A DNA stretch of 64,000 nucleotides, taken from Nitrosopumilaceae archaeon (GTDB lineage: Archaea; Thermoproteota; Nitrososphaeria; Nitrososphaerales; Nitrosopumilaceae). A model generated the notes under the pieces. That model did no database searches, was not told the origin of the DNA, and was given only the letters and a program-made list of their open reading frames with translations. Below are positions 1-64,000 of the stretch, in pieces. A program made the position numbers and the translations under genes. The stretch is from assembly GCA_052389415.1 (NCBI GenBank), contig JBQTHX010000055.1, positions 31,714-95,713 of the forward strand. Reading direction: 5' to 3'. Position 1 is the first letter of the stretch. Every line of letters begins with the position of its first letter.

Positions 1-370
1 AAATCTCGTTTTTCATTTCCTCTCCGTCTTCAAGAACAAAGAGTTGCTCAAATTTGGGGCTTGAAATAGCAAAATTACCCGTGAATTTATACAGCCCAAA
101 AGGGATAGCTAATTCTGCAAAACCAGGTTTGTCATTTGTATCGAGATTTAGAAGTAAACCGCCATAATCGTTTACAGTGATTTTTGTTATATTTCCATTT
201 GTCATAACATAAGGAATAGTGTATTCTTTACCATCATGGATCAACTTGAAAATCTTAACATGTGGGTTTTCTTCAGGAGTTTGTCCATAAATTGTGTTCA
301 GACTAAAAGCAAGTATGTAGAGCGAAAACGCGACAATGATGTGCGTTCCATCAATTGTATTCAGATTCAT
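1..370 (-). CDS. Secreted thaumarchaeal surface protein (PEFG-CTERM-associated-type domain), runs off the window's left edge
   Basis: Not in the ORF track. Manual translation from ATG at 370 gives MNLNTIDGTHIIVAFSLYILAFSLNTIYGQ...YTIPYVMTNGNITKITVND...LAIP...LFVLEDGEE: a signal peptide plus the same domain as 46182..46589. Confidence 0.7.
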   Translation of the reverse strand, partial: MNLNTIDGTHIIVAFSLYILAFSLNTIYGQTPEENPHVKIFKLIHDGKEYTIPYVMTNGNITKITVNDYGGLLLNLDTNDKPGFAELAIPFGLYKFTGNFAISSPKFEQLFVLEDGEEMKNEI

Positions 371-629
371 TTAGATTGATTGAAAATGCTTGACTTATTT
401 CAGTTTGTATCATCAACCATATAACAAGTAATAAGAATTCAATTATTTTCATTTTAGATACGAATTGTTCCAAAAATTTACACATGGTAGTTGTGTATGC
501 GTAACTAAAATATTCTGAAATGAATTCAGTATGGTTTGAATCCTGTAGGACCCAGCCACAAGTCATCTGATTATATTTCGTACCTTCCCTTCTTTATGAC
601 ATATAGAAGTATCCTAGTAGTATCCACAA

Positions 630-896
630 ATGATAGTAATTTCAGTATCAAAACGATGGTATCATCCACGATCAGAGATAAGAGAACATGGAAAAAATGG
701 TGCAAAGAAACGATGGTTTGTATTTTATTTCAATGAAGAAGAAAAATTGAGAACAAAAAGGATACAATGGTATCAGGTATGGTGGTACAAACTACAAACG
801 ACCCACAAAAAAAGAATGATCTGCATTCGATGCGGTAACAAATTTTTAGTCTATGTTCGTAATCTCAAGCAGGTTATAGAATGTCCTTACTGTTGA
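630..896 (+). CDS. Small basic protein with C-terminal Zn ribbon (CxxC...CPYC)
   Basis: ORF track; CIRC and CPYC motifs; aromatic/basic N-terminal part. Confidence 0.55.
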   Translation: MIVISVSKRWYHPRSEIREHGKNGAKKRWFVFYFNEEEKLRTKRIQWYQVWWYKLQTTHKKRMICIRCGNKFLVYVRNLKQVIECPYC

Positions 897-1321
897 ATCA
901 GAGTTTTTCTCTTCAAGTTTCCTATGACTTGAGGAAAAAGGTATTTTGTAATATCAATATCATTTTCCTTGTAAGCAGGGTAAGGAGTGTTGACGTACTG
1001 ACGAATTCTGCATTTTTTTGATCTAGAATGAGTAAAAGTTAACCAAAATTCTGGCATTCTTGGTATTCTTGTAGATTCTTTTACTTTGATAACTTTGAAC
1101 CCTGTCGGATCATTCTCGATTTGTTTGACTATTGTTTCAAGTTCAGCAGATGATCTAGCATAACATTCCCATGTAGTTTGTGCCTTTACTAAATTCGGAT
1201 TATTAATTTCAACGGTAATGGAATAGACAAATGGAATCTTGACATCATACAGTCTGAATTCTGTTTCTTTTTCAAATGCAATTGTAGCTTCGGTGAAAGT
1301 GTTTTTTGGTTTTCTTCCCAC
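887..1321 (-). CDS. Hypothetical protein (element-associated)
   Basis: 144-aa ORF divergent from the integrase; no recognisable motif. Confidence 0.55.
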   Translation of the reverse strand: MGRKPKNTFTEATIAFEKETEFRLYDVKIPFVYSITVEINNPNLVKAQTTWECYARSSAELETIVKQIENDPTGFKVIKVKESTRIPRMPEFWLTFTHSRSKKCRIRQYVNTPYPAYKENDIDITKYLFPQVIGNLKRKTLIQQ

Positions 1322-1374
1322 TGGTATAGTGTACCTTCACTTGTATAAAATCCCTAAATTCCATAGTTAAGGAA

Positions 1375-2664
1375 ATGGTAACTAAAACCGAAGACAATTC
1401 AGAAATGATGAAAAGGGTAAATACTATAAATTCACACTGTAAATTCGATGAGGACTGCATAGTGCAGTCTGATGTGGGAAACAAAATGGCAAATATGAAA
1501 CGTAATCAACCTGCCAAAACACTACTTTCAACAGACCCAGATCTTAGAAGATGGTATGACAACCTTGCGCGCGGTAGCCAGCTTACAGCAGACGTACGAC
1601 TAAGACGATTGGTCCACTTTTGCAAAAAACATGATACCACTCCCTTAGATCTTGCCAAGCTTGCACAAAGTAACATTCGAGATGTTACTGATCTTATAGA
1701 AGACCATGTAACATGGATGGAAGAGCAGCAATTTTCACCAGGCTATGTAGAGGACACGATAAAATCTGTCAAGTCATGGCTGCGACACTTTGAGGTCGAG
1801 ATAAAAAGAAGAATCAAGATTTCAAACATTGACAGCACACCGACACTACAAAACGAGCGAGTACCTAATGAAGAAGAGATCTCTGAGATGTTAAACAGAA
1901 CATCGTTAAGAGAATCTGTTATCATTTCTCTGATTGCAAAATCAGGACTACGACCACAAGTGATAGGAAATTACAACGGCACAGATGGATTGAAGATAGG
2001 AGATCTGCCTGACCTTGTAATAGAAGAAAAAGAAGCTAGATTTCTCCAAGAACCTCCAAGAGTTGTAGTTAGAAGAACTATCTCAAAAGCAAGACACCAA
2101 TACTTCACCTTCCTTACGTCTAGTGCAACAAGAAAAGTTCTAGCATATCTCAACGACAGAATCTCACGTGGTGAGAAATTGTCAAGAGACTCGTCCCTTG
2201 TATCTCCCGAAACAAGATATCGATACGGACGAGGAAAGAATGCAGACAAAAAGTATCTTCCAACCCAACGAATTTCACACCTTGTCAGAAAAGTGTTCAG
2301 ACCAAGATTCAGCTGGAGGCCTTATGTGCTTAGAGCATACTTTGATACACAGCTATTGATGGCAGAATCCAGAGGAAAGATCGCCCATGATTTTAGAACA
2401 TTTTTCATGGGTCACAAGGGAACAATAGAAGCAAGATACACAACAAACAAGGGAATAATTCCTGAAACTTTGTTACGTGAAATGCAAAACGCATTCAAAC
2501 GAAGCGAGGAATTCCTAGACCTTGATCTTGTGATCACAGAAAGAGAGAAAGTAAAAACAGATGACATCATAAACAATGTTATTCAAAATGCAACTGCAGC
2601 TGATCTTGCAAACATGCAAAAACTTCTTCAGAGCTGGGCAAACGAAATACTATCAAGAAGATGA
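1375..2664 (+). CDS. Tyrosine recombinase/integrase (true start may be ATG at 1486)
   Basis: SGLRP (catalytic R), PYVLRAYF (HxxR variant YxxR), FFMGH, RY (catalytic Tyr); adjacent to a tRNA. Confidence 0.9.
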   Translation: MVTKTEDNSEMMKRVNTINSHCKFDEDCIVQSDVGNKMANMKRNQPAKTLLSTDPDLRRWYDNLARGSQLTADVRLRRLVHFCKKHDTTPLDLAKLAQSNIRDVTDLIEDHVTWMEEQQFSPGYVEDTIKSVKSWLRHFEVEIKRRIKISNIDSTPTLQNERVPNEEEISEMLNRTSLRESVIISLIAKSGLRPQVIGNYNGTDGLKIGDLPDLVIEEKEARFLQEPPRVVVRRTISKARHQYFTFLTSSATRKVLAYLNDRISRGEKLSRDSSLVSPETRYRYGRGKNADKKYLPTQRISHLVRKVFRPRFSWRPYVLRAYFDTQLLMAESRGKIAHDFRTFFMGHKGTIEARYTTNKGIIPETLLREMQNAFKRSEEFLDLDLVITEREKVKTDDIINNVIQNATAADLANMQKLLQSWANEILSRR

Positions 2665-2723
2665 TTCTGATCAAAACTAGAAAATTCTGAATTTTTGACT
2701 GGGTTCCAAACGGTATGTAGGAG

Positions 2724-2797
2724 TGGACCGGGTGGGATTTGAACCCACGATCTCACCCATGCCAAGGGCGTATCCTACCAGACTAGACGACCGGCCC
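2724..2797 (-). tRNA. tRNA-Ala(GGC)
   Basis: Reverse complement GGGCCGG...CGCCC-TTGGCAT-GGGTG...GTTCAAATC...CCGGTCCA folds as a cloverleaf; anticodon GGC. Confidence 0.95.
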
Positions 2798-2932
2798 AAA
2801 TTTTTTATCAGAACATCTCTCTGATTTGCATTAACTTTTTTTGAGCTGTTATTAACGTTTAGCTGCATTTAGAAAATTTTTCTTGATTAAAATAGCATAA
2901 GATATTTAACTATCAATCATGACACATTTCGC

Positions 2933-3772
2933 GTGGTCGTCGATAATAAAGCGACTTTAACATATATTCAAGTACAAAAAGAAGATCTTGCAATTTTCAG
3001 AATAAAACCAGTGGAAGGACCAATTCCAGAATACAAAGCAGGTCAATTCATTACAATAGGTATGCATGTACCAAGTGAAAACAAGATTATTCGTAGAGCA
3101 TACTCTATTGCTTCAAATCCGGAAAACAGAAAATATATCGAATTATACATAAGATGGGTACGAAAACCTTTACCTGGTCGTCTTACTACGCAACTTTTTA
3201 GTGCAAAAGAGGGAGATGAGATAGTTTGGATAAAACCGACTGGTGCTTTTACACTTGATGATAAAAAGGCCGATGGTTCAGATGACGATAGAAGAATAGT
3301 CTGCTTGGGAGGAGGTACTGGTTTAGCTCCTTTCGTCAGTCTTGCTCAATCTTTACATGCTGCTGGAAGCAAACGTGAATTAGTAATATTACACGGAGCA
3401 AGCTATGTCGATGAACTTGGTTACAAAGACCTTTTGACTGATTTAGAAAATGAGAGTCTAGATAGAGGCAAGGACAAATGGAATTTCAGATATAGGGCCA
3501 CAATTAGTAGACCTCAAGAATGGTTTAACAGATCATGGAGTGGACAAGTAGGCAGGGTGGAAACTTTTCTTAGATCAAAAGATGGTGATCAGTCGCCTCT
3601 TGAAAAATTGGTAGGTGAGAAAATCACGAATGAAAACACAGTATTTCTAATTTGCGGCTGGCAAGGAACTATCGATGGTTGTATGGATTATCTTGGACCA
3701 AAAGGTTTTGTTACAGAAAGAAATAAACGACCAGACAAGAGTTTTGAAATAAAATACGAATCATACGGATAA
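2933..3772 (+). CDS. Ferredoxin-NADP+ reductase family FAD/NAD(P) oxidoreductase
   Basis: RRAYSIAS FAD-binding motif, GGGTGLAPF, ICG, C-terminal YESYG. Confidence 0.88.
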   Translation: MVVDNKATLTYIQVQKEDLAIFRIKPVEGPIPEYKAGQFITIGMHVPSENKIIRRAYSIASNPENRKYIELYIRWVRKPLPGRLTTQLFSAKEGDEIVWIKPTGAFTLDDKKADGSDDDRRIVCLGGGTGLAPFVSLAQSLHAAGSKRELVILHGASYVDELGYKDLLTDLENESLDRGKDKWNFRYRATISRPQEWFNRSWSGQVGRVETFLRSKDGDQSPLEKLVGEKITNENTVFLICGWQGTIDGCMDYLGPKGFVTERNKRPDKSFEIKYESYG

Positions 3773-3819
3773 GAATCTCTTTTGAAAAGATAATATTGTA
3801 TAGATAGAGGCTGATCTAC

Positions 3820-3893
3820 GGGGACGTAGGTCAGCTTGGCAGACTGCCAGCCTCGGGCGCTGGATGTCGTGGGTTCAAGTCCCATCGTCCCCA
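3820..3893 (+). tRNA. tRNA-Pro(CGG)
   Basis: GGGGACG...CCAGC-CTCGGGC-GCTGG...GTTCAAGTC...CGTCCCCA. Confidence 0.95.
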
Positions 3894-3906
3894 GTTGATA
3901 AAAAAC

Positions 3907-4515
3907 TTACTTTGTTATTGAAATCGTTTCAGTTTCTATACATGCATTTCTTGGACTAGGAGTACCCATGTATCTGCCATAAACACATAGTTTTCCTTCT
4001 TCCGCGTCAGCTGAAATCCAAATCTGATGAGACCCCCTCATTGGAGATTCTCGTTTTGCGTTATTACCGGTATATTTGGGATCTTTAAGACTGAGTGTCT
4101 TTCCGATAAAATGCACATGCGATTCATCAGAGTCTCCAGCAAATGGATTTCCTTTGCCGCTTACTAGATTGACTGCTTTCCAACTTCCAGTTATTTCTCG
4201 GCTACCAACAGAAATAGAATATTTTCCCCACCCAGAAATCTTTCCTTCTTCTGGGTCGTATACACCATGACCGGATATCGTGATAGTTCCTCTTTTTACC
4301 TTGATTGCAGTATTATCAATTTGGAAATAGTGTGGATTTGAGATTTCTATTTGCTCCATATGTCTCATTTTTTCAATGCTCTTATTAGAGGACATACTTT
4401 TCATCGATGTTTTATCTTTCATTGACATCTGCTCGCCAGGCATTGCAAAACTAGAGGCAACTGGAATTAGTAGTACCGGTATAATTGATAATGCGAGAAG
4501 CATTTTGTGATTCAA
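3907..4515 (-). CDS. Secreted protein with Met-rich N-terminus
   Basis: Signal peptide followed by MPGEQMSMKDKTSMKSMS; two Cys near the C-terminus. Confidence 0.7.
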   Translation of the reverse strand: MNHKMLLALSIIPVLLIPVASSFAMPGEQMSMKDKTSMKSMSSNKSIEKMRHMEQIEISNPHYFQIDNTAIKVKRGTITISGHGVYDPEEGKISGWGKYSISVGSREITGSWKAVNLVSGKGNPFAGDSDESHVHFIGKTLSLKDPKYTGNNAKRESPMRGSHQIWISADAEEGKLCVYGRYMGTPSPRNACIETETISITK

Positions 4516-4684
4516 TTTCTGTACACAATCCAGACGTTGTAATTTATTAGTCTTGTGTACAAATTATCTGCTGTTACAATCATTCATCAAAACAGGGTTT
4601 TTACGAATCACCACATAAATCCAATATTTTTAAAATAATTGTGTTAAGCATTGAAATATACGGGATTTTTAATATGAAATACGA

Positions 4685-5290
4685 TTGGCAGTTGCTATAT
4701 ATCTGGCACATCTGAATCCTGTGACAAAGGCCCATGTTGAAATTATCGAACATCTAAAAAGAACCAATTCAGTCAGAGTTTATCCTGTAATATTTAGTTT
4801 TAAAGGAAAGGAAATAAACAGTAAAAGTTTTCCTTTCACTTTCGAATTGCGTAAAAATATGCTTCATTCTGTTTTTGGGGATTCGATCTCAATTCAATCA
4901 AGCTATTCATTCTCTGCACCTTTCATTAAATACATGCCACCGCTATTTTCTCCTTTTTCATGGAGAATAAAAAAACAGATTCTGGAAGGTGTTTCTGATG
5001 ATTATTTTACATATACTGGTGATAAAGCCGAAGGTATAGTACTAAAACTATATGGATTAAAGCCAAGGATAGGAATAAGAAGAACAATCTCAGCCTCGCT
5101 TGTAAAAGAGAAAATGTTCGATGCTGCTCTGGGTAAAGAATCAGATTGGGAAAAGTATGTTCCATCTGAGGTTGTAAAAATAATTCACGAGCATTGGGAT
5201 GTTGTTAAACAATATGCGTCCTCAGATGACTTTACGTATAGATTACTTGGAATGAAATTTCCAAAAAATGGTTTTTGGTTAGAGAAATAG
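4685..5290 (+). CDS. Cytidylyltransferase-like (HIGH/Rossmann) nucleotidyltransferase
   Basis: HLNPVTKAH (HxGH-like), ISASLVK, WEKYVP motifs typical of the NMNAT/PPAT family. Confidence 0.75.
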   Translation: MAVAIYLAHLNPVTKAHVEIIEHLKRTNSVRVYPVIFSFKGKEINSKSFPFTFELRKNMLHSVFGDSISIQSSYSFSAPFIKYMPPLFSPFSWRIKKQILEGVSDDYFTYTGDKAEGIVLKLYGLKPRIGIRRTISASLVKEKMFDAALGKESDWEKYVPSEVVKIIHEHWDVVKQYASSDDFTYRLLGMKFPKNGFWLEK

Positions 5291-5310
5291 ATTAATTATC
5301 GACTATTTCG

Positions 5311-6237
5311 TTGTTTAATATGAAATCTTTTCGTCCAAAATTTGCTTGGTTTGATGGTAAGTTTGTAAGATTGGAAGAAGCAAAGGTACCAGTTATGACA
5401 CATGCTATTCATTATGGAACTTCAGTTTTCGAAGGATTACGTGCGTACTGGAATTCAAAAAACTTGAACATATTCAGATTAGATGATCACATCAAAAGAT
5501 TCAGAAATTCAGGCAAGATATACTCTATTAATTTAAAATTTACAAATAAAGAAATTTCGAATGCCATAATTGATTTATGCAAAAAAAATAATGCAAGCCA
5601 ATCATGCTACATTAGACCGTTTTACTTTGTTGGTGAATATGGAATAAACTTGAATGTGACAATGAAAACCCCAACACACACAGCAATTGTAATGTTTGGA
5701 TTTGGTGATTTATTTAACAAAAATGGAATAAACGTTGGAATTTCATCATGGAGGAGAATTCACGATGTTTCAACACCACCTCTTGCCAAGATGGGAGGCA
5801 ATTATCTTAATTCAATTTTAGCAACTCAAGAAGCAAAAAGAAACGGATATGACGAATCTATTTTGCTTGATCATCTAGGAAATGTAAGCGAGGCTCCTGG
5901 TGAGAACATCTTTATCCTAAGAAGGGGAAATCTCATAACTCCACCATCTAGTTCCTCGGCTTTAGAAGGTATAACAAAAGAATCTGTAATAGAGATCGCT
6001 CGAAAGCAGGGATACGAAGTTATTGAAAGAGAAATGCCGCGCACTGAACTTTATCTTGCAGATGAGGTTTTCCTTACAGGAACTGCTGCAGAAATAACCC
6101 CTGTGATTTCTGTCGACGGGAAAAAGATAGGCGGCGGGATAGTTGGAAATGTGACAAAACAAATCAGTTCAACATATTCAGACATAACAATGGGCAAGAA
6201 TAAGAAATTCTCTCATTGGATGACGGCAGTGTATTAG
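5311..6237 (+). CDS. ilvE: Branched-chain amino acid aminotransferase
   Basis: HYGTSVFEGLRAY, KMGGNY, EAPGENIF, LEGIT, FLTGTAAEITPV. Confidence 0.95.
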   Translation: MFNMKSFRPKFAWFDGKFVRLEEAKVPVMTHAIHYGTSVFEGLRAYWNSKNLNIFRLDDHIKRFRNSGKIYSINLKFTNKEISNAIIDLCKKNNASQSCYIRPFYFVGEYGINLNVTMKTPTHTAIVMFGFGDLFNKNGINVGISSWRRIHDVSTPPLAKMGGNYLNSILATQEAKRNGYDESILLDHLGNVSEAPGENIFILRRGNLITPPSSSSALEGITKESVIEIARKQGYEVIEREMPRTELYLADEVFLTGTAAEITPVISVDGKKIGGGIVGNVTKQISSTYSDITMGKNKKFSHWMTAVY

Positions 6238-7175
6238 GTTTGAAAGTTGTTCAGATAGGAATTGGAGGATGGGGTAAAAACCACGCACGAGTTCTTTCAC
6301 AGTTAGGTGTCTTAACTGCCATTTGTGATAAAGACTACGATAGAGCAAAAGAATTCGGAGCAAAATACTCTGTGAACCACTTTACTTCTTTAGACTTACT
6401 TTTAAAATCAGAAAAATTTGACAGTGCTTTTGTTTGCACACCAACATCTACTCATTTCTCAATAGCATTAACTCTTTTACAACAAAGAAAGAATGTCTTT
6501 GTAGAAAAACCAATGACTTATCTTTCGAATGAGGGCTGTGAACTACATGATCTTGCAATTAGAAACAAAATGATACTCACATGTGGCTATATTGAAAGAT
6601 TCAATCCGGCTGTCTCTCTTGTAAAAGAATATGTAAAATCAAAAAAATATGGCGAGCTTATTATGTTAGAATTCCACAGAGAAAATAGAATGCCGTTACA
6701 TATGAAGGATGTAGGAATAATTCATGATACTTCAGTTCATGATATCGATACTGCAATGTGGCTTTTTGATGATACCCCAGAGGTTGTTTTCGCAAGATCT
6801 GGAAAAATAAAACACGAACATGAAGATTTTGCCAACATAGTACTTGGTTTCAAGAATAACAGAGTTGCAGTTATTTCCTCCAATTGGATAACTCCCACTC
6901 GAGTAAGAAAATTTAAGGCAGTATGTGGAGATGCAATAATATCTTCGGATTTTATTTCACAAGAAGTCAAGATTGAAACAGACGCAGGCATAGAAATTCC
7001 TCAAAAAGATTTTGAAGAACCACTAGTTTTAGAGATAAAGAATTTTCTTATGGCCTGTGAGGGAAAAGAGGATTCGTTGGTGAAACCCAATCAAGCAATA
7101 AACACAACAAAAATTGCTGAAGCGGCACTCTTATCTAGTCATAAAGGGATTCCGATTTATCTAGATCTAAAATGA
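6216..7175 (+). CDS. Gfo/Idh/MocA family oxidoreductase (sugar-nucleotide dehydrogenase-like)
   Basis: GIGGWG Rossmann motif, VEKP, ERFNP, DTSVHDID. Confidence 0.88.
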   Translation: MDDGSVLGLKVVQIGIGGWGKNHARVLSQLGVLTAICDKDYDRAKEFGAKYSVNHFTSLDLLLKSEKFDSAFVCTPTSTHFSIALTLLQQRKNVFVEKPMTYLSNEGCELHDLAIRNKMILTCGYIERFNPAVSLVKEYVKSKKYGELIMLEFHRENRMPLHMKDVGIIHDTSVHDIDTAMWLFDDTPEVVFARSGKIKHEHEDFANIVLGFKNNRVAVISSNWITPTRVRKFKAVCGDAIISSDFISQEVKIETDAGIEIPQKDFEEPLVLEIKNFLMACEGKEDSLVKPNQAINTTKIAEAALLSSHKGIPIYLDLK

Positions 7176-7441
7176 ATAGGAAAATGCTTGAGATACTTGC
7201 TTGTCCAATTGATAAGCATTTCCCGTTAGAGATTTTTGAATCAGATTCCAAAGACCAAATAATTTTAGAAGGAGCTATGTATTGCGCAAAGTGTTCCAGA
7301 TTCTATCCCATTATTGAAGAGATTCCAATAATGTTGCCTGATGAGCTAAGAGATAAGTATCACGATATAGAATTTTTAAAGAAAAATCAGTCTTCTTTTC
7401 CAGAAAAAATAACTAAACAGGCAGCTCCTTGGCATTTGTGA
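7172..7441 (+). CDS. Trm112 family protein
   Basis: LACPIDK...CAKCSRFYPIIEEIPIML. Confidence 0.9.
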   Translation: MNRKMLEILACPIDKHFPLEIFESDSKDQIILEGAMYCAKCSRFYPIIEEIPIMLPDELRDKYHDIEFLKKNQSSFPEKITKQAAPWHL

Positions 7442-7923
7442 ATGATTTGGTAACAAATTTTATTTCAGAAAAAGCAAAGATTGGAAAAAATGTTCGTATA
7501 TGGCACTTTGCTTATGTTGGGGATAACACGGAGATAGGAGATAATGTAAAAATAGGCTCACTTTCACACATTGACTATAACGTGAAGATAGGAGAAAATA
7601 CGATGATTGAAGGTTTAGTTTACATCCCACCACTGTGTCGAATAGGAAAGAATGTTTTCATTGGACCATCTGCAGCATTGACAAATGATCCCTATCCAGC
7701 CAGCAGAAAGCTTGCTGGTATAACAGTAGAAGATAATGTCATCATAGGCTCACGTGCAGTTCTCAAAGCAGGTATAACAGTAGGTAAAAACAGTGTAATA
7801 GCAATGGGAGCAGTTGTCATAAAGGATGTACCTCCAGATGTAGTAGTGATAGGTGTTCCAGCAACAATTAGATACTCACGCCAAGAGTATGATGAAAAGA
7901 AGAAAAATTGGGAACTTAGTTAG
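7429..7923 (+). CDS. Hexapeptide-repeat acyltransferase (WbpD-like)
   Basis: IWHF, repeated IG-x-N hexapeptides, TNDPYP, GVPA. Confidence 0.88.
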   Translation: MAFVNDLVTNFISEKAKIGKNVRIWHFAYVGDNTEIGDNVKIGSLSHIDYNVKIGENTMIEGLVYIPPLCRIGKNVFIGPSAALTNDPYPASRKLAGITVEDNVIIGSRAVLKAGITVGKNSVIAMGAVVIKDVPPDVVVIGVPATIRYSRQEYDEKKKNWELS

Positions 7924-8158
7924 TTATTTTTCTATGAAAGATCCAGTTTTTTATCTTTGTAAGCACGTAAATCCAGATAATTACTAAAATTATTGCAATT
8001 GCAGCTTTACCAAGAGAGGCATGATTTACTTCCAATGTGCCAATTGTAACAAATCCTTGAATTGATATCATTGATGATAGTACAACCAATAATCCGCCTC
8101 CAACAATAATTAAGATCCACATTATAAAGATAAAAGAGAATATTTCATAGTTTTTCAT
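7916..8158 (-). CDS. Small two-TM membrane protein
   Basis: Two hydrophobic segments; last gene of an overlapping operon. Confidence 0.7.
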   Translation of the reverse strand: MKNYEIFSFIFIMWILIIVGGGLLVVLSSMISIQGFVTIGTLEVNHASLGKAAIAIILVIIWIYVLTKIKNWIFHRKITN

Positions 8159-9144
8159 ATTCTAATTTCCATCATTATTGCAGTGATAATTGCAAGTACT
8201 CCAGAAAATAATGCAAGTTTAAAAATAACTTTTGTAATTTGTTGTTCAGTCATCGGACCAGCTGAAAGAATTAAACGAAGAAGTGTAACCGGTGCGTCTT
8301 TTTCCTGTGTAGCCACAAGTTTAAAATCAGATGTAACGGCCGTTGGGTTTTTTATTTGCCTGTGTTCTACTATACGTTTTACACTTGATAAGAACAAAAA
8401 TGAATTTACAACAGCGGGTAAAAGTGCTATTGCAGCAACAATTTCTACATGACCAAGAATTGCTATTACACCATACATTGCACCAAGAGTCAAGGAACCT
8501 GAATCACCTGGAAATATTTTGCTAGGAAATTTGTGATATTTGTAAAAAGCTAGTGAAACACATCCAAGTGAAAGACTAGCAATTGCAATTTCGTAGTTTT
8601 GCGTTATGAATAGAGATATGCTCAGAGAGAAACTTGCAATGGTCATGAAACCACTTGCAACTCCATTTAAAACATCGATTGAGTTGATAGTGTTTCCGGT
8701 TATTGGAATGATTAACAAAATTAATGCTAAATAAAGAACGGGGATTTTAAATGTGCCAAAAAGTGGGAATATCAAGTCCGTATCATAAGCCCCCAACAAG
8801 ATAATTGGGATAGCCGAAAAAGCCAAACCTAGTGGTTTGAACCAGCCACCTAGAGACTTTTTATCGTCTATTATTCCTACTACAAAAGCAAGAATAGTAG
8901 TAACCATAATTGTAATTATTGCAGTCGTAGGAAAAAATGAATATAAGACTAATTCTGATGCAATAATTCCAATTAATATAGATGGACCGCCAGGTCTTGG
9001 TACCATTGTTCCATCTTTTCTATGATAATCTTTTACCACGAGGTTTCTTTTTTGTAGAACCTGTATTAGGAATGGAGTAATAAAATAAACTGAAAAAAAT
9101 GATACGATTGAAGTTATTATTGCTGGGATTATCTGTTCAAGCAT
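8155..9144 (-). CDS. MraY/GPT family UDP-GlcNAc:dolichol-phosphate GlcNAc-1-P transferase (AglH-like)
   Basis: PRPGG, GIIDD, NTINSIDVLNG, IFPGDSG; multiple TM segments. Confidence 0.88.
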   Translation of the reverse strand: MLEQIIPAIITSIVSFFSVYFITPFLIQVLQKRNLVVKDYHRKDGTMVPRPGGPSILIGIIASELVLYSFFPTTAIITIMVTTILAFVVGIIDDKKSLGGWFKPLGLAFSAIPIILLGAYDTDLIFPLFGTFKIPVLYLALILLIIPITGNTINSIDVLNGVASGFMTIASFSLSISLFITQNYEIAIASLSLGCVSLAFYKYHKFPSKIFPGDSGSLTLGAMYGVIAILGHVEIVAAIALLPAVVNSFLFLSSVKRIVEHRQIKNPTAVTSDFKLVATQEKDAPVTLLRLILSAGPMTEQQITKVIFKLALFSGVLAIITAIMMEIRI

Positions 9145-11270
9145 TATGACACACTTTGGAGTTGTGCTTTGATATTTTCCGCCAGAGTTGAACCTATCTT
9201 GTCTATTTTTGCCAGGTCTTTAATTGATATTTTTGACAGATCATGAAGATTTTTGATTCCATTCTTGTATAATATACGCGAACGTATCCTACCTACCCCG
9301 CGTATCCTAATCAGATCAAGAAGTTCCTCCTTGATTCCATAAGAAATTCTTTGTCTGAGAATATTCAATTCGTCAAGAAGATCGTCTCGTGATTCCAGTT
9401 TAGCAAGCTCATATAATGAATAAACAAGCCAATCCGAAGTTTCTACCATTCTATGCATATCACCTGATTCTACTCCAAAATTATCTGAAAGAAAGATCTC
9501 GTTTGATTCATTTATCCATGCATGCATTGCCAAAAGACTTCGTGAACATTCGTACTCTGAGATAGGCTCGATTAATTCCGATACATGATTTTCAATTAAT
9601 GTACTAATAATTTCATAATCTTTGTTACGTAAGGAAAATTTAGGAAAGAAATCTTCACAGTTTGTTATGACATGAAGAAATCCAAAAGTATGATTTTTAC
9701 GCTTTGAAGTTTTTTGTAAAGATTTTCTGAAAGAAACCGCGGTTAGTGGATCAATGTAAAGCATTGAGGTTTTTTTACCAAATTCAGTTGCTACAAACCT
9801 TTCCCCCTTTTCTTTTATCAGATCTTCTAGTGCAAGATAATCTAATGTAATTTGAATTTTGAATTTTATGGTTGGTTTTCTTATTTGAGAACCAGCAAGA
9901 GTTTCTATAAAAAAATCTATCAGTTCGTCCTTTTTTATTCCTGGATTTGAAGAGACTAAACTCAAAACATGCGTTCTAAGTGCCTTGTCATCAGTGAGTT
10001 TTGATGATATTGGTTCTGGAGTTCCATTTACATAAAAATCAAAGAGATCGTCACTGTTTGAGTTTCCAACAATTATTGCTTCACCAAAGTTGTCATATTG
10101 CGGCCTTCCTGCTCTGCCACAAAGCTGTTTGTATTCAAGAACGCTGATAGGCTTGTTTAATCCACTTTTTGTGTCATATCTATTAATGTTTGAGATAATC
10201 ACACGTCTTGCTGGTAGATTTACTCCTGCAGCAAGAGTTGGAGTCGAGGCAAGTAACTTGATTTTCCTATTTCTGAATTCTGATTCTATTGTTTCACGAC
10301 ATTTCTGATTAAGACCAGCATGATGAAATGCTACCCCTTTTTTTATTAGCGTAGCGAGATTTTTTACAATTTCCGTATGTTCGTTAGATTCAAGAATTTT
10401 TTGTGATATCTTGTCAAGTTCGTTTTTTTCATCTTTGTTTAGATTTTTATTAATGACATCAGCTGCTTTGGCCGCAAGTATAGCGGAGCGAGCCCTAGTC
10501 TCTGCAAATAGAATTGTTTGCCCACCGTTTTTTATAGAATCTATGCCAAGATCTACTGAAGGCCCCCTTATGGTATTCTCAACTTCAAATTTCTTTCCGT
10601 TCTGCATGATTACAGTACCATCATCATAAACACCTTCCCATAATGGAATTGGTCGCCAATTATTTTCTACCAAATCACATCCCAGCCATACTGCAATTTC
10701 TGTAGCGTTTGTAACTGTTGCACTTAATGCAAGAATTTGTGGCTTTTGTGTCATTAATTTTAGTTTTGTTAAAATGATTTCAAGAGTGGGACCTCGATCC
10801 TGATCTCCAAGAAGATGTACTTCATCTACAATAACAAGACTTATGTTGTTGATCCATTCTGCCCCGTGTCGTATTAGCGAATCCATTTTTTCATTTGTAA
10901 GTACAATTACATCGTTTTGACCTAGATTTTTGTCGGCCTCATCAAATTCTCCGGTGGATATCTGGATCTTAATTTTTCTACCAAAATCTATCAAATTCAA
11001 ATTTTGAAATTCAGAAAACTTTTCTGCAGATAAAGCACGAAGCGGGTTAAGATACACTACTTTACCATTTTTCTTAAAGAGATGATTCATGATGGCAAAG
11101 ATTGCTATTAGCGTTTTTCCGCTAGCAGTAGGTGAAGATACAAGGACACTTTTTCCATCCAGAATACCTGCCTTTACACTATCTTCTTGAGGAGGATAAA
11201 GTTCTCCATATCCCATCTTTTCTAAAAATTCAATTGCTGGTTTTGGTAATTTGAGTTCCGATATTTTCAT
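9144..11270 (-). CDS. hel308: Hel308/Hjm Ski2-like DNA helicase
   Basis: SPTASGKT, DEVH, FHHAGL, TPTLAAGVNLPA, GRAGRP, C-terminal HhH. Confidence 0.93.
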   Translation of the reverse strand: MKISELKLPKPAIEFLEKMGYGELYPPQEDSVKAGILDGKSVLVSSPTASGKTLIAIFAIMNHLFKKNGKVVYLNPLRALSAEKFSEFQNLNLIDFGRKIKIQISTGEFDEADKNLGQNDVIVLTNEKMDSLIRHGAEWINNISLVIVDEVHLLGDQDRGPTLEIILTKLKLMTQKPQILALSATVTNATEIAVWLGCDLVENNWRPIPLWEGVYDDGTVIMQNGKKFEVENTIRGPSVDLGIDSIKNGGQTILFAETRARSAILAAKAADVINKNLNKDEKNELDKISQKILESNEHTEIVKNLATLIKKGVAFHHAGLNQKCRETIESEFRNRKIKLLASTPTLAAGVNLPARRVIISNINRYDTKSGLNKPISVLEYKQLCGRAGRPQYDNFGEAIIVGNSNSDDLFDFYVNGTPEPISSKLTDDKALRTHVLSLVSSNPGIKKDELIDFFIETLAGSQIRKPTIKFKIQITLDYLALEDLIKEKGERFVATEFGKKTSMLYIDPLTAVSFRKSLQKTSKRKNHTFGFLHVITNCEDFFPKFSLRNKDYEIISTLIENHVSELIEPISEYECSRSLLAMHAWINESNEIFLSDNFGVESGDMHRMVETSDWLVYSLYELAKLESRDDLLDELNILRQRISYGIKEELLDLIRIRGVGRIRSRILYKNGIKNLHDLSKISIKDLAKIDKIGSTLAENIKAQLQSVS

Positions 11271-13351
11271 ACACGGTTATAATGACCGGGTTTTGATTCA
11301 TAAATAGCTGACTCACGTTGAAGTTTTTTAATATATTTGCGTGCTTCTTCTTCTGTAAATTTACCTGTTTTTATTAGCTCTTTAACAAATGTTTTTTCTT
11401 CAACGGGTCGTTTTTCATCTCCTTCAAGAGACTTCATAACGTCCATGAATAGTTGCATTTTTGATACCTCACTATGAGGTTTTCCTTGCAGTACACCCAA
11501 ATCAACCTGACCAGTATTGACATCTACTCCAGCATCCTGTAACATGCTTTCAATTAAGAAAATAGCACGTTCCGCATCTTCTGCATCCACTTGATCTTTC
11601 ATCAGCAACCTTGCCCTAGCAGTGGATAGTCTTATCAATCCCTCAAGTTGTCTGGGAGTCACAGTTATCATACCTTCAGATTCTACATTTCTCATTTTCA
11701 TGTAATATTCAAGAATTTTGTCTTCAGCTTCTTTTGTTAAAACAGGGTCTATTTTTTTGACATATGATAGATATTTTGTAAGTATGTCTACGTCAATGAG
11801 TGATTTAGTATCCGCTGGTGAGCTTCTATGAAGATTTAGTATGTGTCTTGCTATTCTAGTATCCTTCTCTTTTGATGGAACATCTCTAACTACAAAAATA
11901 AGATCAAATCTTGTAAGCAATGGAATTGGCAAATTTACATTTTCTGTAATGTTCTTGAAGGGATCATATTTTCCATACATCGGGTTGGCAGCTGCCAAAA
12001 TCGATGTTCTTGCATTCAGTGTAGCTACGATACCACCCTTTGCAATACTTGCAGATTGTTGTTCCATTACTTCGTGTAATGCACTTCGATCTTCTGGTTT
12101 CATCTTATCAAATTCATCAATACAAACTAAACCTTGGTCCCCAAGGACAACCGCTCCTGCTTCTAACATCATTATTCCAATTTTATCTCGAACAACTGCA
12201 GCGGTAAGTCCAGCAGCAGTTGAACCTCTACCAGAGGTGTATAATCCTCTAGGAGCAATTCTTGCACAGAATTTTAACATTTCACTTTTTGCGGTACCGG
12301 GATCTCCAACAAGAAAAATGTTGATGTCACCACGAATTTTTGTACCGTCTGTTAGAATTCTCTGTGTCGAACCTACAATCAAGAGTAAAATTGCTTCTTT
12401 GATGATGTCTTGACCGCTAATGTGTGGAGCAAATGATGCAACTAGTCTTTCATAATTGTCAGCGTTCTTTGCAAGTGATTTGATAATTTTTTCTTCATCA
12501 ATGGATATTTCTTCACGTTCTATACTTCTGGAAGTTTTTGTTCCTCGACCACCAAGGAATTCAATATTATTACCTTGAATTCTTAATCTATAGATCCCAC
12601 TTTTGCCTCGCATGGAGGGTATATGTTCTTGTTCAATTCGTACTATTCCAGTTAGAATGATACGATCACCTGGTCTTGCATTGTCAACAAGATCCTGTAA
12701 TACTGTAACATCAACATAATGAGGCAATTGACCTGGCGGTAAATCTTCTGGCAATTCCTGCAATCTAACCATTTGAAAATCGATAAATCTACTTTCTTCT
12801 GGATTAAGCTCTAGATCTTTATGAGTACACTTTCCATCATCACATTTTAGCGGTTCATTAAATTCGAGTCCCTTCTCTTGAACTCTCTTAGTTCTATGAC
12901 CTTCTGGACAAACATATACCAATTCTTTTGCAAGTGGTTTTATTTCCGATGATCTAACTACCATGCCAGATACGCTAGTCATCTTCCCAATTACTTCAGC
13001 GTTTATCTCACGCAAACTGCGTTGAGCAGGATAATTTGCAATTCTTACTCTAACATCATGTTGAATTTTTTCAGCGTACTGTGGAAATCTTTCTTTTAGA
13101 ATATCTTTGATTGCAGTTGCAAATACAAGTAGCATTTCATCGGGTTTTGTATTAAAAACAGATTCTATTTCAGGATGAGATACTAGATCATTATAATCAA
13201 CTACGAGATATTGTACTTTCTTTGCCATCATCTGGTCTATTTCTTCTACATACTTGTAAGCCCCTGACTTGTCTTTGAATTGAACCAAGAAGTCTTTTAC
13301 TTGATCAAGACGTTTTCCTTCAGATGATACCGATTCTGAAACTAGCGTCAT
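11267..13351 (-). CDS. mcm: Replicative helicase MCM
   Basis: GDPGTAKS, IDEFDKM MCM box, TRFDLIF, ITVTPRQLE; no intein seen. Confidence 0.97.
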   Translation of the reverse strand: MTLVSESVSSEGKRLDQVKDFLVQFKDKSGAYKYVEEIDQMMAKKVQYLVVDYNDLVSHPEIESVFNTKPDEMLLVFATAIKDILKERFPQYAEKIQHDVRVRIANYPAQRSLREINAEVIGKMTSVSGMVVRSSEIKPLAKELVYVCPEGHRTKRVQEKGLEFNEPLKCDDGKCTHKDLELNPEESRFIDFQMVRLQELPEDLPPGQLPHYVDVTVLQDLVDNARPGDRIILTGIVRIEQEHIPSMRGKSGIYRLRIQGNNIEFLGGRGTKTSRSIEREEISIDEEKIIKSLAKNADNYERLVASFAPHISGQDIIKEAILLLIVGSTQRILTDGTKIRGDINIFLVGDPGTAKSEMLKFCARIAPRGLYTSGRGSTAAGLTAAVVRDKIGIMMLEAGAVVLGDQGLVCIDEFDKMKPEDRSALHEVMEQQSASIAKGGIVATLNARTSILAAANPMYGKYDPFKNITENVNLPIPLLTRFDLIFVVRDVPSKEKDTRIARHILNLHRSSPADTKSLIDVDILTKYLSYVKKIDPVLTKEAEDKILEYYMKMRNVESEGMITVTPRQLEGLIRLSTARARLLMKDQVDAEDAERAIFLIESMLQDAGVDVNTGQVDLGVLQGKPHSEVSKMQLFMDVMKSLEGDEKRPVEEKTFVKELIKTGKFTEEEARKYIKKLQRESAIYESKPGHYNRV

Positions 13352-13863
13352 CTTTTATCACCTAAGATCTGTTTTTGAAATTCTAAACTTTGTGTATGTA
13401 TAGCGTCAAATAAAACACGTTCTTCTATCGATAATTTTTTTGCAAGATCTGTTGTCATTTTTGATGAATTTGCCAATCCAATTATTTTTCCTTGTCTTTT
13501 TCTAACAAGAGTGTTTAACATACTTTCTACTTTATCCTTATCCTGTTGTGGAAGTCTTTTCATGTAAGAACGCACCTTAATGTAAAAATCGATTTCTAGA
13601 GTGGATAGATCAAAATCACCTTGGACATTTTCCTTGACTAGAGCTTGTTTTAGGGCCACTATCATATCCATGTCCTGCACGTCTACAAGTTTATCATAAG
13701 CAAGAATGTCTGCTACCCATCTTGGTATGCTAACAATTTCTCCATGTTTTGCGTCGATGGAAACATCTGATGCCTCGACTTTGATATCATGATTAAATGT
13801 AACTTTAACATCTTGTAATCCATATCCTAAAGTGTGCACTTGGATAAGTTCTGAAATCTCCAT
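13348..13863 (-). CDS. GINS complex subunit (Gins23-like)
   Basis: IPRWVA motif, overlap with the mcm start, conserved gins-mcm operon. Confidence 0.85.
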   Translation of the reverse strand: MEISELIQVHTLGYGLQDVKVTFNHDIKVEASDVSIDAKHGEIVSIPRWVADILAYDKLVDVQDMDMIVALKQALVKENVQGDFDLSTLEIDFYIKVRSYMKRLPQQDKDKVESMLNTLVRKRQGKIIGLANSSKMTTDLAKKLSIEERVLFDAIHTQSLEFQKQILGDKR

Positions 13864-13982
13864 TGTGCATGAAACTCCATCCTAGGATTTAATGGGATCG
13901 ATCGATCAATTCCTTTAACAACTAGCTTTGATCATTTGATCTTAGCCGTAATTTTATTAGTGAGAGAGAAAGGTAACAGCGT

Positions 13983-14936
13983 ATGACTGGAAATATAATG
14001 TGGGTGGAAAAATATCGACCCCTAAAGCTTTCTTCTATAATAAATCAAAAAGAGGTGATTGGCAGCTTAAAAGCGCTTTTAAAAAATACGCCTGAAATAC
14101 CCCATCTTATGTTTTCCGGTTCAGCAGGAGTTGGCAAAACCACTGCTGCCATGTGTCTAGCATATGAAATACTTGGGGAATATTGGAAAGACCACACTCT
14201 TGAACTTAATGCGTCTGATGAGCGAGGGATAAACATGGTAAGGGACAGAGTAAAAAAATTTGCCAGGTTTTCAGGGCTGAATACAAAAATTCCATTTAAA
14301 ATAATCATTTTAGACGAAGCCGATGAAATGACATCCGATGCACAAACAGCATTGCGTAGAATTATTGAAGACACAGCAAAATATTGTAGGTTTATTTTAA
14401 TCGCTAATAACATATCAAAGATTATAGAACCACTCCAAAGTAGATGTGCAGTATTCAAGTTCACAAGAATTTCGCAAGAGGAAGTGGTCTCACACCTAGA
14501 AGAAATTTGTAAAAAAGAAAAAGTAAAGTTTGACCAAAAAGGACTAGAAATGATAAATAGTTATTCGGAAGGTGATATGCGTCACGCCATAAATATTTTG
14601 CAGGCAGTAGCGAGTCTTGGAATTGTAAACGAATCTAATGTAAAGATGTCAGCTGGTCTTTCAAAAATAAATGATGTGGGCGAAATTCTTAAACTAGCAA
14701 TTTCGGGAAGGCTATCTGATGCCAGAAATAAAATGATCGAATTGATCAAGGTATATGGGATGTCGGAATCAGATTTTCTAAAATATCTAAACGACGAGTC
14801 TTACAAGATAAAGACTGGAAAACTGGATGAAATTATAGAAGTAATTGCAAAATATGATTATAGATTAATTATAGGTGCAAATCCAGAAATTCAGCTTTCT
14901 GCACTTTTAGCAGAACTTGGTAGAATAGGAAAATAA
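13983..14936 (+). CDS. rfcS: Replication factor C small subunit
   Basis: WVEKYRP, GSAGVGKT, ELNASDERG, DEAD, SRC. Confidence 0.96.
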   Translation: MTGNIMWVEKYRPLKLSSIINQKEVIGSLKALLKNTPEIPHLMFSGSAGVGKTTAAMCLAYEILGEYWKDHTLELNASDERGINMVRDRVKKFARFSGLNTKIPFKIIILDEADEMTSDAQTALRRIIEDTAKYCRFILIANNISKIIEPLQSRCAVFKFTRISQEEVVSHLEEICKKEKVKFDQKGLEMINSYSEGDMRHAINILQAVASLGIVNESNVKMSAGLSKINDVGEILKLAISGRLSDARNKMIELIKVYGMSESDFLKYLNDESYKIKTGKLDEIIEVIAKYDYRLIIGANPEIQLSALLAELGRIGK

Positions 14937-15020
14937 CGCAGAGAGAGGGATTTGAACCCCCGAGTGCTTGCGCACATAGGCTCTCAAGGCCCACGCCATG
15001 CCGGGCTAGGCGACCTCTGC
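14937..15020 (-). tRNA. tRNA-Ser(TGA)
   Basis: GCAGAGG...TGGGC-CTTGAGA-GCCTA, long variable arm, GTTCAAATC...TCTCTGCG. Confidence 0.93.
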
Positions 15021-15102
15021 GAATTTGCTTCATAAAGACTAGTTAAAATTTGTTTAAGATCATCATTAGGATGATAAAACTAGTTCATAGAGGGTCTGAA
15101 GG

Positions 15103-15930
15103 TCATGCACTAATTATGCCAGTTTTAACCAGATATTGGATTCCATTAGCAAAGGTTTTGTCATCGATTTCGCCGATGGACCACCATTTGGCGTTGTTTC
15201 TTATCCAGTCAGGAATTTTAACTTCTTTACTTGGTTCGTTATTTTCTGCTAGAGGAATTCTGATAATTCCTTCTTTTATCATAAATTGAATTCCGCCTGC
15301 GAATGTTTTGTCATCGATTTCGCCGTTGGACCACCATTTGGCGTTGTTTTTAACCCAAATAGGAATGACTATTTCTTCAGGAATTTCTTGCATCAGCTCA
15401 CCTATCTGAATTTCTTTATGGAAGACAATCTCTTTATCAATAAATTGTGCCGGAGAATCTATGGATATAACAGTAGCTTCTATATTATAGGATCCATCAG
15501 TTAGAACATTCTGTCTTGCAATAATTTTGCTACCAAATTCACTCATATAGCCTCCCAAATACGTTTCCTGAGGGGCCTGAACAACAATCCTAGGCTTATC
15601 AAATAATTGATGTTTGAAATCGATTTCGATCTGTCCATTTTTATCATAAAAGAGAGCATTGATAAGCGGTGCTTCTAAGCCTTTTTGGATAGCCAGCTTT
15701 ATTGTCACATGTTGAAAATTTTTCTTATTGGTCTCATCATAAAGAATAATTTTTAAACTAAAATCTTGTTTTGGATCAATTTTTTCCGGAACTACAAAAT
15801 TCATTGTCGGTTTCCTATCTCCAAGTGTAGCCGGATGAACGTGAGGATCTTTGTTCTCCATTTGTGCAAATGTCGTTATCCATGTTTCAGAAATTAAAAT
15901 TATTGACAACACCAATACAATTTTTTTCAA
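15103..15930 (-). CDS. Secreted protein with two C-terminal thaumarchaeal IPxW(I/V)(K/R)NNAKWW repeats
   Basis: Signal peptide; two copies of IP.W..NNAKWWS.GEIDDKTFA.GIQ. Confidence 0.85.
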   Translation of the reverse strand: MKKIVLVLSIILISETWITTFAQMENKDPHVHPATLGDRKPTMNFVVPEKIDPKQDFSLKIILYDETNKKNFQHVTIKLAIQKGLEAPLINALFYDKNGQIEIDFKHQLFDKPRIVVQAPQETYLGGYMSEFGSKIIARQNVLTDGSYNIEATVISIDSPAQFIDKEIVFHKEIQIGELMQEIPEEIVIPIWVKNNAKWWSNGEIDDKTFAGGIQFMIKEGIIRIPLAENNEPSKEVKIPDWIRNNAKWWSIGEIDDKTFANGIQYLVKTGIISA

Positions 15931-16011
15931 TGCGAGATTTGAGATATCATGAACATTTATTAGTTTTTAGGTATCGCCAATGTTTATATCTTTAAAATGA
16001 AAATTTAATTC

Positions 16012-16284
16012 GTGCCTGAAAACAGATTGAAATCAATTTCCATATTTATACCTGAGAATATAGTTTGCACAACTTTAGAAAAAATTGGGTTTCTACAAAC
16101 AGATAGTGTAACTACATCAAGTGACGGAAAGTTTTGGAAAAAGATACTATATGTAAAAGGAGAGGAAGTGATTTCTGTATCAGAAGAGCTTGGGGATTAT
16201 TGGCCCAAAGACCCTGTTATATCAATATGTGGTTTACCCGACACAATTAAGACTATCCTAGGAGATTTGGATGCCGTCATTTGA
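16012..16284 (+). CDS. Hypothetical protein
   Basis: 90-aa ORF overlapping the next gene. Confidence 0.55.
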   Translation: MPENRLKSISIFIPENIVCTTLEKIGFLQTDSVTTSSDGKFWKKILYVKGEEVISVSEELGDYWPKDPVISICGLPDTIKTILGDLDAVI

Positions 16285-16828
16285 ATGCAATGAAACCCAG
16301 TTTATTGAAAATATTAGCCGTATTCTGGATTCTGAAAATAAATTCGTTGTAAACAGGCGAGTCCAGGTTTATGATGATAAACGATATGGACCAGCTGGAA
16401 TGCCTGATGAAGTATTTAATCAATTTTCATCAATCCTTTCGAGAAAAGGTCAGAGAACGTCAGTATACGCAAAAACACACTTTCTAGATGATTATCATCA
16501 CAAGATCTATTTTTTGCAAGACATGGTTCATTCTTCCTCTAAGATGAAGTACCCAGTTTTGCACATTCCTTATTACAAAGTAGAGTATTCCTTTAGAATT
16601 TTTGGCAGCTCATATCATCACAGCTTTGATGTGTTGTTCAAACCAAAAATTTCAATTGAACAGAAAAAGATTGTGAAAAAAATGAATCCAAAAATAGAGG
16701 AAGAATCAGTAATGCTAATTTATGTTCTGCAATTTGAACCTCCAAGTGAAAAAATGCTTGTAATTAATCTTCCAAAGAAAGTATTAATATTAGATTTTAA
16801 GAAATCAAATAATCCTCTAGAGAATTGA
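16271..16828 (+). CDS. Hypothetical protein
   Basis: 185-aa ORF, operon-like overlap. Confidence 0.65.
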   Translation: MPSFECNETQFIENISRILDSENKFVVNRRVQVYDDKRYGPAGMPDEVFNQFSSILSRKGQRTSVYAKTHFLDDYHHKIYFLQDMVHSSSKMKYPVLHIPYYKVEYSFRIFGSSYHHSFDVLFKPKISIEQKKIVKKMNPKIEEESVMLIYVLQFEPPSEKMLVINLPKKVLILDFKKSNNPLEN

Positions 16829-16853
16829 ATTAAAAATAAAGGAAGAGAGTAGT

Positions 16854-17402
16854 TTAGTGATGTGCGTGTGGATTTGCAGAGCCAACATCCATCTTTGTAT
16901 ATGTTCCTGCTGCTTTTTCATGATATTCCAGATTTGACTGGTCTACTTTGATTGCTAGTGGCGGACAAACAGAAACACATGCCATGCACCAAATGCAGTC
17001 ATGTTCTCTAATTGGATCTGCCTTGTCTGAGCGATCTAATTTTTCTTCTTTTACAGTTTTACCAGTTCCAGCAAATGTTTCGTTAATTGCTTGTATTGCT
17101 GGAATATCCTTTTCTGTTCTATACCATTGAAAAACTTGTACCGGACAAGCTTCAATGCATGCACCATCTCCGACACAAGAATCCCAGTCTACTGCGACCA
17201 TTGTGCCACTAACACCAATTGGAACTAACTCTTCACCATGTGCTTTGTATGCTTCTATGCATGCAGGGTCTTCTGCTGCTTCAGCTTTTCTACCCGGACC
17301 CCATACAAAGTGAAAGTGTTCCCCATCAGTGTGTTTTATTTTTCCAATTACCTCATACCCTTTTGGAAAAGTCTCTACGATTGGCATGAAAATTTGAGAC
17401 AC
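16854..17402 (-). CDS. Dicluster ferredoxin with N-terminal extension (zinc-ferredoxin/Zfx-like)
   Basis: VDWDSCVGDGACIEACP and CIWCMACVSVCP; VWGPG extension. Confidence 0.9.
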   Translation of the reverse strand: MSQIFMPIVETFPKGYEVIGKIKHTDGEHFHFVWGPGRKAEAAEDPACIEAYKAHGEELVPIGVSGTMVAVDWDSCVGDGACIEACPVQVFQWYRTEKDIPAIQAINETFAGTGKTVKEEKLDRSDKADPIREHDCIWCMACVSVCPPLAIKVDQSNLEYHEKAAGTYTKMDVGSANPHAHH

Positions 17403-17438
17403 AATATGTTATTTAAACCTAAACAAAATTAGTTCAAA

Positions 17439-17885
17439 CTAATTAAGACGTGTAATCTCTTTTTGATGAATCTCTACGTTTGCCTGATCAACCTTTATTG
17501 CTTTTGTAGGACAAACTTCAACGCACGCCATGCACCATATGCAATCACCCTCTTTGACAGGATTTGCTTTATCAGTGTAGTCACACCGATCTCTTCTTAA
17601 TATTTTTCCAGGATTTTTATACCACTCAAATACTTTTACTGGGCAACTCATAAGGCAGATTCCATCTGCTATACACGAGTCCCAATCTACTGCCACAAAA
17701 GTTCCATGAATTCCTATTGGTTTAATTTCTTCATTTATTTTGGCATAGTCTGCTTTCACATTTTCGTCAGAAGAAGCTTCTGCTAATCGGCCTGGACCCC
17801 ATACGAGATGGTAATTTTCGCTTAGTGGATCCTTGAATTTACCTAAAACTGTATGGTTTTTTGGAAAGTCTGAATCAATTGGCAA
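17439..17885 (-). CDS. Dicluster ferredoxin, tandem paralog (Zfx-like)
   Basis: GIHGTFVAVDWDSCIADGICLMSCP and CIWCMACVEVCP. Confidence 0.9.
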   Translation of the reverse strand: MPIDSDFPKNHTVLGKFKDPLSENYHLVWGPGRLAEASSDENVKADYAKINEEIKPIGIHGTFVAVDWDSCIADGICLMSCPVKVFEWYKNPGKILRRDRCDYTDKANPVKEGDCIWCMACVEVCPTKAIKVDQANVEIHQKEITRLN

Positions 17886-17961
17886 TTGTAGTTCAACTTT
17901 TGTTGAGCAATTAAAATGTATTTAAGATAAATTCATATCTTCACCGTCTTGTTTTTATTTA

Positions 17962-18633
17962 ATGGGTATTTTCAAATACGACATTTATCGGAGTCCAAAC
18001 ATAGGAATTTTCAGCAAAGCTAATGATAGTTTTGTTTTTATTCCAAATGGATTTGCAACAACAAAAGCAAAAAACCTAGCAGAGTTCCTAAAAACAGATT
18101 ATATCTTCACTTCTGTTGCAAACACAAGACTACTTGGACCTCTTATGGTAATTAACAATAATGGAATAATGTTGCCTCGTACTGCATTAGATGAAGAAGT
18201 TTCCTATTTGAAAAAATCGACAGGGCTTAACGTTGAAATATTAGATACAAAACATAATGCACTTGGAAATCTGATTTGTGTCAATGACAAAGGGGGAATA
18301 ATGTCACCTATGATTCCATCTGAATTTGTGAAAAAAGTTGAAGACGTTCTAGGAATAGAAATTGTTCAGAGGAGAATAGCTAGATATCATCAGGCAGGTG
18401 CCATGGCTGTTGCTACCTCAAATGGCGGGATAGTTCATCCAGATACTGAAGAAAGTGACATTAAATTGATATCAGAAGTATTAGGAGTAGAACTAGAAGC
18501 CGCAACGATAAATGGAGGAATACCATTTGTTGCCTCGGGAATTTTGGCAAACAACAAATCCCTTGTAGTAGGCACGTTAACAAACGGGCCGGAGCTTGTC
18601 ATGTTAACGAGGGCATTTAAAGTCAAAGATTAG
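17962..18633 (+). CDS. eif6: Translation initiation factor aIF-6
   Basis: SPNIGIF, ALGNLICVND, TINGG, ASGILAN, TNGPEL. Confidence 0.92.
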   Translation: MGIFKYDIYRSPNIGIFSKANDSFVFIPNGFATTKAKNLAEFLKTDYIFTSVANTRLLGPLMVINNNGIMLPRTALDEEVSYLKKSTGLNVEILDTKHNALGNLICVNDKGGIMSPMIPSEFVKKVEDVLGIEIVQRRIARYHQAGAMAVATSNGGIVHPDTEESDIKLISEVLGVELEAATINGGIPFVASGILANNKSLVVGTLTNGPELVMLTRAFKVKD

Positions 18634-19897
18634 AACGTGGATCATTTAATAACGATTCGAGAGGAATCTGTTTTTCGCTTCCGTCTTTCATGTTTCTAAC
18701 CACTATTAAATTTGAAGAAAATTCCTTTGGAGCAATGATGATAGTAAACTGTGAGCTTGAGGCCATTTCCATCTGTTTTTTTAAGGGTTTTCCACTAAGA
18801 TCAGCTTCAGCGCGAATTCCTTTTTGTCTAAGTTTAGATACAATGTTTAATGCAATTTTTTGCATTTCATCGCTAACAAATGCAACCCATACTTGCAAGG
18901 TTTTTGTGTTAATGTCTATTCTTTGTTTTTCTAAAGAAAAAGCAATTCGTTCAACTCCGCCAGCCACACCAGTAGCACCAAGATCTGAACGACCAAAAGC
19001 ATTTGTAAGAGTATCATATCTCCCGCCACCTGCTAGAGCACCAAGATCTGAACTGCTATCAAAGACCTCAAAAACAATTCCCGAGTAATAATCGAGTCCT
19101 CTGACAATTCCAAAATTTATTCTAATATTATCAATTTGTCTATTTTTTAAAGAGGTAAATAGTTGACATAATTTATCCCAGTTTTTTAGTTGTTTACACT
19201 CAAATTTTCTTTCAATTTCTTCAGGCGTACCCTTAATTTGAGAAAATTCTAGTATTTTTTCCAGATTTGAAGAAGAATACCCCTTTCCTTCATATTCCTT
19301 GATGATCTCTTCTCTTTTCTTTTTTTGTATCTTATCTACTGCTCTGAGCATATCGTTTAAGACATCATGTGAGTCAGAGTTGAAAACTTGTTGTATGTAC
19401 GATTCTACAAGCTCACGATCGCAAAAATCAATTACAATGTTTTGGAGACGAAGGTTAAAGAAAAATTTCGACGTGAATTCAATTATTTCTGCATCAAACT
19501 CAAGATTCGTTTGACCATAAATTTCCAGATCCCATTGATGAAAGAATCTATATCTTCCTTTTTGTGGTTCGTCATATCTCCAAACACCTCCAAATGAAGC
19601 AAGTTTTGCTGGAAGTCTCATTGATTTTTGTGATACAGCATACCTTGTTAACCCTATTGTGAAATCAAATCTGAGGGCCACATCACGATCTCCCTTGTCT
19701 TTAAAATGATAAATCTCGTTTTTAATGGACGGACCACTTTTTGTTTCAATTACAGAAATCAATTCTATTGGAGATGGTTCCATTAGTTGAAATCCAAAGA
19801 GATTCGCTGTTTCAATAAATTTCTGCCTAATGTATTCTATCTTCGAGGTCTCATCAAATCCAATATCCCTCATCCCACGCGGAAGTTCCAAATTCAA
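18623..19897 (-). CDS. hisS: Histidyl-tRNA synthetase
   Basis: LPRGMRD, LRFDFT, RYDEPQKGRYR, RGLDYY, GGGRYD. Confidence 0.96.
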   Translation of the reverse strand: MNLELPRGMRDIGFDETSKIEYIRQKFIETANLFGFQLMEPSPIELISVIETKSGPSIKNEIYHFKDKGDRDVALRFDFTIGLTRYAVSQKSMRLPAKLASFGGVWRYDEPQKGRYRFFHQWDLEIYGQTNLEFDAEIIEFTSKFFFNLRLQNIVIDFCDRELVESYIQQVFNSDSHDVLNDMLRAVDKIQKKKREEIIKEYEGKGYSSSNLEKILEFSQIKGTPEEIERKFECKQLKNWDKLCQLFTSLKNRQIDNIRINFGIVRGLDYYSGIVFEVFDSSSDLGALAGGGRYDTLTNAFGRSDLGATGVAGGVERIAFSLEKQRIDINTKTLQVWVAFVSDEMQKIALNIVSKLRQKGIRAEADLSGKPLKKQMEMASSSQFTIIIAPKEFSSNLIVVRNMKDGSEKQIPLESLLNDPRSNL

Positions 19898-19980
19898 AAA
19901 TCACTCTTGTTCCAATGCATTTAGACCTTACTATCATCAGAATGATGGAATAAGTTTCATTTACAATGAATTAATAAAAG

Positions 19981-20415
19981 TTGTTTTTACAGCAAATTAT
20001 GGGATACAAATATCTCGAGCATGCTACAGATGCCTTTATTGAAGTTACAGCAAATACACTTGAAGAAGCTTTTGAACAGGCTGGCATTTCTGTGGTAGAT
20101 ACAATCGTGGATATCAAATCAATTGAGGAAAAAATGGAAAAGGAAATCCAAGTCACAGGAAAAGATATGAATAATTTACTTTACAACTGGCTTGAAGAAA
20201 TTATTATAATTACCATCACAGAAGGATTTGTTGCAAACCGCTTTTTAGTTAGATTGCAAGAAAGCAACGGTTACAAACTAGTGGCAAAACTAAGGGGTGA
20301 AGAACTCGATATGGAAAAGCATCATTTTAAGGTGGAGATAAAAGCACCCACATTTCATCTCATGGAAATAAAAAAAAATAATCAAATATTGATGAGATTT
20401 CTGCTCGATTTATAA
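19981..20415 (+). CDS. Archease
   Basis: YLEHATD, EIKAPTFH, C-terminal FLLDL; likely start at MGYKY. Confidence 0.9.
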   Translation: MFLQQIMGYKYLEHATDAFIEVTANTLEEAFEQAGISVVDTIVDIKSIEEKMEKEIQVTGKDMNNLLYNWLEEIIIITITEGFVANRFLVRLQESNGYKLVAKLRGEELDMEKHHFKVEIKAPTFHLMEIKKNNQILMRFLLDL

Positions 20416-20457
20416 GTAAATTATTAAATATGAAACCCGTTTACATCTGATCTCCGC

Positions 20458-20838
20458 ATGACAGACAAAGAAATTGATGACATTATGAAAAGGAAACTCG
20501 CTGAAATGTCAAGTCACAAGGAGCAAGAGATAAGAGAGTTGACTGATGTAGATTTTGACGATGTAGTTTCTAGCGACACACCAGTGTTGGTGGATTTTTG
20601 GGCTACGTGGTGCGGTCCTTGTCAATTTATGCTTCCCATTTTTAGTAGACTAGCAAAAAAGTATACAGCAATAATATTTGCCCGTGTGAATGTAGACGAT
20701 GCACAAAGTGTTGCAGCAAGATATGGAGTTTATGCCATACCTACATTTCTAATGTTCAGAAATGGTCAAGTAGTAGATAAGGCAGTAGGAGCAGTTGGAG
20801 AACCAGGTCTTAACATGCTTCTACAGAAATATTCCTAG
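20458..20838 (+). CDS. Thioredoxin
   Basis: DFWATWCGPC. Confidence 0.92.
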   Translation: MTDKEIDDIMKRKLAEMSSHKEQEIRELTDVDFDDVVSSDTPVLVDFWATWCGPCQFMLPIFSRLAKKYTAIIFARVNVDDAQSVAARYGVYAIPTFLMFRNGQVVDKAVGAVGEPGLNMLLQKYS

Positions 20839-22616
20839 TAACCATACATTGGATTTAGTTTTCTCTGTATTGTTGTAATTTCTTGCAATACTTGAAATTC
20901 TTCAGGATTTAATTTGTGTGAAAATCTTTTGAGAAGAAGTTTTGCCTCAGGCGAAGGGGGAAAGGAATAAAAGATTTCTTCTTCTGAAATTTGTCTTCCT
21001 ACAGTAATATTTTGAATTGAGACAGCTACCTCCTGATCTTTTTTTGCCAGATTAACACTTTTGCCATTGTCTTGAATCTGGTGCAAGGTTCCAATCTTTT
21101 TTCCTTCCGCATTCATTATAGCAACTTTTTGTCTTAAATTACCAACGTTAATTTTGACTCCAAAAACAGCTGGATTACTCTTTCTAAATACATATCCTTT
21201 AAGAAAAGTAAATTTACAAACTGGTGTAAGTTCATCAAGAATTGCATTCTCCTCATTTGCAGTATCCTCTTCTACCCAATGAGTGTAATTATCCACCAAA
21301 CTGTAAATGACTTGATCTTGGAAGATCCTGACATGATTTGCCTCAGATTCTTCTTGTGCGTCATCTAAAACTTTTACATTAAAAGAGATTACAACGCCAA
21401 GATGTCTGTCGTTTTCTTTCACAGCCAAGGCTTCAACTACGTCACGTCTTGTAACAGGACCTATATCCGCTAGGGCTACAGGTATATTCTGACGTTTTAG
21501 CATGTCAGTTAATGCTTCTAGCGAACCTATTGTATCACACTTTAGAATGACTCCTTTAGTATCAGTTTTAATGAATACTGATTTCATCTCAGATTCAATC
21601 ATCTTTTTTAAATCTTCAATCTCATTTTCTTTGGTTGTTGCATATACTGGGCTTCCTGGTAAAACACCATCAAGATCAGGTGAAACAATTTTGATACCTG
21701 CAGCAGCAATTACATCGTTAACAGGCATGAACTTGTCTCTAGGATCTCGCATTTCATCCAGCGGTTTAGGTAAAAGTAGTGCCTTGGCTTTGGTATTGAT
21801 TACAGAATCGCGTTTGGCAACCACGATATTATCACCCTTTTTTAGCATCCCGTCAATTAAGATGATATTTGCAGTCACTCCCAATCCGACTTCGTCCTTG
21901 ACCTCAAGAACTATACCTCTGGTTGATTTTTCCTGCTGTTCGAGTTTTTTTTGCATATATTGTTGAGTCAAGCCAACTAACACAGCAAGTAATTCTGGAA
22001 TTCCTTCCCCACTCCTAGCACTAACTGGGACTATAGATATTTCTTTTGTAAAATCCTTAATTCTATAAAATGCTTCAGAGTTGTAACCAAGAATAGAAAG
22101 AGTTCCTACAACATTGTATAGGAGTTCATCAAGTGCAGTCTGCACAAATTGATCTTGTTCTTTTATTGACTGTGAAACAAACATTGTTTTTGGATTTTTC
22201 CAACCCTTGATCATATCTATCTTATTTAATGCGATCACAAATGGAACCTTTCTATTTTGTAATATTTTCAAACTTTCATTTGTCTGTGGTTGGAATCCTC
22301 GATTTACATCTACTACTAAAATGGCAATATCAGCTGCCGAACCACCACGTGCCCTTAGGTTTGTAAATATTTCATGGCCAGGGGTATCAATTACCAGTAG
22401 GCCAGGAATTTCATCTTTTCCTCCACTTAGTTTTGCAAAGAGAGATCCACAAACTTTTTTGATTGTTTCAGAGGGAAGAAAGCTAGCACCAATATGTTGT
22501 GTTATACCACCAGCTTCTCTTCCTTGGACTCCTGTTCCACGTATTTTGTCAAGTAGTGAGGTTTTACCAGAATCCACATGTCCCAGAACTGCTACAATTG
22601 GTTGTCTTATTTGCAA
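20835..22616 (-). CDS. infB: Translation initiation factor aIF-5B (IF-2)
   Basis: GHVDSGKT, GGITQHIGA, DTPGH, NKID. Confidence 0.96.
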   Translation of the reverse strand: MQIRQPIVAVLGHVDSGKTSLLDKIRGTGVQGREAGGITQHIGASFLPSETIKKVCGSLFAKLSGGKDEIPGLLVIDTPGHEIFTNLRARGGSAADIAILVVDVNRGFQPQTNESLKILQNRKVPFVIALNKIDMIKGWKNPKTMFVSQSIKEQDQFVQTALDELLYNVVGTLSILGYNSEAFYRIKDFTKEISIVPVSARSGEGIPELLAVLVGLTQQYMQKKLEQQEKSTRGIVLEVKDEVGLGVTANIILIDGMLKKGDNIVVAKRDSVINTKAKALLLPKPLDEMRDPRDKFMPVNDVIAAAGIKIVSPDLDGVLPGSPVYATTKENEIEDLKKMIESEMKSVFIKTDTKGVILKCDTIGSLEALTDMLKRQNIPVALADIGPVTRRDVVEALAVKENDRHLGVVISFNVKVLDDAQEESEANHVRIFQDQVIYSLVDNYTHWVEEDTANEENAILDELTPVCKFTFLKGYVFRKSNPAVFGVKINVGNLRQKVAIMNAEGKKIGTLHQIQDNGKSVNLAKKDQEVAVSIQNITVGRQISEEEIFYSFPPSPEAKLLLKRFSHKLNPEEFQVLQEITTIQRKLNPMYGY

Positions 22617-22622
22617 CCTTTT

Positions 22623-23024
22623 TCACTTGAATACTATGGTTAATTCCTTTTCAAAACTTTCCTTAGAATCAGATGCATGAATTATGTTATCAGTAAATCC
22701 AAGTCCAAAATCTCCTCGTATTGATCCAGGAATTGCTTCAGAAGATTTGGTAGAACCAATCATCAATCTAGTGGTCGTGATAGCATCATTACCCTCTATA
22801 ACAGCCGCTACTACTCTACCTGATGTAATAAAAGACACAAGTTCTTTGAAAAAAGGCTTTGAATTGTGAACAGAATAAAACTCCTCAGCCATCTCTTTTG
22901 TAAATGTAAACATCTTCAATTTCACCAACTTGAATCCTTTATCTTCAAACCTAGTTAGGATTTGGCCAACTATTCTTCTCTCTACTCCATCTGGCTTTAC
23001 TATGAAAAGCGACTGCTCCGTCAT
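22623..23024 (-). CDS. ndk: Nucleoside diphosphate kinase
   Basis: IVKPDG, PGSIRGDF, NIIHASDS. Confidence 0.96.
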   Translation of the reverse strand: MTEQSLFIVKPDGVERRIVGQILTRFEDKGFKLVKLKMFTFTKEMAEEFYSVHNSKPFFKELVSFITSGRVVAAVIEGNDAITTTRLMIGSTKSSEAIPGSIRGDFGLGFTDNIIHASDSKESFEKELTIVFK

Positions 23025-23025
23025 T

Positions 23026-23229
23026 TTACTTTTTTACCTTTATTCCGCCTTTAACATATTTGTTAGTCCACTTGAGTCTTCTTGGATCTCTTTTGAGTAC
23101 GAGCATGTTTTTTTTGCATTTAGAGGAACAAAACCAGAAAACGGTTCCATCATTTTTAATCATCATCGTGCCAGACCCTTTTGCTACTGGACGATTACAA
23201 AAACTACATGGTTTTACTAATACACTCAA
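23026..23229 (-). CDS. rpl24e: Ribosomal protein L24e
   Basis: CSFC...FCSSKC, RDPRRLKWT. Confidence 0.95.
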   Translation of the reverse strand: MSVLVKPCSFCNRPVAKGSGTMMIKNDGTVFWFCSSKCKKNMLVLKRDPRRLKWTNKYVKGGIKVKK

Positions 23230-23236
23230 CTTACAA

Positions 23237-23446
23237 TCACTTTATTTTTCGTGCTTCTCGTTCTGTTTCCCTTAACATCAAAATGTCAGACATTCTTACT
23301 GACCCTTTAACGTTTCTAGTAAGAATCCTCCCTTTGTCTTTTCCATCCATTATTTTCACTCTTACTTGAATTACTTCTCCAGCAATTCCTGTCCTACCGA
23401 CAATTTGTATAATTTCTGCTGGAATTACTGTTTCAGTGGTGCTCAT
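23237..23446 (-). CDS. rps28e: Ribosomal protein S28e
   Basis: [27 protein letters not shown]. Confidence 0.95.
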
Positions 23447-23838
23447 TTACTAGCTTGACCGCCTTTAAGGTCTGAAAGTGATGCTATTATTTGATCAACA
23501 ATATGTTGTGCATCTCCTGCGTCCAGTATTGCAGCTGCTGCTGAAGTAACGTCTATTCCAAGGGCCTTTCCAAGCTCTTGTCTGCTTGGTACAAATGCAT
23601 ATGCTGCTCCATGTTCTTCACACAATATTGGAAGATGGGCAACCACCTCTGGCGGTTCTACATCTTCAGCAATTATCACTAGTTTGCTTATTCCTCGTTC
23701 TATCGCTTTTGTGACTTCGTTTGTGCCTTTCTTTACTTTACCACTCTGATGAGACACTCTAAGTGCTTCATAGATTGGACTTACCAGGTCCTCAGGTACT
23801 TGAAATTTTACATAATAGGCTTTAGCCACATGTATCAC
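23443..23838 (-). CDS. rpl7ae: Ribosomal protein L7Ae
   Basis: [29 protein letters not shown]. Confidence 0.95.
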
Positions 23839-23889
23839 CCAAAGGGATCATTTCCATTCCTAAAGTGTTTCCAATTGGTTTTAAAAGTG

Positions 23890-25236
23890 TTATCTGCCAA
23901 GACTTGATTTTATTTTTTCCATGTATTTTACAAACAAAACGTCGAGATTTTGCTGCGAGTCAGATTCTGCATAGATTCTGATTATTGGCTCTGTTCCGCT
24001 TGGTCGTATCATCACCCAATTTAATCTGTCAAACAAGATTTTGATACCATCGGTCGTAATTTTTTTATGATTTTCTTTCTTGAGGATCTGAATTATTTTT
24101 GCAGCTTCCTTTTTTGAACACTCCAGCTTACCTTTTGTTGTAAACGAAGGTGGCAAAAGTGATAGTTCGTCAGATATTGATTTTGTAGAGGCCGCAAGTA
24201 AGTCTAACGCAATTGCCATTGTCATGGCTCCATCGCGGACTTGATTATGCTTGCCATACATGAATCCGCCGTTTTCTTCAAATCCTATAATAGCTTTAGA
24301 AGTAACCATTTCGCGTGAAACCTCAACACTTCCTACCTTTGTTCTGATCACTTTGGATTTTGTTCTTGATGCAATATCCTCAATTCGCGATGTCGAATTT
24401 ATTGTCGTTACAATTTTAGATCTTGGATTTTTTTCTAATAGAAACTTTGATAGTAGTAGGGCTGATCTGTCCCCAGTCAAGATTTTTCCTGTGTCATCAC
24501 AAAAGATACTTCTATCTCCGTCACCGTCAAAAGCAACTCCAAGATCTGCCTGTGATTTGATAACTTTTTTTGAAAGAACCTGTAGATTTTGTGGCGTTGG
24601 TTCAGAACCCCTACCTGGAAAGGAACCATCAATTTTTTCGTTAATTGTAATGACTTCACAGCCAAGTTCCTTGCACAGTCTTGGAGCGGTGGCTGCCTGA
24701 GCACCATTGCCTAGGTCTAAAACTATTCTAAATTTTCTTGATCTTATTTTCTGCGTATTGATCTGGGATTTTATGCCTTTGAGGTATGTTTCTATTGCTG
24801 TTTCTATCTTCCTTGTTATTCCCAATTTTTTAGCTTGTTTCCATTTTTTTTTAAAATAAATTCCCTCTACTTTAATCTCATCACCTCTTGAAATTTCCAC
24901 TCCATCCTTTGCTGTGGGTTTTAATCCATTGTATGTTGGCGGATTATGAGATGCCGTAATCATTATTCCCCCTTGATATCCAAGCTTTTTTGTAGAAAAT
25001 TGTAAGCAAGGAGTAGGAACCAATCCCGCAATTGCACAATCAAGGCCAGCTGAATTTAACGAAGAATAGACGATTTTTGAGACAATAATACTTGATTCTC
25101 GTCCATCATATCCTATCAGTATCGGTCCATTTCTAAAATAGGTTGCAAGTGATAAGGTGATTTCATACACAAAATCTAGCGTGAGCGTTTCACCAAAAAC
25201 CCCCCTAATTCCATTGGTTCCAAATAATTTTGCCAA
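23890..25236 (-). CDS. glmM: Phosphoglucosamine mutase / phosphohexomutase
   Basis: FGTNGIRG, ITASHNP, DGDGDR, RPSGTEP. Confidence 0.88.
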   Translation of the reverse strand: MAKLFGTNGIRGVFGETLTLDFVYEITLSLATYFRNGPILIGYDGRESSIIVSKIVYSSLNSAGLDCAIAGLVPTPCLQFSTKKLGYQGGIMITASHNPPTYNGLKPTAKDGVEISRGDEIKVEGIYFKKKWKQAKKLGITRKIETAIETYLKGIKSQINTQKIRSRKFRIVLDLGNGAQAATAPRLCKELGCEVITINEKIDGSFPGRGSEPTPQNLQVLSKKVIKSQADLGVAFDGDGDRSIFCDDTGKILTGDRSALLLSKFLLEKNPRSKIVTTINSTSRIEDIASRTKSKVIRTKVGSVEVSREMVTSKAIIGFEENGGFMYGKHNQVRDGAMTMAIALDLLAASTKSISDELSLLPPSFTTKGKLECSKKEAAKIIQILKKENHKKITTDGIKILFDRLNWVMIRPSGTEPIIRIYAESDSQQNLDVLFVKYMEKIKSSLGR

Positions 25237-25286
25237 TTTTCAATCTATCAATAATAGATAAATTTGTCTTAAAAGTCATGGTGCAT

Positions 25287-25371
25287 GCGGGAGTTGCCAA
25301 GCCTGGTCAAAGGCGCAGGGCTTAGGACCCTGTCTTTTAGGAGTTCGTGGGTTCAAATCCCACCTCCCGCA
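25287..25371 (+). tRNA. tRNA-Leu(TAG)
   Basis: GCGGGAG...CAGGG-CTTAGGA-CCCTG, variable arm, GTTCAAATC...CTCCCGCA. Confidence 0.94.
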
Positions 25372-25372
25372 C

Positions 25373-25558
25373 TTATTTTATAATACAGAGTTGTTGCTCT
25401 TTGTGATTAGCAAAGTGAATATTGCAAAAGTCCTTTGAACATTCATAACAATGCCAATCTCCAATTGTAGAACATACTGAGCAGATTCTTACAGGATTGT
25501 TGTGATCATAACTATTACCTCGGTTACGATTTTTGCTTGAGCCTTTGTTTCTATCCAT
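25373..25558 (-). CDS. Small Cys/His-rich zinc-finger protein (B-box/AN1-like spacing)
   Basis: CSVC...HCYEC...FCNIH...H...C. Confidence 0.6.
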   Translation of the reverse strand: MDRNKGSSKNRNRGNSYDHNNPVRICSVCSTIGDWHCYECSKDFCNIHFANHKEQQLCIIK

Positions 25559-25719
25559 AATTTTCCCTCAAGAAGTATAAATTTGAAAAATTCAGGTTCT
25601 CCATTCACTCACGCATTATAAAATTTGATTGTATATTGCATATACACATTATCTAATTACGAGATATTCTAAGTGGTTATTTAAGCATTAATAAAGTACG
25701 ATCTTCAAACAAAATTAGA

Positions 25720-26577
25720 ATGAACAAAACAACAGTGGAAATCACTGTAATAGGAAGGGATCATGAGGGAGTAGTTGCGGGTTTTACTAATTTCATATTT
25801 CAAAGAGGTGGAAATATTGAGAAAATAAATCAAAATGTCATCAAGGGATTATTTGGAATGTATCTTGAAGCATCTTTTGTGAAAAAACTTGATATAAAAA
25901 AATTTGATCATGATGTAGAAGAGCTAGCAAAACGCTTGAAGATGGAAGTCAATACGCATCATGAAGCTGTTCTTAGGAAGAAAGTTGCATTACTTGTAAC
26001 AAGAGAACCACATTGTCTTGAAGCGATTTTAGACGCAAGATCTAAAAATCAACTAAGAGGAGAGATCAGTGTAATTATAGGAACAGAGAATACTCTCGCT
26101 ACATATGCTAGGAAAGCAAAAATTCCATTTGTGTTAGTAAATGAAATTGATCAATCAAAAGCTGAAGAAAAAATCCTTGCTACATTAAAACGACATAACA
26201 TAGATTTGATAGTTCTTGCAAGATACATGCGCATTTTGTCTCCTAATTTTGTTTGGAGATATCCAAATAGAATTATTAACATTCATCCTTCGTTACTACC
26301 TGCATTTCCAGGTGCCTTTGCTTACATGCAGGCGTATGAACGTGGTGCTAAGATAGTTGGGTGCACAGCTCATTATGTTGTTGAAGATCTGGATCAAGGC
26401 CCAATAATTTTTCAAGATGCTTTTGCAATTGATTCAAATGAAACTGTTGAATCATTAAAAAAGAAAGGTCAGAAAATAGAGGCAAAAACTTTGTTGGAAG
26501 CAGTGCAAATGCATCTTGAGGGAAGACTTGAGGTCTACTGGGGCAAAGTCCACATCAAATCCAAGCGATCTAGATGA
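25720..26577 (+). CDS. purU: Formyltetrahydrofolate deformylase
   Basis: N-terminal ACT domain; LARYMRILS, INIHPSLLPAF, LDQGPII. Confidence 0.93.
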   Translation: MNKTTVEITVIGRDHEGVVAGFTNFIFQRGGNIEKINQNVIKGLFGMYLEASFVKKLDIKKFDHDVEELAKRLKMEVNTHHEAVLRKKVALLVTREPHCLEAILDARSKNQLRGEISVIIGTENTLATYARKAKIPFVLVNEIDQSKAEEKILATLKRHNIDLIVLARYMRILSPNFVWRYPNRIINIHPSLLPAFPGAFAYMQAYERGAKIVGCTAHYVVEDLDQGPIIFQDAFAIDSNETVESLKKKGQKIEAKTLLEAVQMHLEGRLEVYWGKVHIKSKRSR

Positions 26578-27281
26578 CAGAAATAAATCATCTACAAGAT
26601 CCTCATCTTAGGAATCTAATAAAAACTAGAAAACAAACTGCTCTCATACCAGTAGGCTCTATAGAACAACATGGACCGCATTTGCCAATATCAACCGATT
26701 CAGATATCATATCTGAGATTGCACGTAGAATTTCGAAAAAAGCCGATTTTTTGGTGCTTCCTACCATAAACTATGGAGTTTCGTTTGAACATTTTCCTTT
26801 TTTTAATCTAAGTGTTAGAGAAACCACTTTACAAAGAAATCTTGTAGATTTGTGCATTTCATTATGGAAAAATAAAATAAAAACCATCATAATTCTTAAC
26901 GGACATCATGGGAATCAATCTGCACTCAATAATATTCCAAAAAAAATTCATGATTTCACAAATGGAAGGGTAAAAGTTTTTGTGTTTTCGTATTGGCACT
27001 TTATGAATATAGAGTTTGATCACGCGGGTTTTGTTGAAACTTCCCTTATGCTAGCTATATCAAAAAAAGTGAACATAAAAAAAGCTGTGAAAGGTTTTAC
27101 AACTAGTGGACTCTCTGTAAAAGAAAAATTGCGCGTAAATAAACTTGCTTCAAAATCGTTCATTTCCGTTACGGGGAATGGAGTATGGGGAGATCCTAGA
27201 AATGCGTCAGCAAAAGAAGGAAAGAAAATCTTGTCAGAGGTTGTTCAAACTTTTTTAAAAGAGTCAAACTTGCCTTACTGA
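26574..27281 (+). CDS. Creatininase family amidohydrolase (ArfB-like)
   Basis: GSIEQHGPHLP.STD, NGHHGN, DHAG..ETS, GVWGDP. Confidence 0.88.
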   Translation: MTEINHLQDPHLRNLIKTRKQTALIPVGSIEQHGPHLPISTDSDIISEIARRISKKADFLVLPTINYGVSFEHFPFFNLSVRETTLQRNLVDLCISLWKNKIKTIIILNGHHGNQSALNNIPKKIHDFTNGRVKVFVFSYWHFMNIEFDHAGFVETSLMLAISKKVNIKKAVKGFTTSGLSVKEKLRVNKLASKSFISVTGNGVWGDPRNASAKEGKKILSEVVQTFLKESNLPY

Positions 27282-27351
27282 CAAAACCCGAAAATTACAC
27301 CAATGAAATTTTAATATATACCCTCAATACAGGTGGTAATAAGTGAAATAA

Positions 27352-27582
27352 TTGTCCGTTGATATGGCAGTAAAAGTACTGGATGAGAGTCTCAACAAAG
27401 TCGTCCTTATCAAACTGAAGGGCGGCAAAGTAATAAGAGGCAACTTGCATGGTTTTGACCAACACATGAATCTGCTACTCGACTCATCAGAAGAGATCCC
27501 TTCTGAGGGCGAAACAAAGAGTCTTGGAACCATAGTTGTCCGTGGAGACAATGTGGTGATAATTTCTCCACCCCCAAAGTGA
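27352..27582 (+). CDS. Sm/Lsm RNA-binding protein
   Basis: [21 protein letters not shown]. Confidence 0.93.
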
Positions 27583-27588
27583 TGATAT

Positions 27589-27756
27589 ATGACTAAAGGC
27601 ACAACATCAATGGGGGGCTATACCAAAAAGCATCCGCATATTAGGTGTAGGAGATGTGGAAAAAATTCTTTCCATGCACGACACAAGCGATGTGCTAGTT
27701 GTGGGTATCCTGATTCAAGAATTAGAAAATATACATGGATCAAATGGTATACATAA
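27589..27756 (+). CDS. rpl37e: Ribosomal protein L37e (55 aa, below the ORF-track cutoff)
   Basis: Manual translation [10 protein letters not shown]...[13 protein letters not shown]...CASCGYP; conserved position after Lsm. Confidence 0.95.
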
Positions 27757-28668
27757 ATGCAAGAATTAGTACTTGTCCTTGGTTCCGTTGCTGGGGCCTG
27801 TACGGCGGTTGCAATAGATAAGATCCCAAGACGAAAACAAGAAAAATTTGTTGTTAGAGCAAATCCAGTAATAAAAAATCAAATTCAATCATTGGAAATA
27901 GAAAAAGATATTCTTACTAAGACCATCTCTAGATTATATCAAAATGAATCGGAGCTTTCTAAAATTCAACGCGACAAGCTCTTACTTCGATATCAAAATC
28001 AACTTGGTCTTGTAATAGCAAGAATAGAAAAACTTGAAGCTGCAAGCAAGCATCCTGACATTGGACCATTAGGAGATGGCCTAGTTACACTAATGGATCA
28101 AAAACTTTCTCAGCTAGATACAAGATTACATGAGATTTCCTCCAAGATATCAGCGGCCACAATTGTTACTCAAATGAAACAGCCAGAAGCAATCAAAGCC
28201 GTTGCAGAAAAACCCGAAATAAGAAAAATCATACCAAAGATTGAGCTACAAAAAGAAAAAATCTATTCTCCAATACCAGAATCTGAAATTCCCAACACTG
28301 AGCATCGCAGGTCAGTAGAACTGATTACACTCACCGAAATTCCAAGCAAAGTACCAGAATTTCCTCTAAAACTTACACCGCTGAAACCTGCAGAAGCAAA
28401 TTCTGCTGTCTTGCAGAAGCAAATCAAAGATGAGATAATAACAAAGGATCACATAGAAATAGAAAAACCAAAAATTAGAGAAGTTGAACAGATAGAAATA
28501 CCAAAATCTGAACTCATCCAACCAACGGTAGAAAGGAAGATACAGATTCCACCAGTGGTAAAGATTCCAGAGGAAGAGAAGCTAGAAGACGATGACAAAG
28601 ATATTGATAAGATAAAAAATGAAATAATGAAGGCCCTTTCTAAACTTGAGCAAGTAGAGGTAGAATAG
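27757..28668 (+). CDS. Conserved thaumarchaeal coiled-coil protein
   Basis: N-terminal hydrophobic anchor, coiled coil, P/E/K-rich linker, C-terminal LSKLEQVEVE. Confidence 0.7.
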   Translation: MQELVLVLGSVAGACTAVAIDKIPRRKQEKFVVRANPVIKNQIQSLEIEKDILTKTISRLYQNESELSKIQRDKLLLRYQNQLGLVIARIEKLEAASKHPDIGPLGDGLVTLMDQKLSQLDTRLHEISSKISAATIVTQMKQPEAIKAVAEKPEIRKIIPKIELQKEKIYSPIPESEIPNTEHRRSVELITLTEIPSKVPEFPLKLTPLKPAEANSAVLQKQIKDEIITKDHIEIEKPKIREVEQIEIPKSELIQPTVERKIQIPPVVKIPEEEKLEDDDKDIDKIKNEIMKALSKLEQVEVE

Positions 28669-29346
28669 TTGACTGTAGATGATGCCATAAAGGCATTGTC
28701 AAATGAAGTATTAAACCTTGTAAACGATAATTATGTTCTAGGATTAGGAAGTGGAAGAGCAGCAACTGCACTAGTAAGATCACTTTCCATACATTTACAC
28801 GAAAGAAATCTCAAAGTAAAAGCTGTACCAACATCATTACAAATCAAATTAGAAGCTGAAAAATGCGGTATCCCAATAATAGAAGCAGATCAAATTGAGC
28901 ATGTTGATATTGTTTTTGATGGTGCAGATCAGATAGATGAAAAAAGAAACATGATAAAAGGTGGAGGTGGTGCACTCTTGCGGGAAAAAATTCTCATTAA
29001 TATAGCAAAAAAAGTGATCATAATAGCAGACGAATCAAAATTTATGAAAAAACTAAATCGCAGTGTACCAATTGAGGTTCATCCTTTTGCTAGAAATATA
29101 GCGGCAAAGCAGATCCAAAAGTACGGAGGCAAATCCATTCTTCGTACAATAGAGCGTGGTTATCCATTTGTTACTGAGAATGGAAATATTATTTTAGACA
29201 CTGATTTTGGCGAGATTATAGATCCGGAAGATTTGGCTGAAAAAATAATCCAGATTCCTGGAGTCATTGAAGTAGGCATCTTTACAAGAAAACCAGATAT
29301 AATTTATAAAGTGAAAGAGAATGGGCAATTCGATGCTCTAAGCTAA
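28669..29346 (+). CDS. rpiA: Ribose-5-phosphate isomerase A
   Basis: GLGSG, DGADQID, IKGGGGALLREK, TENGN. Confidence 0.95.
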   Translation: MTVDDAIKALSNEVLNLVNDNYVLGLGSGRAATALVRSLSIHLHERNLKVKAVPTSLQIKLEAEKCGIPIIEADQIEHVDIVFDGADQIDEKRNMIKGGGGALLREKILINIAKKVIIIADESKFMKKLNRSVPIEVHPFARNIAAKQIQKYGGKSILRTIERGYPFVTENGNIILDTDFGEIIDPEDLAEKIIQIPGVIEVGIFTRKPDIIYKVKENGQFDALS

Positions 29347-30732
29347 AACTGGTCTTGAAACAAATTTTCCGTATCCTTGTTTGCCAATAACTTTGAAGTC
29401 TTCTGCAATGATTTGACCTCTTACAAGTGTCTTTACAGGCCATCCTTTTAGATTCCATCCATCAAAAACAGAATAATCAGAAAATCCATCAAAAATGTGG
29501 TTTGAAACCTTTTTCTCTTTTTTTAGATCTACTAGGACAATGTCAGCATCGGATTGTTTTTGTATGACACCTTTCCTTGGAAACATTCCAAATATCTTTG
29601 AGGTTTTTAGACTAGTTAATTCTGCTAGCTGAGGTAACGAAATTTTGTTTCTGTTTATTCCTTCACTAATCAATATTGGCAACATGGTTCCCATGCCTGG
29701 GAAACCTGCCAATGCACCCCACACATTATCTCCCCCAATCTTCAATTTTAGTTGATTCGCAACATGATCTGTTCCTATTGAATCAACAGAACCTGATATC
29801 ACCTCTTTCCATATTGCATCAATGTCTTTCGAACTTCTAATAGGGGGCATTACTTTTGCAAGATATCCTTTCTGAGAATCAAATGAAAGTGTGAGATAGT
29901 GTGGACATGTCTCAACATGAATTTTTGTACCCTTCATTTTTTCATCATGTATGGCATTCATTGCTCCCTGTGAACCAATATGAGCAAAATATAATGTACA
30001 GCCGAATTTTTTTGCAATTCTTGAAACAGTTCTAATGGCCTTTATTTCAGAATCGACAGATCTACTTTCGGACCACGCACCTAAACCATCCTTGTTTTTT
30101 TCTTTTGCCTCCCTTATTCCACATGAGCACATTTGGTAATCCTCGGCATGAACTAAAACAGGACAACCTAGAGTTGCAGCAGTTGATACTATTTTTTCGA
30201 TCATTTCAGAATTTATTTCAATTTTTTCTTCATGTAGTGAGTTGGTTCCCGGCACCATATCCATGTAAACATGTCCTATGTCATCGCCAAGATTCATGTA
30301 AAGTTTGAATGAAGTAATTCCTTTTGTAGTACAATATTGCATTTCATTTATTTGATCTTTTTGTAAAATTGACGCATGTATTGTATAATCAACAAAATGA
30401 CTTTTTGCACTTTCATCAAGATGTAAATCAAGAAATTTTTTGTAAGAACCACCTAGTCTTAGCATTCTCATCATTGTTGTGATGCCACCAACGGCAGCAA
30501 CTCTTGATTCAGTGACTGCGGCTTTTTCGATGGGAGAATAAACTCCATAATGCACATGAGGATCTATTAATCCAGGAAGAGAGACCAGTCCTCTTGCGTT
30601 AATTTTTTCATCGCATTGGGGGAGTTCATTTGTCAGATTTACAATTTTGCCTTCGTCAATTACAATATTTTTTTCTATCACACCAGTTGGCAAAACTACA
30701 TGTGAATCAATAATCACAGTGTCAAAAGTCAC
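29338..30732 (-). CDS. Cyclic amidohydrolase (dihydroorotase/hydantoinase family)
   Basis: PGLIDPHVH, SFKLYM, VHAED, ETCPHYL, GTDH. Confidence 0.88.
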   Translation of the reverse strand: MTFDTVIIDSHVVLPTGVIEKNIVIDEGKIVNLTNELPQCDEKINARGLVSLPGLIDPHVHYGVYSPIEKAAVTESRVAAVGGITTMMRMLRLGGSYKKFLDLHLDESAKSHFVDYTIHASILQKDQINEMQYCTTKGITSFKLYMNLGDDIGHVYMDMVPGTNSLHEEKIEINSEMIEKIVSTAATLGCPVLVHAEDYQMCSCGIREAKEKNKDGLGAWSESRSVDSEIKAIRTVSRIAKKFGCTLYFAHIGSQGAMNAIHDEKMKGTKIHVETCPHYLTLSFDSQKGYLAKVMPPIRSSKDIDAIWKEVISGSVDSIGTDHVANQLKLKIGGDNVWGALAGFPGMGTMLPILISEGINRNKISLPQLAELTSLKTSKIFGMFPRKGVIQKQSDADIVLVDLKKEKKVSNHIFDGFSDYSVFDGWNLKGWPVKTLVRGQIIAEDFKVIGKQGYGKFVSRPVLA

Positions 30733-30807
30733 TAGTAATTTTCTTTGAAAGCCAGTATTATTCTTTAGGTAAATGAATAAAACAGAGAAAGGTTCTCGGT
30801 ATCAAAA

Positions 30808-30883
30808 GGGCCAGTAGTCTAGTGGTAGTGATGCCGCGTTCGCAACGCGGATGTCGGGGGTTCAAATCCCCCCTGGTCCACCA
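30808..30883 (+). tRNA. tRNA-Ala(CGC), CCA encoded; integration target
   Basis: GGGCCAG...CCGCG-TTCGCAA-CGCGG...GTTCAAATC...CTGGTCCACCA. Confidence 0.95.
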
Positions 30884-30884
30884 T
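30865..30884 (+). repeat. attL core (tRNA 3' end)
   Basis: Identical to 46718-46737. Confidence 0.93.
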
Positions 30885-30890
30885 TATGGC

Positions 30891-30907
30891 GTTCATTTTA
30901 TAGTTCC
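30891..30907 (-). repeat. Inverted att-flanking 'arm' motif
   Basis: Reverse complement GGAACTATAAAATGAAC matches GGAACCAAGAAATGAAC at 46689-46705 (14/17). Confidence 0.7.
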
Positions 30908-30923
30908 ACAACTATAGTAATGC

Positions 30924-32204
30924 GTGAAAATACGCATCGAAGATCTTGATGAAGTAACCAGCGAACCAATCAAGCTCTTCTATGACGGGATAAAATCTAA
31001 TGAGACCAGGGAAAAGTATACCAGAACTCTACGCAGAATCTTGTGTGATATTTTAGAGGATCTTTTACATGGCAGTTTTGAACAGCGTGCAGCAGAGCTT
31101 GTAAGAAAGGCAAAAGAAAATCCTGAATATGCTCTGAGTATTCTTCTTGCCATTTCAAGGAAGTTAAAACAAAGAACAGAATTACCAGAAACCAATCAAA
31201 ATTATCTTAATCCTATATCTATTCCATCATATTTCAAACCAATCAAAAAGATCTTTGACATGAATGGTGTTGCTGTGGTCTGGAAACGTGTTTATGCAAC
31301 ATTTCCGCAATACACCAACAAGACAAAGGGGAGAGGTTATTCTAGAGAAGAAATTGCAAAAGCATTGAATTTTACAAATGGATCCATTGACAAGGCAATC
31401 ATCTTGGTTGCTTGCAGCTCTGGGATCAGGGAAGGTGGATTCAAACTGAAATGGGAGGATCTGAAACCAGTTTACAAACTTGATGGAAAGCTCGTGTTTG
31501 ATTTTACCGAATCAGAGAAGGAAAGAGCAGAAATTGTTTGTGCAATGATTTCGATTTATTCAGGAGATGAAGAAGAGTATCCTGCATTCATCACACCTGA
31601 AGCATACAAGGCAATTGAAGATTACCGATCTAGTTGGATTAAGGATGTTGGAAGAGAACCAAAACCAACTGAGCCAATCTTCAAACAAGCTGGTGATTTA
31701 CCATTGATGCTAAAGCCTACTGCTATTAAGGCAAGAGTAGAGCGTGTTCTAAAGGAAGCTGGAATAAGGATTCCACTCCAAAAGGGAAAACGTAGACATG
31801 ATATTCCAGCCATGAATGGATTCAGACGATTCTTCAATAAGGCAAACAAGGAAACACTATCGAAGGATTCTCCTCTTGCAGCTTTGATAAAGAAGGAATA
31901 TCAGATGGGGCATGTTGGGTTGATCAAGCTTGATAGAAGCTATTTCCAATCCCACGTCTTCGAACTTGTTGAGGAATATGTCAATGCTGTTCCTAATCTT
32001 ACAATATCTGATGAAGAGCGAATAAAGGCAGAAAATGTAAGGTTAAAGAAGGAAAAATCTGAACTTGAAAAGAAAAATCTTGAAATCGAACAACTAAAAC
32101 TTGAACAAACGAAGATTCTAGAGGATCTCAGGAAAGTAAAGAAAAGACAGGAAAGATCTGAGAAATATCTTTTAAAACATGAACCGCTAGAATTTCATGA
32201 TTAA
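30924..32204 (+). CDS. Tyrosine recombinase/integrase with C-terminal coiled coil
   Basis: SSGIREG (R), MNGFRRFF (HxxR variant NxxR), QMGH, SYF (Tyr). Confidence 0.9.
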   Translation: MKIRIEDLDEVTSEPIKLFYDGIKSNETREKYTRTLRRILCDILEDLLHGSFEQRAAELVRKAKENPEYALSILLAISRKLKQRTELPETNQNYLNPISIPSYFKPIKKIFDMNGVAVVWKRVYATFPQYTNKTKGRGYSREEIAKALNFTNGSIDKAIILVACSSGIREGGFKLKWEDLKPVYKLDGKLVFDFTESEKERAEIVCAMISIYSGDEEEYPAFITPEAYKAIEDYRSSWIKDVGREPKPTEPIFKQAGDLPLMLKPTAIKARVERVLKEAGIRIPLQKGKRRHDIPAMNGFRRFFNKANKETLSKDSPLAALIKKEYQMGHVGLIKLDRSYFQSHVFELVEEYVNAVPNLTISDEERIKAENVRLKKEKSELEKKNLEIEQLKLEQTKILEDLRKVKKRQERSEKYLLKHEPLEFHD

Positions 32205-32899
32205 TACTCTGCCTTTACAACTCTTCTCGAGTTTGGTTTTCCTGGAAGGTTCAGGAACCATTTGGCGTTTGATAGTAGTTCTAAAGTCAAAGTTTTACAT
32301 TCCTTGTATTCTATTGGGAACAATTCCGCAAGTCTTTTTTCTACATTATGGATAATTTTATTATCATATTCGAGTCCAAGTTCATGTCCAAAAAGATTTG
32401 GGAAAACTTCCCTCATAGGAAGTGAATTTTCTATCCATTCTACTTGTTTTATGTTTGAGTTTTTTTCAATATATTTGAAACTCTCAATATAATTAAAAAT
32501 AGTATAGAATCCAATCATTTGAGTAAGGTTTAACAGAAACTTTTTGCGGTCATCAAATCTATTGGATCTTTGTAACAGAAAATCGCTTGCGTCTATTGCA
32601 TAAAGCTTTGCTTGCAATGCGATGTTTTTTTCTGCCGTAGGGAAGAGTCGATACAGAGGATAAGGATTACCACGTCCTCTCCCAATTTTTATTATCCTTC
32701 GATTCTTAATCAATCTCTGTAAAACATAGTCAGTGCCTTTATGATCAAAAAATCGTATTCCATTTTCTCGCAACATATTTTCAATTTGAAAGTGTCTTGC
32801 TTCTCCATGTATCAAAAGATACTCCACCACCAATTCATCAGGATCTTTGAATTGGAAGGTTTTGGATAAATGATATTTTTTTCTACCGTCTATCATCAC
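32201..32899 (-). CDS. Winged-helix-like protein, probable element regulator
   Basis: VVEYLLIHGEARHFQI...VLQRLIKNRRIIK...YRL wHTH-like pattern; divergent from the RHH operon. Confidence 0.6.
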   Translation of the reverse strand: MMIDGRKKYHLSKTFQFKDPDELVVEYLLIHGEARHFQIENMLRENGIRFFDHKGTDYVLQRLIKNRRIIKIGRGRGNPYPLYRLFPTAEKNIALQAKLYAIDASDFLLQRSNRFDDRKKFLLNLTQMIGFYTIFNYIESFKYIEKNSNIKQVEWIENSLPMREVFPNLFGHELGLEYDNKIIHNVEKRLAELFPIEYKECKTLTLELLSNAKWFLNLPGKPNSRRVVKAEY

Positions 32900-32901
32900 T
32901 T

Positions 32902-32919
32902 AGGGTAGTTTACTACCCT
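32902..32919. promoter_or_regulatory. Inverted-repeat operator between the divergent wHTH and RHH genes
   Basis: AGGGTAGT-TT-ACTACCCT, perfect 8-bp arms. Confidence 0.6.
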
Positions 32920-32949
32920 TTTATTAAGTTCATTGTCTCTATGTCATTC

Positions 32950-33075
32950 ATGCAAAATACGACAATAACAGTCAGCGTGGAAACCCGAAATAGGCTGGCG
33001 AAAATTGGAAGATTTGGCCAAAGTTTTGACGAAGTCATTAAAGATTTGATACAGATCTGGGAGAATTCTGTATGA
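32950..33075 (+). CDS. Ribbon-helix-helix (CopG-like) regulator, 41 aa
   Basis: Manual translation MQNTTITVSVETRNRLAKIGRFGQSFDEVIKDLIQIWENSV; archaeal RHH pattern TTI.VS.ETR..L......SFDEVI..L. Confidence 0.8.
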   Translation: MQNTTITVSVETRNRLAKIGRFGQSFDEVIKDLIQIWENSV

Positions 33076-33239
33076 CAAATCAGAGGTCTCCAATCTTTTG
33101 TTGCAAGTGTAAGGCAGGAAAACAATACAGGCTTTGGATTGATGGAGGAAGTTCTGGAAATTATATACTAGAATTTTGTGAAAATTGTTTTGATACAGAG
33201 GGGAAAGAATTTCTATTAAAGGAGGAGAAAATCATTTGA
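33072..33239 (+). CDS. Small Zn-finger protein, 55 aa
   Basis: Manual translation MTNQRSPIFCCKCKAGKQYRLWIDGGSSGNYILEFCENCFD...; ATGA and TTGA overlaps with its neighbours. Confidence 0.7.
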   Translation: MTNQRSPIFCCKCKAGKQYRLWIDGGSSGNYILEFCENCFDTEGKEFLLKEEKII

Positions 33240-34018
33240 AGTTATTCTTCAACTCAATCCCAATTATTTTCACTAAAATAAGAGAAATCATTAGCGATTT
33301 CTTCAATTCGAATTTGAGCCAAACCAAATTTCTTTCTGAGGATTTTCCTCAACGTGAAAAAATGGATACAGGAAACAAGCTGGAGGGTATGGGGGCTCTA
33401 TTTGCAGAAATTCTTTCAGGACATCTCTCTGGAATAAAGGAAATACATGACATAAAGATCAAAACTAATTCTGATTTACATAAGCATCTAGTTTCGTCTG
33501 GACACTCACAAGACAGAACCAACAAGGGCATATACCTTGAAATTCCGACCCCTGAACCTTCACTAGCTATTAAGATAGCAGTTTACCCTAGTACGATCCA
33601 AATCGACATAGGATGCAGTAATGAACCATTCACTTGTGATTCTACTGGAGCACTGAGGCTATCATCCCTTTTAGCACGAATAAGAGATTCACTACTTGAA
33701 CTTTCTGCACGTAACGCAAGGATTCCATCCACTGATGAATGGATAGTCACACATAGACATTATGGAATTGATGGACAAGAAATTGAATTATCTGGTAACG
33801 CTCTAAACGTAACTGTTAATGATGAAATAAAGGGATTTAGACGCATGTATACAAAGATACTTCCTGATGGCAGAGTGATACCACGTGTGGAGAAGGTTGT
33901 TACTGCAAAAAATACAGTTTCGGAAGAGTTAGACCAGATTTCGAATGACAAGTACGATGTAATCAGACCTAGTGGCAGATTAATGGCAGGTGGCAGGAGC
34001 AAAATTGATTCTGATTGA
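33236..34018 (+). CDS. Hypothetical protein, possible Rep_trans-like replication initiator
   Basis: IVTHRHYGID...RMYTK...RVEK recalls the R-D-x-A-x-D / R-x-Y-x-K / R-x-E motif order; lies downstream of a CopG-like gene. Confidence 0.5.
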   Translation: MKLFFNSIPIIFTKIREIISDFFNSNLSQTKFLSEDFPQREKMDTGNKLEGMGALFAEILSGHLSGIKEIHDIKIKTNSDLHKHLVSSGHSQDRTNKGIYLEIPTPEPSLAIKIAVYPSTIQIDIGCSNEPFTCDSTGALRLSSLLARIRDSLLELSARNARIPSTDEWIVTHRHYGIDGQEIELSGNALNVTVNDEIKGFRRMYTKILPDGRVIPRVEKVVTAKNTVSEELDQISNDKYDVIRPSGRLMAGGRSKIDSD

Positions 34019-34502
34019 CAGAACAAGTAGGCTGTCCAAGAATCAGATATCAAGATTGAAAAATGTTATACGATTTTGTGATTTTGGAAAATTTACCATT
34101 GAGGAGTCAATGAAACGCATCAATTCTGGTGTTCTGGGCTATCATAAAACTACAAAGAATGGCACTCTTATTCCAATTACTATCTCTGAAAGAACTTACT
34201 ACAGATATAGAAACCAAACCCAGGATCTAAATGAGGTCGAAAAAGAATTGAGAGATTTCATGAGGGAAGAGTACACCATCCAAATGCATTCAATCCTTTC
34301 AGTCATACGTGAATTATTTGCACTAACACAGCAAAATCTACATCAAGCAAAAACAGCACGTGACAGGCAATATATCATCAATAGCATGATCCAAAACTTT
34401 CCGAAATACACGCAGTATCTTGAGGTGATAAGAATTCTAATGGAAAGAGGAAAGCTTCCCCTTGGCGAGAGTTCTAAAGAAATCAAACATGATGTTAGTT
34501 GA
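33990..34502 (+). CDS. HTH-containing helical protein
   Basis: ISERTYYRYR recognition-helix-like motif followed by helical segments. Confidence 0.6.
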   Translation: MAGAKLILIDRTSRLSKNQISRLKNVIRFCDFGKFTIEESMKRINSGVLGYHKTTKNGTLIPITISERTYYRYRNQTQDLNEVEKELRDFMREEYTIQMHSILSVIRELFALTQQNLHQAKTARDRQYIINSMIQNFPKYTQYLEVIRILMERGKLPLGESSKEIKHDVS

Positions 34503-34627
34503 TAGTTAAGAAGTTCTAGCTTCAGTTGTTAGAATTCGTGATGCAAAATTCACAAATAATCTGGGCACCCAAAGTCTTCTAGGTGGATTGAAGACAAAGT
34601 GAGTTTTAAGAATCCATGAATTAGATT

Positions 34628-34777
34628 CTATAATTCTGTTTTTAGAATTATTTTGTTATTTTCTTCTGTAAACACCAATGTTTGTCCAACATCAATTTTC
34701 ATATGTTTTCTAACATCTTCAGGAATGGTGACCTGAAATCGCACGGTTACTTTGCTTGCTCCCAAAATTTTAGCCAT
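34628..34777 (-). CDS. AbrB/MazE/SpoVT family DNA-binding protein, 49 aa
   Basis: Manual translation MAKILGASKVTVRFQVTIPEDVRKHMKIDVGQTLVFTEENNKIILKTEL. Confidence 0.88.
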   Translation of the reverse strand: MAKILGASKVTVRFQVTIPEDVRKHMKIDVGQTLVFTEENNKIILKTEL

Positions 34778-34848
34778 TTAACAAGTTAAACAAGATAACC
34801 AAGAATATACATAGCCATGAATACCAAGATTACCAAGATAAATCTTAT

Positions 34849-35796
34849 ATGAGAAATTGGTCAGTTTTGACTATGATGGTTCGGGCTAGGTTGGCGGGAT
34901 TTATTATAATCACAGTTATCACTTTTAGTACAGTATATTTTACATCTGCGAATGCTCAGGAAAACAAGATTCCCGATTGGGTGAAAGGAGTAACAGGCTG
35001 GTGGGCTGAGGGAAAAATTTCTGAAAGTGAATTTATCAACGCCATGGAATTCTTAATCAACGAAGGGATCATTAAACCCTCTTCTATTATTACATTGCAG
35101 GATAAGGCAAATGAATTACAGGCGAGATTGGATGCTGCACAAAAAAGAATAATTTCATTGGAACAACAAATTTCTGAACCAGATTCTGGTTCGTCCTCTG
35201 ATAATAATACTGCAGATTCGGATCTTCTAAAACTAAAAATTTCTGCGTCATCATGGGGCAAGAGTCAAATTAGTGATGCAGATTATTTCAACGAAATCCA
35301 AAAGCTGGTAGATAATGGAACAATAAAACCATTCGATGGTAACCAGAACAAAAATCCAGAAACAAACAAAGAACCTATCCCTAGGCTTCCTAGTATTCAT
35401 ACTTTTCAATTTCCATTTGATACATCAGAGCCAAAACATCTAACCATTTATTTGGGAGACACTGTAAAATGGATTAACTCTGATGACGAATCTCATACAG
35501 TAACAAGTGGAACAAAAGAAATAGGCTACGATGGAAAGTTTTTTGATAGATTGATTTCACCAAACGAATCCACTAATGCTAGTTTCTCTGGAACTGGGAC
35601 ATTTACTTTTTTCTGCAGGCTTTACAATCATAATGAAAATCTTGTTGTAGACGTTATAGCTGAATATCGTCAAGTCACTGTACCTCAATGGGTTAGAGAT
35701 AATGCCAAGTGGTGGGGAGAAGGAACTATTGTTTACAGTGACTATCGTGCGGGACTTGCCTATCTATATGAAAATGGTTTCATAAACAATCCATGA
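34849..35796 (+). CDS. Secreted protein with IPxW repeats, a coiled coil and a cupredoxin-like domain
   Basis: Signal peptide; IPDWVK and VPQWVRDNAKWW repeats; LGDTVKWINSD..SHTVTSG...GTFTFFCRL. Confidence 0.82.
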   Translation: MRNWSVLTMMVRARLAGFIIITVITFSTVYFTSANAQENKIPDWVKGVTGWWAEGKISESEFINAMEFLINEGIIKPSSIITLQDKANELQARLDAAQKRIISLEQQISEPDSGSSSDNNTADSDLLKLKISASSWGKSQISDADYFNEIQKLVDNGTIKPFDGNQNKNPETNKEPIPRLPSIHTFQFPFDTSEPKHLTIYLGDTVKWINSDDESHTVTSGTKEIGYDGKFFDRLISPNESTNASFSGTGTFTFFCRLYNHNENLVVDVIAEYRQVTVPQWVRDNAKWWGEGTIVYSDYRAGLAYLYENGFINNP

Positions 35797-35810
35797 GGAT
35801 TAAGAGGCTG

Positions 35811-35923
35811 AAAAATGGATGAATAATGTTTTAGATGGGGGTCCTTGGGCTGTAGATTTTGATGATAGAAAGGCCTTTCCAACCTTCGTAACTCCAACCC
35901 GTACACTCTATTCATATTTCCAA
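35811..35923 (-). pseudogene. 5' fragment of a DUF72 gene (stop plus frameshift)
   Basis: Reads LEI*IECTGWSYEGWKG / PFYHQNLQPKDPHLKHYSSIF versus intact LEIKIGCTGWSYAGWIGPFYPNSLDAKYHLKHYSGIF at 42516..43307. Confidence 0.85.
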
Positions 35924-36124
35924 TGAGAAAAAATTGCTTAGCTAGAATCTTAGTTCTGCTGCGTACAAGATTGATTTTTCTTCGTGCTGCGGTTCGACTG
36001 ACAAGATAAAAATAAAGAAAATTCATGAAAATCGTACTAGTTATGTAGGTTTTACAAAAGACCTAATATTTTTTGCTAATCTTGCTATAAAGATATATCC
36101 GCCAGGGAATTACAGGTTTATTCC

Positions 36125-37270
36125 ATGCCTAAAAAATATGACAGCAAGTGGTGGATCTACGACCAAACTCATGAATCTCTGGATTCTCTTGTAGGGTTTT
36201 TAGAAAGCATGCTTAGCAGTAATAAAAAATATCAAATCGCTATGTTTTTACTGGTTTCTAAAAAGGATATTTTTGAATTATTTAGCTCAAAAAATTCATA
36301 TCATTTCTATACTGATTTTGGAAATTCAAATAAGAATAACAGTATGTTATCCTTTCGCATAACAAAAAAGGATGAAAAAAAGATCAAACCTGATATATCT
36401 GGAAATGTTCTATTTGCAAGAACACCAAAAAGCGAGGTCTATCTTGCAATTACTGATGAACCAAGAGATTTTGTTCAATTTGTATTAACACCATTTCTCA
36501 AATCATACTATCCGTACATCTCTAAAGCCTTCTTGAGTGCAAATGAATTACGCCAAATTTTAGAAAGGCTGGAGAGTGTAACAGGTGGGCAAATAATTGC
36601 GGATAGGATCACAGCACATAGACGTATTTCATATATTCCAATGCAACGTGATGAATCAGGTTCAAAAGAAAATAGGATAGAAACAAAGGAATCTCATAGA
36701 GTATGGACAAAAAGACCTTTTCGTGATGCTTTCAATGAAGCTATTCTTAATGATGAATGGATTGATAAAGTAGAATTTCGACTAATCAATGATTCAAAAA
36801 CTCAAATGGAAGCATATTTTTCAAGACACGGGTTGTTCAAATTTAGAGATTCGATTTCTCCATTTTATCAAACGTTATTGCCATTTATTATGGAAATAAT
36901 TGAAAGAAAGTTCAACTTATATTCCCATAGATCGAGAAATGAAAAACCAAAACCATCTCCTCTGGTTATTGAATTAGATTCTGATATATTCAAGGACGAT
37001 GCTCAGAATCACAGATTTATTGAAATTATGAAAAAAATGTCATATATTTCAATGAGCGTATATCACAACAATCCTTACATTCATGTCTCACTGGTAGATT
37101 ATTTAGATGGATCAACATTCGATCTTTGGGTACTATCAACAAATAAAATTACTGTTGTACCACAGTTACGTGCTACAGAAGCATCCGTAGCACGTTTAAT
37201 GAATCACATATTTGAAAGATTCAGAGAGGGGACAGTTAAGGAATATGAAGGATATGTCAAGACAACATGA
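36125..37270 (+). CDS. Hypothetical protein, first gene of a two-gene operon
   Basis: 381-aa ORF overlapping the next gene; C-terminal NPYIHVSLVDYLDGSTFDLWV block; no assignable family. Confidence 0.8.
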   Translation: MPKKYDSKWWIYDQTHESLDSLVGFLESMLSSNKKYQIAMFLLVSKKDIFELFSSKNSYHFYTDFGNSNKNNSMLSFRITKKDEKKIKPDISGNVLFARTPKSEVYLAITDEPRDFVQFVLTPFLKSYYPYISKAFLSANELRQILERLESVTGGQIIADRITAHRRISYIPMQRDESGSKENRIETKESHRVWTKRPFRDAFNEAILNDEWIDKVEFRLINDSKTQMEAYFSRHGLFKFRDSISPFYQTLLPFIMEIIERKFNLYSHRSRNEKPKPSPLVIELDSDIFKDDAQNHRFIEIMKKMSYISMSVYHNNPYIHVSLVDYLDGSTFDLWVLSTNKITVVPQLRATEASVARLMNHIFERFREGTVKEYEGYVKTT

Positions 37271-38249
37271 TCCTATTCAAAATCTATTAAAAGAAATAGA
37301 TAATTATCGTCAAACGGTTGGAGCTATACTTGCACTAGGCACTATTCTCATTCGTTATTATAATTCAGCATTTCGTGTTGGTCATAAATTAAAACCAAGT
37401 CCACAAAATCGTATACAAAGTAACGAAGATGTGACTCCAGATATTCTTGCTCAGGGGATTAATCTTAATCTTATTGGAGAAGTGAAGAAAAGTTTTCCAC
37501 AAAATGAGGAGTGGTGGTTATCTGATTTAAAACAGATCGAAAAATATGATGATAATTTGACAAATTGGGTAAATGGACAAGTTGAAAATCATGATCTTAT
37601 GTTATTAACTCATATTTCTCGAGGTCCAAAACTCAGAAGTTTTTTAGAAAGAAAAATTGCAGAAGGGAAAATACAATTCAATCGACCACTATCAATAATT
37701 GAATTTACTCGTGATTCCCAGATTTCAACATTTTGGCATTTAAGAAAAAGTTGGGGAATAATATCAAATAAAACTTTAGATAATCACTTAACCGTAGAGA
37801 CAATAAATCTTAATGGAGAAAATATTGTTTCTGAGCTAAGCTCGGTCTTGTTTTATGATTCTGAACCTATAATGCCTGATTTGATGAATCTCATTTGGAT
37901 AAAAGTATTTCCTGATAAAGCCACAACAGAACGATATATGGAAGCAGCTGGTAAAAAAATCATTGAGTTAACATTTACGGTGGATGAGGTAGTAGACAAA
38001 TGTAGACAATATTTTTCAATGCCAGATTCATCGCTTCCTAAAAGAGAGTGGATTAAAAAAGCGATAGAAGGACTTGTAAAGCTTAACCGAGCCAAAAAAC
38101 TCGTTGGGGAAAATTATTTAATATATTATCATAAAATTGGTCCAGATACATTAAGAACTTTTGTTAAAGAATGGTTAGATAGTTCGCAAGATATTAGAGA
38201 ATTTATACCACAACCAGAGGATTCAACAGACAATCAAACATTAGACTAG
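37212..38249 (+). CDS. Putative PD-(D/E)xK nuclease with C-terminal winged helix (likely start at 37254)
   Basis: TPDILAQ...GEVKK...QIEKY (PD..ExK plus QxxxY); C-terminal WIKKAIEGLVKLNRAKK...YLI. Confidence 0.65.
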   Translation: MKDSERGQLRNMKDMSRQHDPIQNLLKEIDNYRQTVGAILALGTILIRYYNSAFRVGHKLKPSPQNRIQSNEDVTPDILAQGINLNLIGEVKKSFPQNEEWWLSDLKQIEKYDDNLTNWVNGQVENHDLMLLTHISRGPKLRSFLERKIAEGKIQFNRPLSIIEFTRDSQISTFWHLRKSWGIISNKTLDNHLTVETINLNGENIVSELSSVLFYDSEPIMPDLMNLIWIKVFPDKATTERYMEAAGKKIIELTFTVDEVVDKCRQYFSMPDSSLPKREWIKKAIEGLVKLNRAKKLVGENYLIYYHKIGPDTLRTFVKEWLDSSQDIREFIPQPEDSTDNQTLD

Positions 38250-38336
38250 CTGTTCCATTGAGTTCCAAGAATTCTGATTTTGGCACAAAACGGATCCAGG
38301 ATAATTCCAAGATGATATTCTAGTAACTGTGGATTA

Positions 38337-38372
38337 GGAACCAAAAAATGAACATTATGATCGTTATTCCCA
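38337..38372 (+). repeat. Degenerate internal att-arm copy
   Basis: GGAACCAAAAAATGAACATTATGATCGTTATTCCCA versus GGAACCAAGAAATGAACAGTATAGTCGCTAATCCCA at 44140. Confidence 0.7.
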
Positions 38373-38434
38373 ATTGATTTGATCGCTCCATCGCAGGTAA
38401 TCTCGCAATACCCCTGCTCTATTAAACCAAAAAT

Positions 38435-39280
38435 ATGTATGAAAATACCTTGGCAAAATCAATCCTACAGTACTATTGTGGCAACTGTGACGGCATACTC
38501 AAAGAGACAGAAGAGAGTCTCTCATTACCTCTCATAGAACCATGCCCATTCTGCGGCACGCTCTTGTCTGGAACACTACAAAGAAGATCCTTAAACCAGA
38601 GACCAAAAACGTCTTTCCCAGAATTTCAAAGGGCATCACATCTTCCAAGACTTACTCTAAACATACCAAAATTAGATTCAATTCTTCACTTTCTTACATT
38701 AGACCAGAAAATTTGCATTACAGGTGTACAGACTCAAAAATTGATTGAGAGAATATGCATCCGTGCACAACTTCCTTCCAAATATGGCGGGCTTGGTACC
38801 AAAGTACTGTTAGTCGATGGTGCAAATAGCTCTGACATTTACCAGTGTGTAGATTTTGCGCAGAAATACGGATTGGATGTAAAAAAAGCCCTGAAAGGAA
38901 TAGTTACAACAAGAACCTTTACTGTATATCAGTTAGCTAATTTTATCATTTATGAATTAGAAAATGCAATCAAATCCCATGATGTAAAACTTGTCGTAAT
39001 AACTAATCTCTTGTACTATTTTACAAATGATCCTTATCTTGATACAAGCGAGATGCAACAAATTATAAAAGAAGTAATAAAATCACTAGAAAAAATAAAC
39101 AACTGTCTAGTAATTGTATCACTAGGATCTCAAACTAGATTTGATAATATGATACTTCAATTATTTTCTTCAACAATCAAAATAACACCACAAAATAATG
39201 TCTTGTCTGTAGATATAAACAATCAAGGAAGACAACACTCCATCACTTTACTAAACAACGAGCTAGAGAAAGTTCAATAG
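38435..39280 (+). CDS. Inactivated RadA/RecA-like protein (iRadA) with N-terminal Zn finger
   Basis: CGNC...CPFC; RecA-fold motifs VLLVDGANS, RTFTVYQL, KLVVITNL; no intact Walker A. Confidence 0.82.
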   Translation: MYENTLAKSILQYYCGNCDGILKETEESLSLPLIEPCPFCGTLLSGTLQRRSLNQRPKTSFPEFQRASHLPRLTLNIPKLDSILHFLTLDQKICITGVQTQKLIERICIRAQLPSKYGGLGTKVLLVDGANSSDIYQCVDFAQKYGLDVKKALKGIVTTRTFTVYQLANFIIYELENAIKSHDVKLVVITNLLYYFTNDPYLDTSEMQQIIKEVIKSLEKINNCLVIVSLGSQTRFDNMILQLFSSTIKITPQNNVLSVDINNQGRQHSITLLNNELEKVQ

Positions 39281-39547
39281 GTGAACATCATGGGAAGAAC
39301 AGTTCCTTCTTTTCGCATTGCATTGTATCAAGAAGAAGTAAGATGGAAAAAGTTTCGTGCAGCACTGGATAAAAAGGAGAGAAAATCCTTTGATGAAATG
39401 TTTGCCATTGCCAGACTTTACATTTCAGCTTGCATGATGTCATGCCGACCAGTTAGGATACAACCCATACTTTTAGCCATAATTTTTCACCATTTCAAGC
39501 AAATTTCATGCCTAGGAGGTCAGATTGAGCCTATTTCCAAAGGATGA
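39281..39547 (+). CDS. PolB2-associated small protein (arCOG07300/PPB2-like)
   Basis: MGRTVPSFRIAL..E..RW..FR.AL...ER..FDEMF family signature. Confidence 0.85.
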   Translation: MNIMGRTVPSFRIALYQEEVRWKKFRAALDKKERKSFDEMFAIARLYISACMMSCRPVRIQPILLAIIFHHFKQISCLGGQIEPISKG

Positions 39548-39761
39548 CCTACTTTCAAAGGAGATAGAATCCTGGAAGGCATTTGAGGATAGCCTACGAG
39601 AAGATGATAGAAAGATATTCCATAAGATGATTCAACAATGCTATAGTCATATCAAGGCAATTAACACCAAAGGCGAGCCATACACCACTGAATCAATGTT
39701 AATGTCATTGATTCTAACACAACAACGGATGATTGAATTTTTATTAAAAATTAAAAAATGA
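39525..39761 (+). CDS. Second PPB2-like paralog
   Basis: EIESWKAFEDSLREDDRKIFHKM aligns with the preceding gene; overlaps the polB2 start. Confidence 0.75.
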   Translation: MSLFPKDDLLSKEIESWKAFEDSLREDDRKIFHKMIQQCYSHIKAINTKGEPYTTESMLMSLILTQQRMIEFLLKIKK

Positions 39762-41920
39762 AAACGGGATGGTTATTTGATGTATATCCACTACACGACA
39801 GAATCATTTTATGGATTAAAAACAAGAAGACTTTTAGAATTGAAAAAGAATGGACTCCGTTTCTTTATGTTGCTAGCAGTAAACACAAGCTAGATGCTTT
39901 ATTAAAAAATCAAAGGATACTTGAATTTGTAAAATATATTGAATGGGTTGACAGAATCGAAAAAGTTTCTGATCTGAATACATCTAAAGTGTTAAAATTA
40001 ACAGTAAAAGATTCTTCCTATCTTGTCAGACTGGCAAAAACAATTGAAGGAGTTGATTCGTTTGGAATCTACAGACTGTACAACGTTGACATTCCTCCAG
40101 AACAAACTTACTTGTACGAACATGATTTGTATCCACTAGCAAAATATGAAATTCAAGACACATGGAAGGAACTTTCTGATATTGAAGAGACAGATTACAA
40201 ACTGCCAGCATTTTCAAAAATAAGATTAAAAGTGAATGCAAGAAATACTCAAAAACTTGCTACATTTTCTGATAAAATAAAATCCATTCAAATCGACAAA
40301 ACAATACTAGAATCTGATTCAGAAGAAAAAATGATTCTTGATTGTGTAGATATGATTCAAGACATTGATCCTGACTATATCATTACAGAAAAGGGAGACT
40401 CGTGGGATCTTCCTTTTCTTGCACAAAGAGCCCATGAAAATCAGGTTTCCGATAGACTCGTTTTGGGACGTGAGAAAAATCACCCTATCTCAAGGCCAAA
40501 AAGGGACGGAACGTCATATTTCTCCTATGGCCAGATACACTTCAAGCCTACGGCTACAAAATTACTAGGCAGAATCCATCTTGACATGTCAAACTGTACT
40601 CTCTGGAAGGATGAGATCTCTATTCAAGGGGTTTACGAGGTCGCAAGAACCTGCAGACTTCCAATTCAGACGGCAGCAAGAGCATCGATTGGAAAATGCA
40701 TGAGCTCAATCCAGTTTTATAACGCAACAAAACGTGGTTTGCTGATTCCATGGAAACCAATAGTATCGGAAATTGTAAAAAACAGAATGGATTTGTTAAT
40801 TGGAGACCGTGGAGGACTGATACTAGAACCTTTAATTGGTGTACATGAAAATGTTGGCGAGGTTGATTTTGCATCTCTGTTTGGAAATATCATGCTTAAA
40901 AAAAATATTTCCGCAGAAACAATTGATTGCAAATGCTGCCCTGATTCTAACAATATAGTACCAGATCTTGGTTATCATATTTGCAACAGAAAGGGAATTG
41001 TTCCACAATCTCTTAAACTATTGCTGGACAAGAGACAAAAATATACAGAACTAATTGAAACAACAAAAGACAAGAAAAAATTAGAGACATACAAGGAAAG
41101 AAAGGCCGCACTGAAATGGATTTTGGTGACATCATTTGGATATTTGGGATTCAATAATGCCAAGTTTGGAAGAATAGATGCTCATATGGCAGTCTGTGCA
41201 TTTGCAAGAAATCTTTTGTTACAAGCAATAAAAATATCCGAGAAAAATGGATTCAAAGTCTTGCATGGGATTGTGGACTCGTTATGGATTCACAAAAAGA
41301 ATGCGACAAGATCTGATTATGATGATATCAGAAATAAAATTGCGGAAGAGACAGGATTTGATCTATCACTTGATGTGTACAACTGGATTGTATTTTTACC
41401 ATCTAAAGAAAACAAGATTGTTCCTGTTCCAAACAGATACTTTGGCTCAAACCAAAACCATGAGCTAAAACTGCGTGGAATCGAAACAAGAAGGCATGAC
41501 ACTCCGGAATTTTTCAACCAATGCCAACATGAGATTCTAAACCTCTTTGCGTCTTGTAAAGGGGTAAATGAGATAAAGAGGGCAATTTCTGAGGCAAGGG
41601 GAATCCAGGAAAGGTATAGAGAACGACTTCTCAGACACAAAGTACCTCTTGATGACCTTGTATTTACCAACAGAGTCACAAGAGGTACTGGAGAGCACAA
41701 GAGCAATACAATCCAAGCCGATGCAGTAAACCAGCTCAAATGGGCAGGTCGTACCATATCGCCAGGTCAGAAAATAAGATATGTAATTAATGACTATACA
41801 AGAAGAATCTCAAAGCGTGTTGTTCCAATAGAGATTGCAGGATCGAATTACGATGCAAAAAGATATTCTGAACTTTTGGATGAGTGTTGCAAGTCAATAC
41901 TAGAGCCATTTGAGAATTAA
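39758..41920 (+). CDS. polB2: Family B DNA polymerase, PolB2 group
   Basis: Motif A DFASLFGN, motif B KWILVTSFGY, motif C HGIVDS (instead of YGDTDS), RGIETRRHD; eroded exonuclease domain. Confidence 0.92.
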   Translation: MKTGWLFDVYPLHDRIILWIKNKKTFRIEKEWTPFLYVASSKHKLDALLKNQRILEFVKYIEWVDRIEKVSDLNTSKVLKLTVKDSSYLVRLAKTIEGVDSFGIYRLYNVDIPPEQTYLYEHDLYPLAKYEIQDTWKELSDIEETDYKLPAFSKIRLKVNARNTQKLATFSDKIKSIQIDKTILESDSEEKMILDCVDMIQDIDPDYIITEKGDSWDLPFLAQRAHENQVSDRLVLGREKNHPISRPKRDGTSYFSYGQIHFKPTATKLLGRIHLDMSNCTLWKDEISIQGVYEVARTCRLPIQTAARASIGKCMSSIQFYNATKRGLLIPWKPIVSEIVKNRMDLLIGDRGGLILEPLIGVHENVGEVDFASLFGNIMLKKNISAETIDCKCCPDSNNIVPDLGYHICNRKGIVPQSLKLLLDKRQKYTELIETTKDKKKLETYKERKAALKWILVTSFGYLGFNNAKFGRIDAHMAVCAFARNLLLQAIKISEKNGFKVLHGIVDSLWIHKKNATRSDYDDIRNKIAEETGFDLSLDVYNWIVFLPSKENKIVPVPNRYFGSNQNHELKLRGIETRRHDTPEFFNQCQHEILNLFASCKGVNEIKRAISEARGIQERYRERLLRHKVPLDDLVFTNRVTRGTGEHKSNTIQADAVNQLKWAGRTISPGQKIRYVINDYTRRISKRVVPIEIAGSNYDAKRYSELLDECCKSILEPFEN

Positions 41921-41979
41921 AATTCTCCCAGGGTCTTTTGATTCTTGTCAACAAAATGTAAAAATCAAGTGCGGATGAA

Positions 41980-41997
41980 TTTCCCAAATTTGGGAAA
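41980..41997. promoter_or_regulatory. Perfect 18-bp palindrome upstream of the 42034 gene
   Basis: TTTCCCAAATTTGGGAAA is its own reverse complement. Confidence 0.45.
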
Positions 41998-42033
41998 ATA
42001 AAGTTAATATGCTAATTACTGAAGAAATTAAGG

Positions 42034-42444
42034 ATGACAAATTTCAAAATCGGAAAAAAGGCATTTGTCCTAAGTGCTCTAGTTGCACTATCACTTGGAA
42101 TCATAACCTTTAATCCCACACACGCAGCTCCTGCGATAGTGGAAATTGGGCCTGGGATTGGCTGCACTTTATTTGACGGTGATGGCAGCGTGGCATTTGC
42201 ACCTGACGCACAGGGAGTTGTAACGCAAAGCAATAATGGCAACATTAAGCTTACTTGCCATGCAGAAAACGTACCAAACAATCAAGGAAAAGCAGTTCGC
42301 TATGACAGCAACAACAATCCATTTGGTCCGGGACAACCATGTGTTTACCAAGGGGAGGCTACACTAAATTGGAAGGAAGTTGTTAGCGATAATGGCGATG
42401 GTACTGGCGACGCTACGCTTGTATGTCACTTCAAGACAGCCTAA
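42034..42444 (+). CDS. Small secreted Cys/Gly-rich protein
   Basis: Signal peptide ending THA-A; four Cys; T-rich terminator-like tract after the stop. Confidence 0.75.
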   Translation: MTNFKIGKKAFVLSALVALSLGIITFNPTHAAPAIVEIGPGIGCTLFDGDGSVAFAPDAQGVVTQSNNGNIKLTCHAENVPNNQGKAVRYDSNNNPFGPGQPCVYQGEATLNWKEVVSDNGDGTGDATLVCHFKTA

Positions 42445-42515
42445 CCACACCAAATATTCTCTTTTTTTAAAATCCTAGTCTACGTTAACGTCAGGTTCAA
42501 GATTTTAGTAAGGGT

Positions 42516-43307
42516 TTAGAAATCTCCCAACGTTTTCTGCTTCTTATCAGCAAAACTCAGATTCTCAAGTCCAAGCAACCTTCTAAATTCATTTACAGAG
42601 CCCGGAGCAAAACCCTGAAAATGGTTGTTAAGATTTACATATGCAATTGGAACATTTGTATTTTTTAAAATATCAATCCATTTTTTCATTTCCTTTGTTC
42701 TATCTTTTTGAATTTTTCCAAATTGATCTTCAGGAATACTCCTGTCACCGATCAATCTAAGATAGACAAAATCTGTAGTAATTGGTGCTGGATTATTAAC
42801 GCCATCAACTTCGTTCCAAATAAGACAGACATTTTTTTCTCGAAGATATTGGAAAACCTTATCGGAAAACCATGATTCATGTCGTCCCTCTAATGCATAT
42901 CGAAAGGACTTTGGAAGGTGGTTTAACATTTTGTCTAATTTCTCTTTTGCCTCTTCAAATGATAGAGAGGGTGGAAGTTGGATTACAATCACATTCATTT
43001 TTGATTTCATTGGTGTTATAGCTTGGAGAAATTGATCAAGGGATGGTCCAGGTTTTAGTCTGTTGTCATGGGTAATTATTTTTGGAAGTTTTGCTGTGAA
43101 AATGAAATTTTCAGGAGTGTCATTGTACCATTTTTTAGTCATTGCCTGAGATGGAATGCGGTAAAAGGTAGAGTTGACTTCGGTAATATCAAAAATTCCG
43201 GAATAATGCTTCAAGTGGTATTTTGCATCAAGGGAATTTGGATAAAAAGGTCCGATCCATCCGGCATAACTCCAACCCGTGCATCCTATTTTTATCTCCA
43301 ATAACAA
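42516..43307 (-). CDS. DUF72 (YecE/YunF) family protein
   Basis: IGCTGWSY..W, EVNSTFY, QLPPS, EGRHESW, YLRLIGD, NNHFQG. Confidence 0.93.
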   Translation of the reverse strand: MLLEIKIGCTGWSYAGWIGPFYPNSLDAKYHLKHYSGIFDITEVNSTFYRIPSQAMTKKWYNDTPENFIFTAKLPKIITHDNRLKPGPSLDQFLQAITPMKSKMNVIVIQLPPSLSFEEAKEKLDKMLNHLPKSFRYALEGRHESWFSDKVFQYLREKNVCLIWNEVDGVNNPAPITTDFVYLRLIGDRSIPEDQFGKIQKDRTKEMKKWIDILKNTNVPIAYVNLNNHFQGFAPGSVNEFRRLLGLENLSFADKKQKTLGDF

Positions 43308-43345
43308 AGAGTTTTTGAACTAAAATCTAAATCTTGGTTCTAAAT

Positions 43346-43371
43346 CTGGAATCATGAACTGAACATTTTAG
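43346..43371 (+). repeat. Degenerate internal att-arm copy
   Basis: CTGGAATCATGAACTGAACATTTTAG versus CTGGAACCAAGAAATGAACAATATAG (21/26). Confidence 0.6.
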
Positions 43372-43510
43372 AACTAAATCTACAAGAGAGCAATATTATC
43401 AAGGCTAGCTTCAATACATACTCTGGAATATTCCAGACTTTCTGCTTTTGAACATTCATCTTTTTTTCCAAATAACTAATAATACCCTGGAGAATTCATT
43501 ATAAATTCAG

Positions 43511-44023
43511 ATGAATTTTATGTTAAAATCTAAAAACATACCACATGGAGTAATCTTAATCTCAATATTTTTACTAGTTAATGGAATAATTCTTGCCATT
43601 GTTCCAATTCAGATCATCATAAATAGATCATTTGATGATTGGGTTAGAAACTTATTCTGGCATCCATTGGTTCAATTAACCTTCTGGATTCCAACCGAAT
43701 CAATTCAGCTACCAGATCCATGGTATGTTTCTGTATTGGATGTTGGAGTGGGAGTTCAATTCCTTATCTTGTTATTTGGAATAGCTCAATTTCTTGGAAT
43801 TTTTGGAATCTATCTTTTCAAGAAATGGACTAGAAATTTTATAATTATTCTCATGTGTATTAACATTTTTTCAATAATTCCATTAACAGTAATCTTGATT
43901 CCAGCGTTAGGTAATCTTTCGCCTATAGGATCCCTTATTTCTGGAGGTATTCCGATTGTCTCTTTCTTCATTATTCATCATATGCGTAGGCCGCATATCA
44001 AAAATTTTTTCTCAAATCCCTGA
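43511..44023 (+). CDS. Multi-TM membrane protein
   Basis: About four hydrophobic segments; C-terminal RPHIKNFF. Confidence 0.72.
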   Translation: MNFMLKSKNIPHGVILISIFLLVNGIILAIVPIQIIINRSFDDWVRNLFWHPLVQLTFWIPTESIQLPDPWYVSVLDVGVGVQFLILLFGIAQFLGIFGIYLFKKWTRNFIIILMCINIFSIIPLTVILIPALGNLSPIGSLISGGIPIVSFFIIHHMRRPHIKNFFSNP

Positions 44024-44075
44024 TATTAGCAACCTATATGTTAAAACACGAAGATAATCATCCAACAAACTTCTT

Positions 44076-44184
44076 TCCAACAAATTATAACGTACCATCT
44101 AACCTAATAGCTTCAGTTTTCCTGCGTAGAGGACGCTCTGGAACCAAGAAATGAACAGTATAGTCGCTAATCCCATCGGGTCCG
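44076..44184 (+). repeat. 99-bp copy of the attR-flanking arm, ending in a tRNA-3'-end-like core
   Basis: 44076-44174 versus 46625-46723 is 94/99 identical; core AATCCCATCGGGTCCG at 44169-44184. Confidence 0.92.
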
Positions 44185-44262
44185 TGAAAATTTTTTTTAT
44201 CGGTTGCAATCAAAATACAATTTATCAGCAATCTCTAAAGCATTCTGTCTTGATTTTATGAT

Positions 44263-46059
44263 ATGAACCATCTCTACTTTGTAATTCCTCTATTTGCATT
44301 GATAATAATTCAATATGCAGACGGTGTTCCTGCAAGTTCGATTGTAACCAAAGATGCTTTAGGTAATGAAATTGATCCCACTTTAAATCAACAGGTTTTC
44401 TTTAATTATGATATTGCAAATGGTGATAAATCCTCCAAGGCTTTTGAAATTGATCTTTTTATAATTCTGGATGATACCAATGAACAGATTTTTTACAAAA
44501 AGCAGCAATTACAGTTGAAACCGGACGCATGGACAACAGTAACTTGGAGTTTTACACCTTTAAAACCTGGTAACTATACCGCAAAAATAATTGAGAATGA
44601 TATTTCACATTCGTACGGTTTTGTCATAAAAAACGATGTGCTGACACAACATGGGAATAACCTTTGTGATGAATTTTCAGTTTTAAAAAAGGCAATGCCG
44701 ATTGAATTAAAATATGAAATTGACGCTGGAAAGATAACCAAGATTTGCAAGCTTGAAAATGATGTATCAGTCGTAGTCAAAATTGAAGCTGACTCTAACG
44801 GTCGATTCTCAATAGAAATTCCAAAGAAATTAGTGTACTCACTTTTAGATGATTGTGAGGAAGGGGAAATTTTTGTCTTAATGGATAATGCTGAAATAAT
44901 CCCAGTTGACACCAAAAGTACAATTTCAAATAATATAATGACAATTGAGTTTCAAAAAGGAGAACATGTTGTTGAATTTGTTGGCACCAATATGGTTTCC
45001 CAAGGTTCCAAATTTTCACCTGCCATTTACTGTGGGATTGTAAAAGGATATAATTTGCAGTATTTGCCACCAAAAATCCAAATTGAAAATGGTGTTTCTT
45101 TACAAGATATTAGATGCAATAAAGGATTGGAATTGATATTCAAAAATACGAATGATTTTCCTGCATGTGTAAAACCAAAAAGTTTGCTTCGACTTGTGGA
45201 TCTCGGTTGGGGTCATATCGCAAATGTTTTTGAAACGAAAACAGATCTACTGAATACTAAAATTACAGGTGGCAAGATTATTGGATTCAAATTTGATGTT
45301 GAAGCTGCAAGTATTGTAATAAATCTAGAAACAACAAATGATGGGAGCCTGACACTGTCTATTCCTAAAGCTCTTACTGACTCGATGTCTTGGTATAAGA
45401 ACAATCCAAGTCATGGTGCCTTAATTGATGGACAATTTTTGGAGCTTAACGAAATCATTACTTCAGGAGGTACCACTGTAATAATTCCATTCAAACAAGG
45501 AGCTAAAACAATAGAGATTTTTGGTTCACATGAACACAAAGTTACAAACTGTCCTGTAGACGAATCACTAGATCTTATTCCTGTAAGATTTGATCAGTTT
45601 GGAAACCCTCTGAGACTAGTATTTTTTGTGGAATCCAATTCTACTGCACAGATATGCATTAGGTACACGTCTGGTCTAGATAATCAGGGTACCAAGTCTG
45701 TTGCGGACAAGTTGATAGTGGATTACTTTAACAACCAAAAAAGTCATATCTCTTCTGACGTAACGTCATCTGCTGAACCAAGCTCTGTTCCACTTGCGAT
45801 TGGCTCGGAAACTTTTGTTCTATTTACAATTACAGCACCAGCTAATTCAGATGGAGTTTACTGGTTACCAGAGGGTCAGATGTGCGATGCTATTCCGATA
45901 GTTGTCTGGTCTGATCTCCCACAGGTTAATTCATCAGAACTGACAGTAATTGTGGGGTTTCATAGTTGCGGACCACAAATGCTTACCGCCAAAATAGTTG
46001 GATTTTCAGGAGCAATAATGGACTACAAACCTGCAAAACCAATTGGATATCGAGATTAA
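44263..46059 (+). CDS. Multidomain secreted surface protein
   Basis: Signal peptide; Ig-like segment (WSFTPLKPGNY); two PEFG-type domains; PPKIQ..GV..DIRC..GL..PACVKP Cys motif. Confidence 0.8.
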   Translation: MNHLYFVIPLFALIIIQYADGVPASSIVTKDALGNEIDPTLNQQVFFNYDIANGDKSSKAFEIDLFIILDDTNEQIFYKKQQLQLKPDAWTTVTWSFTPLKPGNYTAKIIENDISHSYGFVIKNDVLTQHGNNLCDEFSVLKKAMPIELKYEIDAGKITKICKLENDVSVVVKIEADSNGRFSIEIPKKLVYSLLDDCEEGEIFVLMDNAEIIPVDTKSTISNNIMTIEFQKGEHVVEFVGTNMVSQGSKFSPAIYCGIVKGYNLQYLPPKIQIENGVSLQDIRCNKGLELIFKNTNDFPACVKPKSLLRLVDLGWGHIANVFETKTDLLNTKITGGKIIGFKFDVEAASIVINLETTNDGSLTLSIPKALTDSMSWYKNNPSHGALIDGQFLELNEIITSGGTTVIIPFKQGAKTIEIFGSHEHKVTNCPVDESLDLIPVRFDQFGNPLRLVFFVESNSTAQICIRYTSGLDNQGTKSVADKLIVDYFNNQKSHISSDVTSSAEPSSVPLAIGSETFVLFTITAPANSDGVYWLPEGQMCDAIPIVVWSDLPQVNSSELTVIVGFHSCGPQMLTAKIVGFSGAIMDYKPAKPIGYRD

Positions 46060-46181
46060 TTTTAAAATATGGTTACAATTTATCAGCAATCTCCAGGAAC
46101 GCCATGCATTCTGTAAATGATATGAAATATTTTTTTCTGTTTGCTATTTTGTTATCAATTATCTTTATTTTCCTTTTAGAG

Positions 46182-46589
46182 TCAAATTTTATCAGTACCG
46201 ATTATTTCGATTTCCTGATTACCCTTAACAAATGTGATGGTTAGTGTTCTATATGAGCTAGTTTTTGCTTCTATGTAAGGCGATTCTTCCCCATCTACTA
46301 TCAAAAATAAATCATTATCAGGGGTACCATTTTTTGAATCAATAAGCCCATGAGGTATTATCACAGTTATTTTTCCATCGTTTAATGTTTCTAAAAATAT
46401 AATTACAGAATTGGATTCTGAATCTTTCTTTGCACCTAACACATTACCGCCATTAATGGTATATTTTAATGAAAAAGGACTATCTTTTACTTCGACAATT
46501 TTTTCTTCAGATGGGGAATAAATCATAATGAATACTATTGAAGTGAGAATTGCCATTGTAACAAGGATGCCAATTACAAGTCTGTCCAT
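46182..46589 (-). CDS. Membrane-anchored PEFG-type domain protein
   Basis: N-terminal TM; YTINGG...DSESNSVII.LET..DG.ITV.IP..LID...DGEE..Y...RTLTITF..G..EIEIIGT. Confidence 0.78.
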   Translation of the reverse strand: MDRLVIGILVTMAILTSIVFIMIYSPSEEKIVEVKDSPFSLKYTINGGNVLGAKKDSESNSVIIFLETLNDGKITVIIPHGLIDSKNGTPDNDLFLIVDGEESPYIEAKTSSYRTLTITFVKGNQEIEIIGTDKI

Positions 46590-46624
46590 TGACTTCTAAA
46601 ATCAAAGTTTTGTTATAACGATTC

Positions 46625-46737
46625 TCCAACAAATCATAACGTACCATCTAACGTAATAGATTCAGTTTTCGTGCGTAGAGGACGCTCTGGAACCAAGAAA
46701 TGAACAATATAGTCGCTAATCCCCCCTGGTCCACCAT
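46625..46737 (+). repeat. attR arm plus core
   Basis: Ends with the 20-bp duplicate of the tRNA-Ala(CGC) 3' end at 46718-46737. Confidence 0.93.
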
Positions 46738-46779
46738 ATCCCAAAAAACAATATACAGCTAGTGAAGATAATGTGAATA

Positions 46780-47142
46780 ATGAAGGTGTTTAACGGTAAG
46801 ATGGCTGCGGAAGAATACATGTCAAGTCATACATTAACATTTTCAACTCCTGATCTAACTCTTACCAGATTTGCATATTGGTTAGGTGATGTCATACCAG
46901 ATCCTAAAAATCCTGATCAAACAATGCTTAGGATAATGAACTATGTAGAAGAGAAAGATTTTGCACCTGTTCCAATTATCGATGACGAATATGTTCCAAC
47001 TGGTGCAATAAAATCAAGTGGAGGAATTTATGGTGGTCTCAAAACTGAATCAGGTCCTTTAGCAAAGTTTTGCTCAGAGTGCGGTAGCAAGATTTCACAA
47101 AACGCTAGATTTTGTACCGAATGTGGTGCTACTCAGGACTAG
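46780..47142 (+). CDS. Zinc-ribbon domain protein
   Basis: C-terminal FCSECG...FCTECG. Confidence 0.8.
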   Translation: MKVFNGKMAAEEYMSSHTLTFSTPDLTLTRFAYWLGDVIPDPKNPDQTMLRIMNYVEEKDFAPVPIIDDEYVPTGAIKSSGGIYGGLKTESGPLAKFCSECGSKISQNARFCTECGATQD

Positions 47143-47180
47143 CAATATTGTTATGTAAATCAAGAAAAATTATTTCCTGA

Positions 47181-47687
47181 TTAAAGTTTATTTCCACACT
47201 TTGTACAGAACTTGGCATTTGGTCGTATTGATGCTCCGCAGGAAGTGCAACTTGGGCCCGAAGATTTTTGAGGCAATAATGATGGATCAGGCGTTGGTAG
47301 AGCCCCAGGAGAACTAAATGCGGCAGCAGAAATAATTTGCGGTGGACGACCAGTCATCGCAGGAGACATGGTTTGTGGAGGTGTAGTCTGGCCAAATCCT
47401 GCCATACCTGATTGTGGAACCATGGGGGTACGAGGAGCACCGCCACCAGACATTCTATCTAGTGACTTCTTTAATTCAAAAATTACTTTGACGGCAAGGA
47501 ACTCCAAGGCAGAATAAGCTACGACATAATCACCAAGTTTCTCAAAAAATTCTTTCTCTGATAATTTTCCTTGCTTGTATAATGTATTTGCATCAAGAAA
47601 TGATTCGTAATATCCTTGTGAATCGTTTAGAAGGCTTTGTAACTTGTCAAATAAGAGATTTAAAGTATCTACTTCTCCAAAGGACAT
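47181..47687 (-). CDS. Zinc-ribbon domain protein
   Basis: Helical N-terminus, Pro-rich linker, CTSCG...FCTKCG. Confidence 0.8.
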   Translation of the reverse strand: MSFGEVDTLNLLFDKLQSLLNDSQGYYESFLDANTLYKQGKLSEKEFFEKLGDYVVAYSALEFLAVKVIFELKKSLDRMSGGGAPRTPMVPQSGMAGFGQTTPPQTMSPAMTGRPPQIISAAAFSSPGALPTPDPSLLPQKSSGPSCTSCGASIRPNAKFCTKCGNKL

Positions 47688-47756
47688 ACAAAAAGTTCCT
47701 TAAGCCGTTATTAATTATTTTAGATCAAAAAAATGAAAAATTTGGTACTTCTGTAT

Positions 47757-48089
47757 CTAGATCTTTTTTAGAGCGTTTTCTATCATGTTTTTGTACGAGT
47801 CTTTTGAAGCTGCGCCTATCTGTTGTGCAATTATCTCGCCTTTATTGAAAATTGCAAGGGTTGGAATGCTAAATATGTTGTACTTTGATGCTACTTCGCC
47901 GCTTTCATCCACGTTTATTTTGACAAAATTTACTTTGCCCGAATATTCTCCAGCAAGTTCCTCAACTACTGGCCCAACCATCCTACAGGGACCACACCAT
48001 TCAGCCCAAAAGTCTACAAATACTGGTAGTTGAGATTCCATTACTTCGCTTTGCCAAGTTTTTGTGTTCACTGCTTTTGCATTTGCCAT
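47757..48089 (-). CDS. trxA: Thioredoxin
   Basis: DFWAEWCGPC, SIPTL. Confidence 0.93.
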   Translation of the reverse strand: MANAKAVNTKTWQSEVMESQLPVFVDFWAEWCGPCRMVGPVVEELAGEYSGKVNFVKINVDESGEVASKYNIFSIPTLAIFNKGEIIAQQIGAASKDSYKNMIENALKKI

Positions 48090-48152
48090 TTTTATCAGAG
48101 ATAATTAATTATCGTATCCCTAAATATGTTAATTGGTACTAGAGCCGGTTAT

Positions 48153-49544
48153 TTACCAGCGACTTCTTAGACCGTAATAATTTCTTGAGCCATTTCTTCT
48201 GCCATCATGTCTTGGTCTATTTTCATTTCTGTTCTCCCGCTGTTCATATCTATTTTCTCTGTGTTCATGTCTATCAGTTCTATCATTTCTATTATCGTGT
48301 CTACTTTCTCTACCATATCCTCTTCCACCACCATACCCACCGCTTCTATATCCCCCCCTGTACCCACTGCTTCTATATCCTCCATTCCTATGAGCAACAT
48401 CTCTTTTTAATGGGTCTGGGATCTTTATTTCGATTCCAAGTTGTTTATTAAGATCGGTTATTGGGACTTTGGTTTGATTTACAATATTTTTGAAATCTCC
48501 AATAGAAGAATATGAAACTAAAGTAATTGCTCTTCCTTTTGCGCCTGCTCTTGCAGTTCTTCCGATTCTGTGAAAGTATACCATATCCTGGTTTGGAACA
48601 TCGTAGTTTATGACTAGTGCAACTTCTGGCACGTCTATTCCTCTTGCTGCAACATCTGTAGCAACAAGTATGTCTGCCTTGCCTTTCTTGAATAGGTACA
48701 TTGCTTTATCTCTTCTAAATTGAGACATATCACCTTGAATTGAAACTACGTTAAAGTTTGCTTGGGTAAGCTCATGTGCAACTCGTCTTGTTCTATCCTT
48801 TGTAGAACAGAAAACGATAGTTTGTCCAGTCCTGTTTTCTTTTATGAATTTGAACAAATAATCAGTCTTTTCTTTATCGCGAATAATAAGTGACGCTTGG
48901 TCTATTCCTTCTCCACTTAGATCATCTGCATCTATAAAGACCTGTTGTGGATTTTTCATGTATTTTTCTGCCAGTCTGAGAATTTCGGCAGGCATTGTTG
49001 CAGAAAATAAGGATGCTACTCTTTCTTCTGGAACAAGGTTAAGGATGAATTTAATATCATCAATAAATCCCATGTCAAGCATTGTGTCAGCTTCATCTAG
49101 TACAACATATTTTATGTCGTTTAATTCAATAGAACCACGTTTTAGATGATCGATTAATCTTCCAGGTGTAGCTACAACTATCTCTACTCCTCTTTCCAGA
49201 TCTCTGAATTGTACATTAATGCTTTGTCCTCCATAAATCGTCGTGTTTTTAATTCCAGTGTGCTTTGCAAATTTGTTAATTTCACCTGAAATCTGAACTG
49301 CAAGCTCTCTTGTTGGTGCAAGGATTAATGCTTGTATTCCACCTTTAGGCACAACGTTTTGAAGAATTGGTAGGGAGAATGCTGCTGTCTTTCCTGTACC
49401 AGTATGTGCCTGACCAATTACATCCTGACCTGAAAGTATAATCGGTATAGCAGCAGCTTGTATTGGAAAAGGTGCTTGGAAATTTTGTTCTTTCAATCCA
49501 TCCAATATGGATTTTTTAATTCCTAATTCTTCAAATGTTATCAA
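48153..49544 (-). CDS. DEAD-box RNA helicase
   Basis: AHTGTGKT, PTRELA, TPGR, DEAD, SAT, HRIGRTAR; RGG/R-rich tail. Confidence 0.95.
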   Translation of the reverse strand: MITFEELGIKKSILDGLKEQNFQAPFPIQAAAIPIILSGQDVIGQAHTGTGKTAAFSLPILQNVVPKGGIQALILAPTRELAVQISGEINKFAKHTGIKNTTIYGGQSINVQFRDLERGVEIVVATPGRLIDHLKRGSIELNDIKYVVLDEADTMLDMGFIDDIKFILNLVPEERVASLFSATMPAEILRLAEKYMKNPQQVFIDADDLSGEGIDQASLIIRDKEKTDYLFKFIKENRTGQTIVFCSTKDRTRRVAHELTQANFNVVSIQGDMSQFRRDKAMYLFKKGKADILVATDVAARGIDVPEVALVINYDVPNQDMVYFHRIGRTARAGAKGRAITLVSYSSIGDFKNIVNQTKVPITDLNKQLGIEIKIPDPLKRDVAHRNGGYRSSGYRGGYRSGGYGGGRGYGRESRHDNRNDRTDRHEHRENRYEQRENRNENRPRHDGRRNGSRNYYGLRSRW

Positions 49545-49560
49545 TTTTTTTCATCTTTCT

Positions 49561-49590
49561 TAAGCAATGACAGAGAAAGCTCATTGCTTA
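49561..49590 (-). promoter_or_regulatory. Stem-loop just upstream of the DEAD-box helicase start
   Basis: TAAGCAATGA-N10-TCATTGCTTA, perfect 10-bp stem. Confidence 0.5.
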
Positions 49591-49782
49591 TTCCGTCATT
49601 ATTTTCGATGTTTTAACTCAGTTTTTTGCCTCTAATAACCCTTTCCCAAATATTGCAAAAAAAACAAGGCGTTATTAGAAATAATATAATTTTCAAGTAT
49701 GGAATAATTGGATATGGGAAGATTCCTTTGTAAAATTTACACCGGAATACATACTTAAATGACTTTTTTATAGACCTAATCT

Positions 49783-50517
49783 ATGAGTTCAGAACTTCGA
49801 TTGAAAAAACTGAGAGGTTCCGGAGGGTATGTTATGGCATCTGTTACTGATGATCAACAAAGAAAGGGAAATCTTGGCGGACCTGATCTTTTTTTGGCCC
49901 CGGTTGGGAGGATTAATGCTGATCAGATTTCAAAATATTTTTGCAATACTTGTGAAAAAGATTTTGAAGGAAGCCCTAGGATAGATTATGAAAATCCAAA
50001 TGAGCTTGTTGCTGACAATCTCATGCTTTTGGAAAAAGGACAATACATTTGTTCTAATTGTGGTTCAGTCCTTGCAGAATACCGAAGCTTTAGCAAACCG
50101 GATGAGAATGCTGAAGTTGGATTAGCCAAACCACAAACACTTGCAAGTCAGATCCTACAAGAAACTCCTACAGAGTATACACCTACACCTCCAAGTTATG
50201 TTACACCGGAGTTGTCAGCAACAGGTGTTACTTCATTTAATTCTATAGCTGGTCTTGTTGTTTATGATTCTGAAGCGCGAAGAATTGGAGTTGTAAAACA
50301 AATAGGAATACAAACAGGTAAGCCAGGAATTGTTTTGGTCGTTACAAAAAACGATGGAAGTGACGTTCTGATAAGATGGGAAGAGATTAAGAAGATAGGA
50401 GAGATAGTCCTTGTAGACAGCCAAGTATCAACCACAAGTTCGAAATGCAGTGATTGCGGCTTTGATAACAAATCAGATTCAAAATTTTGTGAAAGTTGTG
50501 GTAAAAAAATAAGATAG
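49783..50517 (+). CDS. Conserved thaumarchaeal protein with Zn ribbons and a PRC-barrel
   Basis: CNTC/CSNC, GLVVYDSEARRIGVV..., IRWEEIKKIGEIVLV, C-terminal CSDCG...FCESCG. Confidence 0.8.
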   Translation: MSSELRLKKLRGSGGYVMASVTDDQQRKGNLGGPDLFLAPVGRINADQISKYFCNTCEKDFEGSPRIDYENPNELVADNLMLLEKGQYICSNCGSVLAEYRSFSKPDENAEVGLAKPQTLASQILQETPTEYTPTPPSYVTPELSATGVTSFNSIAGLVVYDSEARRIGVVKQIGIQTGKPGIVLVVTKNDGSDVLIRWEEIKKIGEIVLVDSQVSTTSSKCSDCGFDNKSDSKFCESCGKKIR

Positions 50518-50571
50518 ATGCCATTATGCTAAGAAAGATTTATTTTACAAACGTATTGGACAGGGTGTAAT

Positions 50572-51219
50572 TTGAATAAACATTCTGGAGTTTATGGAAT
50601 TGCAAAAGATATCATAATTGTCGTTATTGGTGTTGCTATCATTTGGGCTAGTCTAATGATTATTTTTGGTACAACCAACCCATTCTATGTGGTATCGAGC
50701 GGCAGTATGGAACCAGTCCTGAATGTTTTTGATGTTCTAGTTGTACAAGGCAATGAACCTTTTGATAAAATTCAGAAAGGCGATATCATAGTCTTTAACA
50801 GACCAAACGGTCATGACAGAGTTATTGTGCACAGGGTAGCCGAGATTATTGATGAAGATCCACGCGTAATTAGAACAAAGGGAGATGCAAACCCTGCGTC
50901 TATACCTGGAACTGATATGCCGATAACCAAAGACGAATACATTGGTAAAGTGGCATATGTAATTCCTCAGATTGGATACATTACACGAGTTCTATCTCCA
51001 CCTACAAATTATATCATAATTGCAGTAATTATCGGAGTCATGATATACAAACAGTACGGGAGAAAGAAAAAATCAGATCAGACAATCCAATCAGACCAAT
51101 TACATCAGACTGATTCTAGTTCAAATATATCTACGGAAGCAAAAACAGAAAACTTTGATGACAGATCTAAAAATACTGGAAACGGGGAACCGAAAGAATT
51201 TTCACCAAAAGAAAGCTAG
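50572..51219 (+). CDS. Signal peptidase I (Sec11-type)
   Basis: VVSSGSMEP, GDIIVF, IVHRV, TKGDAN. Confidence 0.93.
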   Translation: MNKHSGVYGIAKDIIIVVIGVAIIWASLMIIFGTTNPFYVVSSGSMEPVLNVFDVLVVQGNEPFDKIQKGDIIVFNRPNGHDRVIVHRVAEIIDEDPRVIRTKGDANPASIPGTDMPITKDEYIGKVAYVIPQIGYITRVLSPPTNYIIIAVIIGVMIYKQYGRKKKSDQTIQSDQLHQTDSSSNISTEAKTENFDDRSKNTGNGEPKEFSPKES

Positions 51220-52763
51220 TTTCTTACGCCTGCAAGTTTTTCAGCCAGTTTTTTATTTTCTGTTTTACTTACCTTAAACACCCGTTCAAAGTAATCAGCT
51301 TGTTCTGGTGAAAGATCTGGTTCTTCTTTTACGTTTGCTAAGTTTTTTGCAAGTTTCTTTTTATAACCAAGCTGCATCAATCGTGAAATGTTAATTCTTT
51401 GGGCTTGTGGTGAACCAGCTCCATGCATTGATTCTGTCAAATAACCCACAGCGTTTCTTCCCATCGTCATATTTTCAATCAATCTTAAAATTCTCATTCT
51501 GTTTTCAACATCTACTCCTTTACGTCCTTTTAGGTATTTTTTTAAAATCGGTCCTGTTTCTGAATTTCTAAAGTCTTTTTCAGACGGCAATGTGACCATT
51601 AGACCACCGGCTATATCTTGAGCCAACCTTCCAATCTCATATGGGAATCTCGTCACGTTATGTTTGCAAACATTTGCAAGCATATCATCATTTAACCAAA
51701 CTCCAGATTTGGTTTCGTGTGCTTGATATGAAGACGCGATTCCTGCTGCGTAGATGCTCTCGTTTAAATGAGTCATTTCAACAAGCTTGTCTTTGATATG
51801 GGATACATTTGGCACTCCATTGTAATCAGCAATTGAAGCTGCAGCTCCAATGAGTACATCACCTAATCCTGTTTTACAAACATAGCTTCTTCTGTGATAA
51901 CATGTGAATCGTTCCACAAGCATTGACGCAAATTCGTATTCGCCGTTCATAAAAACACGTTCCCAAGGAATGAAAACATCATCAAAAATCATCATGGCTT
52001 CTTGCCCCGAAAATTTTGCATTTCCGGCATCAAGATCTCCTTCTTCCATGCTTCTTGTATCACATGATTGTCTACCATAGATGTATGTGATGCCTGGTTC
52101 GTCAGCCCTAACAGCTCCTACTACAGCATAATCTTTATCATTCTCTTGTAGTCGCATTGTTGGCATTACTATAATCCAATGAGAGTTTATACAACCAGTT
52201 TGGTGAGCCTTTGCACCTCTTATGATAACACCTTTGTCATTTTTTTCTACAACCCGCAAGAATACGTCTGGATCCTCTTGTTCATGTGGAGCCTTACTTC
52301 TGTCTCCTTTTGGATCGGTCATAGCACCGCCAATTACAAGATTTTCGTTTTGAACCATTTTTATAAAATCAACCAGTCGTTTGTGATAACTTGTCTTGTA
52401 TTTTTCATCAATTTCATGTGTAACAGAATAGAGTGAGTTTAATGCATCCATACCTACACACCTCTGAAAACATGTTCCTGTATTTTGGCCAAGTTTTCTT
52501 TGCATCTTGTTTTGGTTAACCAGATCCGTAGCACTTTCTGCAATATGTAAAAATCTGTTGACTTTTTGTCCAGTTATAGAAGAATATGCAGTAGCCAGAT
52601 CTTCCTCTCTCACAGCTAGATCATAGGTCTCAGCCACAGCATTAATCGAAGGACGAATAATTGGATGGTCTACTGGTTCTTTAACACGTTCTCCAAAAAG
52701 GTAAACCTTGAGATTTCTCCCTCTGAGACTTTGAATGTACTCAGCTCCAGTCCTAATTGGCAT
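51216..52763 (-). CDS. abfD: 4-hydroxybutyryl-CoA dehydratase (3HP/4HB cycle)
   Basis: TCFQRCVGMD, AMTDPKGDR, CYHRRSYVCK, ESMHGAGSPQAQ; likely start at MPIRTG. Confidence 0.95.
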   Translation of the reverse strand: MPIRTGAEYIQSLRGRNLKVYLFGERVKEPVDHPIIRPSINAVAETYDLAVREEDLATAYSSITGQKVNRFLHIAESATDLVNQNKMQRKLGQNTGTCFQRCVGMDALNSLYSVTHEIDEKYKTSYHKRLVDFIKMVQNENLVIGGAMTDPKGDRSKAPHEQEDPDVFLRVVEKNDKGVIIRGAKAHQTGCINSHWIIVMPTMRLQENDKDYAVVGAVRADEPGITYIYGRQSCDTRSMEEGDLDAGNAKFSGQEAMMIFDDVFIPWERVFMNGEYEFASMLVERFTCYHRRSYVCKTGLGDVLIGAAASIADYNGVPNVSHIKDKLVEMTHLNESIYAAGIASSYQAHETKSGVWLNDDMLANVCKHNVTRFPYEIGRLAQDIAGGLMVTLPSEKDFRNSETGPILKKYLKGRKGVDVENRMRILRLIENMTMGRNAVGYLTESMHGAGSPQAQRINISRLMQLGYKKKLAKNLANVKEEPDLSPEQADYFERVFKVSKTENKKLAEKLAGVRN

Positions 52764-52834
52764 GCATCTATTCTTCATCATAGTAATATAAAATCTTAGG
52801 CATGTGTTTAGCGGCAAAAAGTGTCAAGATGAAA

Positions 52835-54943
52835 TCAGACAAGACCTATTCTTACGTCTACTGCTTTGCAACCTTTTCCTTTTGCAAAGACTAGAACTGG
52901 ATTCATGTCAAGTTCCTTTATTTCCTTAAAGTCACTTACCAGTTGCGATAGTCTTTGTATACATTCAGATAATTTTTTTAGATCTGATGGTTTTTCACCA
53001 CGTACTCCTTGCAATAGTTTATTTGTTTTAATAGAGGCGATCATTTCATCAGATTCTGTATTTGTAATTGGAGCTAGTCTGAAGGTAACATCTTTGAGGA
53101 CCTCGACATAGATTCCTCCCATACCAAACATTATCACTGGTCCGAATCCCGGTTCTAATTTAGAACCAATTATGGTTTCTTTTCCTCCTTTTACCATTTC
53201 TTGAACTAGGACTCCTTTGATGATTGCTTTTTTATCGTATTTTTTTGCATTCTTAATTATTTCTTTAAATGCGGATCTTACTTCTTGTGGATTTTTTAAT
53301 CCAACTTTTACTCCACCTGCATCAGACTTGTGAATAATTTGTGGCGAAGCAATTTTCATTACTACTGGGAAACCAATCTTTTTTGCAGCTTTTATTGCCT
53401 CTTTGTCTTTTGTAGCTAGGATACTTTTTGGAACAGGGAAACCATAGGCTCGTAAAACCTCTTGCCCTTCCTCTTCAAGAAGGTTTTTTCGTCCCTCTGC
53501 TTTAACATGAGCAAATACATTTTCTACCTTCTTTTTGTGTACTGCAAACTTTCGTACAGTACCCTCCGGAGAGTGAGACCATTGTTTAAAACGTAGCATA
53601 GCATAGAGTGAGCGAATAGCAGTCTCTGCATAGGTATAGTGAGGGATGCCTCCCTGTGCAAGTATTTCTTTGTTTTTAATTCCTTCATCTAGGCCCATAA
53701 GACTAGCCAAGATAGTCTTTTTTGGGTGTTTTTTAGACATGTTGACTACAACTTCAGCAAGCTTGTTGTAATCCAAAGTAGCAGATGGAGTGCACATTAC
53801 GATTACTGATCCTACGTTTGGATGGGCTAGAACTTCGTTTAGTACATTATCAAATCGATTAAAATCTGCATCGCCTACAATATCAACTGGATTTCTAGAT
53901 GAACCCCATGGTGGAATCACCGCATTAATTTTTGGTCGTATTTCTTCAATTTTTGCCATCTTGATCCCAAGCTTGGAACATGCATCAGTAGAAATGATAG
54001 CCGGTCCTCCAGCGTTAGAGACAATAACTAGATCACCTTGGGTTGGAAGTTCTTGCTTTGAAAAAGCGGTTGCATAGTCAAACAATTCCTCCATGGTATC
54101 TACACGAATTGCACCTGATTGTTTTAACAACGCATCATAAATTTCGTCAGAACCCATCAAAGCACCTGTATGAGACATGGCTGCTTTGGCACCTTCAGGG
54201 CTACGACCAGATTTCAAAACAATGATTGGTTTTTTTATCGGATTAAGACGTGTTATCTGTTTACAAATTTTAAGGAATTCTGGTCCGTTTCCAAGATCTT
54301 CAAGATACATTACTATGACTTTGGTTTGTTCATGTTCTGCAAGAATCTTGAGAATATCAACTTCATTGAGATCTACCTTATTTCCCATGCTGATGACTGC
54401 AGAGAATCCAATTCCTTGGGCACTAGCATCTTCCACCAAAGCTGCACAGATAGCTCCGCTTTGTGAGACAAGTGCAATCCCACCTGACTTTGGAGTTACT
54501 TTGAGAAAAGTAGAATTCATCATTGTTTGCGGTGCAAGATTCATTACACCAAGGCAGTTTGGACCTATGATTCTAAGGCCAGATTGTTTTGCAATCTCGC
54601 CTAACCTTCTTTCAAGTGCAGCTCCTTCTTGATTTACTTCTTTAAATCCAGCAGTAATTACAATAGCACCTTTAATCTTCTTCTTGCCACATTCTTCCAC
54701 CACAGAAGGCACTATGTCATTTTTTGTAACAATTACTGCAAGATCAATTTCCTCTGGAACTTCAAGTACGTTCTTGTACGCCTTTTTTTCAAATACTACG
54801 TCCCTAGTAGGGCTAATTGGAAAAATTTTTCCAGTATAACCTTTCATTATGTTTGATGTTATAGCTCTACCTACACTCCCTTCTTTATCTGATGCACCAA
54901 TTATTGCAATAGATTTTGGAGAAAGAAAAACAGATTCAGTCAT
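52835..54943 (-). CDS. ADP-forming acyl-CoA ligase, probably 4-hydroxybutyryl-CoA synthetase
   Basis: CoA-binding domain, GPNCLG, SQSG, SHTGAL, ATP-grasp HKSDAGGV; adjacent to the dehydratase as in the N. maritimus Nmar_0206/0207 pair. Confidence 0.88.
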   Translation of the reverse strand: MTESVFLSPKSIAIIGASDKEGSVGRAITSNIMKGYTGKIFPISPTRDVVFEKKAYKNVLEVPEEIDLAVIVTKNDIVPSVVEECGKKKIKGAIVITAGFKEVNQEGAALERRLGEIAKQSGLRIIGPNCLGVMNLAPQTMMNSTFLKVTPKSGGIALVSQSGAICAALVEDASAQGIGFSAVISMGNKVDLNEVDILKILAEHEQTKVIVMYLEDLGNGPEFLKICKQITRLNPIKKPIIVLKSGRSPEGAKAAMSHTGALMGSDEIYDALLKQSGAIRVDTMEELFDYATAFSKQELPTQGDLVIVSNAGGPAIISTDACSKLGIKMAKIEEIRPKINAVIPPWGSSRNPVDIVGDADFNRFDNVLNEVLAHPNVGSVIVMCTPSATLDYNKLAEVVVNMSKKHPKKTILASLMGLDEGIKNKEILAQGGIPHYTYAETAIRSLYAMLRFKQWSHSPEGTVRKFAVHKKKVENVFAHVKAEGRKNLLEEEGQEVLRAYGFPVPKSILATKDKEAIKAAKKIGFPVVMKIASPQIIHKSDAGGVKVGLKNPQEVRSAFKEIIKNAKKYDKKAIIKGVLVQEMVKGGKETIIGSKLEPGFGPVIMFGMGGIYVEVLKDVTFRLAPITNTESDEMIASIKTNKLLQGVRGEKPSDLKKLSECIQRLSQLVSDFKEIKELDMNPVLVFAKGKGCKAVDVRIGLV

Positions 54944-54994
54944 TATTAATGAATTGGGATCAAATTAAATTGTATAATAAGTTATCCGTTAGCG

Positions 54995-55354
54995 TTAACT
55001 GCCAAGCATCTTTCCTGCCAGATTTTCTTTTCTTGGAATCCATTTGATTGAAAGATTAGAATATTTCCCAATCAGGTTCCAGGCTTCCATTGCCAAAGTT
55101 CGAAGTTCTGAACTGTTTATAGCATATTCATGATTTAGTTGAGATACTGTGTTTTTAGAGTCACTATAGATAATCACCTCGTCTTTAGAATCTAGAAATT
55201 TTTTCAAGACTGTAATTATGGCAAGATATTCTGCTTGATTATTTGTAATGTTTGATTTCTCTTCATAGAAAGATTCTCCGGTCTCTTTTACAAAGAAACC
55301 AAATCCAGAACTTGGTCCCCCAGAACCATCTACGTATATGCTAAGTGTCATCAC
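54995..55354 (-). CDS. Ribonuclease HI family protein
   Basis: YVDGS, TNNQAEY, SDS, WIPRKEN. Confidence 0.88.
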   Translation of the reverse strand: MMTLSIYVDGSGGPSSGFGFFVKETGESFYEEKSNITNNQAEYLAIITVLKKFLDSKDEVIIYSDSKNTVSQLNHEYAINSSELRTLAMEAWNLIGKYSNLSIKWIPRKENLAGKMLGS

Positions 55355-55793
55355 TGTATAGACCCGATATTTTTATGCCCAAGTTTACAACTATTAAAAA
55401 GAGAATAAACGAAATGGATTGTGATATGATTGATGCAAGATATGGCTCATAGACTTCAGTGAGCAAATAATATTGTAAAACCCATCTAGATATCAGGTAT
55501 ATAATTTCACCAATGCCTAATGATGATATGAGTTTGATGAGATCTTTTTTGAGTACTTGCCAATCAGTTTCTCCTGATTTTAATTTGTATTTTTTTCTAT
55601 TATCAAAGTAATAAAATCCGCCAAATGTAGTAAGATACACGGAATAATCTACCAAAAGCGTAAGAGTTGTGTTAAGATAATATTCTTGTTCGGAAAACAA
55701 TTGTGCTGCTATCGCTGAAATGGTAACGGAAGCAACATACCCAAACAGAATATTCTTGTTGAGTTTGAGATATTCCTTGTACTGTTGTCCCAT
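55341..55793 (-). CDS. Membrane protein (GtrA-like topology)
   Basis: Four hydrophobic segments. Confidence 0.65.
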   Translation of the reverse strand: MGQQYKEYLKLNKNILFGYVASVTISAIAAQLFSEQEYYLNTTLTLLVDYSVYLTTFGGFYYFDNRKKYKLKSGETDWQVLKKDLIKLISSLGIGEIIYLISRWVLQYYLLTEVYEPYLASIISQSISFILFLIVVNLGIKISGLYSDDT

Positions 55794-55960
55794 AAAAATT
55801 ACTATAGGTGTCTTACAAATAAATCATCTAAATTAGCCACTAAAAAGATTACAAAAGACATATGGCAATGAACCCACAATCCGTTTTTAAAAATCAGAAA
55901 ACTGAATTAATAATTATGTAAAGGACATGGAGCAATTGGTCTACGTCGACAGATTTAGGA

Positions 55961-57673
55961 TTAGAAGAGATTGTATAACCTTGCAAGAGATACTTTGTCC
56001 ACCGGATCAACAGTTGCAATCTTTCCATCTACTCTGACTTCATATGTTTCTGGATTGATCTCTATTTTTGGTGTAAGATCGTTGTAAATCATATCTTTCT
56101 TACTTATTTTTCTACAATTTTTCACTGGAACTAACTTTTTACTTGTTTTGACTTTAGAGGATAATCCCAAGTCAAGAGCAATTTGTGACGAAAATGTCAC
56201 TGAAGTGGAGTATTTTGCCCCGCCCATGGATCCAAACATTGGTCTGTAGTAAACTGGTTCTGTGGTCGGTATAGACGCATTAGGATCTCCCATCAAAGAA
56301 TATGCAATCATTCCCCCTTTGATTATCAATTTTGGTTTTATGCCAAAAAATTGCGGCGTCCAGACTACAATGTCAGCAATCTTGCCAACCTCCAATGAAC
56401 CCACATACTGTGATATTCCATGCGTAATTGCAGGATTTATTGTGATTTTGGCAAGATATCGCTTTACTCTAAGGTTATCATTTGTTCCTGATTCTTGTTC
56501 TAGTCTGCCTACCATCTTTTTCATTTTATCGGCAGTCTGCCAATTTCTTGTTGTAACCTCACCTATTCGACCCATTGCCTGACTATCGGACGACATCATA
56601 CTCAGGGCACCAATATCATGCAGTACGTCCTCAGCTGCGATTGTCTCACCTCTAATTCTTGATTCGGCAAAAGAGACATCTTCAGGAACAGATGGATTGA
56701 GATGATGACACACCATCATCATATCCAGATGTTCTGATAGCGTATTTACTGTAAACGGTCTTGTTGGGTTGGTTGATGAAGGTAGGATATTTTTTTCTCC
56801 AGCAATCTTCATTATATCGGGAGCATGTCCTCCGCCAGCACCCTCAGTGTGATATGTATGAATGGTTCTACCAGCTATTGCATTTATTGTATCATCCACA
56901 TATCCACATTCATTCAATGTATCAGTATGAATTGCCACTTGAGTGTCAGTCTTGTCTGCCACCCTAAGGGCAGAATCAATTGTAGCAGGTGTCGTACCCC
57001 AATCCTCGTGTAACTTTAAACCACATGCTCCGCCCTCTATTTGTTCCATTAATGCTGTCTCCTGAGAATCATTTCCTTTCCCCAAGAAACCAAAATTCAA
57101 AGGCAACTCGTCAACTGCTTCTATCATTCTTTGAATATTCCAAGCTCCCGGGGTACAGGTGGTGGCATTGGTACCATCTGCAGGACCAGTTCCTCCGCCA
57201 ATCATTGTGGTGGTTCCATTACAAATTGCGTGAATCGCTTGTTGAGGCGAAATAAAATGAATGTGAGTGTCAATAGCTCCTGGAGTACAAATTGTATGCT
57301 CTCCTGAAATGACTTCAGTGTTAGATGAAATGATCAAATCAATTCCATCCATTATGTTAGGGTTTCCTGCATTACCAATTCCTACTATTACACCATCTTT
57401 GATTCCAATGTCTCCCTTGATAATACCCAATATTGGATCCATAATGATTGCATTTGTGATTACAAGGTCAAGGGAGTTTTCTCTTTTTACGCCGCTTGCT
57501 TGACCTAGTCCATCTCTGGCACTTTTTCCTCCTCCAAAAACCACCTCGTCTCCATATACAAGAAGGTTTTTTTCTATTTCAATTATCAAATCGGTGTCAG
57601 CAAGTCTTACTTTGTCACCTACAGTAGGACCGAAAAGATCAACGTATGTCCTTCGTGGGATTTTCAAAGTCAT
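55961..57673 (-). CDS. ureC: Urease alpha subunit
   Basis: [44 protein letters not shown]. Confidence 0.98.
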
Positions 57674-58029
57674 GATTTGAAACCTCTTTCTTTTGATTTA
57701 TTCAAGGCATCTTCTCTTTTTTCATCCAAATTACCGTTGACCAATCCAGAAAACCCAAAGACAATCCTTTTTCCAGCATATTCTACAAGTTCTACTTCCC
57801 TCGAGTCGCCAGGTTCAAATCTAACAGATGTACCTGATGGAATGTTAAGGTGAAAGCCATAGGAATCTTTCCTGATAAAAGACAGCGCCTTATTTACCTC
57901 AAAAAAATGAGTATGTGACCCTACCTGTATTGGTCTGTCACCAGTATTTGTTACAAGAATTTTTACAGTCTTCCTGTTTTCATTTGCTATGATTGGCTGA
58001 TCTGAAATGAAATATTCTCCTGGTATCAT
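57670..58029 (-). CDS. ureB: Urease beta subunit
   Basis: [26 protein letters not shown]. Confidence 0.97.
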
Positions 58030-58033
58030 ATCA

Positions 58034-58336
58034 TTACACTATTGGATTATGTACAGTTACGAGTTTTGTTCCGTCTTCAAATGTGGCCTCGACCTGAATT
58101 GTATGAATCATTTCAGACACCCCAGGCAACACATCGTCTTTTTTTAGTACTTTGTTTCCAGAGATCATAAGCTCTGAAACTGTCTTTCCATCCCTTGCAC
58201 CTTCAAGTATATGATCTGTGATCAAAGCAACTGCCTCTGGATGATTTAGCTTCAGGCCTCTTTCCTTTCTTCTCTGAGCTAACTGTGCTGCAACAAAAAT
58301 ACTGAGTTTATCCAGATCTTTAGGAGTAAACATCAT
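58034..58336 (-). CDS. ureA: Urease gamma subunit
   Basis: [28 protein letters not shown]. Confidence 0.97.
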
Positions 58337-58417
58337 GCTTTAGGTATAAAGGCGTTCTATTTATTAATTAAAATCCAAAATACGAAAGGATAATTTTGGG
58401 CAGGTGATAGATTTGTC

Positions 58418-58906
58418 GTGTTAAGCTCAACATCAATTATAGGAAATATTTTTTCGGAAAATGGATCGCAAATTCTAAAGGGAAAAACATTCGAAAAACT
58501 ACCCATATTACGTCACGATTTAGAGAAAAACAGACTTCGCAAGACAACTGAGAAAGGCACGGAAATTGCAATAATATTGGAACGAGGTTCCAAATTACAA
58601 CATGGCGATATTCTAAAATATGATACAAATTTTGTTGTGATTGAGCAAATTCCAGAAAAAGTCATTACAGTAAGAACAAAGAAAACTGAAGACTCCTTTG
58701 AATTGCTTGTATTGTTGGGCCACATAATTGGAAATAGACACCGTCCGATTTCATTAGAGGGTGGTTCAGTAACATTTCCAATACAGGCGGAATCTGAATT
58801 AGGGGTCTTTGAGAAACTCTTTGCACCCATAATAGACAAAATTGAAATGAGTGTTGAAGAGAAAATCTACAAACCAGATGAGAGGATGAATGTTCACGAA
58901 CATTGA
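58418..58906 (+). CDS. ureE: Urease accessory protein UreE
   Basis: LQHGD, GHIIGNRH, C-terminal HEH. Confidence 0.9.
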   Translation: MLSSTSIIGNIFSENGSQILKGKTFEKLPILRHDLEKNRLRKTTEKGTEIAIILERGSKLQHGDILKYDTNFVVIEQIPEKVITVRTKKTEDSFELLVLLGHIIGNRHRPISLEGGSVTFPIQAESELGVFEKLFAPIIDKIEMSVEEKIYKPDERMNVHEH

Positions 58907-59594
58907 TGACATGTGTAAAGATTTGGGAATGATGCAGATATCAGACTCGTTCTTTCCCACAGGTCTATATGCTAATTCAAGTGGCCTTGAAAGTATTTTT
59001 CAAAATAATAAAAAAATTACACATCTTGAAGTTGGAAAAATTATTGAAACTCAACTAAAACAACAAATTGGTCCAACAGACTTGATAGTGATGGAAAATG
59101 CATTGAGATTTGCAAGTGCAAAAGAATTTGACACGATATTAGAACTTGATATGAAAACTAACTCAATAAAAAACATCAAGGAATTCAGAGAAGCCTCCAA
59201 TAGATCAGGAATCCAATTAGTAAGGTGCGTCAGAGAATTTATCAAAGATGAAATTATTGAAGAATATCTGAAATTTCATCATGCAGGAATGATTGGTGGA
59301 GCATATCCGGTTTGCTTTGGTCTATGTGTCAATGCCTTGGGAATTAGTCCTCAAAAGGCAGGGTTGATGTTTCTCTACGGTTTTACAGTAAGCGTTGTTG
59401 GTGCAGCGTCAAGAATGGGAATAACTCAACATTACCAGAATCAAAAAATAATTCATGACCTGAAACCATTAATTTCTCAAATTGTAAGCGAATGTTTAGA
59501 TAAATCTACAAGAGAGATTTGGCAATTTGCACCTCATCTAGAGATTTTACAAATGCAGCATGAAAGAATGGATTCTAAAATGTTTATTACATAA
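58890..59594 (+). CDS. ureF: Urease accessory protein UreF
   Basis: SDSFFPTGLYA.SSGLE, C-terminal HERMDSKMFIT. Confidence 0.92.
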   Translation: MFTNIDDMCKDLGMMQISDSFFPTGLYANSSGLESIFQNNKKITHLEVGKIIETQLKQQIGPTDLIVMENALRFASAKEFDTILELDMKTNSIKNIKEFREASNRSGIQLVRCVREFIKDEIIEEYLKFHHAGMIGGAYPVCFGLCVNALGISPQKAGLMFLYGFTVSVVGAASRMGITQHYQNQKIIHDLKPLISQIVSECLDKSTREIWQFAPHLEILQMQHERMDSKMFIT

Positions 59595-59611
59595 ACAAAG
59601 TGATTTGAAAG

Positions 59612-60274
59612 ATGACTAACAGAATACCAAGATTGGGGATTGGAGGACCAGTAGGTTCTGGCAAAAGCATGTTAATTGAGAGAGTAGTTCCAGTATTGGC
59701 ATCCAAAGGATATAGCATCAGTATAATTTCAAATGATGTAATTTCAAAAGAAGATGCAGACAGAATGAGAAAAAACCTAGCAACTGATAGAGGCCTATTA
59801 CCAGAAAATCTTGTCATCGGTATTGCTACAGGGGGATGTCCACACACTGCAATTAGAGAGGACCCCTCAATCAATATTTCAGTAATAGAAGAAATTGAAA
59901 AAAAACATCCTGAGTTAGATCTTATCATAATAGAAAGTGGGGGGGACAACATCACAACCACCTTTAGTCCAAGCCTTGCAGATTATTCCATTTACATAAT
60001 TGATGTTGCCGGGGGAGACAAGTATCCAAGAAAAAGTGGCCTTGGGATAGAAAGTTGTGACCTCCTTGTGATAAATAAGATCGATCTTGCGCCTTATGTG
60101 GGTGCAGACCTTAATGTGATGGAGCAAGATGCCTTACGTATTCGCAAAGACAGACCTTATGTTTTTGTCAATTGTAAAAATAACACCGGAATAGACGAGT
60201 TATCAGAATACATAATCAAGGACCTTCTTTTTGATAGTCCGCCAAAGGTAACACTGTCGAATAGGCAGAAATAG
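59612..60274 (+). CDS. ureG: Urease accessory GTPase UreG
   Basis: GGPVGSGKS, GGCPH, ESGGDN, NKID. Confidence 0.96.
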   Translation: MTNRIPRLGIGGPVGSGKSMLIERVVPVLASKGYSISIISNDVISKEDADRMRKNLATDRGLLPENLVIGIATGGCPHTAIREDPSINISVIEEIEKKHPELDLIIIESGGDNITTTFSPSLADYSIYIIDVAGGDKYPRKSGLGIESCDLLVINKIDLAPYVGADLNVMEQDALRIRKDRPYVFVNCKNNTGIDELSEYIIKDLLFDSPPKVTLSNRQK

Positions 60275-60281
60275 AAGAAAT

Positions 60282-61202
60282 ATGGATTTTTCAAATACAG
60301 CAGAAACATCAGTTGAAGAGATTCAACATGATGAAGAGATAGAACAGCTTGGGGCAGACAAGCCTGGAAAAATTGGTAAACTGAAAATAGTTTTGGATGA
60401 AGAATCCTCCTCTGGAAGAACTAGAATAAAGAAAAAGGAATCCGCATTTCCACTTAGTGTTCAAAAGGAAATGTATTATGATCACTTCCAACCCAAGATG
60501 ACTCATGTCTACATGGTCTCCAGCTCTGGTGGACTTTTACAAGGAGACCGATACATCATTGATATAATTTTAAAAAAAAATGCACTTGCACACCTTACAA
60601 CTCAGGGAGCTACAAGAATATACAGTATGAATGTAAGTAACGCAATTCAGGTGGTGAATGTATCACTTGATGATGGTGCTTATCTGGAGTACATTCCAGA
60701 CCAAATAATCCCCTACAAAAATTCTAGATTTTATCAGGAGATGAACTTTAAAGTGCATGATAATGCCTCTATGATTTACTCTGAGATCATAAGTCCGGGA
60801 AGAGTTGGCATGGGGGAGCTTTTTGATTATGACATATGTTATTTCAGGTCGACGGGAAGAAATCACAAGGATGAATTAAGATTTACAGATTTTACTAAAA
60901 TTGAACCAAAAAAAATGAATTTACAGGACTTTGTATTATTGGATCAAAAACAAATTATAGGAACCATATACATTCTAGCAAAAACAAAGGATATAGAAAA
61001 GATAATTCAAACTTTAGAGAATGAGATTAAAAGTTCTGCAGAACTCGAGAGCGGATGGTCTACAATGGTAAAAGAAAATGGAATCCTAATACGAATTCTT
61101 GGTAATACTACCAGAGATGTTTTCCGATTGGTTTACAACACAACAAAAATAGTTAGAAAGATTGTACTTAATTCGGATTTTCATGAAATACGGAAAACCT
61201 GA
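60282..61202 (+). CDS. ureD: Urease accessory protein UreD
   Basis: SSGGLLQGD, TTQGATRIY, PGR..GE.F; C-terminal RK. Confidence 0.92.
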   Translation: MDFSNTAETSVEEIQHDEEIEQLGADKPGKIGKLKIVLDEESSSGRTRIKKKESAFPLSVQKEMYYDHFQPKMTHVYMVSSSGGLLQGDRYIIDIILKKNALAHLTTQGATRIYSMNVSNAIQVVNVSLDDGAYLEYIPDQIIPYKNSRFYQEMNFKVHDNASMIYSEIISPGRVGMGELFDYDICYFRSTGRNHKDELRFTDFTKIEPKKMNLQDFVLLDQKQIIGTIYILAKTKDIEKIIQTLENEIKSSAELESGWSTMVKENGILIRILGNTTRDVFRLVYNTTKIVRKIVLNSDFHEIRKT

Positions 61203-61246
61203 GAAGGAACCATTCAGGCTAGTTCAGATGTTCAGCAATTGAATTT

Positions 61247-62011
61247 CTAATTAATATTTAGTCCAAAAAAACTTCCACTCGATACAATATTGTATAAAAT
61301 GTCAACACCAATTATGATACTTAGTGTTCCAACCAAATAACGTAAAATCTTGTTAATTCTTTCAGAATAATGTGTAATTGAGAACGGCAATCCTATAGCG
61401 CTGCTTATCAACATCATACCGACAATTGATCCTATTCCAAAAACTAGTACAAATGATAAAATAGTTTGCAAGTCATGTAATGTTGAAAGTGTCAAAACCA
61501 CTAGGCTTCCACTTCCAGCTAATCCATGTATACAACCAATAATGTATGATTTGTGCCCATGACTATGTTCCTTGTCGTGTGCATGAGGGTGTGTATGAAT
61601 GACACCATCATTATGAGCATGAGTGTGAATGTGTTTTTCTCCAACTAACTTTCTATTAAGATATGTAAAAAGTCCAAGAATCACAAGCATTATGCCCACT
61701 CCAAATTCAAATTTACTAAACATTTCAATTGGAATATTCATTGAGAATACAAAAATTAACAAACTTACAATAATTAGTGAAGAAGTATGTCCAGCTCCCC
61801 ATAATGCACCTAGAAATGAACTTTTAACGGCACCTGAACCAATTTGACGAAAAACTGACACAGATTTTTTTTGTGATGATTTTGAAACTTGTGTACTCAC
61901 CGCAGCTACGTGATCAGGTTCAAAGGCGTGAAAGAGACCTATTGTGAATCCAGCGACTAGTACAAAGAAAGGAGTTGCCGTCGGAAGTTGGTTGATTAAT
62001 TCTTCTATCAT
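61247..62011 (-). CDS. Nickel transporter, UreH/NiCoT-like
   Basis: HAFEPDH, GAGHT, His-rich loop, IHGLAGSG. Confidence 0.85.
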   Translation of the reverse strand: MIEELINQLPTATPFFVLVAGFTIGLFHAFEPDHVAAVSTQVSKSSQKKSVSVFRQIGSGAVKSSFLGALWGAGHTSSLIIVSLLIFVFSMNIPIEMFSKFEFGVGIMLVILGLFTYLNRKLVGEKHIHTHAHNDGVIHTHPHAHDKEHSHGHKSYIIGCIHGLAGSGSLVVLTLSTLHDLQTILSFVLVFGIGSIVGMMLISSAIGLPFSITHYSERINKILRYLVGTLSIIIGVDILYNIVSSGSFFGLNIN

Positions 62012-62028
62012 AGTTTTTGACCTTTAAT

Positions 62029-62418
62029 TCACGTAGTTTTTAGAATATAATCTGAAATTTTTATGGGTGTGTCTAGAACAATAAGTTTCATAGATTCATC
62101 ATCAAGTGTTACCTCAAAAGATACTTTTCTCAGAGTTTCAGGAACTCCGATCATTACCTGTTCTGGACTTAAGAGGCAAGACGCATTTTTCTGAATTTGT
62201 TCAATTGGTTTACCTTTACGAAGTTCAGAAACTATCAACGCAGAGTAAACAGTAAGAGCTTCATTGATATTGATTTTAAGATTTCTGTTCAGCCTTTCTT
62301 TTATCATAATTGCCGAGTTAACGAAAACTTCTTCATCAGTTTTTGTAGAATATTGATAAATTCTTGTAAAAGGAGAAATGTCAGGCTCCCCCTTTACCGT
62401 TATTTTGATGTGGATCAA
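62029..62418 (-). CDS. Orphan urease-gamma-like domain protein with N-terminal extension
   Basis: RNLKININEA...ELRKGK...LSPEQVMIGVPE..RKVSFE aligns with Ure[11 protein letters not shown]...GARDGK...[18 protein letters not shown]. Confidence 0.75.
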   Translation of the reverse strand: MIHIKITVKGEPDISPFTRIYQYSTKTDEEVFVNSAIMIKERLNRNLKININEALTVYSALIVSELRKGKPIEQIQKNASCLLSPEQVMIGVPETLRKVSFEVTLDDESMKLIVLDTPIKISDYILKTT

Positions 62419-63533
62419 TCCCGCTTTGGAATTTGTGGACGTGGACCATCACTAAAGTGATATGTGTTTCCAGTTCCACGGTAATTGTGTGGTCGTACAG
62501 GATCACCATCTTGTAAACCTCTCTTTGTAAGAGACAAACCAGCTAATAGTTCTATAATGAGTCTTTGTCCAAGTCCAGATGTGATACCTCCATTGTACGA
62601 ACTACTGTCACTTACATCGTAAGCAGGAGCTACTTCCACAAGATCCATTGCGAATGTATTAGGATCGAATGATTTTGATAATAATCTTACCATTCGAATT
62701 CCCTCTCTTGATGTAAGACCATTTGGTTCTGGCTCACCTGTCCCTGGGGCATAAGAAGGATCAAAAGAGTCTATATCCCAACTTAGGTAAACTGCATCGG
62801 TTCCGTCATTAGCTCTATCTGCTATCTCCTTTGCAATCATGTCAATTCCCAATTCTTCAACATCTAGCATTGTAAACCATTGGAAATCTTGATCTGCCAT
62901 CCATTTATACAAATCACGTCCTGGCCAATATCCTCTAGGTCCTACCAAAGTGTAGTTTTTTCCTTTCAAACAACCCATTTCCATTATTCTTCGAATGTGT
63001 GCTCCATGATCATACTTGTAACCTGTAAGGCCTTGCGGCGCACAATCTGCGTGAGTATCAAAGTGAATCATGCCTATATTTTTATATTTTTTAGCAAATG
63101 CACGAACATTAGCAAATGTAATCGAGTGATCTCCACCTAGCATGACAGGAATCCCTTCTGCGTCAAGAACTTCCTTGACTTTTTTTGTCATTCTTTTGTG
63201 TGATTCGATTACATCTCCAGGTGAAACTTGTACGTCTCCATAATCAACAGTTCTAAAGGTCCCAAAAGGATCTGCTCCTGTCTCAATATTAAACCGCTCA
63301 TATGGTGGCGAGGGAATGGTAGATGCGGCACGAATTGCACGTGGTCCATAACGTGCACCTGGACGGATCGTGGTCCCAAAATCAAATGGCTCACCTATAA
63401 TTGCAACATCGGGTTTTGCATTAATTAGTTCTTGATGCGATCTTATCCATGGCAAATGTAAGAATGTGTTGATGCCAACAAATGGTGCAACATCTGCGCC
63501 GTTGTAATCATCACCATAAAATTCCATGCCCAT
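62415..63533 (-). CDS. Ureohydrolase (agmatinase/guanidino-hydrolase, arginase superfamily)
   Basis: RPGARYGP, GGDHS, DTHAD, SWDIDSFDP..APGTG, DLVEVAP. Confidence 0.9.
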   Translation of the reverse strand: MGMEFYGDDYNGADVAPFVGINTFLHLPWIRSHQELINAKPDVAIIGEPFDFGTTIRPGARYGPRAIRAASTIPSPPYERFNIETGADPFGTFRTVDYGDVQVSPGDVIESHKRMTKKVKEVLDAEGIPVMLGGDHSITFANVRAFAKKYKNIGMIHFDTHADCAPQGLTGYKYDHGAHIRRIMEMGCLKGKNYTLVGPRGYWPGRDLYKWMADQDFQWFTMLDVEELGIDMIAKEIADRANDGTDAVYLSWDIDSFDPSYAPGTGEPEPNGLTSREGIRMVRLLSKSFDPNTFAMDLVEVAPAYDVSDSSSYNGGITSGLGQRLIIELLAGLSLTKRGLQDGDPVRPHNYRGTGNTYHFSDGPRPQIPKRD

Positions 63534-63801
63534 TTTGTATCTACTTTGTTACCACAATTGAATAATTAAACATTCTAAGTAAACTACGTATTTTATTTAC
63601 TAATTTAAAAAAGAAATCTAAACATACAGATGAATCATAAACAGGTACGTGTAACTTACATTCCTAAATCTATTTTATTCATCCAAAATTTCTCTTTAAA
63701 GGAATTACGGTCTGCACAAGATCGCAATTACAGAACTTCAATATTAAAACTAGAATCAATTAATGTCAGAAATAATTTCATAAAAATTTTTATACCTTTA
63801 G

Positions 63802-64000
63802 ATGGACCACAAAGATATGGCAAGAGTCAGTTCAAAAGAAGATATCGAACGAGAATCTAAAAGAGTAATTTCTGCTCTGTACGGAAATGTGACTGATTTT
63901 CGAGTCAATGAAACGTTTCAAATTCCTGAAAAAGGACCAAGAGAAGCATGGGATGTTCAAGTCAATTTCATGCGAGACGATCTAAAATACACAGTGGATC
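63802..64000 (+). CDS. Hypothetical protein, runs off the window's right edge
   Basis: Open frame from ATG 63802: MDHKDMARVSSKEDIERESKRVISALYGNVTDFRVNETFQIPEKGPREAWDVQVNF... Confidence 0.6.
   Translation, partial: MDHKDMARVSSKEDIERESKRVISALYGNVTDFRVNETFQIPEKGPREAWDVQVNFMRDDLKYTVD

Follow-up and report, generated by a model that had tools for sequence, protein, structure and literature searches.

The anatomy of the locus and the occurrence of its att sites in related genomes suggest that a 15,853-bp region within the window, the whole 64,000-nucleotide stretch of DNA analysed here, is a composite island that was probably assembled by repeated site-specific recombination at att sites, the internal sites being scars of these events. 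As an integrated mobile element, this region is of the 'cryptic integrated element' kind; a divergent tyrosine integrase drives it, and its limits are 20-bp direct repeats of the 3' end of a tRNA-Ala(CGC) gene. The features that define its ends are as follows.

30808-30883, plus strand: tRNA-Ala(CGC), the integration target (ARAGORN; Rfam tRNA, 63.2 bits)
30865-30884, plus strand: attL core, the left-hand 20-bp direct repeat (identical to 46718-46737)
30891-30907, minus strand: P' arm, an inverted motif copy with a TATA-like run (3 mismatches; 16 nt before the integrase start)
30924-32204, plus strand: integrase, 426 aa, a divergent tyrosine recombinase linked to PF00589 through a paralogue
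46625-46737, plus strand: attR, with P region, arm (46689-46705), 12-nt spacer and 20-bp core (46718-46737)

The host of the island is an ammonia-oxidising archaeon. Eight related genomes (G001, G002, G006, G008, G009, G010, G018 and G020) have an empty site, at which the left and right flanks abut with an overlap of about 20 nt. Moreover, G003, from the same genus, has the same arm, core and flank as the window attR; it is the sole other genome with the exact window arm, and its contig ends approximately 200 nt into the element. Given that both arms and perfect outer cores have been kept, the whole island could still excise as one circle; no circle, excision or empty site was found among the listed joints of the contigs assembled from three runs.

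The integrase has no direct match in Pfam, PHROG, NCBIfam or PDB, nor any to the integron or XerA-type models of Pfam and NCBIfam. It is related to a paralogue on contig C77 (tblastn E 5.9e-33), which passes the PF00589 cut-off at 55 bits; two of the 12 integrase family members match PF00589 weakly, and the family alignment shows no variation in its Arg, His and Tyr columns. The family is present in 87 of 301 genomes of the host family.

According to the original prediction, a motif lies 12 bp before the attR core and, inverted, 6 bp after the attL core, and recurs within the element. This geometry was reproduced, with the arm ending 12 nt before the attR core and the inverted arm starting 6 nt after the attL core. 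At up to three mismatches the 17-nt motif has six matches in the window where 0.43 would be expected, a count that none of 100 shuffles attained: 30891 (minus strand, 3 mismatches), 38337 (plus, 1), 43348 (plus, 3), 44140 (plus, 0), 46689 (plus, 0) and 61805 (plus, 3). The match at 61805, which scores below 28/52 in a longer scan, is attributed to chance. The recurrence claimed at 44140, 43348 and 38337 is borne out, 43348 being the weaker copy, and the internal sites can be delimited as follows.

38337-38372, plus strand: internal site 1, with arm, 12-nt spacer and core start (33/52 to the attR template; arm profile 22.6)
43348-43382, plus strand: internal site 2, a decayed arm and spacer, probable relic (3 mismatches; 32/52; arm profile 10.1)
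44076-44207, plus strand: internal site 3, with P region, arm (44140-44156), variant core (44169-44186) and P'-like stretch (44/52)

When the genome was scanned with the 52-nt attR template (2,852,034 positions; mean 13.3, sd 3.1, background maximum 31), the five best positions were attR (52), 44140 (44), an orphan site on contig C30 (35), 38337 (33) and 43348 (32). All five window copies, namely those of attL, attR and the three internal sites, are intergenic as claimed, lying outside ORFs of at least 50 aa, and each direct copy keeps arm, spacer and core start in register. The 99-nt repeat shared by 44140 and the attR flank, for which 94/99 identity had been reported, measures 94.9% and extends to 108 nt at 93% (44076-44183 and 46625-46732). 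Among the internal sites, 44140 alone resembles a full hybrid site and is likely a P-core-P' site, its variant core and the P'-like stretch that follows being as expected of a hybrid junction. This stretch, which shares 11 nt exactly with the P' arm of a tRNA-Ala(GGC) element (empirical p = 56/3000, about 0.02), is only suggestive. No P' follows 38337 or 43348, where similarity stops directly after the core start. The copies farthest from attR had been described as decayed, which applies to 43348, by itself a weak site on its arm profile and its 23/35 identity to attR. To judge by its 34/35 identity to the C30 orphan as against 29/35 to attR, the 38337 site is a distinct subtype and not a decayed attR copy.

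Throughout the integrase family the arms are part of the att site, and the motif shows no spread beyond such sites. An inverted arm (12/19 or better) precedes the integrase start by 16-28 nt in 22 of the 30 family loci, directly behind the 3' end of a tRNA gene (Lys, Arg, Val or Ala). A direct arm precedes the attR core by 10-14 nt in G169, G284, G070, G187 and G135, as well as on contig C54 of the source genome. Furthermore, an arm profile built from other genomes only places 38337, 30889, 44140 and 46689 within the top 12 of 2.86 million positions and gives the P' arm at 30891-30907 a score of 19.4. A search for the motif outside integrated elements, proposed with the original prediction, covered 41 genomes, metagenomes and species genomes and found no such spread: arm-plus-core sites of the window type occur in two of the 41 genomes (five in the source genome, and the orthologous attR of G003), two metagenome scans returned none, and the species-genome scan returned two stretches. 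One of these is the G003 contig; the other, a Bacteroidales match, was taken as chance. In order, the att site of the element comprises an arm, a spacer of about 12 nt, the tRNA-derived core, about 6 nt more and the inverted arm, after which comes the integrase gene. As in phage lambda-type attP, conserved blocks flank the core on either side at a constant distance, beside the integrase gene; unlike in lambda, there is one block per side, inverted, and the window arms are putative binding sites. A word search in an archaeal recombinase review (PMC8371274) found no arm sites for archaeal integrases.

The TATA-like run in the attL inverted arm, which in most loci of the family precedes the integrase start by 16-28 nt, suggests that this arm probably doubles as the integrase promoter. 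One could go further and read the motif as a promoter or transcription-factor site beside the att core, the internal copies of which regulate their neighbors. This we consider highly improbable, as spacer and core start, for which a promoter box would have no use, are retained in the direct copies, a divergent gene lies on the proper side in only two of four cases (DUF72 at 41 nt and the 135-aa ORF at 100 nt), and elsewhere in the source genome the motif does not occur at genes beyond chance.

Between the sites lie blocks of cargo.

32201-38249, no strand assigned: block A, eight ORFs, one cupredoxin-like (34849-35796) and seven without family match
35800-35960, minus strand: DUF72 5' end fragment with upstream region (82-nt repeat, 72% with 43247-43328)
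38435-43307, no strand assigned to the whole: block B, iRadA, two PPB2, PolB2, secreted protein and DUF72 (minus strand)
43511-44023, plus strand: block C, a 170-aa protein with four hydrophobic segments
44263-46589, no strand assigned to the whole: block D, a 598-aa WING-49 surface protein and a 135-aa paralogue (minus strand)

The 'replicon + nuclease pair' that had been ascribed to block A has no match in any library searched. The DUF72 fragment (BLASTP 13/22, E 1e-4) is possibly the end of an older block. Block B matches the profiles Rad51 (1.4e-9), DNA_pol_B (2.7e-24), DUF72 (1.1e-52) and NF004416 (1.8e-114), and its 136-aa ORF has a signal-like N-terminus. A RadA-like gene, a small PPB2 gene with an N-terminal MGRT motif (which opens the first small ORF) and a family-B polymerase gene stand in a row, as in the iRadA-PPB2-PolB2 translesion operon described in PMC11791011 and PMC6563490; the former also gives DUF72 as an enriched neighbor of this operon. 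No arm or integrase was found near the PolB2 blocks of G004, G006 and G019, which lie on short contigs, so the arms do not travel with this block. The assignment of block D is based on NF058652 (2e-18), the N-terminal anchors and the paralogy of the two proteins. The blocks between sites are mutually unrelated and contain 1-9 genes. Both strands are used, and the blocks have upstream regions of their own. A family HMM search in six frames (E up to 10) detected no integrase remnant beyond 32204, and hence none in blocks B-D.

The internal copies might also have formed independently of the integrase, through segmental duplication, through unequal crossing-over, or by homologous recombination between related elements with a common P region of about 100 nt, since the long repeats (93-95%) suffice for homologous exchange, the contigs of two runs break exactly at 25 nt shared by these repeats, and the archaeal review invokes homologous recombination between tandem elements to account for block exchange (PMC8371274). 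We regard such an origin as quite unlikely: the similarity ends inside the core, in the same register, at three sites, which points to a strand-exchange region; the roughly 35 nt that 38337 and 43348 have in common with attR do not suffice for homologous exchange; and the inter-site blocks have nothing in common.

We favor accretion by site-specific recombination, in which circular DNAs bearing such an att site would recombine repeatedly with att sites already in the chromosome. Some of the incoming circles would be related full elements and some probably integrase-less derivatives; each event would leave an internal arm-plus-core junction. Internal integrases would later be lost, or never have been present, and the distal blocks would then be remnants resembling cis-mobilizable elements (CIMEs). 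The cargo so assembled would comprise the PolB2 translesion-synthesis operon with DUF72, the membrane protein and the surface proteins. The locus has the corresponding layout, that is, an integrase element at a target gene with direct att repeats, a site that is empty in the eight genomes, and direct-orientation internal sites (38337, 43348 and 44140) that bound integrase-less segments. Moreover, tandem and composite states, intact and decayed, are common among nine relatives compared over long stretches. In G070 two integrase elements stand in tandem; G020 has, in order, the tRNA, an element with a divergent integrase, a family element and two core-plus-P' relics; in G284 a complete hybrid arm-core-arm site is followed by non-integrase genes; and G135 has a core without its tRNA gene. 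Relics of both kinds, arm-plus-core in the window and core-plus-P' in G020, thus exist in the family, which fits random decay of tandem junctions. The C30 relic keeps a 112-aa integrase fragment that is only 38% identical to the window integrase, while its orphan site is nearly the same as 38337, indicating mixed ancestry. As blocks B-D retain no remnant although C30 keeps its fragment, a clean triple loss of integrases is not the cheapest story, and the import of integrase-less units may be needed besides integrase loss.

Arrays of arm-plus-core sites are also found at tRNA-Lys genes, with four sites within 3.3 kb in G141, three in G116 and two in G288. No family integrase was found inside them. 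Their units, of about 0.6 kb, match the right end of a minimal element on C54 at 80-82% and encode a ParE-like toxin and a small ORF; unit order and content vary between genomes. G303 has an array as well. The C54 element, of about 1.9 kb, consists of the integrase and at most one small ORF.

The original prediction had interpreted the internal copies as relic att sites that delimit blocks in an integron-like array, with the newest cassette nearest attR. The att-derived nature of the copies and their place at block boundaries stand, and serial recombination is their best explanation; the integron-like character and the order of arrival are not supported. A resident integrase adding integrase-less arm-plus-core cassettes at attR would account for the identical orientation and intergenic position of all four direct sites, the distal blocks free of integrase remnants, and the close similarity (34/35) of the two sites nearest the attR end; the tRNA-Lys toxin-unit arrays look cassette-like, and the minimal C54 element exists. 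We nevertheless consider such a platform unlikely. The four sites show no hairpin folding (z-scores -0.29, -0.62, -1.02 and +2.21 against shuffles), the blocks are multi-gene and two-stranded, and the internal sites and attR lie 6-15 kb from the integrase. Identity to attR, at 34, 23 and 29 of 35 for 44140, 43348 and 38337 with growing distance, forms no age gradient; the 38337 subtype is common to the decayed C30 element, and tandem order is independent of arrival order. Furthermore, only six such sites in two of 41 genomes are far fewer than in cassette systems, a large ORF shared by G141 and G288 is oppositely oriented relative to the sites, and the relics and intact tandems of relatives suit general accretion and decay.

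Like integrons, the locus is a unidirectional array that has a tyrosine recombinase at one end and in which each unit ends in a recombination site. Toxin-antitoxin units, such as those in the related tRNA-Lys arrays, are present in large chromosomal integrons. Unlike in integrons, where mostly single promoterless one-way ORFs are inserted at attI next to the integrase and each cassette ends in an attC site, an imperfect palindrome that folds as a single strand, no attC-like folding and no match to an integron-integrase model were found, the sites are duplex arm-plus-core copies of a tRNA-derived att site, and the array is anchored in a tRNA gene.

Serial accretion of blocks is known in bacteria and little described in archaea. 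Streptococcal tandem accretion and CIMEs were reportedly treated by Pavlovic in 2004 and Bellanger in 2011. The architecture, which had been presented as not described, is that of bacterial tandem accretion with CIME remnants, for which a review (PMC5704250) gives ICESt1/ICESt3 of Streptococcus thermophilus and tRNA-Lys islands of S. agalactiae as examples. In these islands, too, a tyrosine-integrase element resides at a tRNA 3' end, direct internal att sites part integrase-bearing from integrase-less segments, the composite could excise whole or in part, and the outcome is gene capture by accretion. In contrast to them, the window host is archaeal, no conjugation genes were found, there are three internal sites instead of one, two of which keep only the arm and core start, and any cis-mobilization is putative. 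For archaea, tandem integration and integrase loss are noted in PMC6563490 and PMC8371274. The cryptic integrated elements of Thaumarchaeota (Krupovic et al., 2019, PMC6563490) similarly combine a tRNA-targeted tyrosine recombinase with short att repeats; one of them, NitGar-E5, has PolB, two small genes and an inactivated RadA as a cargo operon, and tandem use of one site is mentioned. No mention of conserved inverted arms around the core, or of arrays of internal att relics, was found in the passages of that paper that were consulted; its supplementary att tables may bear on this.

Gene exchange among ammonia-oxidising archaea is little understood, and what this locus and its relatives suggest is a single integrase family, with a recognizable att architecture, that would pile up blocks of cargo at tRNA genes, among them a translesion polymerase operon, surface proteins and toxin units. 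More tentatively, and with a probability that we put clearly below that of accretion as such, these loci could be tRNA-anchored arrays of att-bounded integrase-less units that one widespread integrase adds, removes and reorders in trans. The units in question would be toxin-antitoxin pairs, the PolB2 damage-tolerance operon and surface-protein genes. In function, such arrays would be the archaeal equivalent of CIME- or integron-style gene capture, based on a tRNA-derived att site that has conserved arms, and, if integrase-less units still moved in trans, this capture would be comparable to streptococcal island accretion and mobilization. With the arm-core-arm site, a concrete substrate is at hand for testing a thaumarchaeal integrase biochemically for the first time, as is a sequence signature for spotting such islands in metagenome-assembled genomes. 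As for whether elements differ by whole arm-to-arm modules, a point raised with the original prediction, the arrays at related loci of the same integrase family do so; the comparison is one of related loci, the same element being found elsewhere only in G003, over its 200 nt or so.

In eight genomes, six of the same genus (G001, G002, G006, G008, G009 and G010) and two from outside the genus (G018 and G020), the left flank of the element directly joins its right flank with an overlap of ~20 nt, which represents the empty site, and the 15,853-bp element is a true insertion. Its ends, arms and integrase gene are as follows.

30808-30883: tRNA-Ala(CGC)
30865-30884: core of attL, an exact 20-bp repeat of the 3' end of tRNA-Ala(CGC)
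30891: arm, inverted
30924-32204 (+): gene of the 426-aa family integrase, a putative divergent tyrosine recombinase
38337, 43348 and 44140: arms of the internal sites
46689: arm of attR
46718-46737: core of attR, the second copy of the 20-bp repeat

G003, a Nitrosotalea MAG in the public record, shares this arm, this core and the right flank; the similarity begins there at the left edge of the arm, ~200 nt inside the contig, and the contig ends ~200 nt into the element. In G015, the same tRNA holds a different insert of 10.4 kb with a distant, oppositely oriented recombinase, and thus the tRNA-Ala(CGC) site is a hot spot. On contig C14 of G135 (loci L061 and L068), where tRNA-Ser, tRNA-Leu and tRNA-Ala(CGC) follow in the same order as in the window, an 18.3-kb element lies 3.4 kb beyond tRNA-Ala(CGC); the left core of this element is a fragment of the tRNA-Lys type and a tRNA-Lys gene is absent, which points to a relic att site as the target of integration.

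The window contains six matches to the 17-nt arm motif at no more than three mismatches, where 0.43 would be expected and 100 shuffles never reached six; five of the six lie in or at the ends of this one element, and these five copies are outside ORFs of at least 50 aa. When a 52-nt attR template was compared with the whole 1.43-Mb assembly (2,852,034 positions; mean 13.3, sd 3.1), the five top positions were attR itself (52), 44140 (44), an orphan site on contig C30 of the same genome (35), 38337 (33) and 43348 (32), with the background going up to 31. The direct copies of the element are thus among the five best positions of an unbiased genome scan, and the repetition of the motif, from which the original prediction set out, is therefore real. 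The geometry is also as originally described, with 12 nt from the end of the arm to the attR core and 6 nt from the attL core to the arm, and so is the 99-nt repeat that contains the 44140 copy and is 94.9% identical to the attR flank; this repeat reaches 108 nt at 93%. The 43348 copy is weak taken alone (profile score 10.1; 23/35 to attR), and the 38337 copy is a separate subtype, with 29/35 identities to attR and 34/35 to the C30 site.

Comparison of the integrase family places these motifs in a broader context. At the 30 top-ranking loci, the integrase gene is preceded by a tRNA 3' end (Lys, Arg, Val or Ala) and an inverted arm lies 16-28 nt ahead of the integrase start codon; the arm of the window is matched ungapped at 12/19 or better in 22 of these loci. 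Where the far end was found (G169, G284, G070, G187, G135 and contig C54 of the same genome as the window), a direct arm is located 10-14 nt before the core. Moreover, a profile of 14 distinct arms taken from other genomes (one of them from G114) puts 38337, the C30 site, 30889, 44140 and 46689 within the 12 best of 2,858,238 genome positions. The recovery of the window sites by a profile of foreign arms, together with the sharing of arms among family loci, shows that the arms are a conserved part of the att site. High profile matches on contigs C34 and C24, which fall within apparent coding sequence and have no core, were set aside. Within the inverted arm, a TATA-like run is spaced from the integrase start as a promoter would be, and we infer that the arm may double as a part of the att site and as the integrase promoter.

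Sites combining arm and core are not frequent elsewhere: among 41 genomes, they were found only in this genome (five) and in G003 (one). Two metagenome pattern scans returned no arm-plus-core sites, and a scan of species genomes returned the G003 contig and a single Bacteroidales match, which we take to be due to chance. Unpublished genomes enter at few points: G114 supplied one profile arm, G100 one pattern match in the search of 301 genomes, and G221, G243 and G275 are included in tallies; the conclusions are independent of them.

With respect to the integrase itself, searches of Pfam, PHROGs, NCBIfam and PDB sequences, including a PDB profile search, gave no direct match. It does match a paralogue on contig C77 (E 5.9e-33) that passes the PF00589 model at 55 bits; weak PF00589 matches were obtained for 2 of 12 aligned relatives, and the family alignment shows Arg, His and Tyr conserved without exception. 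The assignment to the tyrosine recombinases is thus indirect, by way of the paralogue and the relatives. Of the 301 genomes of the family, 87, spread over 16 of 27 genera, encode a relative at E 1e-40 or better; a search of viral contigs yielded none. A six-frame search of the window with the family HMM, admitting E values up to 10, gives the integrase signal at 30921-32201 and no integrase remnant in the element beyond it. By contrast, a decayed element on C30 (27610-29460) retains a 112-aa N-terminal fragment of the integrase, followed by ~1.4 kb and an arm-plus-core site 34/35 identical to that at 38337; no attL or tRNA is present. Near the left end of the window, a 444-aa ORF (1330-2661, +) shows weak tyrosine-recombinase signals (family HMM, E 0.0015; archaeal XerA model, 1.4e-5) and terminates 62 nt away from the tRNA-Ala(GGC) 3' end (tRNA at 2723-2797, -); it may represent another integrase or element.

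In all direct copies, the similarity covers the arm, the spacer and the start of the core, beyond which they diverge; strand exchange is predicted to occur at this core start. At 44140, the core continues in variant form, matching the tRNA core at 12/18 positions by visual count, after which comes a stretch resembling P', the inverted-arm side, with an exact 11-mer common to the inverted arm of tRNA-Ala(GGC) elements (empirical p = 56/3000). A variant core followed by a P'-like stretch is how a hybrid junction formed by two elements would be expected to look. No P'-like stretch was found after the core start at 38337 or 43348, and the sites lack hairpin folding in DNA folds. A 'DUF72 5' remnant' considered at 38373-38390 was dropped, with only ~7 nt behind the reading.

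Tandems and relics are also seen among nine relatives that were compared at length. G070 carries a tandem of two integrase elements. In G020, tRNA-Arg is followed by an element with a divergent integrase, an element with the family integrase and two core-plus-P' relics. These relics are 95% similar, lie at a distance of 2,286 nt from each other and enclose surface-protein genes. In G284, a full arm-core-arm site precedes genes other than an integrase, and in G135 a core stands without the corresponding tRNA gene. Furthermore, a search of 301 genomes with a gapped family pattern revealed arrays of arm-plus-core sites after tRNA-Lys, four sites within 3.3 kb in G141, three in G116 and two in G288, as well as two sites 4.6 kb apart after tRNA-Arg in G303. 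No family integrase was found in any of the tRNA-Lys arrays, and the G116 genome as a whole has none at E 1e-40 or better. The arrays contain ~0.6-kb units, each with an arm-plus-core site, at the following loci.

L082 (G116): 11560-13500
L078 (G141): 984-5015
L079 (G288)

The units are 65-88% alike and match the minimal C54 element at its right end with 80-82%. This ~1.9-kb element (L083, 5560-7540) follows an intron-bearing tRNA-Lys and comprises an integrase 40% identical to that of the window, at most one small ORF and then an arm and core (core identity 15/17). Each ~0.6-kb unit encodes a ParE-like toxin of 94-95 aa (E about 8e-6, slightly below the Pfam cut-off) and an upstream ORF of 67-68 aa, and the ~22 nt after each internal core resemble the inverted arm as well as the native flank of the tRNA. 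The order of units is alpha, beta in G116; beta, a 551-aa ORF block, alpha in G141; and a 570-aa ORF block, alpha in G288; the large ORF is inverted in G141 relative to G288. The expectation that homologous loci differ by whole arm-to-arm units is borne out in these sister-lineage arrays. For the blocks of the element itself, the comparison (with the PolB2 blocks of G004, G006 and G019) has less force.

Both the anatomy of the element and its relatives fit tandem accretion, whereby circles bearing att sites would recombine with resident att sites, each such recombination would leave an internal junction, and the internal integrases would be lost later or be absent from the outset. Accretion with remnants that lack an integrase and keep their att sites (cis-mobilizable elements, CIMEs) has been described for bacterial islands (PMC5704250), and tandem integration and integrase loss have been noted in archaea (PMC6563490, PMC8371274, PMC7253208). 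The original prediction spoke of an integron-like array with the newest cassette nearest attR. The likeness to integrons fails three defining tests, and the age order is unreadable from the structure because either order of arrival yields the same arrangement and identity to attR does not vary monotonically. Three features seem to be new, namely an arm-core-arm architecture conserved in this archaeal integrase family, how many internal relics there are and the arrays of toxin units. A word search of the archaeal recombinase review (PMC8371274) returned no arm sites for archaeal integrases; no description of such an array was found in main-text passages on archaeal tandem att sites, and the publications retrieved on attP and integrases of these archaea do not, by their titles, treat archaeal att sites.

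The cargo between the sites falls into four blocks.

Block A, 32201-38249: eight ORFs, seven without a family match in three libraries and one cupredoxin-like
Block B: PolB2 operon (RadA-like gene, two small ORFs, family-B polymerase), then a secreted protein and DUF72
Block C: protein with four hydrophobic segments
Block D: WING-49 surface protein and a paralogue

Block A had been labeled a replicon with a nuclease pair, a label left without support by the lack of such matches in the three libraries. It also contains, at ~35800-35960 (-), a 5'-end fragment of DUF72 with its upstream region, 72% identical to the intact DUF72 start at 43247-43328, which may be an older block end without an arm. 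In block B, the first small ORF has the MGRT start described for PPB2; an operon of this kind has been described as a translesion complex, with DUF72 enriched in its neighborhood (PMC11791011), and as cargo that an integrated element of Thaumarchaeota carries (PMC6563490). A circular permutation of block B, considered for G019, where DUF72 is directly upstream of iRadA, is weakened by this known neighborhood (PMC11791011). The PolB2 block starts at the same base (window 38413 onward) in three genomes of the genus (including L008 of G006 and L071 of G004), in three different upstream contexts; the common start may reflect an end prone to recombination or simply the boundary of a conserved promoter. 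No arm or integrase was found on the short contigs that carry the PolB2 blocks of G004, G006 and G019, and candidate P' relics upstream of those of G006 and G004 had background-level scores.

In assembled contigs of three sequencing runs, no joint for a circle or an empty site was listed. Contigs of two runs, probably including the source, break at the 25 nt common to the two copies of the long repeat (around 44140 and at the attR flank). In run X3, both flanks are covered almost identically and most of the element is uncovered, which is not evidence of absence. The contig of block D has a lower depth than that of blocks A-C (13.8 vs 18; 9.2 vs 10.5); some cells could be without block D, a claim that per-contig depth is too weak to carry. 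A single joint of 43336 to 44216 in run X2, with 20 nt on one side and ending in a short motif repeated in the genus, probably comes from a paralogous locus.

Upstream of the WING-49 gene lies a motif of 24-32 nt (44208-44239) that recurs at 46074-46093, on contigs C42, C9 and C55 of the same genome, in several genomes of the genus and in other contexts of the assembled contigs; it may serve a family of surface-protein genes as a common leader or promoter.
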